64,000 nucleotides of DNA from Mustelus asterias (Eukaryota), in contig NW_027590213.1 in the NCBI RefSeq assembly GCF_964213995.1, positions 248,001 through 312,000 of the forward strand, in the 5' to 3' direction. Of the stretch, positions 1 to 64,000 are shown in pieces. Made by a program: the position numbers and the translations under genes. The notes beneath the pieces were generated by a model. It ran no database searches. It saw only the letters and a list, made by a program, of their open reading frames with translations, and was not told the DNA's origin. Numbering within the stretch: the stretch's first letter is position 1; every line of letters starts with the position of its first letter.

Positions 1-3000
1 GTGTGTGTGAGCGAGACAGAGAGTGTGTGTGAGCGAGACAGAGAGTGTGTGTGAGCGAGACAGAGAGTGTGTGTGAGCGAGACAGAGAGTGTGTGTGAGA
101 GACAGAGAGTGTGTGTGAGAGACAGAGAGTGTGTGTGAGAGACAGAGAGTGTGTGTGAGAGACAGAGAGTGTGTGTGAGCGAGACAGAGAGTGTGTGTGA
201 GCGAGACAGAGAGTGTGTGTGAGAGACAGAGAGTGTGTGTGAGCGAGACAGAGAGTGTGTGTGAGCGAGACATAGAGTGTGTGTGAGAGACAGAGAGTGT
301 GTGTGAGCGAGACAGAGAGTGTGTGTGAGCGAGACAGAGAGTGTGTGTGAGAGACCGAGAGTGCGTGTGAGCGAGACAGAGTGTGTGTGAGCGAGACATA
401 GAGTGTGTGTGAGAGACAGAGTGTGTGTGTGAGTGAGACAGAGAGTGTGTGTGAGCGAGACAGAGAGTGTGTGTGAGCGAGACAGAGAGTGTGTGTGAGC
501 GAGACAGAGAGTGTGTGAGAGCGAGACAGAGAGTGTGTGAGAGCGAGACAGAGAGTGTGTGTGAGCGAGACAAAGAGTGTGTGTGAGAGACAGAGAGTGT
601 GTGTGAGAGACAGAGAGTGTGTGTGAGTGAGACAGAGAGTGTGTGAGAGAGACAGAGTGTGTGTGAGAGACAGAGAGTGTGTGTGAGAGACAGAGAGTGT
701 GTGTGAGAGACAGAGAGTGTGTGTGAGCGAGACAGAGTGTGTGTGTGAGCGAGACAGAGAGTGTGTGTGAGCGAGACAGAGAGTGTGTGTGAGAGACAGA
801 GAGTGTGTGTGAGAGACAGAGAGTGTGTGTGAGTGAGACAGAGAGTGTGTGAGAGAGACAGAGTGTGTGTGAGAGACAGAGAGTGTGTGTGAGAGACAGA
901 GAGTGTGTGTGAGAGACAGAGAGTGTGTGTGAGCGAGACAGAGTGTGTGTGTGAGCGAGACAGAGTGTGTGTGTGAGCGAGACAGAGAGTGTGTGTGAGC
1001 GAGACAGAGAGTGTGTGTGAGCGAGACAGAGAGTGTGTGTGAGCGAGACAGAGTGTGTGTGAGCAAGACAGAGAGTGTGTGTGAGCGAGACAGAGAGTGT
1101 GTGTGAGCGAGACAGAGAGTGTGTGTGAGCGAGACAGAGTGTGTGTGTGAGCGAGACAGAGAGTGTGTGTGAGCGAGACAGAGAGTGTGTGTGAGAGACA
1201 GAGAGTGTGTGTGAGAGAGACAGAGAGTGTGTGTGAGAGACAGAGAGTGTGTGTGAGAGACAGAGAGTGTGTGTGAGCGAGACAGAGAGTGTGTGTGAGA
1301 GACAGAGAGTGTGTGTGAGAGACAGAGAGTGTGTGTGAGCGAGACAGAGTGTGTGTGTGAGCGAGACAGAGAGTGTGTGTGAGCGAGACAGAGAGTGTGT
1401 GTGAGCGAGACAGAGAGTGTGTGTGAGCGAGACAGAGAGTGTGTGTGAGCGAGACAGAGTGTGTGTGAGCAAGACAGAGAGTGTGTGTGAGCGAGACAGA
1501 GAGTGTGTGTGAGCGAGACAGAGAGTGTGTGTGAGCGAGACAGAGTGTGTGTGTGAGCGAGACAGAGAGTGTGTGTGAGCGAGACAGAGAGTGTGTGTGA
1601 GAGACAGAGAGTGTGTGTGTGAGAGACAGAGAGTGTGTGTGTGAGTGAGACAGAGAGTGTGTGTGAGTGAGACAGAGAGTGTGTGAGAGAGACAGAGAGT
1701 GTGTGAAAGAGACAGAGAGTGTGTGAGAGAGACAGAGTGTGTGTGAGAGACACAGAGTGTGTGTGAGAGACAGAGTGTGTGTGAGCGAGACAGAGTGTGT
1801 GAGCGAGACAGAGAGTGTGTGTGAGAGACAGAGAGTGTGTGAGAGACAGAGTGTGTGTGAGAGAGACAGAGAGTGTGTGTGAGAGAGACAGAGAGTGTGT
1901 GTGAGAGACAGAGAGTGTGTGAGAGACAGAGAGTGTGTGTGAGAGACAGAGAGTGTGTGTGAGAGACAGAGAGTGTGTGAGAGAGACAGAGAGTGTGTGT
2001 GAGAGAGACAGAGAGTGTGTGTGAGAGACAGAGAGTGTGTGTGAGAGACAGAGAGTGTGTGTGAGACAGAGAGTGTGGTTGAGAGACAGAGAGTGTGTGT
2101 GAGAGAGACAGAGAGTGTGTGTGAGAGACAGAGAGTGTGTGTGAGAGACAGAGAGTGTGTGAGCGAGACAGAGAGTGTGTGTGAGAGACAGAGAGTGAGT
2201 GTGAGAGAGACAGAGAGTGTGTGTGAGAGACAGAGAGTGTGTGTGAGCGAGACAGAGAGTGTGTGTGAGAGACAGAGAGTGTGTGTGAGAGACAGAGAGT
2301 GTGTGTGAGAGACAGAGAGTGTGTGTGAGAGACAGAGAGTGTGTGTGAGAGACAGAGAGTGTGTGTGAGAGACAGAGAGTGTGTGAGCGAGACAGAGTGT
2401 GTGTGTGAGAGACAGAGTGCGTGTGGGAGTGAGACAGAGAGTGTGTGAGCGATAGAGTGTGTGAGCGAGACAGAGAGTGTGTGTGAGAGACTGAGTGTGT
2501 GTGTGTGAGAGACAGAGAGTGTGTTAGAGAGACAGAGAGTCTGTGAGAGAGACAGAGAGTGTGTGTGTGAGAGACAGAGAGAGTGTGTGAGAGAGACAGA
2601 GAGTGTGTGTGTGAGAGACAGAGAGTGTGTGTGTGAGAGACAGAGAGTGTGTGTGTGAGTGAGACAGAGAGTGTGTGTGAGTGAGACAGAGAGTGTGTGA
2701 GAGAGACAGAGTGTGTGTGAGAGACAGAGAGTGTGTGTGAGAGACAGAGAGTGTGTGTGAGAGACAGAGAGTGTGTGTGAGCGAGACAGAGTGTGTGTGT
2801 GAGCGAGACAGAGAGTGTGTGTGAGAGAGACAGAGAGTGTGTGTGAGCGAGACAGAGAGTGTGTGTGAGCGAGACAGAGAGTGTGTGTGAGCGAGACAGA
2901 GAGTGTGTGTGAGCGAGACAGAGAGTGTGTGTGAGAGACAGAGAGTGTGTGTGAGTGAGACAGAGAGTGTGTGTGAGCGAGACAGAGAGTGTGTGTGAGC

Positions 3001-4230
3001 GAGACAGAGAGTGTGTGTGAGCGAGACAGAGAGTGTGTGTGAGAGACAGAGAGTGTGTGTGTGAGAGACAGAGAGTGTGTGTGTGAGTGAGACAGAGAGT
3101 GTGTGTGAGTGAGACAGAGAGTGTGTGAGAGAGACAGAGAGTGTGTGAGAGAGACAGAGAGTGTGTGAGAGAGACAGAGTGTGTGTGAGAGACAGAGTGT
3201 GTGTGAGCGAGACAGAGTGTGTGAGCGAGACAGAGAGTGTGTGTGAGAGACAGAGAGTGTGTGAGAGACAGAGTGTGTGTGTGAGAGACAGAGAGTGTGT
3301 GAGAGAGACAGAGAGTGTGTGTGAGAGAGACAGAGAGTGTGTGTGAGAGACAGAGAGTGTGTGAGAGACAGAGAGTGTGTGTGAGAGACAGAGAGTGTGT
3401 GTGAGAGACAGAGAGTGTGTGAGAGAGACAGAGAGTGTGTGTGAGAGAGACAGAGAGTGTGTGTGAGAGACAGAGAGTGTGTGTGAGAGACAGAGAGTGT
3501 GTGTGAGACAGAGAGTGTGTTTGAGAGACAGAGAGTGTGTGTGAGAGACAGAGAGTGTCTGTGAGAGACAGAGAGTGTGTGTGAGAGACAGAGAATGTGT
3601 GTGAGAGACAGAGAGTGTGTGAGCGAGACAGAGAGTGTGTGAGCGAGACAGAGAGTGTGTGAGCGAGACAGAGAGTGTGTGTGAGAGACAGAGAGTGTGT
3701 GTGAGAGAGACAGAGAGTGTGTGTGAGAGACAGAGAGTGTGTGTGAGCGAGACAGAGAGTGTGTGTGAGAGACAGAGAGTGTGTGTGAGAGACAGAGAGT
3801 GTGTGTGAGAGACAGAGAGTGTGTGTGAGAGACAGAGAGTGTGTGTGAGAGACAGAGAGTGTGTGTGAGAGACAGAGAGTGTGTGTGAGAGACAGAGAGT
3901 GTGTGTGAGAGACAGAGAGTGTGTGTGAGAGACAGAGAGTGTGTGTGAGAGACAGAGAGTGTGTGTGAGAGACAGAGAGTGTGTGTGAGAGACAGAGTGT
4001 GTGTGTGAGAGACAGAGAGTGTGTGTGAGAGACAGAGAGTGTGTGTGAGAGACAGAGAGTGTGTGTGAGAGACAGAGAGTGTGTGTGAGAGACAGAGAGT
4101 GTGTGTGAGTGAGACAGAGAGTGTGTGTGAGAGAGACAGAGAGTGTGTGTGAGCGAGACAGAGAGTGTGTGTGAGAGACAGAGAGTGTGTGTGAGAGACA
4201 GAGAGTGTGTGTGAGAGACAGAGAGTGTGT
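1..4230. repeat. Minisatellite, ~20-22 bp unit GAGACAGAGAGTGTGTGTGA(GC)
   Basis: Continuous tandem array from base 1, truncated by the window edge. ORFs over it are repeat translations. Confidence 0.98.
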
Positions 4231-4450
4231 GAGTGCGTGCGAGTGAGTGAATGTGAGTGTGTGTGAGAGTGTGTGAGGGAGTATTCATGTGTGTGTTGAT
4301 GAGAGTGTGTTAAAGTGAGTGTTTATGAGAGTGAGTGTGTGTGAGCAAGTGTGCAAGAGGGAGTGTGTAAAAGTGAGTATGTGTGTAATGTGTGTGAGAC
4401 TGAGTAAGTGTATAAGAGTGAGTGAGTGCTGGCGGGAGAGTGCAGGAGTG

Positions 4451-4750
4451 TTAAGTTTCAGTTTATTTACGAGTGTCACAAGTAGGGTTACGTTAACACT
4501 GCAATGAAGTTACTGTGAGAATCCCCTCGTCGCCACACTCCAGTGCCTATTCGGGTTACACTGAGGGAGAATTTAGCACGGCCAATGCACCCTAACCAGC
4601 ACGTCTTTCAGACTGTGGGAGGAAACCGGAGCACCCGGAGGAAACCCACGCAGACACGGGGAGAACGTGCAGACTCCGCACAGACAGTGACCCAAGCCAG
4701 GAATCGAACCCGGGTCCCTGGCGCTGTGAGGCAGCAGTGTTAACCACCGG
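4451..4750 (-). mobile_element. HE1-type tRNA-derived shark SINE
   Basis: Minus strand has the tRNA-like head (tggttaacactgctgcctcacagcgccagggacccgggttcgattc), the conserved body, and a tail ending aacttcattgcagtgttaacg...cttgtgacac. Confidence 0.85.
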
Positions 4751-5765
4751 TGATAAGGGGGAGAGTTAACAGAAAGCAGCTGGTGAGAATATACTGGCCG
4801 GTTTTAATTTAATCCAAATTAATGAATTAGAAACTTTTAACCTAAGGAATTGACATCCGAGGATTTCAGTTTAAAATCCCATTGAAGCTCCCTGTCTCAT
4901 AATGGGATGTTTTTGCCTGTATTTAGTAATTAGTGACTTCATATCTCACAGCGAGATAAATAAAACTTTTTTCCAATTGATAGGGACAGCTCAATGGACA
5001 AAACTGGTGTGAGAAAGGGGCAAATCCTTTGAAAATGGAGGCAGAGAGGAGGCTTTGTTCAACTCCCATTCTTTCCCTGTCTTCAGCAGGCTGGGCAGGA
5101 AGTGTGAGCAGAGAGGGGGGGATAGACAGACACACACTGACACAATCCCCCCAATACACTCACTCACACATCCCCATTCCCCCTCCACTCGCTGGGTTGT
5201 GGGGAGCGGCTGCAAGGATTTTCAGGGCTGCTGTGAGGGGGTCAGGGGGTTTTTGAAATGGACGAACACGACCTACAGGGGAAAAGAAATAAAGTTTGAA
5301 ACTAAACTAAAGAAACTAAAGGCAGGAGCTTGCAGAATCCATTGCCTCCCTGCATTAACATATCAATAGTCAGTCTGACATTACCACAAACTCCTCTGGG
5401 GTGAGAGGGGGAGGGGGGGTGAATTAGCATCTCAATAGAGAGACAGACATTGCAGGCATGTCAGAGACTTCGGGTGGGGTTTGCATCCAGCACACTCAGG
5501 ATAAATGTGAATCTGAGAGCCTTCAGTCCCCACACCAATAATCCCCCTGCACTGAAAACATTCCCACTCTGATTCAGTGTGTGTGTCAGTGTGTGTCTCA
5601 ATCTGCTTTTTGACCTGTGCTTTGCTTGTGTGGACATGATGCTGAATGGACTTGAATGGAAATGCTGGACTCCTCGCTGTGATATGTTGTGTGTCTTATT
5701 GTTAAAATGGCCTTGTCTCTTTTTCTCTCTCTTTTTAACCAATTTTTATCTCTTTTTCTCCTGAG

Positions 5766-5909
5766 GAATTTTGAAAACTGGGGATGTGTCGAGGATCCAA
5801 AGGACGGGAATGTTTGTGACCAGGATGAGGGAGAGGAGCTTCTTCCAGAGGGAGGGCTGACTGAGGCCTGTTGCTCAGGCTTCGGCCTGTTGCTCAGGCT
5901 TCACCCTGA
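5766..5909 (+). other. Candidate internal exon A (144 nt, phase 2-2) of an unidentified transcript
   Basis: Polypyrimidine tract + AG at 5764-5765 and donor GTGAGT at 5910. Open frame NFENWGCVEDPKDG...LTEACCSG..., homologous to the three 102-nt units that follow. Confidence 0.35.
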
Positions 5910-6026
5910 GTGAGTTGTGTCTGTTTATTAACCTGATCCAGATTTAATGTTTCATATCAGAGGGAGCGAGATCTGAATGAGAGTGGAATAGAGAGAGAGA
6001 GAGAAACACACAGGGAGGGAACTGTC

Positions 6027-6372
6027 TCATAGAATCATAGAAACCCTACAGTACAGAAAGAGGCCATTCGGCCCATCGAGTCTGCACCGACCACAATCCC
6101 ACCCAGACCCTACCCCCATATCCCTACATATTTACCCACTAATCCCTCTAACCTAGGCATCTCAGGACACTAAGGGCAATGTTTAGCATAGCCAATCAAC
6201 CTAACCCGCACATCTTTGGACTGTGGGAGGAAACCGGAGCACCTGGAGGAAACCCATGCAGACACGAGGAGAATGTGCAAACTCTACACAGACAGTGACC
6301 CAAGCCGGGAATCGAACCCAGGTCCCTGGAGCTGTGAAGCAGCAGTGCTAACCACTGTGCTACCGTGCCACC
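6027..6372 (-). mobile_element. HE1-type SINE, full length, CR1/HER1-like tail
   Basis: Head ggtggcacggtagcacagtggttagcactgctg; tail ...tttctatgattctatgag. Confidence 0.9.
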
Positions 6373-6642
6373 CTAACTCTTTAGTCTCTGCTTTACAACT
6401 GACTTGTTGTGTTTGGATGTTACTGAGAGATTGTGTAACTGAGAGGAGATCCTGGGTTTTTGCTGTGCTATTTAATTTAAATATTTTCTTATATTTTAAT
6501 TATTTTCTCTCTCTTTCCCCAAGAATTAATATTTAGATTTTACTGAGAGATTGTGTAACTGGGAAGGGGGAATCCTGGCCTCTTGTGCTATTTAATGTAA
6601 AGAATTCTTGTATTTTAATTAATTATTTTCTCTGTTCCCCAG

Positions 6643-6744
6643 GGATTTGAATTTTGAAGACTGCAATGTGACTCGGAATCCTTGGACAAGGGGCTTTTCT
6701 CCAGAGGAGGATGGATGGACTGAGGCCTGTTCTATAGGCCGCAT
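6643..6744 (+). other. Candidate symmetric exon B1 (102 nt, phase 2-2)
   Basis: ttttctctgttccccAG|...|GTGAGT; open frame DLNFEDCNVTRNPWTRGFSPEEDGWTEACSIGR. Confidence 0.4.
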
Positions 6745-7562
6745 GTGAGTTGTTGTCTCTTTATTATCCTGATCCAGGTTTAATTTTAATCTCGCTTTCT
6801 TGGACGAACCAGTTCTGGTTCGATTGTGGGGTGGGGTGGAGTGGAGTTTAAAACCCTGGGGTTAAAATATCCCGGCTTTGCAATGAGTCACAAACAGGTT
6901 AACCCTTTGCTGGGTGGCAGAGAGTAAATTAAATATCTGTAATATGAAACTGTCTAAAAGTTAGTTTTAAATCCAAGATAACAGGGATGGGAGACAGAGC
7001 GCTGTTCCTAATTGTTGAATAAAATTCATAGAGGCCTTTACAATTCAGTTTTCAGATGTTCAGACTTTCATTGTGTCCTCTCTGCAGCTTTTCCCCCATT
7101 CTGTCTATTTCTCTCTGCTTTCTCTCTCTCTTTCTCTCCCTTTCCTTCCTCAATCTGTCTCTCTTTTTTATTCCCTCTCTCTCCCTCTTTTTCCCAGGAA
7201 GTCATATTTTGTTGGACAATCTCTTAGTAAAATCTGAGAAGGGGGAATCTTGGGCTCTTGTGCGATTTAATTTAAACATTTTCTGGTATTTTAATATATT
7301 TCTCTCTCTTTTAACCAAGAATTAACATTTAGATTTTACTGAGAGATTGTGTAACTGAGAAAGGGGAATCCTGGGCTCTTGTGCTATTTAATTTCAACAT
7401 TTTCTTGTATTTAAATTAATTATATTCTATCTCTTCCCAAGGAATTCATATTTAGTTAAACAATCTGTCAGTGAAATCTTAGAAGGGGGAATCCTGGGTT
7501 CTTGTGCTATTTAATTAAAACATTTTCTTGTACTTTAATTAATTATTTTCTCTTCTCCCCAG

Positions 7563-7664
7563 GAATTTGAATTTTGAAGACTGCAATGGGACTCAGAATC
7601 CTTGGACAAGGGGCTTTTCTCCAGAGGAGGATGGATGGACTGAGGCCTGTTCTATAGGCCGCAT
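7563..7664 (+). other. Candidate symmetric exon B2 (102 nt)
   Basis: Near-identical copy of B1 with intact AG and GTGAGT; NLNFEDCNGTQNPWTRGFSPEEDGWTEACSIGR. Confidence 0.4.
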
Positions 7665-8599
7665 GTGAGTTGTCGTCTCTTTATTACCCTGATCCAGGTT
7701 TAATTTTAATCTCGCTTCCTCGGATGAACCAGTCCTGGTTCGATTGTGGGATGGGGGGCTGGAGTTTGAAACCCTGGGGTTAAAATATCCCGGCTTTGCA
7801 ATTAGTTACAAACACATTAACCCTTAGGTGGGTGGCAAAGAGTAAATTAAATGTCTGTAATATGAAACTGTCTCAATTTGTTTTAAATCCAAGGGAACAG
7901 GGATGGGAGACAGACCGCTGTTCCTAATTGTTGAATAAAATTCACAGAGGCCTTTACAATTCAGTTTTCAGAAGTTCAGAATTTCATTTCGTCCTCTCTG
8001 CAGCTTTCCCCCCATTCTGTCTATTTCCTCTCTGCTTTCTCTCTCTCCATCCCTTTCCTTCCTCTATCTGTCTCTTTTTTTTATTCCCTCTCTCTCTCCC
8101 TCTTTTTCCCAGGAAATAATATTTTGTTGGACAATCTCTCAGTAAAATCTGAGAAGGGGGAATCCTGGGGCTCTTGTGCTATTTAATTTAAACATTTTCT
8201 GGTATTTTAATATATTTCTCTCTCTTTTACCCAAGAATTAATATTTAGATTTTACTGAGAGAATGTGTAACTGAGAAAGGGGAATCCTGGGGCTCTTGTG
8301 CTATTTATTTTAAACATTTTCTGGTATTTTAATATATTTCTCTCTCTTTTACCCAAGAACTAATATATAGATTTTACTGAGAGATTGTGTAACTGAGAAA
8401 GGGGAATCCTGGGCTCTTGTCTATTAAATTTAAACATTTTCTTGTATTTAAATTAATTATATTCGATCTCTTCCCAAGGAATTAATATTTAGTTAGACAA
8501 TCTCTCAGTGAAATCTTAGAAGGAGGAATCCTGGGCTCTTGTGCTATTTAATTTAAACATTTTCTTGTATTTTAATTAATTATTTTCTCTTCTCCCCAG

Positions 8600-8701
8600 G
8601 AATTTGAATTTTGAAGACTGCAATGGGACTCAGAATCCTTGGACAAGGGGCTTTTCTCCAGAGGAGGATGGATGGACTGAGGCCTGTTCTATAGGCTGCA
8701 A
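8600..8701 (+). other. Candidate symmetric exon B3 (102 nt)
   Basis: Third copy with intact splice sites; ends ...EACSIGC. Confidence 0.4.
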
Positions 8702-11700
8702 GTGAGTTGTTGTCTCTTTATTACCCTGATCCAGGTTTAATTTTAATCTCGCTTTCTTGGATGAACCAGTTCTGGTTCGATTGTGGGATGGGGTGGGGTG
8801 GAGTTTAAAACCCTGGGGTTAAAATATCCCGGCTTTGCAATTAGTCACAAACAGGTTAACCCTTTGCTGGGTGGCAGAGAGTAAATTAAATATCTGTAAT
8901 ATGAAGCTGTCTAAAAGTTTGATGCAAATCCAAAATAACAGGGGTGGGAGAGAGTGATTTACCCGAATGTTAAATAAATTTCACAGAGGACATTACAATT
9001 CAATTTTCTGAAGTTCAGCCTTTACATTTATCTTCCCCTCTGCAGCTTTCTTCCCCATTCTATTTCTCTCTGCTTTTCTCTCTGTCTCTCTCTCCAGTAT
9101 TTTTCCCCTATCTTCAGCTTTCTCTCCCTTCCTGTTTCTTTCCATTCATCTCTCCCTCTCGAGCATTCTTCCATATCTGTCCATCACTCACCAGAATGTC
9201 TCTCTCTCTCCCTCTCGAGCATTCTTCCATAACTGTCCATCACTCACCAGAATGTCTCTCTCTCCCTCTTGAGCATTCTTCCATATCTGTCCGTCACTCT
9301 CCAGAATGTCTCTCTCTCTCTCTGGCTCCATCTTCCTTTGTGTCTCTTTAAACCTTTAATCAACAAAAACTGTGTTATTGTAAACAGGGAGACAGGAATA
9401 TGGCTTCGCTCATTTCAATGCAGAGTACATGAGAGAGAGGGAAAGAAACAGCTATGGGCAGAGACAACGAGTGAGAAAGAGAGGGGACAGGGACAAGGAT
9501 CTAGACAGGAACATCCATCTTTACACTGAGTAAGAGAGACAGGAGCAGAGGGAGAAAAGAGAGGGAGATAGTGAAAGGGAGATGGAGGGAGATGTTGAAA
9601 TCAATCCCGGGAGGGCGATTTTAAAAAGTGTCCCGAAGGAATCAGCAGCCCCTTCCCAAACTGAAAGAGGGAGATGAGCAGCTCCTGGAGTCTGAGAGGG
9701 AGACAGGGATGGACTGGGGGGTTGTGGATATTTGAATTCAGTTTTCGGAGATTCTGTTTGTAGATTTCTCTCTCTCTGTTCATGCCATTCTGAAGTTTCT
9801 GAGAGATTGTGTAACTGAGAAGGGGGAATCCTGCGTTTCGGTGAGATTTAATTGAAATGGTTTCTTGTATTTAATTAATTTTCTCTCTCTTTTCCCCAAG
9901 AATTCATATCTAGTTAGACAATCTCTCAGTAAAATCTGAGAAGGGGAATCCTGGGCTCTTGTGCTATTTAATTTAAATATTTTCTGGTACTTTAATTATT
10001 TTCTCTCTCTTTTCCCCAAGAATTAATATTTAGATTTTACTGAGAGATTGTGTAACTGAGAAAGGGGAATCCTGGGCTCTTGTGCTATTTAATTTACACA
10101 TTTTACACAAAATTCACAGAGACCTTTACAATTTAGTTTAAAGATGTTCAGATTTTCATTTCATCCTCTCCACAGCTTTTCCCCCATTCTGTCTATTTCT
10201 CTCTGCTTTTCTCTCCATTTCCTTCCTCTATCTGCCTCTCTTTATTCTCTCTCTCTCCCTCTTTTTCCCAGGAATTAATATTTAGTTGGACAATCTCTCA
10301 GTAAAACCTGGAAAGGGGCAATCCTGGGATTTTGTGCTGTGTGATTTTCATTCTGGGTGTCCCGGGGGGTTTGATTTCACTGTCTCAGCCCCTCTCTGCC
10401 TCACTCTCTCTCTGTATAAACTTTTCCCAAATTACAAAACACTCAACACAGCTGACTGCAGCTTGTGGGATCTTGCTGGGGATTTTGTTTTAAAAAGGGT
10501 GTTTTCTCAGAGGCAGTTTAAACCTTTCAGGGGACTGTGGGGAAGTCTCCAGACTTGGGACAACACACACACAGGGTTGGGGGCTGGGGGGGGGAGGTGT
10601 GCAGTCAGGTATACTGGTATTCTGGGAGACTGATATTCCCAACAAGGGCCAGAGGTCTCAGTGCTGAAACATATTAAACTGTTCAAACAGAGGCAGGCAG
10701 AAAGCCATGAGGCTTCAGAGCTCCCTGTAGATGCAAAGGTAACTCCCATTGCCAAAAAGTAGCCACATGTGAAGTGGAAACACCTTCCCTCAGCTTGTTA
10801 CACACTGACCTTTCCACAACCCCAACATGTTTACAAACACTCGCTGCAGTTTCTGCAAACTTTGTATCAAACTGCCTCCCATTCTGCTCAATACTGACCC
10901 CCTCTCAACCTGGCACTGAACTAGTGTCTGAATTGAGACAGAGACACACAGACAGAGTTTTTAAAGTTGAAAGTTTTGAAGTTTATATATTAGTGTCACA
11001 AGTAAGGCTTACATTAACACTGCAATGAAGTTACTGAGAGAGACAGAGAGAGGCAGAGACACACAGAGACAGAGACATAGATAAAGAGACAGAAAGAGAC
11101 AGTGAGATAAAGAGACAGAGAGGATGTTTAAAGTTTGTTTATTCCTGTCACAAGTAAGGCTCACATTAACGCTGCAGTTACTGAGAGAGACAGAAAGAGA
11201 GAGTTTTTAAAGTTGAAAGATTTAAAGTTTATTTATTAGTGTCACAAGGCTTACATTAACACTGCAATGAAGTTAGTGAGAGAGACAGAGATAGAGGGAG
11301 CATCCAGAGTGGGTTCAGTAACACATTTATTTATCAGATATCTCTCTCTGTGACTCTTTAGCGATGAGATATTCAGCCAGGATGGTTTCACTGACCCTCT
11401 TCAGCAGGCAGATATTCCCAAATCCAGCCTAGGTCTCAGACACACACACACACCACTCACACATTCCCTCTGCTCTGTCCAGGGGAATATTTTAATCCAG
11501 GAATTTCTATTTTATATTTACAGGGTGAGGGGGGGAGAAACTCAACTCAAAAATCCTGCAGTCTCTCCAAGCTGCTTTTAAATTTCAATTCAAACCCTGG
11601 GCCACGTGGGAAGCTGCAGAGATTGGGAAACTTACCAAACCCAGTTTGTGTGTGTGAGTGTCTGCAGCTTTTGTGTCTTTGAACTTGCGAGGGTGCCAGG

Positions 11701-14700
11701 GAGAGAATGTCACTGTCTTCACCTCTCTCTCTGCCTCTCTGTATAAAAAAATCACCAAATTAAACCACACTCAGTAATGCGACCATACACAATTAATTAT
11801 CAAATATCTGTCTCTCTCACTTTATCTCTATCTCTCCCCGTCTCTCTCTCTCCCTGTTCTCTCTCTCCCTGTCTCTTCTAGAGCAGAAACAGGTGGAGAC
11901 AGAGAGGCAGGGAGAGAGAGGAAGAGGGAGGGATGGAAACAGCTGGAGTTGTGGGTTAGATGCAGGGGGAGAGACACAGGCTGTTAGAGGGAGGGGGGTT
12001 TTCAGTGAGGGACAGGGTCTCCAGTTTAATTCTGAGGGTCCTGAGAGAGGGATTTCACTGTCTCAGCCCCTCTTTGGCTCCCTCACTCTGTATAAACAAT
12101 TCCCAAATTTAAAAAACGCTCAACACAGCTGACTGTGCTTTGTGGGATCTTGCTGTGCACCACAGGGATTTTATTTTTAAAAAGGGTTACTTTTAAGAGG
12201 GAGTTCCAGCCTTTCTGGAGATTTGGGATGATGCAGACACACACACACAGGGTAGTGAGTGGGGAAGGGGGGTCACAGCAGGCGAGAGAGTGGGGGGGAG
12301 GGGGGGGAGGACTGTGTCCCATCTGATTCAGGTTCACATGGCTGCTGCTGCTGCTGTGGGATCTTGCTGTGCACACACTGGGCCTGTGGCCTTTGCCTGC
12401 ACTGCAACAACGACCACACTTTATTAAACTAAATCTGGCTCAGGGACCGCAAAGTGTGTTCAAGGAAAAAGCTTGAAAAGGGGTCGGGTAAATTCAAGCA
12501 CTTTAATCGCCAAGGCATCGTAGGCTCTGGAGCAGGTGCTGGGGAATGGGAGGAGGATAGATTGGGATTTGATGGCCAACATGGAGCTGGTGGGCCGAAG
12601 GGCCTGTTTCTGTGCTGTGTGACTCCAGATTCTTTTCTCTCTCTCTTTTCCCAGGAATTTCTATTTGGATGGGGGGGTGGGTATAGAATTTCCCTGTCTC
12701 TGTCTCTCCAGTATTCTTACCAATCCCAGCACCCCTCCCCTCTCTCTCTCCCCAGACATTCCTGTCTATATTTCATCTTTCAATAAAATGTTTAAGAAAA
12801 CACCAATGTGAATTGTTGCCAATTTAATTTGGGAAGAGAGAGAGAGTGGATCCCATTTCCCACACACTCTCCTGCAGTCCTCACCCACAACATTTATTTA
12901 ATCTGGCCCTCACCAGGTTGTGTGTGTGTGTGTGGGATCTGGCTATGCACACAGGTGGGTCTGGCTCCCTATTCCTCGCACTGTGACCGTGAGCAGAACT
13001 TTAAACAGGAAAGATTGAGGGGAAGGAGAAGGGTTGGGGAGGCGGAGGAGGCAGAGAGAGAGATAGAGAAATGGAGGGAGAGCTAAACAGAGAGGGTGTG
13101 GGGGGGGGGTGAGAGGGTCTCAGCAGGGGCAGGGGGAAAGAGACACAGAGTCTGGGGCTGCCCTCCTCCATCGTGGGACTGGCAGTGGGATCTTGCTGTG
13201 CAGAATTACCTTCATTGTCATTTGAATCATTCATTCATTGACTAAGGGAGGGTGGGGGTGTGATTGTGGGATTATAAATATTGTTACCACTCTGAGGTGA
13301 TGTTTCCCTCTGCGCTATTTTGTAACCCCCCCAAAGGGATACACCTCGCCTCGTAATATTAAGTAAGTGTGTGTGAGACAGGAGGAAGCTACTGGTTTTA
13401 GACAGATGTGCAGAAGGAGGCCATTCGGCCCATCTAGTCTGTACCGACCACAATCCCAACCAGGCCCTATTCCCATGACCCCACACTTTTAACCTGCTAA
13501 TCCCCCTGACACTGGGGTCAATTTAACACGGCCAATCCACCCAACCCGCACAGCTTTGTGCTGTGGGAGGAATTGGTAAATTAAAGCAGGATCTGACACT
13601 CTCTGTATCAGGAACAACTAACAGGTCTTTAATTTAGACTGGGTGACAACCTTATTAAAACAATGAACAAACTGAATAAACTCCCCAGTAGAATGCTGTT
13701 CCAATGACAAGACTCACTCAGGAATAATGAAATAAATCATTACAGAATAGAGTCACCCTCAAATAATATAATACCAGGCGTCTGTTGGAAGTGTGAACTT
13801 TCTTCTGCTGCTTGGGTCTGGAATAGTTTCTGAGTTGGTTTCTGCTTCTATTTAGATGCTGATGTGATGAAGCTGTATATATTACTGCAGGATTCAGTAT
13901 CAGACTCTCCCTCCTTCAATCTAAAGAGGCAGCAAGGTCGCTCCCTCCCCGTTATTTCCCCCTGTCCCGGGTTTAAATACCCAGAATTTCCTCACAGTAT
14001 TCCTGCAATTTGAGTGGCTTGAGGCTGTCACCAACGCCCCAATTTGAATGCAATTGGTTGTGTGTGTTTGAGAGCTTGTTTTAAAATCATTCACCCAATT
14101 CAAAGCCTGTTTTGCTCTGCTGGGACTCTGGCTGCTGCTTTGGACACAAATGTTGTAAAGTTGTCTTCTGCAGCCCTGCTTTCTGCAGTTTAAAATCCCC
14201 AGCACAAAGATACAGGCTTTCTAAAGACACAACGCTGGATGGTTCGTTTTGGTTTTCTCAGCATTTCTTTTCAATATTTACATTTGTCAAACACCACATT
14301 TTTAACCTTATATATGCAACTTCATAACCATATTGGACAGGGAGAGAGAGAGTGGGAGAGACAGAGAGAAAGTCACACAAAGAGAGAGGGAGAGAGAGAC
14401 AGAGAGAGAGAGAAAGTCACATGGAGTAATGAGGATGGGGCCTGGATGTGAATGTGGTCGGTGTAGACCTGATGGGCCGAATGGGCCTCCTTCTGTACTG
14501 TAGGGTCCTATTATTCTGTAATGGGGGCTGCGTGCGGTGTGAGGGGAGGGTGGAAGGGGACAGGGGGTGGGGGCAGCACTGGTTCCCTTTTCCCCCCCTC
14601 CCTCCTCCCAGGCCCTGTCCGGGAGGTTTCGGGGCTGGAGGGGATTGTTCTGGTTGACTGGCCGGGGCCTGGGGAACCTGTTCTTTGTCCAGGATGTATA

Positions 14701-14840
14701 ATGCAGCCTCTGTGACCAGGCCTCAATCCCAGGCCTAACCTCAGGAAGGCTTTTGCATTTTGCTCCTTTTCCAAACAGTGCCTGTGTTTAAATCGATGGG
14801 ACTCGACGGTCGAATAAAACCTGCAGCAGACACTTTAATA

Positions 14841-15292
14841 CAAAGAACAGCACAGCACAGGAACAGGTCCTTTGGCCCTCCAAGCCTGCGCCGATCATGT
14901 TTCCCTATCGAGACCAATGGCCTGTAACCCTCTATACCCCGTTTGTTCATGTGTCTATCCAGATAAATCTTAAATGTCACTAATGTATCTGCCTCAACCA
15001 CCTCACTTGGCAGCGCATTCCAGGCCCCCACCACCCTCTGTGTAAAAACCTTCCCCGCACATCTCCACTCAACCTTTCCCCCTTATCTTGAACTTGTTCC
15101 CCTTGTAATTATCATTTCTGTCCTGGGAAAAAGCTCCCAACTGTTCATCCTCGCCACACCCCTCGTAATTTTATAAACTTCCAGCTGGTCGTCCCTCAGC
15201 CTCCGTCTTTCCAGGGAGAACAATCCCAGTTTATTCAATCACTCCTCACAGCCAATACCCTCCATACCAGGCAACATCCTGGTCAACCCTTT
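14841..15292 (-). mobile_element. CR1 LINE 3' fragment
   Basis: Translation VGAWNALPSEVVEADTL..FKIYLDRHM is the CR1 ORF2 C-terminus, followed by the CR1 3' UTR and tail. Confidence 0.85.
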
Positions 15293-17625
15293 CATTGGAT
15301 TTGGGATGTGATTGTGGGTTTTCCTGCTATATCTCTTTCTCTTCAATCTTTCTCCCGTGATTGAGAGTTATCAGGGAGGGAGAGAGAGAGAAAGGGATGG
15401 TAACAGAGAGAGAGAGAGAGAGAGAAAGGGATGGTAACAGAGAGAGAGAGAGAGAGAGAGCAAAGGCAGAGAGGCAGGGAGAGGAGAGAGATTGGAGGGG
15501 AGTGGGTTAGCGGGTGGGGGAGGGGGAGCCTCCGCTGTGCACTCACAGCCCAGCCAGCTCCCCAGTCTCTGGTTAGGTGCATTAACCCACTCTGGCGCAT
15601 TAACAGGCGCCAGAGTGTGGCGACTAGGAGAATTTCACAGTAACTTCATTGCAGTGTTAATGTAAGCCTTACTTGTGACTAAGAAATAAACTTTACTTTA
15701 TACTTTACTCTGAGATAAAGACCCTCACTCACAGCCTCCCAGAAGGTGGGATTTATAAACAGCGACTGTGTAACTGAGGCTGAATCTGTGCTGTTGTGTT
15801 TGAAAATATATTTTCCTCATATTTGATGTGTTGTAAAGATATTGGAATGTGGCTGCTACCACATTGCAGTGAGAGAGAGATGTAGCTTTGCAGAAGGAGC
15901 TTCCCTCCCCATTTCCCCATGGAAATCACTGAGAAATAGCAGACGTGGCCCACAACACGTCATTATTTGAAACGGTCAGACAGAAACTTATCAGAGAGAG
16001 CATTTTAATCCCCATTCATCCCCAGATGGAGAAACAGAGCAGAGATCAGGACAGATTATCCAGAGTAGGAGAGACCGGGGCAGAGATGGGGTATTGGATA
16101 TATATATATAGATCTGGGGGGAAAGAAAAAGAGACACAGAGGGGGCTGGACAGGTTCAGAGATAGAGGCAGAGAAACGGGCAGAGAGAAAGAAACAGCGA
16201 GAGACAGAGGGAATGGGAGAGAGAGGTGTGACTGTGCTCGGAGTGGAAGGTTCCCTGTTCATATCGAATATACAAACAGCCCCAATCCTGGAGTGACTCA
16301 TTATTTTTATTTGGGGTGGGGGAGAGATGGAGGGGGGGGGGGAGCGAGGGAGAGAGAGGGAGAAGTGTGGTTCCCTCATTGCCCACTCACTTTAGCCCAA
16401 TCCTCACTTAAAATATCACTTTGTATCTGGCCCTGCTCAGACTGTGTGTGGGATCTTGCTGTGCCCTCCTCCCCACCCCATATTCCCTGCACTGTGACAG
16501 CGCCCCACACTTTAAACATGAAAAGATGGAGAGGAAGGAGGGTGGGGTAGAGAGAGAGGAACAGAGAATGGGTGGGGAGTGTCGGGGGCTCAGTGGAGGG
16601 GGGTAGGGGGATAGAGACAGAGGCTCTGGGGGTGGAGGGGGAGGTGGGTGTCCTCCTGCAGTGTGGGACTCCCTGTGGATCCTGATTGCAGCATTCCCAG
16701 TCTCTCTCTCTCCCTTTCACTGTGAAGCACTCGGGAGGGAGAGGGAGCTGAAATTCAAATTCCTGAGCCTGGGGGAAAGGCTTGTTCTCAATCCCACAGT
16801 CCTGCTTGTGTTTTTAGACAGGGCGCTGGGATTTGTGGGTGTGGATGGAGAAGATTGTTCTGTTTAACTGGGGGGTGGGAGAGAGGGGGGTTTGTTCTTT
16901 CTACCTGAGGAATAATGCAGCCTCTGTGACGAGACCGCACTTCATGGCCTAAATCTCAGCAGCACTTTTGCATTCGCTTAATTCCCCAACAGGGTTTAAG
17001 TGGCTGAATTCAATGGTTCAATAAAATGTGAAGCAGCCGCTTCAGGGTGGGATTGTGGATTTTCCTGCCCGACTTGCCCCCTCTCATTTCCCTTTTGATT
17101 GTGAGTTTTATTTTAAACGGTCAGACAGAAACTTAGAGAGAGCATTTCAATCCAGATTCACCTCGAGGTAGAGAAACAGAGCAGAGATCAGGACAGGTTA
17201 TCCAGAGACGGGGTATTGGACAGATATAGATCTGGGGGAAGTGTGTAGGAGACGGAGAGGGAGAAACAGAGGGGGGGCGGGGGGGGGAGAGGTGACTGAT
17301 AGAAGTGGGAACTTCATTGGGGCCTCCTGTGTTTATTCACTGGCCTGTCTCTGGAGTAAAGCCCCCAGAATGCTTTGATGTGTTTAATAAATTCAATATC
17401 GGGACAGTCAGGAGGCAGTTGGAAGTTCATTGCATTTGAAACGTGTTCCCATTTTGTCAGGGTTTAATAATGAGGAGGTGAAAATGAATGTTTCCCCCAC
17501 CCCCCCCAGTGAGATTGTGAATTTCAGCAAGTCCTGGGATCTTGCTGTGCCTTTTATTGTTTTTAATCAGCTTTTGTTTTGTGTTTAATCAAATTTCACT
17601 TTATTTTCTCTTTCTCTCTTCCAAG

Positions 17626-17794
17626 GAGAATTCCTTTGGAAACTTTGGCGATGCAGAGAGCGAATAGTTTTGCCATGAGGAATCCTCGGACAAGAGCTAT
17701 AACCAGAGAGAAAAATATTAATAAAAGTCCCCGTGTCTTTGTCGTTCATTTTTATACACAGATAGACTGGTGGGGCTTTTACACTGAGGGTTAG
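17626..17794 (+). other. Candidate terminal exon related to the B exons
   Basis: Polypyrimidine tract + ccaAG at 17621-17625. Shares GAATCCT(C/T)GGACAAG (NPRTR vs NPWTR) in the same phase; AATAAA at ~17719. Confidence 0.3.
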
Positions 17795-20166
17795 TGGTCT
17801 GTGTGTCAGGGGGAGGGGGTATTCCCAGTGATCCCTGCTCCAATGTAATCCCACAGATTTCAATCCCTCTCCCTGAAGCTCTGTCTGTGCAACTCCCCCA
17901 TCCTCAGAACTGTTTCTCCACATCTTTCCAATCCCTGTCTCTCCTCATCCTTTATACCTCAGCCTCTCACAATGGCAGCATCTTTCCCCTGTCTTTCACT
18001 CTCTCTGAAACGTTGTCACTCTGTCTTGCCAAAGCCCCACTTTCTATTTATCTCCACATCTCACTTTGTATCTCAGCCTCTCTGGACATCTCCCTCTCTC
18101 TCTCTGTGGATCATTTTATCTCAATCACAGCAGCCTCCTCTCCGTCTCTCTCTCTATCTCTGCTCCCCCCTCTGTCTATCTCTGCTCCCTCTCTGTGACT
18201 CATTCTGTCTGAAGTACAGCAGCATTCTCTCTCACTCCCCATCTCTATATCTTTTCACAATAACTTCATTGCAGTGTTAATGTAAGCCTACTTGTGATTA
18301 ACAAATAAAATTTTAACTTTAACTCTACTTTTGTCTCTTATCTCTCTCTCTATCGCTTCCCTCTCTCTATCTGCTTCCCCCTCTCTCTGATCTCTGCTTC
18401 CCCCTCTGTGAATCAGTCTGAATTACAGTCGCATCCTCCCCATCTCCATCTCTCTGATCTCTGCTTCCCCCTCTCTGTGAATCATTCTGTCTGAATTACA
18501 GCAGCATTCTCTCTATCTCCATCTCTATATCTCTGCTTCTCTGTCTCTTATATCTCTCTCTCTGCTCTCTCGTGGGGGACGGGCCAGATCACGGGTTTGC
18601 TGTTCACAAGCAGCAAAGGCCCAGGAACGCAGAGGGAGGGAATCAGGGGCAATTCAGAGGGATCCAGCACTGCTGAAAGGGGGGAGTGTGTAATACAGGG
18701 GCTTGTTCAGAGCCGGGGCTATTAGACAGAGAGGGAAGGGGCCGGTGGGGGAGGCTGTTGTACAAGAGCGGGAAAAATTATAACACAGGCTGACCAGAGT
18801 CAGGGGTTATCAGAGAAAGGGGGCAATGGAGGAGGGGAGGGGGAATCAGACAGGGGGTCTGTTGTACAGGATGGGGGTGGGGGATGTTATAACACAGGCT
18901 GCTCAGTGTCAAGGGAATTAGTCATTTGAACGTTAATGTTTAAAATGGGCAGAGTTTCCACATCCAACTCCACCAGGAGCTGTTTACAGGGGGGTGGTGG
19001 ACGGGGATGGACGCGCGGAGGGGGGGGGGTACTAATTAGAAAGGGGGGGATCTGTCAGTCCAGAGGCTGTTCACAGGGAGGGAGTGGGAATTTGCCAGGT
19101 TGAGAGGGGCGGGGGGGGGGGGGGAAAGAGGGGAACTTAGAGGGATACGGGGCTCAGAGGGAAGGATCGGGAGATTTAGAGGGATTGTGAGGAGGGACGA
19201 CAGATTTGGCTGGAGTGGGGGGGGGGGATTGAGGAGGATTAAAGGGGGAGAGTGGAGAGGGATGTAGGGGGAGACTCAGGGATTGTGGTCGGGAATTAGA
19301 GGGATTCAGGGAGATTTAAGGGTCTCATGGGGACTTTGGGATTTAGCGGGGCTGAGAGGGAGGGAATCGGGGGGAATTCGGGAAGAGGGGGCTCAGAGGG
19401 GGATTTCTGGGGTTCTGAAGGATACAGGAGGGATTGGGGGGTTTACGGGGATTAAAAGACATGGTTTGGTGCTCAGACAGATAGAAGGGGTGGGATTGGA
19501 GAGGGAGCAGGATTCGGGGGCAGAGGAATGTGGCGAGGGTGGGTGCGATCTCGGGAGACATTCAGGGGGGATTCCAGAGGAATCTCAGGGGCTTAGAATC
19601 TGGGGAGGGTCTGGATGGGGTAGGGAGTCAGAGGGAGTTAGCAGGGGGGCGAGTCGGGGTGGAGGGAAAGGGATTGAGGGCGGGGTGGATTTATAGGGAT
19701 TTGGGAGGGGGGAAATTCAGAGAGGGATTTAGGGTGGGGCCTTGCATCAGGGTTAGAATTGGGGGGGTGTCGAGCGATTCGGAGTGGGGGGGGTGACTCA
19801 GAGGGATTCAGGGGTGGGGAGGACTGAGGAAGGATTGGGTGGCTTGATTTTGGCAGGGGGGGGGGGCAAAGGGAGCCTTTGGGGGGGGGGCTGAGGATTT
19901 GGGGCAGGAACTTGGAGGATTCAGGGGGCTGAGAGTCAGATTGGCAGTGGGTGTCAGAGAGATTGAGCGGGGGGAGGGGGTGCTTACAGAGTCGGATTAA
20001 AGCAGATCGTGCAGAGGGACAGGGAATCAGGTGGGGGAAAGAGGAGTTTTGGGGGGGAATTAGTGGAGATTGAGGGCAGCGGGTTGAGAAGGATTGGGAG
20101 TGGCTCAGAGGGCTTTGGCGGTGAGTTCCTGAGAGAGAGTGAGTGGGGGGTGATTAGAGTGGGATT

Positions 20167-20658
20167 GGGGGGGCAATTCGGGGGGGGCGGGCAATTCGGG
20201 GGCGGGCAATTCGGGGGGGCGGGCAATTCGGGGGGGCGGGCAATTCGGGGGGCGGGCAATTCGGGGGGGCGGGCAATTCGGGGGGGCGGGCAATTCGGGG
20301 GGGCGGGCAATTCGGGGGGGCGGGCAATTCGGGGGGGCGGGCAATTCGGGGGGGCGGGCAATTCGGGGGGGCGGGCAATTCGGGGGGGCGGGCAATTCGG
20401 GGGGGCGGGCAATTCGGGGGGGCGGGCAATTCGGGGGGGCGGGCAATTCGGGGGGGCGGGCAATTCGGGGGGGCGGGCAATTCGGGGGGGCGGGCAATTC
20501 GGGGGGGCGGGCAATTCGGGGGGGGCGGGCAATTCGGGGGGGCGGGCAATTCGGGGGGGCGGGCAATTCGGGGGGGCGGGCAATTCGGGGGGGGGCAATT
20601 CGGGGGGGGGCAATTCGGGGGGGGGGCAATTCGGGGGGGGGCAATTCGGGGGGGGGGG
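20167..20658. repeat. GC-rich minisatellite, 17-bp unit GGGCAATTCGGGGGGGC
   Basis: About 28 near-perfect copies at the end of a 2-kb G-skewed tract. The Pro/Gly-rich ORFs here are artefacts. Confidence 0.97.
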
Positions 20659-20713
20659 AAACGTATTGTTTCTTGCGCGCTATACAAACAAAGCATACCG
20701 CACATAGAGAACA

Positions 20714-20795
20714 GTAAGAAGGCTCAAAACGCCAGGTTAAGGTTTATTTGGAATCACGAGCTTTCGGAGCGCTGCTCCTTCATTACGTGAGTGGA
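20714..20795 (-). mobile_element. Penelope-like element terminus with mutated hammerhead core
   Basis: Minus strand: tcac-gtaatga-aggagc agc gctcc-gaaa-gctc-gtga ttccaaataaacc. Same family as 56641-56735, but the CTGANGA box is mutated. Confidence 0.6.
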
Positions 20796-21039
20796 AAGGT
20801 AGGTTTCACAAACACGGCATTACACGCACATAGAGAAGGAAATGAGAGATTGCAGAATGTAATGTTACAGTCATAGCTAGGGTGTAGAGAAAGATCAATT
20901 TAATTAAAACATTGTTATAGATTTCAAAAGAATTAGAATAGAGTTTTAGAAGCAAAGACCGAGAGTAAAAGATAACATCAGAGAGATGCGGGGCACAGCA
21001 TGCAATAAGTCGCTATGGTCCGACGCCATCCTGATTTTT

Positions 21040-22090
21040 TTTGGTTTGTCTCTGTGTTTATCTGAGAGTGTGTGTATGTTTGCTTTTGTCTGAGTATTTA
21101 TTAGTATGTGTCCGTATGTGCGACTTTGCTTGTGTCTATTTCTCTGAGATTGTGTGACTGTTTTTGCCTGAGTCCGTGTGTGTGTGTGTGTGTGTGTGGG
21201 TGTGTGCTTGTGTCTGTTTGATTGTCTGTTCATGTGTGTGTATGCGTGTGTATTATGCTGAAAGTGCGTGTCTGTGAGTTTACAACCTTGCCTATGTTGC
21301 TTGACTGAGATCATATGTGTGCCTATGTTGGACTGTGTGCGTGTGTTTCTGTGTGCGTGACTGTGTTTGCCTGGGTGTTTGTGTGTGTGTGTTGGTGCCT
21401 ACGTGTTTTTCTGTGATTGTATGTATGCCTGAGTGTTTGACTGAGTGCTTATGTGTTTGTCTCTAAGTGTGTGTGTTTTGTCTGAGAGATTGTGTGTATC
21501 TGTGTGTTTGCGTCAGAGTGAATTTGTATGTGTGTGCCTGTGTGTTCGTTTGATAGTACAGCTGTGTGTGGGTCTGTGTGTGTATATTTGCCAGCGAGTG
21601 TGTCTGTGTGTGTGCATGCATGTCTGAGAGTGTATGTTTTCTTTGTCTGAATTTTTCTCTGTATATGGCTGTGTGCAAGAGTTTGCTTGTGTGTGTTTGT
21701 CTGAGTGTGTTCTTGTGATTGTATCTTTGTCTGTGAGTGTGTGTGTGCCTGTGTTTTTCTGAGCGTTTCTCTGTGTTTGCGAGTTTTCCTGTGTCTGTTC
21801 GTCTCAGAAATAAGTGTGCCTGCATTTGCCTGTGTGTTTGCGTGTATGTTTTCTGTACTTTTCTAAATGCGTGTGTGTGTTTGTGTCTGTGTGTGCATGT
21901 ATTTGTCTGACAGCGTGTCTGTGTGTCTGAAAGAGAGAGAAAGTATGTGTGTGCCTGTGGGTGCGTGCGTGTGTTTGTCTGAGCGAGTATATCTGTGTAT
22001 GGGCCTGTGTGTGCGAGTTTGCCTGTATCGATTTTTGTGAGATCCTGTGTGTGTGTTTCTGTGTGTGTGTGCTCGTGACTGTTTCCTAGA
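21040..22090. repeat. Degenerate (TG)n-rich low-complexity tract
   Basis: TG-rich decayed microsatellite; a similar tract lies at 27190-27930. Confidence 0.85.
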
Positions 22091-22091
22091 A

Positions 22092-22424
22092 ATCATAGAA
22101 ACCCTTCAGTACAGAAAGAGGCCATTCGGCCCATCGAGTCTGCACCGAACACAATCCCACCCAGGCCCTACCCCCACATCCCTAACCCGCTAATCCCTCT
22201 AATCTACGCATCTCAGGACACTAAGGGGCAATTTTTAGCATGGCCAATTAACCTAACCCGCATATCTTTGGACTGTGGGAGGAAACCGGAGCACCCGGAG
22301 GAAACCCACGCAGATACAAGGAGAATGTGCAAACTCCACACAGACAGTGACCCAAGCTGGGAATCGAACCCAGGTCCCTGGAGCTGTGAAGCAGCAGTGC
22401 CAACCACGACGCTACGGTGCCGCC
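22092..22424 (-). mobile_element. HE1-type SINE
   Basis: Same head, body and tail as 6027-6372. Confidence 0.9.
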
Positions 22425-22694
22425 CATTTGTCTGTTTGTGTGTGTACGTTTGCGAGTTTGCTTGTGTCTGCTTGTCTCAGTGTGTTTTTCTGAATGTGTG
22501 TGTGTGTGCGTGTGTTGGTCTCGCATTGTGTGTGTGTGTGAACATTTGAAAAAAAGAAATGTATGATATACTTGGCATTATGGTGACATGGCTCCAAGGT
22601 TAGCAAGGATGGGAACTAAACATTGAGGGCCATTCGATGTTTAGGAAGGACAGACAGAAAGCAAAAAAATGGAGTACATTGTTTCTTAAAGCGG

Positions 22695-23007
22695 GGCGGC
22701 ACGGTGGCAGAGTGGTTAGCACTGCTGCCTCAATGGCAGGGTCCCGGGTACAATTCCGAACTCGGATCACTGCCTGTGTGGAGTTGGCACATTCTTCCCG
22801 TGTCTGCTTGGGTTTCCTCCGGGTGCCTCGGTTTCCTCCCACAGTCCAAAGATGTGTGGGTCAGCTTGATTGGCCATCCGAAATTGACCCTCGTGTCAGG
22901 GGATTGACAGGATAAATAATTTGGGTTACGGAAATAGGGCCGGGATTGTGGTCGGTGCAGACTCAATAATCCGAGTGGCCTCCTTCTGCACTGTAGGGAT
23001 CCTATGT
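22695..23007 (+). mobile_element. HE1-type SINE (diverged)
   Basis: ggcggcacggtggcagagtggttagcactgctgcctc... with the conserved body. Confidence 0.85.
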
Positions 23008-24357
23008 GATATTGAAGAAAGATATTAGCACAGCGGATGTGGAAGACTGGTAAGGGAACTGTGGCCAAGCCATCGCGTACAAGGGAAGAAGAAACATACA
23101 AATTGGTAAATAAATCCATCGACCTGAGAATTTGGAGCAGTTTCAATTCAGCACAAAAGGACCCAGGAATTGATTCGGAAGGGAAAAAATAGAGTGTGAA
23201 AGTAAGAAGGCGGGAAACATAACAAATAGTTGATCCATTTGTTTTCGAAAAAATATTTAGACTCTAAACTGGTCGCCACAGATTGGAGGGTAGCTAATAT
23301 ACGCCCGCCATTCAAAAAGGGAGGTAGAGAGAAATAGGGTGAACCATAAGGCAAAGAGCCGAACATTAGAACTAGGAAATTGCTCGAATCAATTATTAAG
23401 GATTTCATAACTCAGCATTTGGAAGGCAGTGGTAAAATCAGACGAAGTCAACATGGATTTGCAAAGGGGAAATCATGCTTGGCAAATCTATTGGAATTGT
23501 GTGAGAATGTAACTAGTAGAGGTGACCAAGGAAAACTGGTGGGTATGGGTTATTTAGACTTTAAAATGCTTTCGGCAAGGTCTCATATAGCGTACGACCA
23601 TAAAAGTGGCATGGATAGTGTATTGAGCTGGATAGAAAGCTGCTTAGCAGATAGGAAGCAAAGAGTTGGCAGAAATGAGTGTTTTTCCAATTGGCTGGTA
23701 GTGACCAGTGGGGTACCGCAGGGATCCACGCTAGGAGCCCAACTGTTCTTATTGTGTATAATTGATTTCAAAGAGGGAACTAAATGTGTTTTCTCCAATT
23801 TGCAGGTGACGCAAAGTTAGGTGAGAGGGTGAGCTCTGAGAAGGATGCAGCGATGCTTCAGCCTGATTTAAACAGGCAGAGTGAATGGACATATGCATCG
23901 AAGATGCAGTATAATGTGGGCAAATGCGAGATCATCCACTTCGGAGGCAACAATAGGACGGCAGATTATTATTTGGATAAATTGAGCGGTGAATATTCAG
24001 CGACAACTTGGCATCCATGTGTATTGGCGCTGAAAGAAAGCACCACAGGTTCAGCAGGCGGTAAAGAAGGCAAGTGGTATGTTGGCCTTCATAACGACAG
24101 GATTTGAGTATAAGGATAGGGATATTTTACTGCAATTTTACAGGGCGTTGGTGAGCCCACAACTGGAGTATTGTGTGCAGTGTTGGTGTCCTTATCTGAG
24201 GAAGGATGTCCTTACTGCAGAGCGAGGGCAGTGAAGATTTACCAGACTGATTCCTGGTCTGTCGTGTGAGGAGAGACGAAGTCAGTTAGGATTATATTAT
24301 TTGGAGTTTAGAAGAGTGAGAGGGAATCTCATAGAGACTGATAAAATTCTAAAAGTA

Positions 24358-26838
24358 CATTGACTGGCAGACTCAAGTCGGTAAGGGTGGAATGGAGGAA
24401 GAGTTCTTAGAATGCTGTCGGGATAGTTTCCTTGAACAGCATGTTACGGAACCGACGAGGGAACCGAGCTATTTTGGATCTGGTATTGTGTAACGAGGTA
24501 GGTAGAATTAAGGATCTTATTGTGAAGGACCCTCTTGGGTCTAGTGACCACAATATGGTCGAATTTCTGATTCAGATGGAAGAGGAGAAAGTTTGGTCCC
24601 AAACCAGTGTCCTCTGTTTGAACAGAGGGAAATATGATAGGATGAGGGATGAATTGGCTAAGGTAGACTGGGAGAGCAGGCTGGCAGGTAGGATAGCTGA
24701 GGAACAGTGGAGGGTTTTTAAGGAGATCCTTTTCAGTTCTCAGCAAAAATATATTCCAGCAAAAAACAAGGATTGTAAGAAAAGGGAGAACCAGCCGTGG
24801 ATAACGAAGGAAATAAAGGAGAGTATTAAAATAAAAACAGCTGCGTACAGAGTGGCCAAAAATAGTGGAGAAACAAGTGATTGGGAAAAATTTAAGAAAC
24901 AAAAAAGAGAGACGAAGAAAGCGATAAAGAAAGGAAGGATAGACTATGAAGCTCGGCTAGCAATTAATATAAAAAATGATAGTAAAAGTTTTTATAAATA
25001 TATAAAAAGGAATAGAGTGGCTAGAGTGAATTTTGGACCCTTGGAGGACGAGAGGGGGGAGTTAATAGTGGGAAATGAGGATATGGCTGAGTCTTTAAAT
25101 AAGTTTTTTGTGTCGGTCTTCACGGTGGAGGACACAAATAGTTTGCCAAATATTAACGATAGAGGGTTGGCAGCAGGAGAAATACTTAATACAATTAATG
25201 TTACCAGAGAGGCAGTGCTGGGTAGACTAATGGGACTGAAGGTGGACAAGTCCCCGGGTCCGGATGGAATGCATCCCAGGGTATTGAAAGAAATGTCAGA
25301 GGTAATAGTGGATGCGTTAGTGATTATTTATCAAAACTCGTTGCATTCTGGGGTAGTGCCGGTTGATTGGAAAACGGCTAATGTTACGCCGCTGTTTAAA
25401 AAAGGAAGGAGACAAAAGGCGGGTAACTATAGGCCGGTCAGCTTAACGTCTGTAGTAGGGAAAATGCTGGAATCCATTATTAAAGAGGAGATAGCAGGGC
25501 ATCTGGATAGAAATGGTTCGATCAATCAGACACAGCATGGATTCATGAGGGGAAAGTCGTGCTTGACGAACATGTTGGATTTTTATGAAGATGTGACTAG
25601 GGCGGTTGATGGAGGAGAACCAGTGGATGCGGTGTTTTTGGATTTCCAAAAGGCGTTTGATAAGGTGCCCCATAAAAGGCTGCTGAATAAGATTAGGGCA
25701 CACGGAGTTGGGGGTAGTGTGTTAAAGTGGATTGGGGACTGGCTATCCGACAGGAAGCAAAGAGTCGGAATAAATGGGTGTTTTTCCGGTTGGAGGAAGG
25801 TAACTAGTGGCGTGCCGCAGGGATCGGTACTCGGGCCGCAACTATTTACCATTTATATAGATGATCTGGAGGAGGGGACGGAGTGTAGGGTAACGAAGTT
25901 TGCAGACGACACAAAGATAAGTGGAAAAGTGAATCGTGTGGAGGACGGAGAAGATCTGCAGAAAGATTTGGACAGGCTGAGTGAGTGGGCGAGGATATGG
26001 CAAATGGAGTATAACGTTGAGAAATGCGAGGTTATACACTTTGGAGGAAATAATAACAAATGGGATTACTATCTCAATGGAAACAAATTAAAACATGCTA
26101 CCGTGCAAAGGGACCTGGGGGTCCTTGTGCATGAGACGCAAAAGCCCAGTCTGCAGGTACAACAGGTGATCAAGAAGGCAAATGGGATGTTGGCCTATAT
26201 TGCGAAGGGGATAGAATATAAAAGCAGGGATGTCTTGATGCACCTGTACAGGGCATTGGTGAGGCCGCAGCTGGAATACTGTGTGCAGTATTGGTCCCCT
26301 TATATGAGGAAGGATATATTGGCATTGGAGGGAGTGCAGAGAAGGTTCACCAGGTTGATACCGGAGATGAGGGGTTTGGATTATGAGGAGAGGCTGAGGA
26401 GATTGGGTTTGTACTCGTTGGAGTTTAGAAGGATGAGGGGGGATCTTATGGAGACTTATAAGATAATGCGGGGGCTGGATAGGGTGGAGGCGGAGAGATT
26501 CTTTCCACTTAGTAAGGAAGTTAAAACTAGAGGACACAGCCTCAAAATAAAGGGGGGTCGGTTTAAGACAGAGTTGAGGAGGAACTTCTTCTCCCAGAGG
26601 GTGGTGAATCTCTGGAATTCTCTGCCCACTGAGGTGGTGGAGGCTACCTCGCTGAATATGTTTAAAGCGCGGATGGATGGATTCCTGAGCGGTAAGGGAA
26701 TTAAGGGTTATGGGGATCAGGCGGGTAAGTGGTACTGATCCACGTCAGATCAGCCATGATCTTATTGAATGGCGGGGCAGACTCGAGGGGCTAGATGGCC
26801 TACTTCTGCTCCTATTTCTTATGTTCTTATGTTCTTAT
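24358..26838 (+). mobile_element. Young 5'-truncated CR1 LINE
   Basis: Uninterrupted ORF2 region plus 3' UTR ending in (cttatgtt)n. One frameshift near 24463 in the endonuclease remnant. Confidence 0.95.
24432..26738 (+). CDS. CR1 ORF2 reverse transcriptase (N-terminally truncated, 768 aa open)
   Basis: Motifs [81 protein letters not shown]. Confidence 0.93.
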   Translation: MNSMLRNRRGNRAILDLVLCNEVGRIKDLIVKDPLGSSDHNMVEFLIQMEEEKVWSQTSVLCLNRGKYDRMRDELAKVDWESRLAGRIAEEQWRVFKEILFSSQQKYIPAKNKDCKKRENQPWITKEIKESIKIKTAAYRVAKNSGETSDWEKFKKQKRETKKAIKKGRIDYEARLAINIKNDSKSFYKYIKRNRVARVNFGPLEDERGELIVGNEDMAESLNKFFVSVFTVEDTNSLPNINDRGLAAGEILNTINVTREAVLGRLMGLKVDKSPGPDGMHPRVLKEMSEVIVDALVIIYQNSLHSGVVPVDWKTANVTPLFKKGRRQKAGNYRPVSLTSVVGKMLESIIKEEIAGHLDRNGSINQTQHGFMRGKSCLTNMLDFYEDVTRAVDGGEPVDAVFLDFQKAFDKVPHKRLLNKIRAHGVGGSVLKWIGDWLSDRKQRVGINGCFSGWRKVTSGVPQGSVLGPQLFTIYIDDLEEGTECRVTKFADDTKISGKVNRVEDGEDLQKDLDRLSEWARIWQMEYNVEKCEVIHFGGNNNKWDYYLNGNKLKHATVQRDLGVLVHETQKPSLQVQQVIKKANGMLAYIAKGIEYKSRDVLMHLYRALVRPQLEYCVQYWSPYMRKDILALEGVQRRFTRLIPEMRGLDYEERLRRLGLYSLEFRRMRGDLMETYKIMRGLDRVEAERFFPLSKEVKTRGHSLKIKGGRFKTELRRNFFSQRVVNLWNSLPTEVVEATSLNMFKARMDGFLSGKGIKGYGDQAGKWY

Positions 26839-28283
26839 TAGACAGGGTAAATTCAGAAAGATTATCCCAGAAGGCTGGGGAGTCCAGAACTAGGGGGTCA
26901 TAGTCTGAGGATAAGGGGTAAAACCTTTAGAACTGAGGTGAAGGAGAAACTTCATCACCCAGACAGTGGTGAATCTGTGGAATTCACTACCACAGGAAGT
27001 GATTATGACCAAAACGTTGCTGGATTTCAAGAAGAAATTAGATATAGCTCTTGGGGCTAAAGGGAGCAAGGGATTTGGAGGGAAGGCACGATCAGGATAT
27101 TCAATTTGACGATCATCCATGATCATAATGAGTGGCGAAGAAGGCTCGAAAGGCCGAAAGGCCTTTTCCGGTTTCTATTTTTTCTGTTTCTGTGTGTGTG
27201 GGTCTGTGTATGTTTTTTTGTTTTCCCTGAGCAACAGTGTATATCTTTCTCTGCATGTTCTTTTGATACTGCATGTGTGTGTCTGTCTGGGGCTCTGTGT
27301 GGGTGTATCCGTGTGTATGATTTCTGAGATTCTGTTTGTGTGTGTCTGAGTGTGTGTATTTAGCTGAAAGGCAGCGTGTGTGTATGTGTGTCTGAGTTTG
27401 TCTGAGCATTTGTGTCTGCTCTATGAGAGTGTGTGTGTTTCTATGTGCTTGTTTGAGTGTGTGTATATTTGTGTTGTCTGAGAGTGTGTGTTTGTGTTTG
27501 CTTGTCAATGTGTGTGTGTGCGCCTGTGTGTGTGTTTATCTGACAGTGTGAGTATCTATGCATGTGCTTGTGTGCATGTATGTATCTGTGTGTGTGCGTG
27601 TGTATATGTGTGTGTGTCATTTTGCCTGAGGTAATCTGTGTGTCTTTGTCTACGTCTGTGATTGTGTGTGTGTCAGCTTTTGTCTAAGAGAGTTTGCATT
27701 TTTGTCTGAGTGTGTGTGTATGCCTATGGGTGTGTGTTTGTGTGCGTGTATTTGTCTGAGCGTTTGGGTGCGTGTTTGTATGTGTGTTTGTTTCTGATTG
27801 TCTGAGTGTGTGTGCGCGTTTACCTGAGTGTGTGTGCATGTCTGAGTGTGCGTTTTTCTGTGTGCGTGTTTGTTTGAGTGTGTGTATGTGCGTGTGTGAG
27901 AGTATGTGTGCTTGAGAGAGAGAGAGTGAGAGAGATTCCTCACTATACTCCATGACTGCAAGGTTCTGGTCTTACTGATGGGGCTCCCTTGCACTGAAGC
28001 ACTTACAGTAGCTCCTGCTCATCGCATGCTCACTTTTCGATTAACTCTTTCAGCGCTGAGCCGTTAGGTTCAAATCTACAGCACACATAAGAACAGATCA
28101 ATTTCCATGTCCTGAAACCGTCGAAACAGCCCAGAATGTGCCTTTCTTTCTGCTTTTGGACTCTGCAGTTGTACTTATGGTTCTTGCCGTTTGCAGCCTA
28201 ATGTTTGAGTTGTATTATTTTCTGCACCTCTGGTCATCCAGAGGAAAGACAGAGAGAATCGTGGCATCCGCCTGTTCCCGCTG

Positions 28284-28309
28284 TGCAATGGGCAGTCAGC
28301 AGGGGGCGG
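28284..28309 (+). promoter_or_regulatory. Candidate CTCF binding site
   Basis: gTCAGCAGGGGGCGG versus core consensus CCAGCAGGGGGCGC, with TGCAAT just upstream. It lies in non-repetitive DNA. Confidence 0.45.
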
Positions 28310-28539
28310 ACGTAGGGCGCATCTGGACACTGAAACAGAAATGTTCATGCATTCATATAGGTTGCTCAATAATTAATTCAAATCTGAATAACATATTTGG
28401 AAGGTGGAGATCGTAGGACAATGACCATGTCACTGGAGAGTCCCAGACTAATATTATGGGCACACGGGTTCAATCCAATTCCCCACCCAGCACCCTCAGT
28501 GCACCGAATGCAATTTGAATTTTTGCATTCAGCAATAAC

Positions 28540-28827
28540 TTTTAAGTTTATTTATTTGTGTCACAAGTAGGCTTACATTAATACTGAAATAATGTCACTG
28601 TGAAAATCCTCTAGTCGTCACACTGCGGCGCCTGTTCCAGTGCATTGATGTAGAATTTAGCTTGGTCAATGCACCTAACCAGTACATCTTTCAGACTGCA
28701 GGAGGAAACCGGAGCAGACACGGGGACAACATGCACACTTCGCACAGATAGTGACCCAAGTCAGGAATCGAACCCGGGTCCCTGGTGCTATGATGCAGCA
28801 GTGCTAACCACTATGTTAATGTCCCGC
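28540..28827 (-). mobile_element. HE1-type SINE (diverged)
   Basis: Homologous to 4451-4750. Confidence 0.8.
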
Positions 28828-30970
28828 CAATCTGGGTTTAGATAGGAAGGCGAGAAAGAACATACTTGTTATAGATGGGGTGCACCAAAAGTTCACCAGA
28901 CTGATACTTGGGATGTAAGCATTGTCCTTTGAGGAGAGATTGAGGTGTGCATTCAATTAAATTCTGAAGAATGGGAGATCTCATTGAAAGATATAAAATT
29001 CTGACAATTGCAGGATTATGACCCAGCAGTACTGAAGGAACTGCCGATATATTCCCAAGTCGGGATGGTGAGTGACTTGGAGGGTGAATCTCCTTTTGAT
29101 GGTGTCCTCAGGTATCTATTGCCCTTGTGTTTTTACCGTGGTAATGGCTGTGGCTCGGGGAAGTATTGTCTGGTGCTCTGGAAACACGAGTTCAAATCCC
29201 ACCAACGGTAACAGGTGAAATTTAAATTTAATTAATAAAAATGTAGAATTGAAAATTCGGCTGAATAATAGAGAACTTAAGAAAACTGTCATCCGTTGTT
29301 GCAAAAGCACATTCTGCGCACCAATGTTGTACCAATGCCCACGGGAGTTTGGAAGAAAATGGGGGTTCTTATAGAAACGCATACAATTATGAAAGGAATA
29401 GATAAGATAGAAGCAAGGAGGTTGTTTCCATGGCAGATGAAATTAGAACTAAGGGACAAGATCTCAAAATAAAGATGAGGAGATTTTGGGCTGTGTTGAG
29501 GAGGAACCTCTTCATTTAAATGGCTGTGAATCTATAAATCCCTGCCCAGTGAAGCAGTTGAGGCTACATCGTTAAACGTTTTTAAGGCAAAGATAGATTT
29601 TTGAGCAGTAAAGGAATTCAGGGTTATGGTGAGCGGGCGGGTAAGCGGAGCTGAGCCCATGAAAAAATCAGCCATGATCTTATTGAATGGCGGATCAGGC
29701 TCGGAGGGCCAGATGGTCTATTCCTGCTTCTAGTTTTTATGTTCTTTCAGAAAGGAAATCTGCCTACAACCTGGACTATGTGTGAGACAAGACCCAGAGA
29801 AATGTGGCCGACATTTAGCTATCTTCTGAAATGTTTAGTGAGACAAGAGGCGAGAGGCTGCAGCAACCACATGGGGCGGAAGAATATAAATAACTCGTCA
29901 TCTCTTACATCTTCCAGCCCTCATGCAAAGACATCAATCTGAAACCTTAACTCGGTTTCTCACTTGCACAGTTACTGGCTGGCATGATGCAAGCAGCGTT
30001 TCCTGTTTTTGTCTGAAATGCTGCACTTTGGCCTCTTACGTTCACGCTGGTTTCTTCCCTGAAAAGAAATGCGTGGCTCATTTCGAGAATTCCAACGCAC
30101 AGCCTGTTTTCATCTTCACTCTCCCTGCCTACGAGTCCCTCCTTAGCCTGCTGCAATGCTTCAGTGAAGCCCCAAGGGCACTCTTTAAAAATAAGGGGTC
30201 GCACATTTAGGAGAGGAAGAGTGGCGAGGTTTTCCTCTCAGAGGGCCATGTGTCCCTAGAAGTCCCTTCCTCAGAAGGCAGTGGAAGCAGTCTTTCAATA
30301 TTTTTAAAGGCAGAAGGAGCTAGATTCTTAGTAAACAAGGAGGGTGAAAGGTGATCAGTGTTGGCAGAAGGTTATAATAAGATCAGCCATAAACTTATTT
30401 ACGGGCAGAGCAGGCCGGAAGTGACCAACTCCTACTTCTCAGTAGCCTGTGTGTTACTGTATACATATTAAAATTTCGCGGTGGCTTGGTAAGGCACACG
30501 TGTAAGAGACGGAGCAAGAACTGTTCCTGAATCGAAGATGAGCAAGTCGGGTTTACATTGCCAATTGTTAGGGTTTGGGATTCATTGTCTCAAAGACCAG
30601 AGTAAACATTTTCCGTGGTGACTTTCAAAAGAGAATGATTACAAAATCGAAAATATAACATGTCGCGGGACATGTGCCAACGGCAAATGCAGTGTTTTTT
30701 TTGTAGCTCATTGAGATAGGAAGCATGCGCTCGTTAGGCCGAATTGCCTCGTTCTTTAATGTATGAACCGGATGAGTGACAGGATTGACTGGAGTGCAAC
30801 ACTTTCATTTGATTCACTAATAGTTGCTGCCTGAAGAATCGGTTAAACAGATACTTGTTAATTCTTGGATTCTTTCTCAATAATTTTCATTCATTGGGCT
30901 ATGAGTGTTGTTCGCAAGGCCAAAAATTGTTGCGAGTCCGAAACGCAAATTACTGCGGATTCTATAATCC

Positions 30971-31160
30971 AAAACAAAAACAAAACATTCTGGAATATCT
31001 CAGTGGGTCTGACAGCATCTGTGGAGAGAGAATAGAGCCAAAGTTTCGAGTCTCGATGACGATTCGTCAGGGCCATCCGGACTCGAAACGCTAACACTAT
31101 TCTCTCTTCACAGATGATGTCAGAAGTGCAGAGCTTTTCCAGCATTTTCTGGTTTTGTGT
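30971..31160. mobile_element. Foldback (inverted) Penelope-like termini
   Basis: The ~90-bp arms are reverse complements of each other. The minus strand has CTGACGA...gactc-GAAA. Confidence 0.65.
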
Positions 31161-31854
31161 TGCTCTTGCTAATTGCCCTTGAACAGTATAGTTTGCTAAT
31201 GGCCATCTCAGATGATAGTTCACAGTCAACCAGGGGAGGGAATGGCGTAGTGATATTATCGCTAGAGTATCAATCCAAAAACTCAACTAATGTTCTGGGG
31301 TCCCGTGTTTGAAACACAATTCAATAAAAATATCTGAAATTTCGAATTTACTGATGACAGTGAAATCATTGCCAATTGTCAGAAAAAACAGTTGGGTCAC
31401 GATGTCCTTTGGGGAAGGAAATCTGCCGTGCTTACCTGGTTTGGCCAACACGTGAGTCTAGAGCCACATCAATGTGGTTGACTGTCAACTGCCCTCCAAG
31501 GGCAACTGGAGATGGGCAATAAACGCCCATGTTCCATGAATGAATAAACAATACTGCGTGTCAGGAGTCACATGAAAGCCAGACGGCGTAAAGACCGCAG
31601 ATTTTCTTTCTTAAGGCGGGGAAGCTCGACTGAATTGGGGAGTTGGGATGGGGTTATACGAGGAAAGATCGGACAGAGTCCATTGGAGTGCAGAAGATTG
31701 AGTGATGATTTTTTTGAAACATATATGATCTTTTTTGGGCGGGAGGGGGGGGGGCGGTTGTTGTGGGGAGGTGGGGCTTCGGAGGGGTGATGAGGCCAGC
31801 GGTGTGAGGGTGGAAGCTGACGGAATGTTTAACCTTTGCGGGACAGATAGGAAG

Positions 31855-33185
31855 CCTCACTTGCAGATAGTGAGGAACATTGTCAGAGGCTACAGAAGGA
31901 TATAGATAGGCTGGTAATTTGGGCAAAGAAATGGCAGCTGGAGTTCAATCCTGATAAATGCGAAGTGATGCATTTTTGGTGGGAATAATGTCGGGAGGAG
32001 CTACACGATAAATGGAAGAACCATAAAGGGTGTAGAGACGCAGAGGGACCTGGGTGTGCAAGTCCACAGATCTTTGAAGGTGACGTCACAGGTGGAGAAG
32101 GTGGTGAAGAAGGCATATGGCATGCTGGCCTTTATAGGACGGGGCATAGAGTATAAAAGTTGGGGTCTGATGTTGCAGATGCATAGAACGTTGGTTCGGC
32201 CGCATTTGGAATACTGCGTCCAGTTCTGGTCGCCACATTACCAGAAGGACGTGGAGGCTTTGGAGAGAGTACAGAGGAGGTTTACCAGGATGTTGCCTGG
32301 TATGGAGGGGCTTGGTTATGAGGAGAGATTGGGGAAACTGGGATTGTTCTCCTTGGAAAGACGGAGGATGAGGGGAGACTGAATAGAGGTGTATAAAATT
32401 ATGAAAGGCATAGATAGGGTGAACGGTGGGAAGCTTTTCCCCGGGTCGGTGGTGACGTTCACGAGGGGTCATAGGTTCAAGGTGAAGGGGGGGGAGGTTT
32501 AACACAGATATCAGAAGGACATATTTTACACAGAGGGTCGTGGGGGCCTGGAATGTGTTGCCGGGCAAGGTGGTGGAGGCGGACACACTGGGAACGTTTA
32601 AGACTTATCTAGGCAGCTATATGAACGGAGTGGGAATGGAGGGATACAAAAGAGTGGTCTAGTTTGGACCAGGGAGCGGCGCGGGCTAATTGTTCTTTGT
32701 TTCTCGTTTCAAGGCTTCCTTCTATGATCATCTTGCTGGTGCCAGTACAGAGCGAGACTGCGGATAGTTGGGAACCTGTCTCGGGGGGCAGGGAATTCAG
32801 ATGGTGTTCGTAAAGCAGAAGTGGAAATGACTAGGGTTGGGAAGCATTTTCTGATCAGGGCCAGTGTGATCTCCTGGACTCGTTTCGATCGCCACAGGGG
32901 GTCGGAGAGGAATTTCCCAGATTTTGTTTTTCCCCATATTGGCCCTGGGGTTTTCACTCTGGGTTTTCGCCTCTCCCTGGAGATCACATGGTCCGGAATG
33001 GGGGGGTGGGGGTGAGTTAATAGGTTGTGAGGGACAGCTCGGTGGATAGGATATTAGGTTGTAGATAGGCTGGAAAATTGGGCGGGGATCCTGGATTCAG
33101 GATTCACTCCTGGACCGGGGAGCGGCGCGGGCTTGGAGGGCCGAAGGGCCTGTTCCTGTGCTGTATTGTTCTTTGTTCTTTGTTT
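31855..33185 (+). mobile_element. CR1 LINE 3' portion with an insertion in its 3' UTR
   Basis: LVRPHLEYCVQFWSPHYQKDVEALERVQRRFTRMLPG; tail (ttctttg)n at ~33170-33185. Confidence 0.9.
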
Positions 33186-33299
33186 GAAAGAAGGCGAAGA
33201 AAAGAATTGTTCCTTCTTTCGGAGGCCTGTATGCCTTTGGAACTGTCGTCTGCAGAAATCTACTGCAGCTTCAGTCGCTGGGAAAGTCTCTGAAAAGGT

Positions 33300-33485
33300 T
33301 CATGCTCGTCGTCAGTTGGCAACATCTGGCCTCTCACCCCTCCCCCCGCACTGCCTAACTGCCACCTCGCTGCTGGAGTTTCCAGTCCCGGGTGATTAAA
33401 CCACACGTTCTGGTCTTTGAGTAAACTGAGAGGCTCAGCGACCTCTTGACTGAAACCGCACACTCGGCCCACATCCTGCTGCCGT
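33300..33485. promoter_or_regulatory. Candidate T-cell enhancer 3' of C-delta
   Basis: Half-CRE CGTCA 33310, E-boxes CAGTTG 33313 and CATCTG 33323, RUNX AACCACA 33399, TCF/LEF CTTTGA 33415, RUNX AACCGCA 33454 and ETS CCACATCCTG 33469, all in unique DNA. Confidence 0.5.
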
Positions 33486-33802
33486 TGGTCGCCTTGTCAA
33501 CCAGACCCTGGTTCCCCCAATCAGCAGTGAACGCATGTATCATTATATCTCAACAGTTTCTATCAAAATAAGCAAGCCAAAGTCGATTAACCCCCCTACT
33601 GCCGAGAAGCAAAAGAAAATCAACACCTGATAGGAAATTCAGAGCATGAACTTCGAGACTGAGAAGTGTAATTTGTGCCATTCCTGTTAGAGAGCTGGAT
33701 CATTCCTCTTAAAATATCAAGTACAGGTTGAGAAGTCACACGAAAGTTTTATGGGTTTGTTGCTAGGGAGAGCGGTCTCTGGGCAAGTCATCCACAGTCC
33801 TC

Positions 33803-34120
33803 GGCACAGTGGTTAGCTCTGCAGTGCCAGAGGTACGGGTTCGATTCCAGCCTTGGGTGGCTGCCTGTGTTGAGTTTGCACGTTCTCGCCGTGTCTGCGT
33901 GGGTTTTATCCGGGTGCTCTGGTCTCCCTCAGTCCAAGGATGTACAGATTGGTTAGATTGGCCATGGCAAAATGCACCTTTGTGTCCCACAGATGTGCAG
34001 GGAGGTGGATTCACCGTGGGCAGAGGGGAGGGTCTGGGTTGATTTCTCTTTCGGAGAATCAGTGCAGACTCGATGGGCCGAACGGCCTCTTTCTGCAGTG
34101 TATGGCTTTTACGATTCTAT
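33803..34120 (+). mobile_element. HE1-type SINE (old)
   Basis: ggcacagtggttagc...gggttcgattcc head and conserved body. Confidence 0.75.
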
Positions 34121-35325
34121 TATTATATTCTATGGTGAACACGGGCACAAAACCCATCATGATCAATTGTTCCTCCCTCCCCCTTCAGGGGTGTTGTAAC
34201 GGCATGACGATTAATCCAGAAAGCCAGGGCTAAAGCTTTGGACACACATGAGGATTGAATTCCTGCCATGGCAGTTGGAGAAATCTGAATTCAATAAAAG
34301 CAACCTGGAATTCAACAATCGAACCATGAGTCAATTGTTGTTAAAACCCATCTGGTTCACTACCTGAGACTTCAAGTACAACACCATGGTAAATGCAACC
34401 CATCCGGTTCAATGGTGATTAGGGATGGGAAATACATTCTGGCCCTGCCGGATATGCACGTACCGCTGGGTGAAGCAACAAATACATTGTGTGTGGGAGT
34501 CGCTCGCCTGGCGAACATTTATAGCCCTTCCAAATGGCCCTAATCATTGCTGCAGCCAATGTAGTTAAACCAGGCACAGGAGCAGCGTTTCGCTTTGGGT
34601 ATTGGGAACATTTTGGGATTCTTCTCGCTTTTCCATCTCTTCAATTCGTCATTCCTATCAGGAATTACCTTAACTCCCGTTGTTTTTCGTTGTTATATTT
34701 TTCGGCGGGTTGGGGAGGGGGCAGGGCGGGGCTGGGGGTGGGGGGTGGTGGGGGGCGGGGGGGAGGATGGGAGTGGGGGGACGGCAGAACAATGGTTAGA
34801 CCACCAAATATAACAACGAAAAACAATGGGAGGAATTAGTAAGTTTGCAGACGAAACAAAGGGCTGCAAACTTACTAATCAATCCAGTTACATTTCCTTA
34901 AGGTAATTCCTCCCATTTTCGGCGGGTTAGGGAGGGGAGTGGGGCGGGGGGGGGGGGGGGGGGCGGGGGGAGAATAGGAGTGGGGGGACGGCAGAATAAT
35001 GCATGCTTGCCTTCATCAGCCGGGGCATTGAATTTAAAGATTGGCAAGTCATGTTGCAGCTTATAGAACCTTAGTTAGGCCGCACTCGGAATATAGTGTT
35101 CAATTCTGGTCGCTACACTACCAGAAAGATGTGGAGGCTTTGGAGAGGGGGGGTACATACAAGCTTTACCGGGATGTTGCCTGGTATGGAGGGCATTAGC
35201 TATGAGGAGAGATTGGGGAAACTTGGGATGTTCTCACTGGAACGACGGAGGTTGAGGGGTGACCTGATAAAAATGTACAAGATTATGAGGGGCATTGACA
35301 GAGTGGGTAGTCAGAAGCTTTTTTC

Positions 35326-38300
35326 AACAAAGAACAATACAGTACAGGAACAGGCCCTTCGGCCCTCCAAGCCCGCGCCGCTCCCTAGTCCAAACTAGAC
35401 CATTCTTTTGTATCCCTCCATTCCCACTCCGTTCATGTGGCTATCTAGATAAGTCTTAAACGTTCCCAGTGTGCCCGCCTCCACCACCTTGCCTGGCAGC
35501 GCATTCCAGGCCCCCACCACCCTCTGTGTAAAATATGTCCTTCTGATATCCGTGTTAAACCTCCCCCCCCCCCACCCCCCGCCTCACCTTGAACCTATGA
35601 CCCCTCGTGAACGTCACCACCGACCTGGGAAAAAGCTTCCCACCGTTCACCCTATCTATGTCTTTCATAATTTTAGACACCTCTATTAGGTCTCCCCTCA
35701 TCCTCCGTCTTTCCAGTGAGAACAACCCCAGTTTACCCAATCTCTCCTCATAACTAAGCCCCACCAAACCAGGCAACATCCTGGTAAACCTCCTCTGCAC
35801 TCTCTCTAAAGTCTCCACGTCCTTCTGGTAGTGTGGCGACCAGAACTAGATGCAGTATTCCAAATGCGGCCGAACCAACGTTCTATGCATCTGCAACATC
35901 AGACCCTAACCTTTATACTCTATGCCCCGTCCTATAAAGGCCAGCATGCCATATGCCTTCTTCACCACCTTCTCCACCTGTGACGTCACCTTCAAGGATC
36001 TGTGGACTTGCACACCCAGGTCCCTCTGCGTATCTACACCCTTTATGGTTCTGCCATTTATCGTAAAGCTCCCCCCTACATTAGCTCTACCAAAATGCAT
36101 CACTTCGCATTTATCAGGATTGAACTCCATCTGCCTTTCTTTGCCCAAATTTCCAGCCGATCTATATCCATCTGTAGCCTCTGACAATGTTCCTCATTAT
36201 CCCCAATTCCAGCCAATTTCGTGTCGTCTGCAAACTTACTGATCACCCCAGTTACACCTTCTTTCAGATCGTTTATGTAAATCACAAACAGCAGAGGTCC
36301 CAATACAGAGCCCTGCGGAACACGACTAGTCACAGGCCTCCAGCCGGAAAAGACCCTTCCACTACCACCCTCTGTCTTCTGTGACCAAGCCAGTTCTCCA
36401 CCCATCTAGCCACCTCCCTCTTTATCCCATGAAATCCAACCTTTTGCACCAACCTACCATGAGGGACTTTGTCAAACGCTTTATAAAGTCCATATAGACG
36501 ACATCCACGGCCCTTCCCTCGTCAACGATTCTAGTCACTTCTTCAAAAAACTCCACCAGGTTAGTGAGCATGACCTTCCTCTCACTAAACCATGCTGACT
36601 ATCGTTAATGTGTTTATTCCTTTCTAAATGCGCATACATCCTATCTCTAAGAATCCTCTCCAACAACTTCCCTACCACTGACTTCAAGCTCACTGGCCAA
36701 TAATTAACTGGGTTATCCTTCCTACCCTTCTTAAATAACGGGACCACATTAGCTATCCTCCAATCCTCTGGGACCTCACCTTTGTCCAGTGACGAGACAA
36801 AGATTTGCGTCAGAGGCCCAGCGATTTCAACTCTCGTCTCCCTGAGCAGCCTTGGAGAGATTCCATCAGGCCCTGGGGATTTGCCAGTCTTTGTATTCTC
36901 TAAAAAACCTAACACTTCCTCCCTTGTAATGGAGATTTTCTCTAATGGTTCAACACTCCCCTCCGAGACACTCCCAGTCAACACATCCCTCGCCTTTGTG
37001 AATACCGATGCAAAATATTCATTTAGGATCTCCCCTACTTCTTTGGGCTCTAAGCATAATTCCCCACTTTTGTCCCTGAGATGTCTGATTTTTTTCCCTG
37101 ACAACCCTTTTGTTCCTAACGTATGAATAAAATGCCTTGGGATTCTCCTTAATCCTGTCTGCCAATAACATTTCGTGACCCCTTTTTGCCCTTCTAATTC
37201 CTCATTTGAGTTCTTTCCCACTTTCTTTGTGTTCCTCCAGAGCTCCCTCCGTTTTTAGCTGCCTGAACCTAACATACGCCTCTCTTTTCTTTTTGACCAG
37301 TCCCTCAATTACCCTCTTTATCTGCGGTTCTCGAATTTTACCCTTCCTATCCTTCTTTTTTACAGGCACATGCCTATCCTGCAGCCCTAACAACTGTTCC
37401 TTAAAAGACTCCCACATGCCAGATGTGGATTTACCCTCAAACAGCCTCTCCCAATCAACAACTGCCAATATCTGCCGAATCCCACTAAAGTTAGCCTACC
37501 CCGAATTCACACCTTACCCTTGGGACACCACTCATCCTTTTCCATCGCTATCCTAAAACTAACAGAGTTGTGGGCACTATTTGCCACATGTTCCCCGACT
37601 GAAATTTGAAGACCTGACCGGGCTCATTCCCCAGTACTAGGTACAGTGTAGCCCCCTCTCTAGTCGGGCTATCTACATATTGTTCCAAAGAACCTTCCTG
37701 TACGCATTTTACAAATTCCTCCCCATTCAGAGTCCCAGTTCTAAGCGATTTCCAGTCTATACCAGGGAAACTGAAGTCTCCCACTACAACAACCCTATTT
37801 TTCCTGCACCTATCCAGTATCTCCTGACATATCTGTTCTTCCACTTCCCTTGGGCTCTTGGGGGGCCTGTAGTATGCCCCCAACATAGTGGATGCGCCCT
37901 TCCTTGTTCTGAGCTCCACACACAGTGACTCGTTATACGAGCCCTCTGAATTGTCCTCCCTCTGCATCGCTGTAATATGTTGTCTAACGAATACTGCTAC
38001 TCCCCCACCTCTGTTGGCCCCTCCTCTGTCTCACCTAAAACACTTGTACCCCGGAATATTCAGCTGCCAGTCCTGTCCCTCTTTCAACCAAGTCTCTGTC
38101 ACCGCAACTACATCCAAATTCCTCGTAAGCATTAAGGCCCTACGTTCGTCTGCCTTACCTGCTACGCTCCTTGCATTGAAGTAGATGCACTCCAGACCTC
38201 CAGGCCCAGTGAGGTCATCCTCCCCCAGAGTGATCTTCTGCTTTCCCAGCCTTGTCCTGGCCCCAAGCTCGCCTCCAGCCTCTACACTTGTAGACCTAAT

Positions 38301-39040
38301 TTTTTGATCCCCACCCCCCTGCCATATTAGTTTAAACCCACCCGAACTGCACTAGCAAAATTCCCAGCCAGGATATTCGTGCCCTTCCAATTTAGTTGTG
38401 ACCCGTCCTTCTTGTACAGGTGCCATCCTCTCTTGAAAAATTCCCAATGATCCAGGAAAATGAAGCCCTCCCTCCTGGACCAGTCCTTTAGCCAAGCGTT
38501 CAATTGTACTAACTCCCTATTCCTAGCCTCATTGGCACGAGGCATTGGGAGCAGCCCAGATATTGCCACCCTAGGGGCCCTACCTTTTCGCCTATTTCCC
38601 AACTCCCTGAATTGCTCTCGTAGGATCCCCCTGCTCTTCCTCTCTATGTCTTTTGCACCAATGTGTACAACGACATCCGTTTCTTTATCATCCCCTTTTA
38701 ATATGCCTCCTATCCGCTCGGAGACATCCAGTACCCCAACACCAGGTAGGCAGACTACCATCCTAGAGTCCCGTTCGCACCCACAGAATCACCTGTCCGT
38801 GCCTCTAACCGACGCGTCCCCTACCACTATTGCTCTCCTAATTCCTCTCTTTCCTTTCTGGGCCACAGAGCCTGACTCTGTGCCAGTGACCTCGTCACTG
38901 TAGCTTACCCCTGGAGAGTCATCTTCCTCCACAGTATCCAAAACAAGATACTTGTTTTGGCGGGGGACAACCACAGGTGACCCCTCCACTAATTGCTCAC
39001 TAAGAGCTGAGTCCTTCCTGCTATGAGAGACAAACACTGA
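35326..39040 (-). mobile_element. Near full-length decayed CR1 LINE (ORF1 SGNH-esterase-like + ORF2 EN/RT), nested in an older + strand CR1
   Basis: ORF1: AIVVGDASVRG, VVCLPG, VVVHIG, YKKDG..LN..G. ORF2: [39 protein letters not shown]. The host element breaks at gtcagaagctttttt (35325) and resumes at agggtggaagagtc (~39041-39405). Confidence 0.92.
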
Positions 39041-40189
39041 AGGGTGGAAGAGTCAATTACTAGGGGGCATAGGTTTAAGATGCGATGGGCAAGTTTTAAA
39101 AGAGGAGTACGAGGCGAGTTTTTTCACACTGAAGGCGGTGGGTGCCTGGAATTCGCTGCTTGGGAAGGTAGTGGAAGCAGATACAATTGTTAGTTTTAAA
39201 GGGCGTCTGGACAAATACATGAATAGGATGGAAATAGAGGGATATGGTTCCCGGAAGGATAGGGGGTTTTAGTTCAGTCGGGTAGCATGGTCGGTGCAGG
39301 CTTGGGAAGGGGGGTGGGGGGAGGGCGGGGGTGGGGGCGGGGGCGGGGGGGCGGGGGCGGCGAAGGCCCTGTTTCTGTGCTGTAATTTTTTGTACTTTGT
39401 TCTTTGTGCTGGAATGGCTATCGAGCGAATGAACCGCAGCCCTGAGACCAGGGGCTTCAAACCTGTGGACTTTCAATTGTTGGACTTCAAGAAATAAATT
39501 GGCTCCATTTGGCGGGATCTGCCATGGGGAGCTGGTATCCTCATGATGGGCTGAGTGGCCTCCATTTGTGCTGCGCGACTACAAGAGCTCTCTGTCAACC
39601 AAACCAAATGCATGTCTTGCCATCACGTTAACAAAGAGACAGAAGACACCCTTCATTAAAGACTGCAAATTTATTCAATATTATAAGCGATGCATATGAA
39701 AAAATAACAAGGTGGCAGATAGGCACAAAGGTGTTATTAACGAACCAGAAGAGCACAGGACGGAGGAGCAGAAGTAGACCATTCGGCCCACCGGAGCTGC
39801 TTCGCCTTTCAATGAAATCATGGTTGGTTTGATATTATCCTCAACTCCACTTTACCACCTTAGCCCCATAACTCTCGCTTCCCCTGACTAACCGGATGAT
39901 CTTAAATGTGTACGAATGTCCCATCTGTAAAATAACCTGAGAGCAATAACCTGATTTTAGGCTAAGCTCATGGCGAGATGTTCAAAAACTCTTGTTCATC
40001 TTACTTGTGAAATGCCGTGTCATGATAAAGCTCTGCACGGTGGCAAGTGGTGGCTCGATTATCTCTAAGGGCCCAGATGCACAGGCTGGGGTTTGGTGCC
40101 TCCGTGGCACTGGGAGGAAAATCTGGAGTCCAAGATTAAGTACGGGAGAGAGAATATCTCCTTGGCAACAATCTAAAAGTTTGATGAAA

Positions 40190-40752
40190 ATCCAATCAGA
40201 TCCTTGCTGATTTAATGTATCTTACGCTCTTAAATTGCATGCATTAAAATACAATGTTTAAAATAACTACCAGAGTAAAACAACCAAAAGGAACATGTGA
40301 GGTGCCATTACCTAGATTGCCCTGTAAAGGGCTGCCATTGTCACTATGGGCTGAGTGGCTGCTTTCTCCGGAATAGGATTCTACTATTCTAAGCAAAGAA
40401 TATAAAAATCGAAGTTCTATACGTCCTAAAATTGAAAATGCTGTTTTCAAAAATGTCTCCGACACTAATGCAGGCAGACACCATGTCAATGCTAGCTCCA
40501 CGCTGTTGCTGAAATGCATAATTGAAATGTTTATGTAGCATAAGCAGTAGAATTCACGCAGAACCACGAATTTCAAATCAAAATAACAGTGGAAAAAAGT
40601 GACCGAAAAGAGGATCTTTTAAAGTTAAGTCGCCATTTAAAACAAGCGAGATTGAATTGCTTGAAGCGGAACTTCTGATCAGGAAGCCTCTGGATTTTGA
40701 TACCCCAGTCAATGAGTTCACACCTGAATCCATTTCATCGTCCAATGCAGTT
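40190..40752 (-). other. TRDC: TCR delta constant exon 4 (3' UTR), predicted
   Basis: Exon 3 ends TGA-G|GTAAG, which implies a further exon. Acceptor ttgctccttccattccaaaCAG at 40753-40755. Poly(A) signal ATTAAA 40211-40216 or AATAAA 39670-39675, so the 3' end is uncertain. Confidence 0.6.
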
Positions 40753-41325
40753 CTGTTTGGAATGGAAGGAGCAACAGTAGTAGCACATCAAAGAGTCAGC
40801 AAGCAAAGAACACCTTGTATCTTTAGGGTCTCCATTAACATTCTCCAATAATATTCTCAGAAGCCACTGCAATTGCACAAGAACCCCGACAGTGCAGAAG
40901 GATGCGATTTGGCCCATAGAGTCTGCACCGACTCTCCGAAAGAGCCACGCAGCTCAAGACCAAGGGATGGGCGGAAAAAGTTAGGCTAGTCAGTGACACC
41001 CATAATTAAACAATAATCTGGAGAGGTTTAAGAAGTCAAGGCTGCGATTGGGAGCGGGGGTTGGCGGGCGGGGGCGGGGGGGGGGCGGGGGGGGGGCGGC
41101 GGGGGCGGGGGGGGGGCGGTGGTGCGGTGGCAAGGGAGGGATGAAAAGCGATGAGGATGGGGCACTGGAGTAAGAGTTCGTTTGTCTAAATGCATCCAAG
41201 TTAATGCTCACTCCACGGGTTAGTTTCAGCGTCTGCCTTAACAGTGGCCTCGCGAGATCCCGTCAATGGTCATTGTTCATCACAGTTTGTCTTTCTTGGC
41301 ATGCATTCAGGTGACCGACCTTACC

Positions 41326-41435
41326 TCAAAATAGCCACACCCTGGCCGTCATCATGACATTGAAGACAATGCTCTTGAAAAACAAAATTCTTAGCCCCAT
41401 CACCGTCAAAGACAGAAAGTTCACCCTCAGTCGAT
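41326..41435 (-). CDS. TRDC: TCR delta constant exon 3 (connecting peptide/TM/cytoplasmic)
   Basis: ttatttggCAG|...TGAG|GTAAG; DRLRVNFLSLTVMGLRILFFKSIVFNVMMTARVWLF*. Carries the alpha/delta-type TM Arg and Lys and the FN..MT motif. Confidence 0.95.
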
Positions 41436-41873
41436 CTGCCAAATAAGAGAAACAAATGATAGATCTGGTTAATGGATATATCATTTTGAATTGAAAAACA
41501 ACTGTATACCACTAATGTGATATTTTTTCCATTATCTAACAGCTTGGCTTTCGTCCGTCTGTCCATCCCTGTCCTTCCGTCCGTCTGTCCATCTCTGTCT
41601 GTCCGTCCGCCCGTCTGCCTGCCTGTCTATCTATCTTCACCTCTCTTTCACTCTGAATTTCTCTCTCTCTCTCCCCGCCTCTCCTCCTCTCTCGCTTTCC
41701 CCCTCGATTTATATATCTCTCTCCCTCACTCTGTGTGACAATCTATATTTCTCCCCATCTCACTATATGTCTATCATTCGATCTCCGGGTCTGTATCCGT
41801 GCCTATTTGTCCACTTATCAATCTGTCTATTTGCAAGTATTTTACTTTGATAAATGTTGAATAAAGCACATAC

Positions 41874-41936
41874 CGTTTTCCGTGTCAGTTGATTCTGTCA
41901 AGGGATCATTTCGACCTGTAGGGCATTTAGGTTTAC
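41874..41936 (-). CDS. TRDC: TCR delta constant exon 2 (hinge with interchain Cys)
   Basis: ttttttgcccttcCAG|63 nt|GTATGT; phase 1-1; GKPKCPTGRNDPLTESTDTEN. Confidence 0.9.
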
Positions 41937-42419
41937 CTGGAAGGGCAAAAAAGACATTTGACTTATTAAGCAAGCAAGTGACATTACTGTAACCATGTTT
42001 GTTCTCAATGTCATTTTGAATAATGTTGTTGTCATAACCAAAAGCCACGAAGAAAGTAAGAATCAAACAGCACGATTGGACTTGTTCACTTGATTATTCA
42101 CAACGGAGAAACATTGGTAGCTCTGCCGTTTAGTTCGGCCCAGATCTGAGTTCAAAGAGTGCAGGATCGATTCCCCATCAGGGATTAAAACCCAGGATCC
42201 AGGGCCGTTCCATCAGTGCAGTATTTCACTGTCTTCCGAAAACGTCGTGAAACGGAGGCCTGATTTGAGCTCTGCAGTGGATTAAATGATATCAGGGCAT
42301 TTCTCCAGAGGAGCGGGGTTCTCCAGTACCCTGGTTAGTATTTAATACTTCCCTAAACTCGGTGATGCACCAGTAGCTGCGGCTCCTGGACACTGCCCTG
42401 AATTATAATAGTTAGCTCT

Positions 42420-44200
42420 TATTATTTTTATTCATTTACGGAATGTGGACATCGCTGACAGGTCAGCATTTATTGCCAATCCCTAATTGCCCCCTTCAGA
42501 AGGTGGTTGTGAGTCTCCTGCTTGAACCTCTGCAGTCTGTCAGGTGGACGTACACACACAGTGCTGTTAGGGAAGAAGTTCCACCATTTTGACGCAGCGA
42601 CAGTGAAGGAAATGCCGAAACATTTCCAAGTCAGGATGCTGAGTGACATGGAGGGTAACGTCCAGATGATGGCGTTCCCAGGTATCTGCTGCCCTTGTCC
42701 TCCGAGATGATAACGGTCGTGAGTTTGGAAGATTCAGCGGAAGGAGACTTGGAGAGTTACTGCTGTGTATATTGTGGATGGCACACACTGCTGCCACTGT
42801 GCATCGGTGGTGGAAGAAGTGGATGTTTGTGAATGGAGTACTTAATGCTAGAACGGCACAGTGGCACAGTGGTTAGTACTGCTGCAACCCCCCTCACCCC
42901 CTCCCCGCCCGCCGCCACTCCCCCACCCCCCCCCACCTCCCCGCCCACAGCGTCAGGGACCTGTGTTCGATTCCCGGCTTGGGTGATTGTCTGTGCAGAG
43001 TCTGCACGTTTTCCCCGTGTCAGCGTGGGTTTGATCCGGGTGCTCCGGTTTCCTCCCACAGTCCGAAAGACGTGCTGATTAGATGCATTGGCCGTGCTAA
43101 ATTCCCCCTCAGTGTACCCGAACAGGCACAGAGTGTGGCGACTATGGGATTTTCACAATAACTTCATTGCAGTTTTAATGTAAGCCTACTTGTGACACTA
43201 ATAAACAAACTGTTAATCAAGCGGAGCTGCTTTGTCCTGGGTCGTGTCAAATTTCTGAGTGTTGTTGGAGCTGCATTCAACGAGGCAAGTGGCGAATACA
43301 CTACCACAGTCATGATTATGTCTTGTGGATGGTGCAGAGAATTTGGGGGATGAGGAGATACGTTACTCACCACAGGATTCCCAATCTCCGACATTCTCTT
43401 GCAGCCACAGCACTTATATGGATAGTCCAGTTCAGTTTCTGAGCAACGTTAACCCTCAGGATGTTGATAGTGGGGGTTGACCTGATAGAAGTCTACAGGA
43501 TTATGAGAGGCATGGACAGAGTGGATAGTCAGAAGCTTTTTCCCAGGGTGGAAGAGTCAATTACTCGGGGGCATAGGTTTAAGGTGTGAGGGGCGAGGTT
43601 TACAGGAGACGTACAAGGCAGATTTGTTACACAGAAGGTGGTGCGTGCCTGGAACTCGCTGCCGGGTGAGGTAGTGGAAGGAGATACGATCGTGAGTTTT
43701 AAGGGACACCTGGACAAATACATGAATAAGATGGGAATAGAGCGATATAGTCCCCGGAAGGGAAAGGGGTTTTAGTTAAGTCGGGCAGCATAGTCGGTGC
43801 AGGTTTGGAGGGCCGAAGGACCTGTTCCTGTGCTGTAATTTTCTTTGTTCTTTGTTCATTGTTTCAGTCATGGTAATGCCATTACATGTCAAGAGCCGGT
43901 TGTTAGCTTCTTTCCTGTTGGAGTTGGTCATTGCCTGGAACATGTGTGGCGCAAATGTTACTTGCAGCTTGTCAGTCAAAGCCTAGGTATTGTCCAGCTA
44001 TTGGTGCATTTGTAATGCACTACTTCAAGATCTGAGGTGTCATGAATGGTGCTGAAAATTATTCAGTCATCAGCGAACATCCCAACTTCTGACCTTACAA
44101 TGGATTGAAGGTGATTGATGAAGCAAATGAAGCTGGTTAGGCCTGAGACACTGAGGAACTCCTGCAGTGAGGTCCCCAGACTAGGATAATTGACAGTCAA
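42420..44200 (-). mobile_element. Decayed CR1-superfamily LINE, interrupted by a SINE and a CR1 3' end
   Basis: Remnant DKLQVTFAPH.FQAMTNS...LTCNGIT is typical of the post-RT region. A + strand CR1 3' end lies at ~43475-43857. Confidence 0.6.
42854..43210 (+). mobile_element. HE1-type SINE with a C-rich expansion in the head
   Basis: ggcacagtggcacagtggttagtactgctgc...; tail cttgtgacactaataaa. Confidence 0.85.
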
Positions 44201-44651
44201 TCATTAGTCAGCTAACCTTTCAAAAAGACTACACTTTGAGTGACGATGACACCGAGAGTCCTTCGGTCGTTAAGAGGATGGATAATATTTAGTGCAAGTT
44301 CTTCCTGTCATAAAACATTCTCAGAGGAGGCAGTGGCGCAGTGGCATTGTCACTGGACTGGTAATCCAACGACCCAGAATGCTGACCTGGGGATGGCAGC
44401 TGCGAAATTTGAACATTTTTTTAAAAATTGGAATTAAAAGTTTCATGATGACCCTGAAACCATTGTCGATTATCGTTAAAACTCACTGGTTCACTAACTT
44501 CCTTTAGCGAACGAAATCTGCCGTCCTTACATGGTCTGGCCGGCAAGTGACTCTTAAATGTCCTCTGCTGAAGGGCAATTTAGGACGGGCAATAAATGTT
44601 GGCCAAGCCAACGACACCCACATCACGTGAACGAAAATAAAATAAACTTAC

Positions 44652-44963
44652 CAATTTCAGCTGTGGGCGGGATGTTTACTGAGTAATTTCGATTATCGTG
44701 AAATGCCTTGCACGTGATGTTTGGCGATTCCTCGGATTGGGTGAAAGAGAGAAAACCCGAGCTCCTGTAATTCCCGCCCTCCAATAGGACACTGGGTCTT
44801 GTCACATTGGCCTCCTGGCCCGATCCCGTGTACAGGGAGAGCTTGATTGTCTTGGGCGAGAAGTCCGAGGCCAAGCAAACTGCAGCTGTGTCGATGCCGG
44901 TGGCTCCCCGTGGCACTGGCGGGTAAAAGACGCTCAATTTTGGTTCTACCGGGCCTTTCGCCT
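44652..44963 (-). CDS. TRDC: TCR delta constant exon 1 (Ig C1 domain)
   Basis: ttttCAG|312 nt|GTAAG, phase 1-1; AKGPVEPKLSVFYPP...AAVCLASDFSPKTI...GNYRSSGFL...NITCKAFHDN. Both Ig cysteines are present and the exon is in frame with the J donors. Confidence 0.93.
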
Positions 44964-45173
44964 CTGAAAATTTAATAAATAAAAGGAAATAATCAGAATC
45001 CAACAGAGTGACCTCCTCAAACCTGCTGAGCCATTCGATTAGACCCGCATTTTTTCTGTGTCTTAACCCTATGTGAGTTTCTCCATGAATTTACCGAATG
45101 CTGAGACTGGATAATTAGGGCTTTTTCGCTTGGCACAGAGAAGGCTGAGGAGTGACGCCTCTCTTTCTCTCTC

Positions 45174-45210
<37 letters not shown>

Positions 45211-45359
45211 TTCACACACTCACATGCACACGCACACATGCCCAGGCATATAAGCAGATAGACGGACATGCATAGACACATATGCACACAAACGCACACA
45301 CACATACACACACACGCGCGCGCACACATATACATACACACACACACACACACGGGTGA

Positions 45360-46122
45360 ACATAGAAACATAGGTCAGTACAGCACAGAACAGGCCCTTC
45401 GGCCCGCGATGTTGTGCCGAGCTTTATCTGAAACCAAGATCAAGCTATCCCACTCCCTATCATCCTGGTGTGCTCCATGTGCCTATCCAATAACCGCTTA
45501 AATGTTCCTAAAGTGTCTGACTCCACTATCACTGCAGGCAGTCCATTCCACATCCCAACCACTCTCTGCGTAAAGAACCTACCTCTGATATCCTTCCTAT
45601 ATCTCCCACCACGAACCCTATAGTTATGCCCCCTTGTAATAGCTCCATCCACCCGAGAAAATAGTCTTTGAACGTTCACTCTATCTATCCCCTTCATCAT
45701 TTTATAAACCTCTATTAAGTCTCCCCTCAGCCTCCTCCGCTCCAGAGAGAACAGCCCTAGCTCCCTCAACCTTTCCTCATAAGACCTACCCTCCAAACCA
45801 GGTAGCATCCTGGTAAATCTCCTCTGCACTCTTTCCAGCGCTTCCACATCCTTCTTATAGTGAGGTGACCAGAACTGCACACAATATTCCAAATGTGGTC
45901 TCACCAAGGTCCTGTACAGTTGCAGCATAACCCCACGGCTCTTAAACTCCACACACTATAGGCCTTCTTCACAGCTCTATCCACTTGAGTGGCAACCTTT
46001 AGAGATCTGTGGATATGGACCCCAAGATCTCTCTGTTCCTCCACAGTCTTCAGAACCGTACCTTTGACCCCGTAATCCACATTTAAATTAGTCCTACCAA
46101 AATGAATCACCTCACATTTATC
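45360..46122 (-). mobile_element. CR1 LINE 3' portion (young)
   Basis: PDKCEVIHFG...RPHLEYCVQFWSPHYKKD...WNGLP; tail tatgtttctatg. Confidence 0.92.
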
Positions 46123-47775
46123 AGGTGAGATCCTAAATGAATATTTCTCATCAGTCTTTACTGTTGAGAAAAGCATGTTTGTTAGGGAACTTGGGGAAAT
46201 AAATAGTGATGTCTTAAGGAGTGTACATATAACAGAGAAAGAGGTGCTGGAAGTCTTAAAGCGCATTGAGGTAGATAAATCCCCGGGAACTGATGAAGTG
46301 TATCCCAGGATATTGTGGGAGGCTAGGGAGGAATTTGCGGGTTCCCGAGCAGAGATATTTAAATCATTGTTAGTCATAGGTGAGGTGCCTGAAGATTGGA
46401 GGGTGGCAAATGTTGTGCCTTTGTTTAAAAAGGGCTGCAGGGAAAAGCCTGGGAACTACAGGCCAGTGAGTCTCACATCTGTGGTGGGTAAGTTGTTGGA
46501 ACGTATTTTGAGAGACAGGATCTACAGGCATTTAGAAATGCAAGGACTGATTCGGGACAGTCAGCATGGCCTTGTGAGTTTGAGTTTTTGAAGGGATAGC
46601 CAAGAAGGCAGTTGATGTTGTCTCCATGGAAGTTGGCATGGCCTTTGACAAGTTTCCTCATGGTAGGTTGATTGTAAGGTTAAATCTCACAGGATCCAGC
46701 GTGAGGAAGCCAAATGGATACAAAATTGGCTTGATCACAGAAGCCAGAGGGTGGTTGTAGATGTTGTTTTTCAAACTGGAGGCCTGTGACCAGCGGAGTG
46801 CCTCAGGGATCAGTGTTGGGTCCAATGTTATTTGTCATCTATATTAATGATTTGGATGAAAATATAGGAGGCATGGTTGGTAAGTTTGCAGGTGACACCA
46901 AGATTTGTGGCATAGTGGACAGTGCGGAAGGTTATTTCGGTTTGCAATGGGATCTTGATCAATTGGGCCAGTGGGCTGACGAGTGGCAGACAGAGTTTTA
47001 TTCAGACAAATGCGAGGTGAGGCATTTTGGTAGATTGAACCAGGGCAGGACTCACTCAGTTAATGGTAGGGCGTTGGGGAGACATACAGAACAAAGAGAT
47101 CTAGGGGTGCACGTTCATAGCTCCTTGAAAGTGGCGTCACAGGTGGACAGATTGGTGAAGACGGCATTCAGCATGCTTGATTTCAATGGATATCGGAGTT
47201 GGGACGTCTTGTTGAAGTTGTACAAGACATTGTTAAGGCCACACTTTGAATACTGTGTACAGTTCTGATCACCCTATTATAGAAATGATATGATTAAACT
47301 AGAAAGAGTGCAGAAAAGATTTTCCAGGATGCTACTGGGACTTGATGGTTTGAGTTATAAGGAGAGGCTGGATAGACTGGGACTTTTTTCTCTGAGGGGG
47401 CTGAGAGGTGATCTCATAGAGGTCTATAAAATAATGAGGGGCATAGATCAGTCAGATAGTCAAAGGTAGGGGAGTCTGCAACTAGAGGGCATAGGTTTAA
47501 GGTGAGAGGGAGAGATACAAAAGTGTCCACAGGGGCATTTCTTTCACACAGAGGGTGGTGAGTGTCCGGAACAAGCTGCCAGAGGTAGTAGTAGAGGCAG
47601 GTACAATTTTGTCTTTTAAAAAGCATTTGGACAGTTACATGGGTACGATGGGTTTAGAGGGATATGGGCCAAATGCAGGCAATTGGGGCGAGCTTAGGGT
47701 TTATGAAAAAGGCGCCATGAAAAAGTTGGGCCAAAGGGCCTGTTTCCAAGTTGTAAACCTCTATGATTCTATGAC
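46123..47775 (+). mobile_element. CR1 LINE, 5'-truncated and decayed
   Basis: [40 protein letters not shown]; tail ctatgattctatga. Confidence 0.9.
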
Positions 47776-47821
47776 GCTATGACACACACATGCATCTGGA
47801 AGCATGCATACCCCCGCCCCG

Positions 47822-47852
<31 letters not shown>

Positions 47853-48249
47853 ACTGAGACATTGAGAGACACACACACCCAGCACCACACACAAACACAG
47901 AGAGACTGGATTTGGGGACCAAATAAAATATTTCCAATCTTGCTGATGAGCACAACTAATGGTGAGGAGGATACAAGGAGGACTTGAAGGGAATTGGGAT
48001 AGGCTGAGTAAATGGGCAAGAACATGGCAGATGAAATAAAACTGAATATGTGTGAAGTTATCCATTCTGGCAGAAAGAAAAGACATCAGAAAGGCAGAGT
48101 ATTTCCTAAACAGTGCGAGATTGGACAGGGTTGTTGCCAGAGAGAGCTGGATGTCCTTGTTCATGGGTCAGTAAAAATTAGCATGTAGGCACAGCAAGAC
48201 ATGTGGAAGGCAAATGCTACATATTTGTGGAATCTAATAGGAGCGCGAG

Positions 48250-48284
<35 letters not shown>

Positions 48285-51200
48285 CATGATCTGTTTGAAA
48301 GTTGGAGCATTATTTTTGGGCCAAATGGCCGACTCCTGCTCTTATGTTCCTTTGAGACTGAAATACTTTTGCACGCCGCAGACACACACAGGCAAGCATG
48401 GACGTACAGGCACACAGGCGTACACACACCCACACACACACATACAAACACACACACGCACAGATCGAGAGACAATCAGACGGAGGTATTGAGAGACAGA
48501 CATGCCCAGAAACAAACACAGTGACTGGAACACACCCAGAAACTTGATGTGGGGACCAAATAAAATAGGTAAAACCTTGCTGATGGCACAGACATAATGG
48601 AGAGGAGGATGCAATGGGGGCTTCAAGGACATTTGGACAGGCTGAGTGAATGCGCAAAGACATGGCAGATGGAATAAAAAGTAACTAAGTATGAAGTTAT
48701 CCACTATGGTTGGGGGGAAAAAAACAGAAATACAGAATATGTCCCACATGGTGCGAGGTTGAAAAGAGTTAACTTCCAGAGAGACCTGTTCACTAAAAGC
48801 TAGCATTCAGGTACAGCTAACAATGAGGAAGACAAATGCTACGTTTATGTGTCACAAAATATTAATGTGAGTGTGCGTGTGCTTGTGTGTGTGTTTGTGT
48901 GCATCTGTGTGAGTGTTTCTGTGTGCTTTTGTATGGGTGGGTGCGTGTGTGCACGTCTGTGAACGTGTGTGAATGTGCCATGATCAGTTTGAATGTTCGA
49001 TCAGTATTGATGGGCCAAATGGCCTATACCTGCTCCTATGTTGATTCGAGATTTGAATACATACACACGCCGCAGACACTCACACAGACAGGTATGGACA
49101 TACAGACGTACAAACACACTCACACATAAACGCACACACACACGCACACGCACGCACGCACAAATACGCACGCACATATATATCTATACAGAATGATATG
49201 CAGTGTAGTCGTGTTTATTAAGACAATGTGATAAAATGTGATAGAATGCTGAATATGCAAATGACACAATAAACAGCATTGTAAGCAGCGTAGCTGGAAG
49301 CATCAAATTGCAAAGAAATATTAATATTTTGTGAATGGATAAAACTAATGGATGTTTTCAGTGCAGGGAAATGTAAGTTAACGCACCTTAGAATTAAAAA
49401 TCAATGAACCATGTTGTTTATAATTGTCCATATGCTAAGACTAAGCATTGATCAACGAATGTCTTTATTCAAATTCTTTAGACAGGTAAAGAAGACAGAA
49501 TGCATAAACACTGAGAGACCGAAAAATATATTCGGAGCTTAATATTCATGTTTGAATGTGAAGATCTGAGATCAGGATTGAAATAAAGAAGAGTCCGCAA
49601 TCAGAACCGGCAACATTTTTGTTCTGGTTTTCATAAAATTAAAAATCAGCATTTAAGAATTCCTTGAACAGAGCAGGAGGAGAAGAAATTTTACTCTGTA
49701 AGCTGTATGTATGTTCAGAGTACCCGATTAACAGTGGAGATGATGTTTAACTCTAAAACGTTGGAATTTAGTTAAGGAGTGACTTAATCATTCCCAAACG
49801 GAGAGGGTTGATAAACAGGAACATTTGCTGCTGGTTGGGGAGTTCAAGATTCAAGCAAATTGGATTTTAGACGATGTTTAATGTTTAAGACTTTCAGGAG
49901 CGAAATCAGGAAACATTTTTCAACTTAATACCTCACTTTCCTCCATTAAGACATTTCCTAAATCCAATCCTTTTTTGATGAAATCTAATATCGTGTGCAG
50001 TTTTGGTCCCCTTTCGAAGAAAAAATACACTTGCAATAGAAAGAGTGCAGAAAAAGTACACCAGACTGATTATTAGGATGGCAGGATTGTCGTTTTAGGA
50101 GAGGCGACTGCATCTGTATTCACTTGGAGTTTAGAACATGAGAGGCGATGTCATTGAAATATACAGAATTTTAGCAGGTATGAGCAGACTGGATGCAGGG
50201 CTGTTGTATCCTTTGGCGGGGTGGGGTCCAGAAAAAAGGAGCAAAGTTTCAGTGTTCAGGGTTGGACATTTAATTCTGAGATGAGGACATTTTTTCTTGA
50301 CTCAGAGGCTGGTAAAACTGTAATTCTCTACCACAGAAGTTTGTGGATGCGAAATCAGTGAATATATTTTAAAATGATATATATTTCTATACTCTAAAGG
50401 TGTCAAGAATTATGAGGAGAGGGCTAGTATGGTGTTGAGTTACAGGGTCAGCCACGTTCGTGTCGAATGGCAGAGCAGGGTTTAAGTGTCGACTGGTCCA
50501 CTCGTGCTCCTATTTCCTATCTTTCTCTATATTATATATGTCCATGAAGGAAAGTGCTGGGTGATAGCGCTGAATATTAATTCTTTCATAAAACTCACAA
50601 GACGAAATTAATCACAGTGATATCTGACTCTGTAACAAGCTTTTGATTAAAACTATCACTAAACATTCTTCATGCAACATTGTGGGATGGTTGCAGCGAA
50701 ATGGCAATGTCATTGGATTAGTAGCGCAGAACCCCGGGCTAATTTCTCTGAAGGAATGGGTTCAATTCCCACCCCACCACTCGGAGTAATTTCAAATAAA
50801 TTGATCGAAGTGTAGCCTCCAGTAAAAACTCCGGCAACTATCGACGATTGCCGTAAAAAAACATTGCCGTTCAATGGTTGGCATCTTATCTTTGCAGAAA
50901 AAAGCTTTGAATAAGATCTCGGCCAGAGGGCTAATTCAGAGTTTATGCGTTTTGGGGTAATATATTCGCATGGAAAGAGGATTCGCCAATCGATAGGATA
51001 CAGAGAGTTGGGATAACAGGAGCATTTTCAGGATGACAATCTGTTACAAGTGGAGTGCCTCAGCGATCAATGCTCGGGCCTCAATTATTTACAATATACA
51101 TAATGACTTGGACGAGGGAAGTGAATTTATTATTGCCAAGTTTGCGAATGAAAACAGGACTTCTGCCATGGGTTGTAAATGCCCATTTAGATCAACAATG

Positions 51201-52365
51201 TCCTTTAGAGAAGGAAATATGTCGTCCAGTGGTTTGGATCCAAGAAGCGATGTCATGGAACCTGAAATTGCCCAGAGGGCAATTCGGATTTGATTTGATT
51301 TGATTTGATTTAATGCCCACATCCAAGAAGTAAAAGTAAAATTATGATATTTTTAGTCCAATATGACATTACTAAGGACTGGAGCTAAAAAAAGACTGGA
51401 CACTGCAATTTAGGACGAGCTGAGGTGGATATTCAGCTGCGCAAATTCATTATATCAGTGCAATGTCCTCAATTACCTTCCCACATGATGCTGGCTCCCT
51501 GTCTATCACACAGCAGATAATGACATTAAGTAAGCTTATCCTTACTGGTCACATATTTCACTGCTGAATGTGGGTGTCTCACTGTGATTAATAAATATGC
51601 AGGAAGAATTTCCAAGACAGAAACTTCGCGTTGCAGCAGCTGAGTCATATTTACCTCACAGAGGACAGAAGAAAGACATTTAATTTGCATTATTTCGGGA
51701 GCGCTGTATACAAATTTCACACAAAGTCAAGCCAAGGATGCACACATGTTTTTCGTGTGAGGTTAAGTGTCACTGACTTGCAAAGATTACAGGACGATAT
51801 GGGCGAGCTGGTCAGACAGGTAGAGCAGTGCCAAACGGAATTTAAACCTGAAAAGTGTGAGGTGATGCATTTTGCGAGGGGTAAGAAGGCACGGGAATAC
51901 GCCATGAACTGCAGGACGCGAGAAAGTGCAGAGGACCAGAGGGACCTTGGCATGCAAGTCCAAAGATCATTTATGCCGTAGCATTCAAGGCTACAACCAA
52001 GTGCTGAAAAATGCGATTGGAATAGATATGGTTATAATGGCTGGAGCAGGCACAATGGGCCGCAGGACCTCTTCCTGTTCTGTAAAATTCAATGACGATG
52101 ATTCTACTGTCCCCAAAGCAAGAGCGATGGGCTTAATGGTCTCCTCCATCGTTGCAGGAGTCTAATAATTTGCTGTTTGTAAATTCTAACACAGAGTTGT
52201 CAGAGGACGTTTTAATTTTTCACTCCACCCTCTCGCCTCCTGCTCCTCCTAATCAACTCAACAGCAGCAATTACAGGATAAAGATTCTTTACAGGTGTAT
52301 GAGAATCGGACATTACTTTCGTAAACTATAACCAGACACAAAATGCAGAGAATAGTTTCACTTAC

Positions 52366-52425
52366 TGGGTTCTACAGTGAGTTTGGTTCCACTGCCAAAG
52401 GTAAGCTTTCTGGTTGCATAGTTTG
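52366..52425 (-). CDS. TRDJ: TCR delta J segment (C-proximal), NYATRKLTFGSGTKLTVEP
   Basis: FGXG motif; donor GTAAG at 52361-52365; 12-RSS CACAGTG(52426-32)-12-ACAAAATCG(52445-53). Confidence 0.95.
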
Positions 52426-53213
52426 CACAGTGATTCCAGATGGTACAAAATCGACATAACCCACATGAATAGCAATGTAAGGATTGCTTTTCATGCTAAG
52501 GTTTTTGAGATTCGATTTGCTTCCACAGCTGGTTCATTATTTCGTCCAGAAAAAAATGCAAAACAATATCCAAGAAAGGATGTTCTGGCTAAAGAGGGAG
52601 TGCACCGAAGGTTCACCGGACAGATAATGGAGTGGCAGGACTGACATATGAGGGGAGATTGAGTCGGCTAGGATTTTATTGTCTGGGGTTCAGAAGAAGG
52701 GAGGCAGGAGCAGAAGATCTCATTAAAGCCCATAATGCAGGATTAGACACGGTAAATGCAGGATGGCAGCAGGGTCCAGAACCGGGGTTCATAGTCAAAG
52801 AATATGGGACTGATATGAGGAGAATTTATTTTTCAACAAGAAAATGAAAAGCCTGTGTCATTCACAATTACAAAGGTTTAAACAGAACAATGGTACTTAT
52901 TCGTCTCCCCTCTTTCTTTTCGATCAACTCTCTGGATGGAATCTTCCTATCCCACTAACAGTACACAAATCTGCTTCTCAGTTCAATACCATATTACTGA
53001 GGCGTGCAGTCCCAACTCCTGTCCCATGTACCTCTAATGACTGGGGAAGCTGAGCTGGATCAAAACTGACTCAAAACTGTGCAATCTCTTCGCCTGCATG
53101 CCACATATTATATTGGCACTCTGTCCAACTTGACTAGCCTACTTACAACAGAAAACTAGATCACAGAGGAGATGTGGAGTGAAAGAATAGAAACACACTG
53201 ACTTCACACTCAC

Positions 53214-53263
53214 TTGGTACAACTGTCACCTGGGTGCCGCTGCCGAACGTTAGCTTTGCGTAG
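53214..53263 (-). CDS. TRDJ: TCR delta J segment, YAKLTFGSGTQVTVVP
   Basis: Donor GTGAG; 12-RSS CACAGTA(53264-70)-12-ACAGAAACC(53283-91). Confidence 0.95.
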
Positions 53264-53824
53264 CACAGTAACAATTGCTCAGACAGAAACCTTCTATTGA
53301 GATAGCTGTTTCAGATTTCAGACAATTCACGGCAAAGAAAAAGCTGGAACAGTCACTGATTCGCTGCAGGTAACAGGTATTGCATATCTGCCCCTTCCCC
53401 ACCATCACAGGCTAAATGGGCCGAAGAGCCTCCTTGGATGCTCTCAGATTCTATCAAAGTGAAGAATTTCTGAGCCAAGGTAGCCACTGGTCAAATATAA
53501 CAACAAATATATTTTGACTCTGAAACTTTGCGAGTTAACATAGGAACAAGGGAAGGCTATTCAGCCCTTTGCGCCTGCTCTGCCAATCTCTGAAATGGCT
53601 TAACAGAAATTTGCAACATGGCCCTGCCAGTGACGCCTCAACACCTGGCAGAAAAGAAATACAATTCAACAGATTTAATTTGTCAGCTAAGCTTTCTCTC
53701 CTTACAGATGCTGCCTGACCTGCTGTGATTTTTCCCACCATTATCTGTTCGCATTGTCATAATCCTGTTATATTTCGAAGAGGTAAACAGACATGTTGAG
53801 TCTGAAAGATGCGTTTATGTTTAC

Positions 53825-53870
53825 TTGAATCAACAGTTACTCGAGCTCATTTTCCAAAAGAGAGATATAT
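53825..53870 (-). pseudogene. Pseudo-J delta, YLSFGK*ARVTVDS
   Basis: Exact J spacing from F to a phase-1 GTAAAC donor, with GGA->TGA in the FGXG motif. The 5' side abuts a repeat insertion (~53871-54190) and has no adjacent RSS. Confidence 0.55.
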
Positions 53871-54369
53871 TTTATCCATTCGTGGGACATGGGCACCGTT
53901 GGCTGGCCAGAGTTTATTATCCATTCCCCATTGCCCTTGAGTGTCAACCAAATTGCACATGTTGGCCAGATCTAATAAGAATGGCAGATTTCTTTCTCTA
54001 AAGGACATTACTCAACGAGATGGGTTTTTCCAATAGCGGTTTTCATCGTCAACAGTAGATTCTTAATTCCAGATTATTGAATTCAAATTCCACCATCTGC
54101 CGTGGCGGGATTTGAATACAGGGTCCCCAGAACACTAGTTGATTTCCTGGATTAATAATCTAGCGATAACGCCACTAGGCTATCGTCTACCCCCAGTTTC
54201 ACCACCTCACAATACTGCAAGGTCACCCAATGAAACTAATATGCCAGGTGGTTGGGAAATTATGTAAGGAGTCAGAGAAGGAGGGAACAAGGATAAAATC
54301 AAGAGGTGGAAAAGGGAATACGAAAAATGATATACAGAGAAACCAAGGCCAAAATTCAAAAACGAGACA

Positions 54370-55520
54370 ATTAATGTTAAAAAGATAAGCTGAAAGGCTC
54401 TGTGCCTTAATGCGCAGAGCATTTGCAATAGAGTGGATGAACTAATCTTGCAGATAGATATAAATGGGCATGCTATAATTGGAATTACGGAGACATGGCT
54501 GCAGGGTTCCCAAGAATGGGAACTGACTGTTCCAGGGTATTCAGTATTTAGGATGGACAGGCATAAAGGAAAAAGTGGTGGAGCGGCACTGCTGGTTAAA
54601 GAGGAAATTAACTGGTGAGAAACTATATTAGCTCTGATAATGTGGAGTCTATATGGGTAGAGTTGAGAGATACCAAGGGGCAGAAAACATCAGTGGGTGT
54701 CATATACAGACCGCGAAACTGCAGTGGTGATGTTGGAAATGGCATTGAACACGAAATTAGAGATACATGTGATCAAGGGTGATTTTAATCCGCACGTTGA
54801 TTGAGTAAATCAAATTAGCCACAATGCTGTAGAGAAGGATTTCCTGGACCGGATACGGGATAGTTTCCTTGACCAATATGTGAAGGAACCAACGAGGGAG
54901 CAGGTCACCTTAGACTGGGTACTGTGTCGTGAGAAGGTAATAATTGCCAATCTAGCTGTGCAAGACCCCTTGGGGATGAGTGAACATAACATGAGAGAAT
55001 TTTTTATCAAGGTGGAGAGTGAAGTAGTTGACTCGGAGACTACTGTGCTGAATCTTAATCAAGGAGACTATGAAGATATGAGGCGTGATTTGGCCTTCAT
55101 AGATTAGGGAGACTTACTTAAAGGGATGACAATGGATCTCATAGAGACTTATAAAATTCGAACAGGACAAGGCATAGTAGATGAAGAGAGGATATTCCCG
55201 ATGGTGCGGGAGTCCAGAACCAGGGATCTGAGGATTCCGGGTAGACCATTTAGGACGGAGGTGAGGAGACATTTCTTAACCCAAAGAGTGGTGAGCCTGT
55301 GAAATTTATTACCACAGGAAGTAGTTGTTGCCAAAAGATTGAATGTATTCAAGAAGCGGCTGGATATAGCACTTGGAGCGAATGGGATCAAAGGTTATGG
55401 GGAGAAAGCAGGCTTAGGCTATTGAGTGGCTGATCAACCATGATCATAATAAATGGCAGATCATGCTTGAAAGGCCAAACGCCCCTTCCTGCTCCCATTT
55501 TCAATGTTCCTATGTTTCCT
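54370..55520 (+). mobile_element. CR1 LINE remnant (endonuclease joined to 3' end)
   Basis: IIGITETWL, YSVFRMDR...GGAALLVK, EPTREQVTLDWVL; jumps to the ORF2 end and 3' UTR at ~55136. Confidence 0.8.
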
Positions 55521-55884
55521 TCCCGAGAGGAAATTTATGAACCAGATGGGTTTTTCCGACAATCGACAATGGTTTTCCTGGTCACCAGTAGATTCTTAAT
55601 TCCAGATTATTGAATTCAAATTCCACCATCTGCCGTGATGGGATTCGAACCCAGGTCCCTCACATATTCGCTGAGTTTCGGAGTTAATAATTTTGCGGTA
55701 ATACGAGCAGGACATCGCTTCCCTCCAGTTACATAACTTCACCAGGATGCAAGGTCACCCAGTGAGTCGCACATCCATGTCTGTCACATTGCTGAGGCCC
55801 AGAGATTGGTCTGCCACCTGCGGCATGTCTAACTAAGCATTGAGATCTGAGCTCGCTATCCATCTATCGAGGGTAACGACTAGG

Positions 55885-56525
55885 GAATGACAAGGGTAAG
55901 ATTAGGGCCAGTCAAGGACAGTAATGGGAAGTTGTGCGTGGAGCCTGAAGAGATAGGAGAGGTGCTAAATGAATATTTTTCGTCAGTATTCACGCAGCAA
56001 AAAGACAATGTTGTCGAGGAGAATACTGAGATACAGGCTATTGGACTAGACGGGATTGAGGTTAATAAGGAGGAGGCGTTAGCAATTCTGGGCAGTGTGA
56101 AAATAGACAAGTCCCCTGGGCCGGATGGGATTTATCCCAGGATTCTCTGGGAGGCTAGGGAGGAGATTGCAGAGACTTTGGCTTTGACCTTTATGTCGTC
56201 ATTGACTACAGGAATAGTGCCAGAAGACTGGAGGACAGCAAATGTTGTCCCCTTGTTCAAGAATATAGAACATAGAACATTACAGTGCAGTACAGGCCCT
56301 TCGGCCCTCGATGTTGCGCCGACCAGTGGTACCAATCTAAAGCCCCTCTAATCTACACTATTCCAATATCATCCATATGTTTATCCACTAACCACTTGAA
56401 CGCTCTCAACGTTGACGAGTCCACCACTGCTGCAGGCAGGGCATTCCACGCCCTTACTACTCTCTGAGTAAAGAACCTACCTCTAACATCTGTCCTATAT
56501 CTCTCACCCCTCAATTTAAAGCTCC
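55885..56525. mobile_element. Two CR1 fragments (+ ORF2 piece 55885-56262; - 3' end 56263-56525)
   Basis: EIGEVLNEYFSSVFT, DKSPGPDGIYPRIL on +; FFTQRVVRAWNALP plus tail on -. Confidence 0.85.
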
Positions 56526-56641
56526 CTCCACCCACATTGTCTGTGCATTTAAGACCTGGCTGGCTGTAGAGATTTGCATTCTAATCAGTATTCTGTAATT
56601 TGATTTCTGTGTCTGTGCCCTGTTTGAGAACAGAGACCACT

Positions 56642-56678
56642 CCATCTGACGAAGGAGCATTGCTCCGAAAGCTTATGG
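56642..56678 (+). ncRNA. Minimal type I hammerhead ribozyme motif in a Penelope-like terminus (element ~56525-56735)
   Basis: CCAT-CTGACGA-A-GGAGC att GCTCC-GAAA-GC-TT-ATGG: both core boxes, stem II, stem I (CCAT/ATGG) and a palindromic AGCT stem III. Followed by aataaacctgttggactttaacctgg. Confidence 0.65.
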
Positions 56679-57314
56679 TATTTGCTACCAAATAAACCTG
56701 TTGGACTTTAACCTGGTGTTGTGAGACTTCTTACTATAATCACTGATGTCAGTGGGAGCCTCGACAACTGCCATGGTGTGCGAATGGTAAATCTTAAAAA
56801 TTATCTATTGCCAAGAGATGAACAAGGCATCTGATAACATTCTACAAAGCTAAGCACATCCAAGGCCAAATTTAAAGCCAAGTTACCTCTCTGCACCGAC
56901 TGGTGCATTTAGGCAGAATTCTTCTGCCTTCAGTGATAGCTATTTCTGGAACACGTCGCTCGACTTTTGTGAAGGGCTTAGAGCTTGAGAGAGCCATGCT
57001 ACATATCAAGCGTGGCTGAGCAGGAGTCTCCCTCTCACTCCCAATCTTTGGCAGCGTTGCTTTCTCACCTTCCTTGTTCATCAAGTCCAAGGGTAGGGAC
57101 TCGGACCCGGCGTTTCTAGCTCAGAGGTAGGGATTCTAGCCCATTGCACCACAAGACCTCCCCAAGTTATGAATGGCCATTATATTGCATCTCCTCCCTT
57201 TAAGCCTGTACTGATTTTTTTTAAAAACACGACTTGGTGATATGTTTGGAACTGTAAATATTGATTGTCATCCTACTGTAAATAGATCATGGTGGAAGAT
57301 AGTTGAGGACTTAC

Positions 57315-57362
57315 TGGGCTCCACAGTGAGTTTGGTCCCTTTGCCAAAGGCAAGCTTCTCAG
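57315..57362 (-). CDS. TRDJ: TCR delta J segment with degenerate RSS, EKLAFGKGTKLTVEP
   Basis: FGKG motif and donor GTAAG at 57310-14. Nonamer-like ACAAAATAT 57382-90, but the heptamer position reads TTCAGTA (no CAC). Confidence 0.85.
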
Positions 57363-57444
57363 TTCAGTAGTAACAGCTACTACAAAATATGGACCCAGCC
57401 ATATGAACACAGGGCTAGCTCACATTCAGTTTGTATCATGTCAC

Positions 57445-57512
57445 TTCTTTTAATTAGCTTCTCTCCTGAACCAAATATAACCGTTCCCTCCCTCTCCCTC
57501 ACACTTAGCTCC
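57445..57512 (-). pseudogene. Possible decayed J, TVIFGSGEKLI
   Basis: FGSG.KL motif with a poor donor; weak RSS CACTGTT-12-TCAGGGAAC. Confidence 0.3.
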
Positions 57513-58932
57513 CACTGTTTTTTTGACTATATCAGGGAACAATATTTGGATAATGAATTGACTGTGTTTCACAATTTCCATCTTCACCGATACTTCTCCC
57601 TGAACACCCAGGAGACACAAATCCTGGGAAAATAGTTTGACATCAACACATACGAACATGCAAAGTGGGAGTCGGAGTAAGGCACTGGGCCACTCCAGCC
57701 TAACCGCTATTCAGTAAGATCATGACTGATCTGATTGTAACCTCACCCCCACATTCCTGCCTACTCCCGATCACCGTTTATCCCTTGTTAATCAAAAATC
57801 TATCTAGCTGTGTTTAAAATAATCAAAGGCCCTGTTCCCCTTGATGTTTGAAGAAGAGAGATGACGAGACTCACTACTCTTTAAGAGAGAAAAAAGTCTC
57901 CTCATATCTGTCTTTAAAGGAGTGACCCTTTAATTTGAACTATAACACCTGGTTCAAAACATCAACCTGTTGTTGATAATCGTTGACCAACACTTCACTT
58001 TGAAGCCTTATTTCAAGCATGCATTCGTGTCAGCAGTTTAACAAAGACCGGAGACCATAGGACGACGGGCCAGAAGGATGCCATTTGGCCCATCGGTCAT
58101 TCAATGAGATCATGAATTAGCTGATGTGATAATTCTGAATACCTCTTTCCCGTTGTATCCTCGTAACCCTCGATTGCCCTGTGGGTTAAAAATCTGAACA
58201 TTCAACCTGTACAGCGCTCTGCGGCAAATGATTCCACAGATTCACTGCTGGCTTGAAAGAAGAAAATCTTCATTATATAAATGGGCAACCCCATACTTTG
58301 GGATTATGACCTCTGGTCCTACAAGAGGTAATAACGTCTCAGCATCTAACCTTGTCATGTCCCCTGAGAATCCAATAAGTCTCAATAAGGTCACATCGCA
58401 TGCTTCTAAACTCCACTAAGTAGAGGCCCAACATACTCAAACTCTCCGAAAAAACATATCCATACCTGGGATCAAAGTAGTGGCCTTCCCTGAACTGCCT
58501 CCAATACCAGTATAGATTTCCTAATGTAAGGGGACAGTGTTCCAGATGTGGTCTAAATCGTACCTTGTATAGTTTTAGCAAGATTATTAGTTTTAACAAA
58601 GACAAGCTTGAAAATGAAATATATGTAGATAATTACTCAAATCAGTGGGCATTTGACTCAACCTGCTAAATGGGCATTTTCTATCCTATTAGTAACCCAA
58701 TTTCAGTTCGATGTCACATCACTGATGCCTAATGTTTCAACTGGTGTTGATGACACGGCTTAATAAACAGTGAGCTGAACTCGATACTCGGTGCCTAATA
58801 GCTTAATTGATTGGTGCAATGGCTTCTCCTTCATTCCAAGCACTGCCTTGGCTCTTTACCGGCCTTTCACCCGACACCATTCAGCAGAAATCTGTATCTA
58901 ATGGGAGGAAATGAAGGTGGACTCGCACTTAC

Positions 58933-58995
58933 TTGGCACAACCTGCAGTCGGGTGCCGCTGCCGAATATCAGTTTGTCAGTATCAGCAATATACA
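58933..58995 (-). CDS. TRDJ: TCR delta J segment, YIADTDKLIFGSGTRLQVVP
   Basis: Donor GTAAG 58928-32; 12-RSS CACAGTG(58996-59002)-12-GCAGAAAGC(59015-23). Confidence 0.95.
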
Positions 58996-59488
58996 CACAG
59001 TGACTATTGCCCAAGCAGAAAGCTTCCACTGGGGCAGGCCACAGAGACTTCAGCTATTTCAAAACCCTGGGGAGTACATGCTCTTAGCATAATTTTATGA
59101 CCGATCTGCCCTCAAAACAGGTGCGACCGATTAAATAGCAAATTAGAAAGAGACAATTCTGGATAAACTGTGTACGTCTGGCAGCACGTGTAGAGAGAGA
59201 AACAAAGCTAATAATCCTGCTATCCCGGAATCAGTCTGGCATTAGGAAATATTGTTTTCTTTTTTTTTTAAATGTTGGATCACTATTCTTTGAAGTATTG
59301 TGGTATCAATAGTTGGTACGTGTGAGATACTTAGTTGTGTGAGGAACTTCTTTATGTGCAAGTGGAAAAGGACACATTCCTTCATCACTGTATAATTCAT
59401 CAGGTTCGTTTGTCACAATGGCAAATTTTCTCCCCACTTTTGCAATGAGGCCAAAAACTTCTGAGTGCAAAATGAATCTTCTCAAATT

Positions 59489-59823
59489 CATAGATCATAG
59501 AATCCCTACAGTGTAGAAGGAGGCCATTCGGCCCATCGAGTCTGCACTGACAACAATCCCACCCCAGGACCTATCCCCACAAATTTATCCCACTAATCCC
59601 TCTAACCTACACATTCCCTGACACTAATGGGCAATTCAGCATGACCAATAAACATAGCCCGCACATCTTTGGACTGTGAGAGGAACCAGAGAATCTGGCG
59701 GAAACCCACGCAGACACGGGGAGAACGTGCAACCTCCACACAGACAGTAACCCAAGCCTGGATTCGAACCTGGATTGCTGGAGCTGTGACGCAGCAGTGC
59801 TAACCACTGTGCCACCGTGCCAC
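59489..59823 (-). mobile_element. HE1-type SINE
   Basis: Head ggtggcacggtggcacagtggttagcactgctgcg; CR1-like tail. Confidence 0.9.
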
Positions 59824-59853
59824 CCGTAATTGATGCCAATAGATTCTACTCAC

Positions 59854-59917
59854 TTGGCTCCACGCTCAATTTGGTTCCACCACCGCATATTAATGGTCTG
59901 TAAGAAGCACGAGCGTA
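59854..59917 (-). CDS. TRDJ: TCR delta J segment with non-canonical motif, YARASYRPLICGGGTKLSVEP
   Basis: Donor GTGAG 59849-53; RSS CACTGCG(59918-24)-12-GTCAGAACC; CGGG instead of FGXG. Confidence 0.85.
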
Positions 59918-60373
59918 CACTGCGATTACTCTCCATGTCAGAACCCAAAGACAGGGAGCATGCATGCCAAAATTCAAAAAGGGCTTTAGTCATTGCTCAG
60001 GGCAGTTAAGCAGGTCTCGCTACAGAATACTATTTCCTGCAGTTTGTTTGGATCAAAAGTTAATCAGAAACTTTTACAATCTTCCAAGTCATCCATCTCT
60101 TAATTTCCCAGGAAAATAAGTCAGAGCGTGACTGGCTGGGAGTTCTCAATGTACACATCCAAGCGAGGTAACACGTGTCGAGAATTCCATGGCTCACTTT
60201 CGAACGGAATTTTCAAATCCATACAAAAATGCTGCTTTTGGGATTTCGTTCAGAATTGGAACTAAAGGAAATCTACACCATTGAGCCCCAACCCACCCCC
60301 TCCCCCCAATCCCAACTCACCCCACCTTTATAAGTGTAACTTAGAACTGTGATTTTGATGCCAGAAGGCTGCA

Positions 60374-60554
60374 TAGATGATTGTAGTCCTAATTCTGGGT
60401 TCCATTGAAATAGGTAACACAAACATGACTTTGCATTTCAGACAGGTTCCCTACCACTAGAATTCATACACAATAATGGATTCATTTGCACACTGAAGTG
60501 ATATTTGAAATATTCTTTATTCATAGTCTGAGGGCAAAGATTCATAAAGTCAGA
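60374..60554 (+). repeat. Inverted repeat, left arm (partner 63266-63444)
   Basis: 60392-60450 is the exact reverse complement of 63368-63426 (59 nt); the flanks are diverged. Confidence 0.9.
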
Positions 60555-61255
60555 GAAGTCCACTGCACAGAAAACGCCTTTCGGCCTATCATGTCTCCGC
60601 CAGTCAAAGACAAACCAAATAACTATTCTAATCCCATTTTCCAGCACTTGGCCCATTGCCGTGTATGATATGACATCACAAATGTATATCTAAATACTTC
60701 TTAAATGTTGTGAGGGTCTCGGCCTCCATCACCATTTCAGGCAGTGAGTCCCAGACGCTCATCACCCTTTGGGTCAAAATGGTTTCTTCACATCCCCTCT
60801 AAATCTCCTGCCCCTACCTTAAATCTATGCCCCTGGCTGCTCTCTGCTCTCTCAAGTAAAGGGAAAATTATCTTCCTGTCTTCTCTATCTATGCCCCTCA
60901 TTATGCTGAAGGGCTTTTTCCAGTGCTGTCTCCTTCTATGACCCTATGACTCTATCGTGGTGAGTATCTTCCAGCTATCTATCGAGGTGTCACTTACTTG
61001 TACTACACACAGCCAGATCATTGACATATCTCCCTGTTGGCAGCACACTTGTGTTGTCATGATAGAGGCCAGTTAAATGTTTAAAGAAAATACTTCGGAA
61101 AATCTCAATGCCCAGTCAAGCTACGCTTCAAATTCCCAAAGATCCCTGCTCATCCATAAAACAACAATGATCATTAAAATAATTGTATGTCTCAATTAAG
61201 TCACAGGGGGCAAAATAACATGAAGAGAGAACATTATCCAGGATTAGTTACTTAC

Positions 61256-61315
61256 TGGGTTCCACAATCAGCCTGGTCCCGTTGCCAAAGATGAGCTTAG
61301 CCTTTTCATATGTTG
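61256..61315 (-). CDS. TRDJ: TCR delta J segment (D-proximal), TYEKAKLIFGNGTRLIVEP
   Basis: Donor GTAAG 61251-55; 12-RSS CACAGAG(61316-22)-12-ACAAGATCC(61335-43). Confidence 0.95.
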
Positions 61316-61525
61316 CACAGAGTTTGATCCCGTAACAAGATCCACTGGGGTCCCGTTCACCACTCTTTCTCTCTGTCGTGTGTCCGACTGATTTGATTAG
61401 GGCTGGGTCAGACCAGTAATAGGATAAACTCGGTCAACATCACGGTGGGGTTGGGAGTCAGCGGCGGGGAGTGGGCTGAGAGGGGTGCTATTGAGAGAGG
61501 TTGGTGAACTCCTGTGAGGCTGGGA

Positions 61526-61564
61526 GGTTATTGTACGGGCGTTGAGGGAGATTCAGCTACTGTG
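61526..61564 (-). promoter_or_regulatory. 23-RSS 3' of D delta
   Basis: Minus strand CACAGTA-23 bp-ACAATAACC. Confidence 0.93.
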
Positions 61565-61581
61565 GTCCCACGTAGCTCCCC
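61565..61581 (-). other. TRDD: TCR delta D segment GGGGAGCTACGTGGGAC (17 nt)
   Basis: Flanked by a 5' 12-RSS and a 3' 23-RSS; G-rich and open in all three frames (GELRG / GSYVG / GATWD). Confidence 0.95.
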
Positions 61582-61609
61582 CACAGTGATACATGCCAGT
61601 ACAAAAACT
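61582..61609 (+). promoter_or_regulatory. 12-RSS 5' of D delta
   Basis: CACAGTG-atacatgccagt-ACAAAAACT, near consensus. Confidence 0.95.
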
Positions 61610-62149
61610 CGTCAGCAGCTGTTGCTGCTGCTGCTGTCAGATGTATAACTTCAGCTGCTAGAGCAGAATCTCGCTGATAAATGCAGCTATCAATTCCACT
61701 CCGATAAAGCCCGAGTAAAACGGTCCATGGGATTTCACACGAGCGCTGGCGAAAAATATGTTTTGCACAGAAAAACTGTGGGGTTAGATGACCAGCAGGA
61801 TGTGCTGAAGGTGAGGTAAGTTTTCAGGAATATTATTAAAGGAATGGAGGTAGGTAAACAGAGTGGGTGGACGGGGGCGGCGGTGAGTGGTTAACGTAGA
61901 GAATTCTCCAGCTCAGGAACAAGGCTCTTAAAGGCACGCTCGCGGATTGAGGGGCCCAAAGGAATTTGGGGCACTTTCAAAAGGCCAAAACTGGAGCAAC
62001 AACAGACTGAAAGGCATACAGGTTGGAGAAGGTTACAAAGATGGAGAAAAGAGCAACTATGAGAATGACGGGAACTCTGATGTTTACCCAGAAGCCAATA
62101 TAGTTTTGTTTTTACTTAGTATGACATCCCTAATTGCACTGAACTGAAT

Positions 62150-62575
62150 GGATTCGAACTACAAAGGTCCGTGAACGAAGCCCAGTCGGACAAGCAAACC
62201 AGCCTCCCATCCATTGAAACACTTCCCGCTGCTTCGAAAAAGCAGCCAGCAAAAATCAAGAACCCCACACACCCCGGATGTACACTCTTCCAATTTCTTC
62301 CGTCGGGAAAAAAATTCAAAAGTTTGAGGACACATACCAACAGACTCAAGAACAGCTTCTTTCCTGCCACCATCAGACTTTTGAATGGACTTACCTCGCA
62401 CTAAGTTGAACTTTCTTTCCACCCTAGCTATGACTGTAACAATACATTCTGCACTGTCTCCTTTCCTTCTCTATGAACTGTATGCTTTGTTTGCATATGA
62501 TGCATGAAACAATACTTTTCACTGTGTACTAATATCTGTGACAATAATAAAGCAAATTAAATCAAATCAAATCGG
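62150..62575 (+). mobile_element. Rex1/Babar-type LINE 3' end
   Basis: NPTHPG..LFQFLPSGKKFKSLRTHTNRLKNSFFPATIRLLN; tail aataataaa...(aaatc)n. Confidence 0.75.
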
Positions 62576-63265
62576 ATTGTTACGTCAATCCAGAGGTCTG
62601 TCCATTGCTGTCGATGTGCAGTCAGACCACGTAAGGTTGGTAGATAACGTTAAAAGGAATAATTGAACCAGATTCACAGTGAACATGACTGAGTACAAAA
62701 CCTTCCCTTCCAAGTTTATGACTTGAGTTGCAATTCAAATAACTTGCCATGGTGAGATTTGAACCCACGTGCAGAGAGCCCGTGGCTCTGGCTAATCGCT
62801 AATACAGCAACCTGACCGTGACACTACGGCACCTCCTGCCCGAGATCAGCCAGACTTGGAGGGAGTGAAGTTCTGGATATTATAGTTTGGACCAACTGAA
62901 GTTAATGCAGTGAGGAATGTGGGATATAAAACTTGAAAGGCGAATCCAGAGGTAACAAAGGCATGGGGATATCTCCACACACAAATGAAGTTGAATAGCG
63001 GACAAAATAGAGGATTGTTAAAAATCTCTTTTTACACGTAATGTGACAAACCGATGCAAAATTTATTTTTGCCATCCCCTTCGAGATACTGGGGATGCAG
63101 AAATTCTAAATGCAAGATGTGCTACTTCCTGTCCTACTTTCCATTGAAAATTCCCTTCGTCATAATTAAATGGATACTTGCGATATAAAAGCGCCACAGT
63201 AGAATTACACTTAACACCCGGCTGAGGAGCTACATAACCCACCAATAGATTTCACAATGACAGAG

Positions 63266-63444
63266 TCTGACTCCATGAATCTTTGCCGCCAGGTTACGAC
63301 CAGAGAATATTTAAAGTATTACTTCAGTGTGCAAATGAATCCATTGCTGTGTTCTATTCGAATGTTAGGAACCTGTCTGAAATGCAAAGTCATGTTTGTG
63401 TTACCTATTTCAATGGAACCCAGAATCTAGACTACAAAAATCTA
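63266..63444 (-). repeat. Inverted repeat, right arm (partner 60374-60554)
   Basis: Reverse complement of the left arm. Confidence 0.9.
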
Positions 63445-64000
63445 CAAGTTACAAGTTCACTGAAATACATTGTACTTTCCAGACAATTGCATAAATTGTA
63501 CATGACATTCGAACTAGCTGATCCATATCATTGTTAAAGGCCAACGGACATTTCTGAACCTCCTTCATCCAACCGTCCAACACAACGTTATATTTGTCTC
63601 TTTCTTACTCATGCAGCTATTGAAACTCCTCTTAAAGAATGAAGGGGGAAAGGGAGGAAACAGGGAACTACTGTACAACTTTTTTCCTTCAGCTTCACGT
63701 CAGCCGGCGGGAAAGAGCTGCAATCTGTTATTGAGGCAGTCTTAATAAAGCACCTCGAAAATCATAGATTGGTCCATCAGGTTTTACGAAAAGCAATTCA
63801 CTTTGAGAAACGCGTTAATACCTTTGAGTTTGCAAGTCGCAAAATAGATCAAGTGGAGGCAGTAGACTTGAATTTCCAAAAATACATTCAATAAACAAGC
63901 AAACACGATGTCAATAGGCAAGACAAGTGACTGTACAGTTGGCAGCCAAATATTAGCACGGCTAGGGTAATGGGCAGAATCAGAGCATGGATATTTTTAA

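Follow-up and report, generated by a model that had tools for sequence, protein, structure and literature searches.

The window, the whole 64,000-nucleotide stretch of Mustelus asterias DNA analysed here, carries the D-J-C end of one of 19 TCR-delta copies that lie apart from both TCR-alpha arrays of the assembly. Each copy likely rearranges as a self-contained minicluster, so that alpha rearrangement would usually leave delta in place; the probability given to this reading is about 0.75. The features of the window are the following.

20165..20657 (approximate), no strand: GC-rich short-period tandem array, end of the shared unit of the window copy
20658..41325, minus strand: 3' flank of the duplicated unit, common to sister clusters, with repeats and LINE remnants and without J, V or RSS
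41326..41435, minus strand: C-delta transmembrane/cytoplasmic exon with stop, open frame
41874..41936, minus strand: C-delta hinge exon with interchain Cys, 63 nt
44652..44963, minus strand: C-delta Ig-domain exon, 312 nt, open frame, GT-AG
52366..52425, minus strand: C-proximal J-delta, open, 12-RSS at 52,426
53214..53263, minus strand: J-delta, open, 12-RSS at 53,264
57316..57375, minus strand: J-delta with FGKG, probably a pseudogene in the window copy, with an in-frame stop upstream and no canonical RSS
58933..58995, minus strand: J-delta, open, 12-RSS at 58,996
59847..59914, minus strand: degenerate J-like segment, FGxG frame absent
61256..61315, minus strand: J-delta 1, open, 12-RSS at 61,316
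61565..61581, minus strand: D-delta, 17 nt, with 5' 12-RSS and 3' 23-RSS
62675..62702, minus strand: lone 12-RSS with neither a 3' RSS nor a J frame behind it

All C-delta splice sites in the window are GT-AG and the reading frame is open. The Ig exon is 52-54% identical to whale shark and sevengill TCR models and the entire C region is 57% identical to the catshark model named IgWVTCRD in PMC12227049 Table S1. Overall, identity of the C region is 47-57% to delta-type models of other sharks versus about 31-34% to the C-alpha Ig exons of the same genome, which points to homology with shark C-delta rather than C-alpha. The homologue searches returned five non-Mustelus delta chains from four species, too few for copy counts in other sharks. 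A scan of both strands of all 64 kb for RSS gave 10 hits corresponding to nine sites, every one at 48.5 kb or above, and the five matches to a strict FGxG-J motif all fall within 52.4-61.3 kb. The signal layout V(23) - (12)D(23) - (12)J with few J segments was found for the delta genes of the window. In order, the window copy has NAR V (22-RSS), D (12/12) and J (23-RSS); next a supporting V-delta without a leader (23-RSS) and an Ig-like V (23-RSS); and then D (12/23), several J (12-RSS) and C-delta. The supporting V-delta has a splice acceptor and an extra Cys after the first Cys, and a leader was not seen; the supporting V-delta of NAR-TCR is described as leaderless with a Cys in CDR1 (PMC1845163). 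In its segments the window copy agrees with NAR-TCR, having an upstream IgNAR-related V with its own D and J and a leaderless supporting V-delta. Two V-D-J reactions within one unit would yield a three-domain NAR-TCR delta chain, and joining of the Ig-like V would yield a two-domain chain.

The sequence-only reading had held that nothing but repeats and enhancer- and CTCF-like sites follows C-delta, without J, RSS or V from 41.3 kb to the window start. The absence of segments is borne out by RSS scans, FGxG-J scans and a J-alpha profile alike: positions 1-41,000 contain zero RSS and zero strict J, and four loose J-motif matches below 41.3 kb all lack the J pattern. The profile, built from 173 J-alpha segments of the same genome and searched against 264 kb of the scaffold (nhmmer --max, E<=1), matched only at 52.4-61.6 kb of the window. 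The 141 kb read downstream of the window C-delta yielded no J-alpha, no V and no segment flanked by RSS, genome-wide searches placed no C-alpha on its scaffold, and no J followed the C exon within 34-35 kb in the four of four other copies read that far. The enhancer- and CTCF-like sites were not confirmed. The only stretch shared with C-alpha 3' flanks (29.0-29.1 kb), considered as an alpha-enhancer-like element, is a 124-bp match to both flanks that aligns as an interspersed repeat, and this candidate was rejected. By eye, the same repeat seems also present in C-delta intron 1. Down to 20,658-20,676 the window is collinear, at 92-98% identity, with all four sister copies for which this part was read; beyond that it departs at the GC-rich tandem array, and the sister copies remain collinear among themselves. 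The unit boundary near 20.7 kb is real, and both a duplication junction and a misjoin are possible there.

Only two C-alpha genes, 74% identical, were found in the genome (56 of 56 candidates scored). Their arrays are on scaffolds C71 and C546, and neither is preceded by C-delta, bar one gap on C546; that gap aside, the canonical nested TRA/TRD order, in which C-delta is succeeded on its own strand, and within about 100 kb, by the J-alpha array and C-alpha, is absent. On C546, V-alpha genes lie at 32-63 kb, which is 58 kb before the J array. Two broken D-delta relics at 113.6 and 120.8 kb are 80% identical to the window D and have an 8-nt deletion in the 23-spacer; the first pseudo-J is at 121.1 kb, and the interval from V-alpha to it is gap-free. 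The assembly gap (129,550-129,749) falls inside the 5' end of the J array, 8 kb after the relics and first pseudo-J, and could hide a C-delta. It is possible, though unlikely, that the clusters are extra orphans and that the assembly lacks a normally nested delta, in a multiplied form of what is known from chicken or flounder. This would fit the gap, the breakage of the region across many scaffolds, and the single TRD model that PMC12227049 Table S1 places immediately ahead of TRA, in the same orientation, in both catshark (at 16 kb) and stingray (at 80 kb). Against this, homologues of the pseudo-J segments before the gap are present in the 5' end of the C71 array, a gap-free stretch, the C71 interval matching the gap is itself gap-free and lacks C-delta, the 3' RSS of the C546 D relics is broken, and no C-delta, D or V was detected in 274 gap-free kb before the C71 J-alpha array. 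The sequence-only reading had proposed that delta does not sit nested ahead of J-alpha in this genome, or else that this is a separate delta locus. The latter option proved correct and the un-nested, separate delta stands, but the proposal was understated, the window being one of 19 copies with neither alpha array preceded by delta. Nor does the layout extend to sharks in general, given the catshark and stingray tables. DAD1, tried as a marker of the ancestral alpha site, gave eight matches, none on C71, C546 or C181, and was uninformative.

The 19 C-delta genes are intact (107 of 107 candidates scored; 19 Ig exons at 84-100%), with a transmembrane exon 3.3-5.6 kb beyond each Ig exon. All are open with GT-AG splice sites and amount to 16 distinct coding sequences and 15 proteins. 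Three to five J accompany every copy and D is present in 18 of 19, the scaffold of the remaining one ending before D. Sixteen copies sit on separate small scaffolds that may or may not be linked to alpha; the other three lie at 7.14, 11.04 and 12.27 Mb of the 20-Mb scaffold C71 and are 95-97% identical. Mutual identity over 9-12 kb ranges from 91 to 99.9%, giving 10 groups at a 99.0% cut, 12 at 99.5% and 18 at 99.8%. Among the pairs at 99.4-99.9%, some may represent alleles or have been duplicated falsely, and the figure of 10 treats all pairs at or above 99% as alleles; TCR-delta is here represented by at least ten clearly distinct copies among the 19. That the whole set is an assembly artefact, made from one or two loci whose haplotypes were left uncollapsed or which were falsely duplicated, is very improbable and already largely refuted. 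The many small scaffolds, one pair at 99.9% identity and the end of the window unit at a tandem array would suit such an artefact. Against it stand a divergence that reaches 9% across 9-12 kb, private insertions (with an intron 2 of 409 to 2,592 nt), the location of three copies on a single 20-Mb scaffold, near-identical copies in groups of three and of four, and transcript variants. In the public run X4, contigs stop at C-delta exon ends and continue into J1 and hinge, documenting splicing, and four C-delta variants over 47 nt were present in this independent run, whose species is coded and whose sample is possibly pooled. All four two-site combinations of these variants occur among the 19 copies (6, 5, 4 and 4). 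The spliced J-C-hinge sequences of the coded runs X4 and X6 are 95-100% alike, use the J-delta 1 type of the window and are assignable to neither the window copy nor a species. In run X3 only one contig, of 557 nt, covered the exon, and it is not readable as copy number. The pN/pS of the Ig exon among copies is 0.3-1.6, on few changes, and in a protein tree with outgroups on long branches the copies were not recovered as one clade.

Repeated units with their own V, D, J and C, as in shark IgH miniclusters, were found. Most delta copies have their own variable segments, and a NAR-TCR cassette (NAR J and supporting V) lies upstream of 15 of 19, the DNA between cassette and D having been read in five of these 15. 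By motif check alone, two of the 15 cassettes failed as intact V. The one NAR V compared further, that of the C123 copy, had shark VNAR structures as its best matches. IgM or other Ig-type C exons lie near several clusters, one IgM C exon (95% to Triakis IgM) lying about 9 kb before a delta cluster. For three of four further NAR cassettes no C-delta was found within the 43-53 kb read, and shared use of C genes may therefore occur. It is improbable that the clusters act as a single dispersed translocon, with V segments of one cluster joined to those of another and with many delta copies still lost through long-range V-alpha to J-alpha joins. Such a translocon would accommodate these cassettes without C, the three C71 delta clusters, which share the strand of J-alpha and precede it by 6-11 Mb, and joints fixed between different units. 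The own V of each cluster is however 13-55 kb from C, and V genes lie nearer to alpha on both C71 and C546, so that alpha joins need not cross delta clusters; TCR V-like genes on C71 occur at 14.4-16.1 Mb, between the delta clusters and J-alpha, and at 19.2-19.4 Mb, downstream of C-alpha. A very long-range deletion on C71 could still remove the three same-strand clusters.

RAG-type joints are present in several delta clusters. In the C138 copy an IgM VH is fused onto delta D-J-C, with an IgH D joined to D-delta, and in C110 the D-delta 12-RSS is joined to the RSS of a NAR V; both joints are fixed and link different units. Three clusters, 97-99% alike, share one and the same V-D junction. A signal joint at 14.38 Mb of C71 was tested as the reciprocal of the V-D joint at 11.02 Mb, and its RSS spacer mismatches that V family. 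Reinsertion of excision circles as the origin of the clusters was not supported, the flanks that were read showing neither a signal joint of J-alpha type nor sequence homologous to the 5' region of J-alpha.

Returning to miniclusters apart from alpha, a delta block may have been copied from an ancestral alpha/delta locus into a field of IgM clusters, the nested J-C-delta being lost and D relics left before one J-alpha array. Segmental duplication would then have raised the number of blocks (91-99.9% identity), germline RAG activity would have fixed some V-D joins, and alpha-beta versus gamma-delta exclusion would rest on regulation, not excision. We lean, with somewhat less confidence than in the main reading, towards a shark lineage that turned a nested-translocon delta into 10-19 miniclusters in the style of antibody genes, each of them dedicated to a NAR-TCR cassette, with the nested copy lost and germline RAG still rebuilding the units, leaving complete signal-plus-coding joint pairs and a hard-wired IgM-VH/TCR-delta gene.

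To our knowledge, delta nested before J-alpha is nearly universal. The elasmobranch TCR alpha/delta genes are called a translocon within an antigen-receptor complex in the available part of PMC12227049, and that locus resembles the present one in NAR-TCR cassettes, Ig-like V beside D-J-C-delta, a J-alpha array, C-alpha and intermixed IgM clusters, but M. asterias has 19 C-delta and none seen before J-alpha. As far as the available parts of the sources go, mammalian TCR-mu (TRM) is likewise a delta-derived double-V chain in repeated [V-D-J - V-(D)-J - C] clusters outside TRA/D, and its supporting V is germline-joined in marsupials (PMC7615758, PMC3457774). TCR-mu has however a VH-like V, a diverged C and a normal nested delta, whereas the shark clusters are delta itself with a NAR V, and a nested delta was not found. 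The shark clusters do not belong to TCR-mu, with its VH-related V and mu-type C: their N-terminal V is NAR-type and their C is delta, and the layout alone is alike. The newt has a comparable un-nested delta and two TRA loci, but its TRD is on another chromosome and without D according to PMC12698447, a 2025 paper calling this separation previously unreported in any jawed vertebrate; the shark TRD instead consists of numerous V-D-J-C units, of which at least three share a scaffold with a TRA. Cartilaginous-fish IgH miniclusters are also repeated V-D-J-C cassettes, some partly germline-joined, in the parts available of PMC6795676, PMC2193156 and PMC2193153, among which a review states that shark TCR genes are in translocon form; the delta units differ in coding for T-cell receptors and in having several J and two or three V each. 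Many self-contained delta clusters without a nested copy contrast with the description of shark TCR loci as translocons, unlike the shark Ig clusters. In the portions of the literature covered, with the nurse shark and elephant shark locus maps outside the comparison, no description of a multi-cluster TRD in shark was found.

The layout makes testable the need for delta excision in alpha-beta/gamma-delta exclusion, how one T cell expresses one of many delta loci, and locus-level convergence of the TCR-mu and NAR-TCR clusters. If the miniclusters are true, they would be a living intermediate for the origin of VH-delta and TCR-mu loci and a natural test of whether delta deletion matters to T-cell lineage choice. 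The galliform second TRD locus is, in the parts available of PMC3457774 and PMC12698447, also a V-D-J-C-delta outside TRA/D, but it is a single addition to a conventional nested locus, whereas the shark has 19 copies and a nested one was not found. As in that galliform locus, an IgM VH serves as V in the C138 copy, and a fixed copy of this make-up (IgM VH - D - J - C-delta) represents a step such as VH-delta origin models put forward.

The TCR-delta gene in the window is on the − strand and is represented by its 3′ half, with one D flanked by 12/23 signals, four intact-looking and two degenerate J segments and a C-delta of three exons in open frame. The sequence-only reading had held that no J-alpha, V or RSS lies downstream of C-delta, and this was borne out. 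An RSS/J scan revealed no RSS, J or V below 41.3 kb of the window, and in 264 kb of its scaffold, C181, a profile made from 173 J-alpha segments of the same genome matched the delta J segments of the window and nothing else, the 141 kb downstream of C-delta included. By inspection, the long frames at 1-41.3 kb resemble LINE remnants and simple repeats. A 775-codon open LINE reverse-transcriptase-like frame (24,411-26,738, + strand) is inserted in the flank of this copy, and of four sister copies, collinear C-delta clusters elsewhere in the genome, no fewer than three lack the matching stretch. A 12-RSS-like site at 48,517 in the J-C intron is kept in many copies and has no J frame behind it. 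Near 20.7 kb there is a real boundary: the window is collinear with four sister copies as far as 20,658-20,676, past which these remain mutually collinear and the window changes to a GC-rich tandem array. Either a duplication junction or a misjoin could account for the boundary; in both cases the conclusion is unaffected, since the same four copies contain no J segment in the 34-35 kb after C.

The window corresponds to positions 248,001-312,000 of C181 in a 3.68-Gb assembly, and NCBI gives the label Mustelus asterias to a protein whose C region is identical. Searching the assembly with the C-delta Ig exon of the window gave 19 copies (84-100% identity) spread over 17 scaffolds; the 20-Mb scaffold C71 carries three. 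All 19 have a TM exon, open frames and GT-AG sites, and between them they encode 15 proteins from 16 different coding sequences. Across the roughly 12 kb surrounding C their identity is 91-99.9%. Merging leaves 10 groups at 99.0%, 12 at 99.5% and 18 at 99.8%, so that the floor is 10 C-delta genes against an assembled count of 19. Real paralogy of the copies is very likely. Synonymous divergence was at most 0.093 in the seven pairs tested, which makes the expansion recent; no selection on the Ig exon was demonstrated among the copies compared, and a tree of the copies gave no resolution. At 94-97 kb of scaffold C973, a delta-type D and two J segments without C-delta in the following 27 kb form a truncated cluster.

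Upstream of the window, C181 completes a unit in the order NAR V-D-J, supporting V, Ig-like V and the window's D-J-C.

Segments upstream of the window on C181
342-341 kb: NAR-type V, D and J
337 kb: leaderless supporting V
325.6 kb: intact Ig-like V, 58% to the V of a catshark delta model

Three to five J segments accompany every copy, and a D is present in 18 of the 19. The NAR cassette (NAR V-D-J plus supporting V) lies 13-55 kb before C in 15 copies, of which five were read through without interruption and the other ten from both ends. Of the four copies lacking it, two are near scaffold ends; in the third, D is joined to a broken alpha-type V, and the fourth has an IgM VH. Several clusters have Ig-type C1 exons nearby (150 scored of 793 candidates), and the single one checked is IgM. 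Tandem 61-bp repeats behind the supporting V (C181 336,500-336,740), each with a 23-RSS, vary in number between clusters.

Seven different sequencing runs were examined out of 20 listed, none of which is recorded as RNA. The C-delta contigs of run X4 are spliced, because their ends fall at exon borders and the sequence continues into J1 and hinge. This run has four C-delta variants over window positions 44,780-44,826, and the assembled copies include every variant letter listed for it as well as each of the four two-site combinations. More than two variants suggests that several C-delta genes are transcribed, unless the sample was pooled or chimeric. Run X11, from a more distant organism, gave two C-delta contigs (12 listed differing sites in about 147 nt), X6 one spliced and X3 one genomic C-delta contig. 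C-delta duplication as such is not unique, since in the sevengill shark a single contig carries two models with C-delta.

The genome has only two C-alpha genes, 74% identical, and both TCR-alpha loci were located without an assembled C-delta before either.

TCR-alpha loci and associated features
C71 18.37-18.43 Mb: TCR-alpha locus, about 43 J hits (about 18.37 to 18.42 Mb)
C546 32-63 kb: V-alpha genes, before the D-delta relics
C546 121-242 kb: TCR-alpha locus, about 155 J hits, C-alpha at 240 kb
C546 121 kb: pseudo-J segments, after the D-delta relics
C546 129.55 kb: assembly gap between pseudo-J and main J hits

No C-delta, D or V was found in the 274 gap-free kb upstream of the C71 J array, from which 6.1 Mb separate the closest C-delta. 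A C-delta hidden in the C546 gap seems unlikely from the sequence, because homologues of the pseudo-J segments begin the gap-free C71 array. It is likely that the genome has no nested C-delta copy. The sequence-only observation that delta is not nested before J-alpha is real, and the phenomenon is larger than that reading had seen. Two D-delta relics after the V-alpha genes of C546 (80% to the window D, 23-spacer short by 8 nt) are the best evidence from which we infer that a nested layout was ancestral here and then lost.

Shark TCR genes are translocons according to PMC12227049 and PMC6795676, and Table S1 of the former has TRD directly before TRA in catshark and stingray, whereas no C-delta is assembled before J-alpha in M. 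asterias. According to PMC12698447, the TRA/TRD separation seen in newts is new among jawed vertebrates; for flounder and galliform birds the paper cites one extra TRD locus each. The literature searched, with the main nurse shark locus papers outside it, held no description of multi-cluster TRD in a shark. The nearest layout is the platypus TCR-mu cluster, of a different family from TCR-delta. The parts of the unit, their order and 12/23 compatibility are seen directly, as is the lack of an assembled nested delta. Delta chains of the NAR-TCR or the Ig-V kind would arise by rearrangement within a unit, alpha joins with nearby V genes would leave the delta copies in place, and lineage exclusion would then be regulatory; that the copies are working miniclusters of this kind is given a probability of 0.75.

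RAG-type joins, probably germline, are present in several clusters.

Pre-joined and rearranged segments
C119 553.7 kb, C96 1,455.1 kb, C436 213.7 kb: supporting V-delta joined to D, identical junction
C850 36.3 kb: supporting V-delta joined to D
C138 217,400-218,650 (−): IgM-type VH, intact, 76-78% to IgM of nurse shark and Triakis, with leader and 23-RSS
C71 near 14,376,800: perfect signal joint, D-delta 5′ 12-RSS to V-type RSS
C110 near 113,700: perfect signal joint, D-delta 5′ 12-RSS to V-type RSS
C122 393,165-398,928: 5.77-kb inversion, NAR D 3′ 12-RSS to supporting V 23-RSS

All four V-D fusions are open, leaving a single step, to J; the junction common to three shows that this join is older than the duplication of those copies. 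They resemble marsupial TCR-mu, where the supporting V is likewise pre-joined. On C138, behind the VH, an Ig-type 12-RSS and D are fused onto the delta D, and J-delta and C-delta come next, making an assembled and apparently inherited VH-delta gene. Three perfect signal joints were seen. The NAR cassettes at those on C71 and C110 have lost D-J-C, and the inversion on C122 has both ends exactly on RSS heptamers, with its coding joint and its perfect signal joint both kept. Joints found in a single copy may be somatic in origin. NAR D is also pre-joined to NAR J at C173 95.1 kb and C90 1,134.1 kb.
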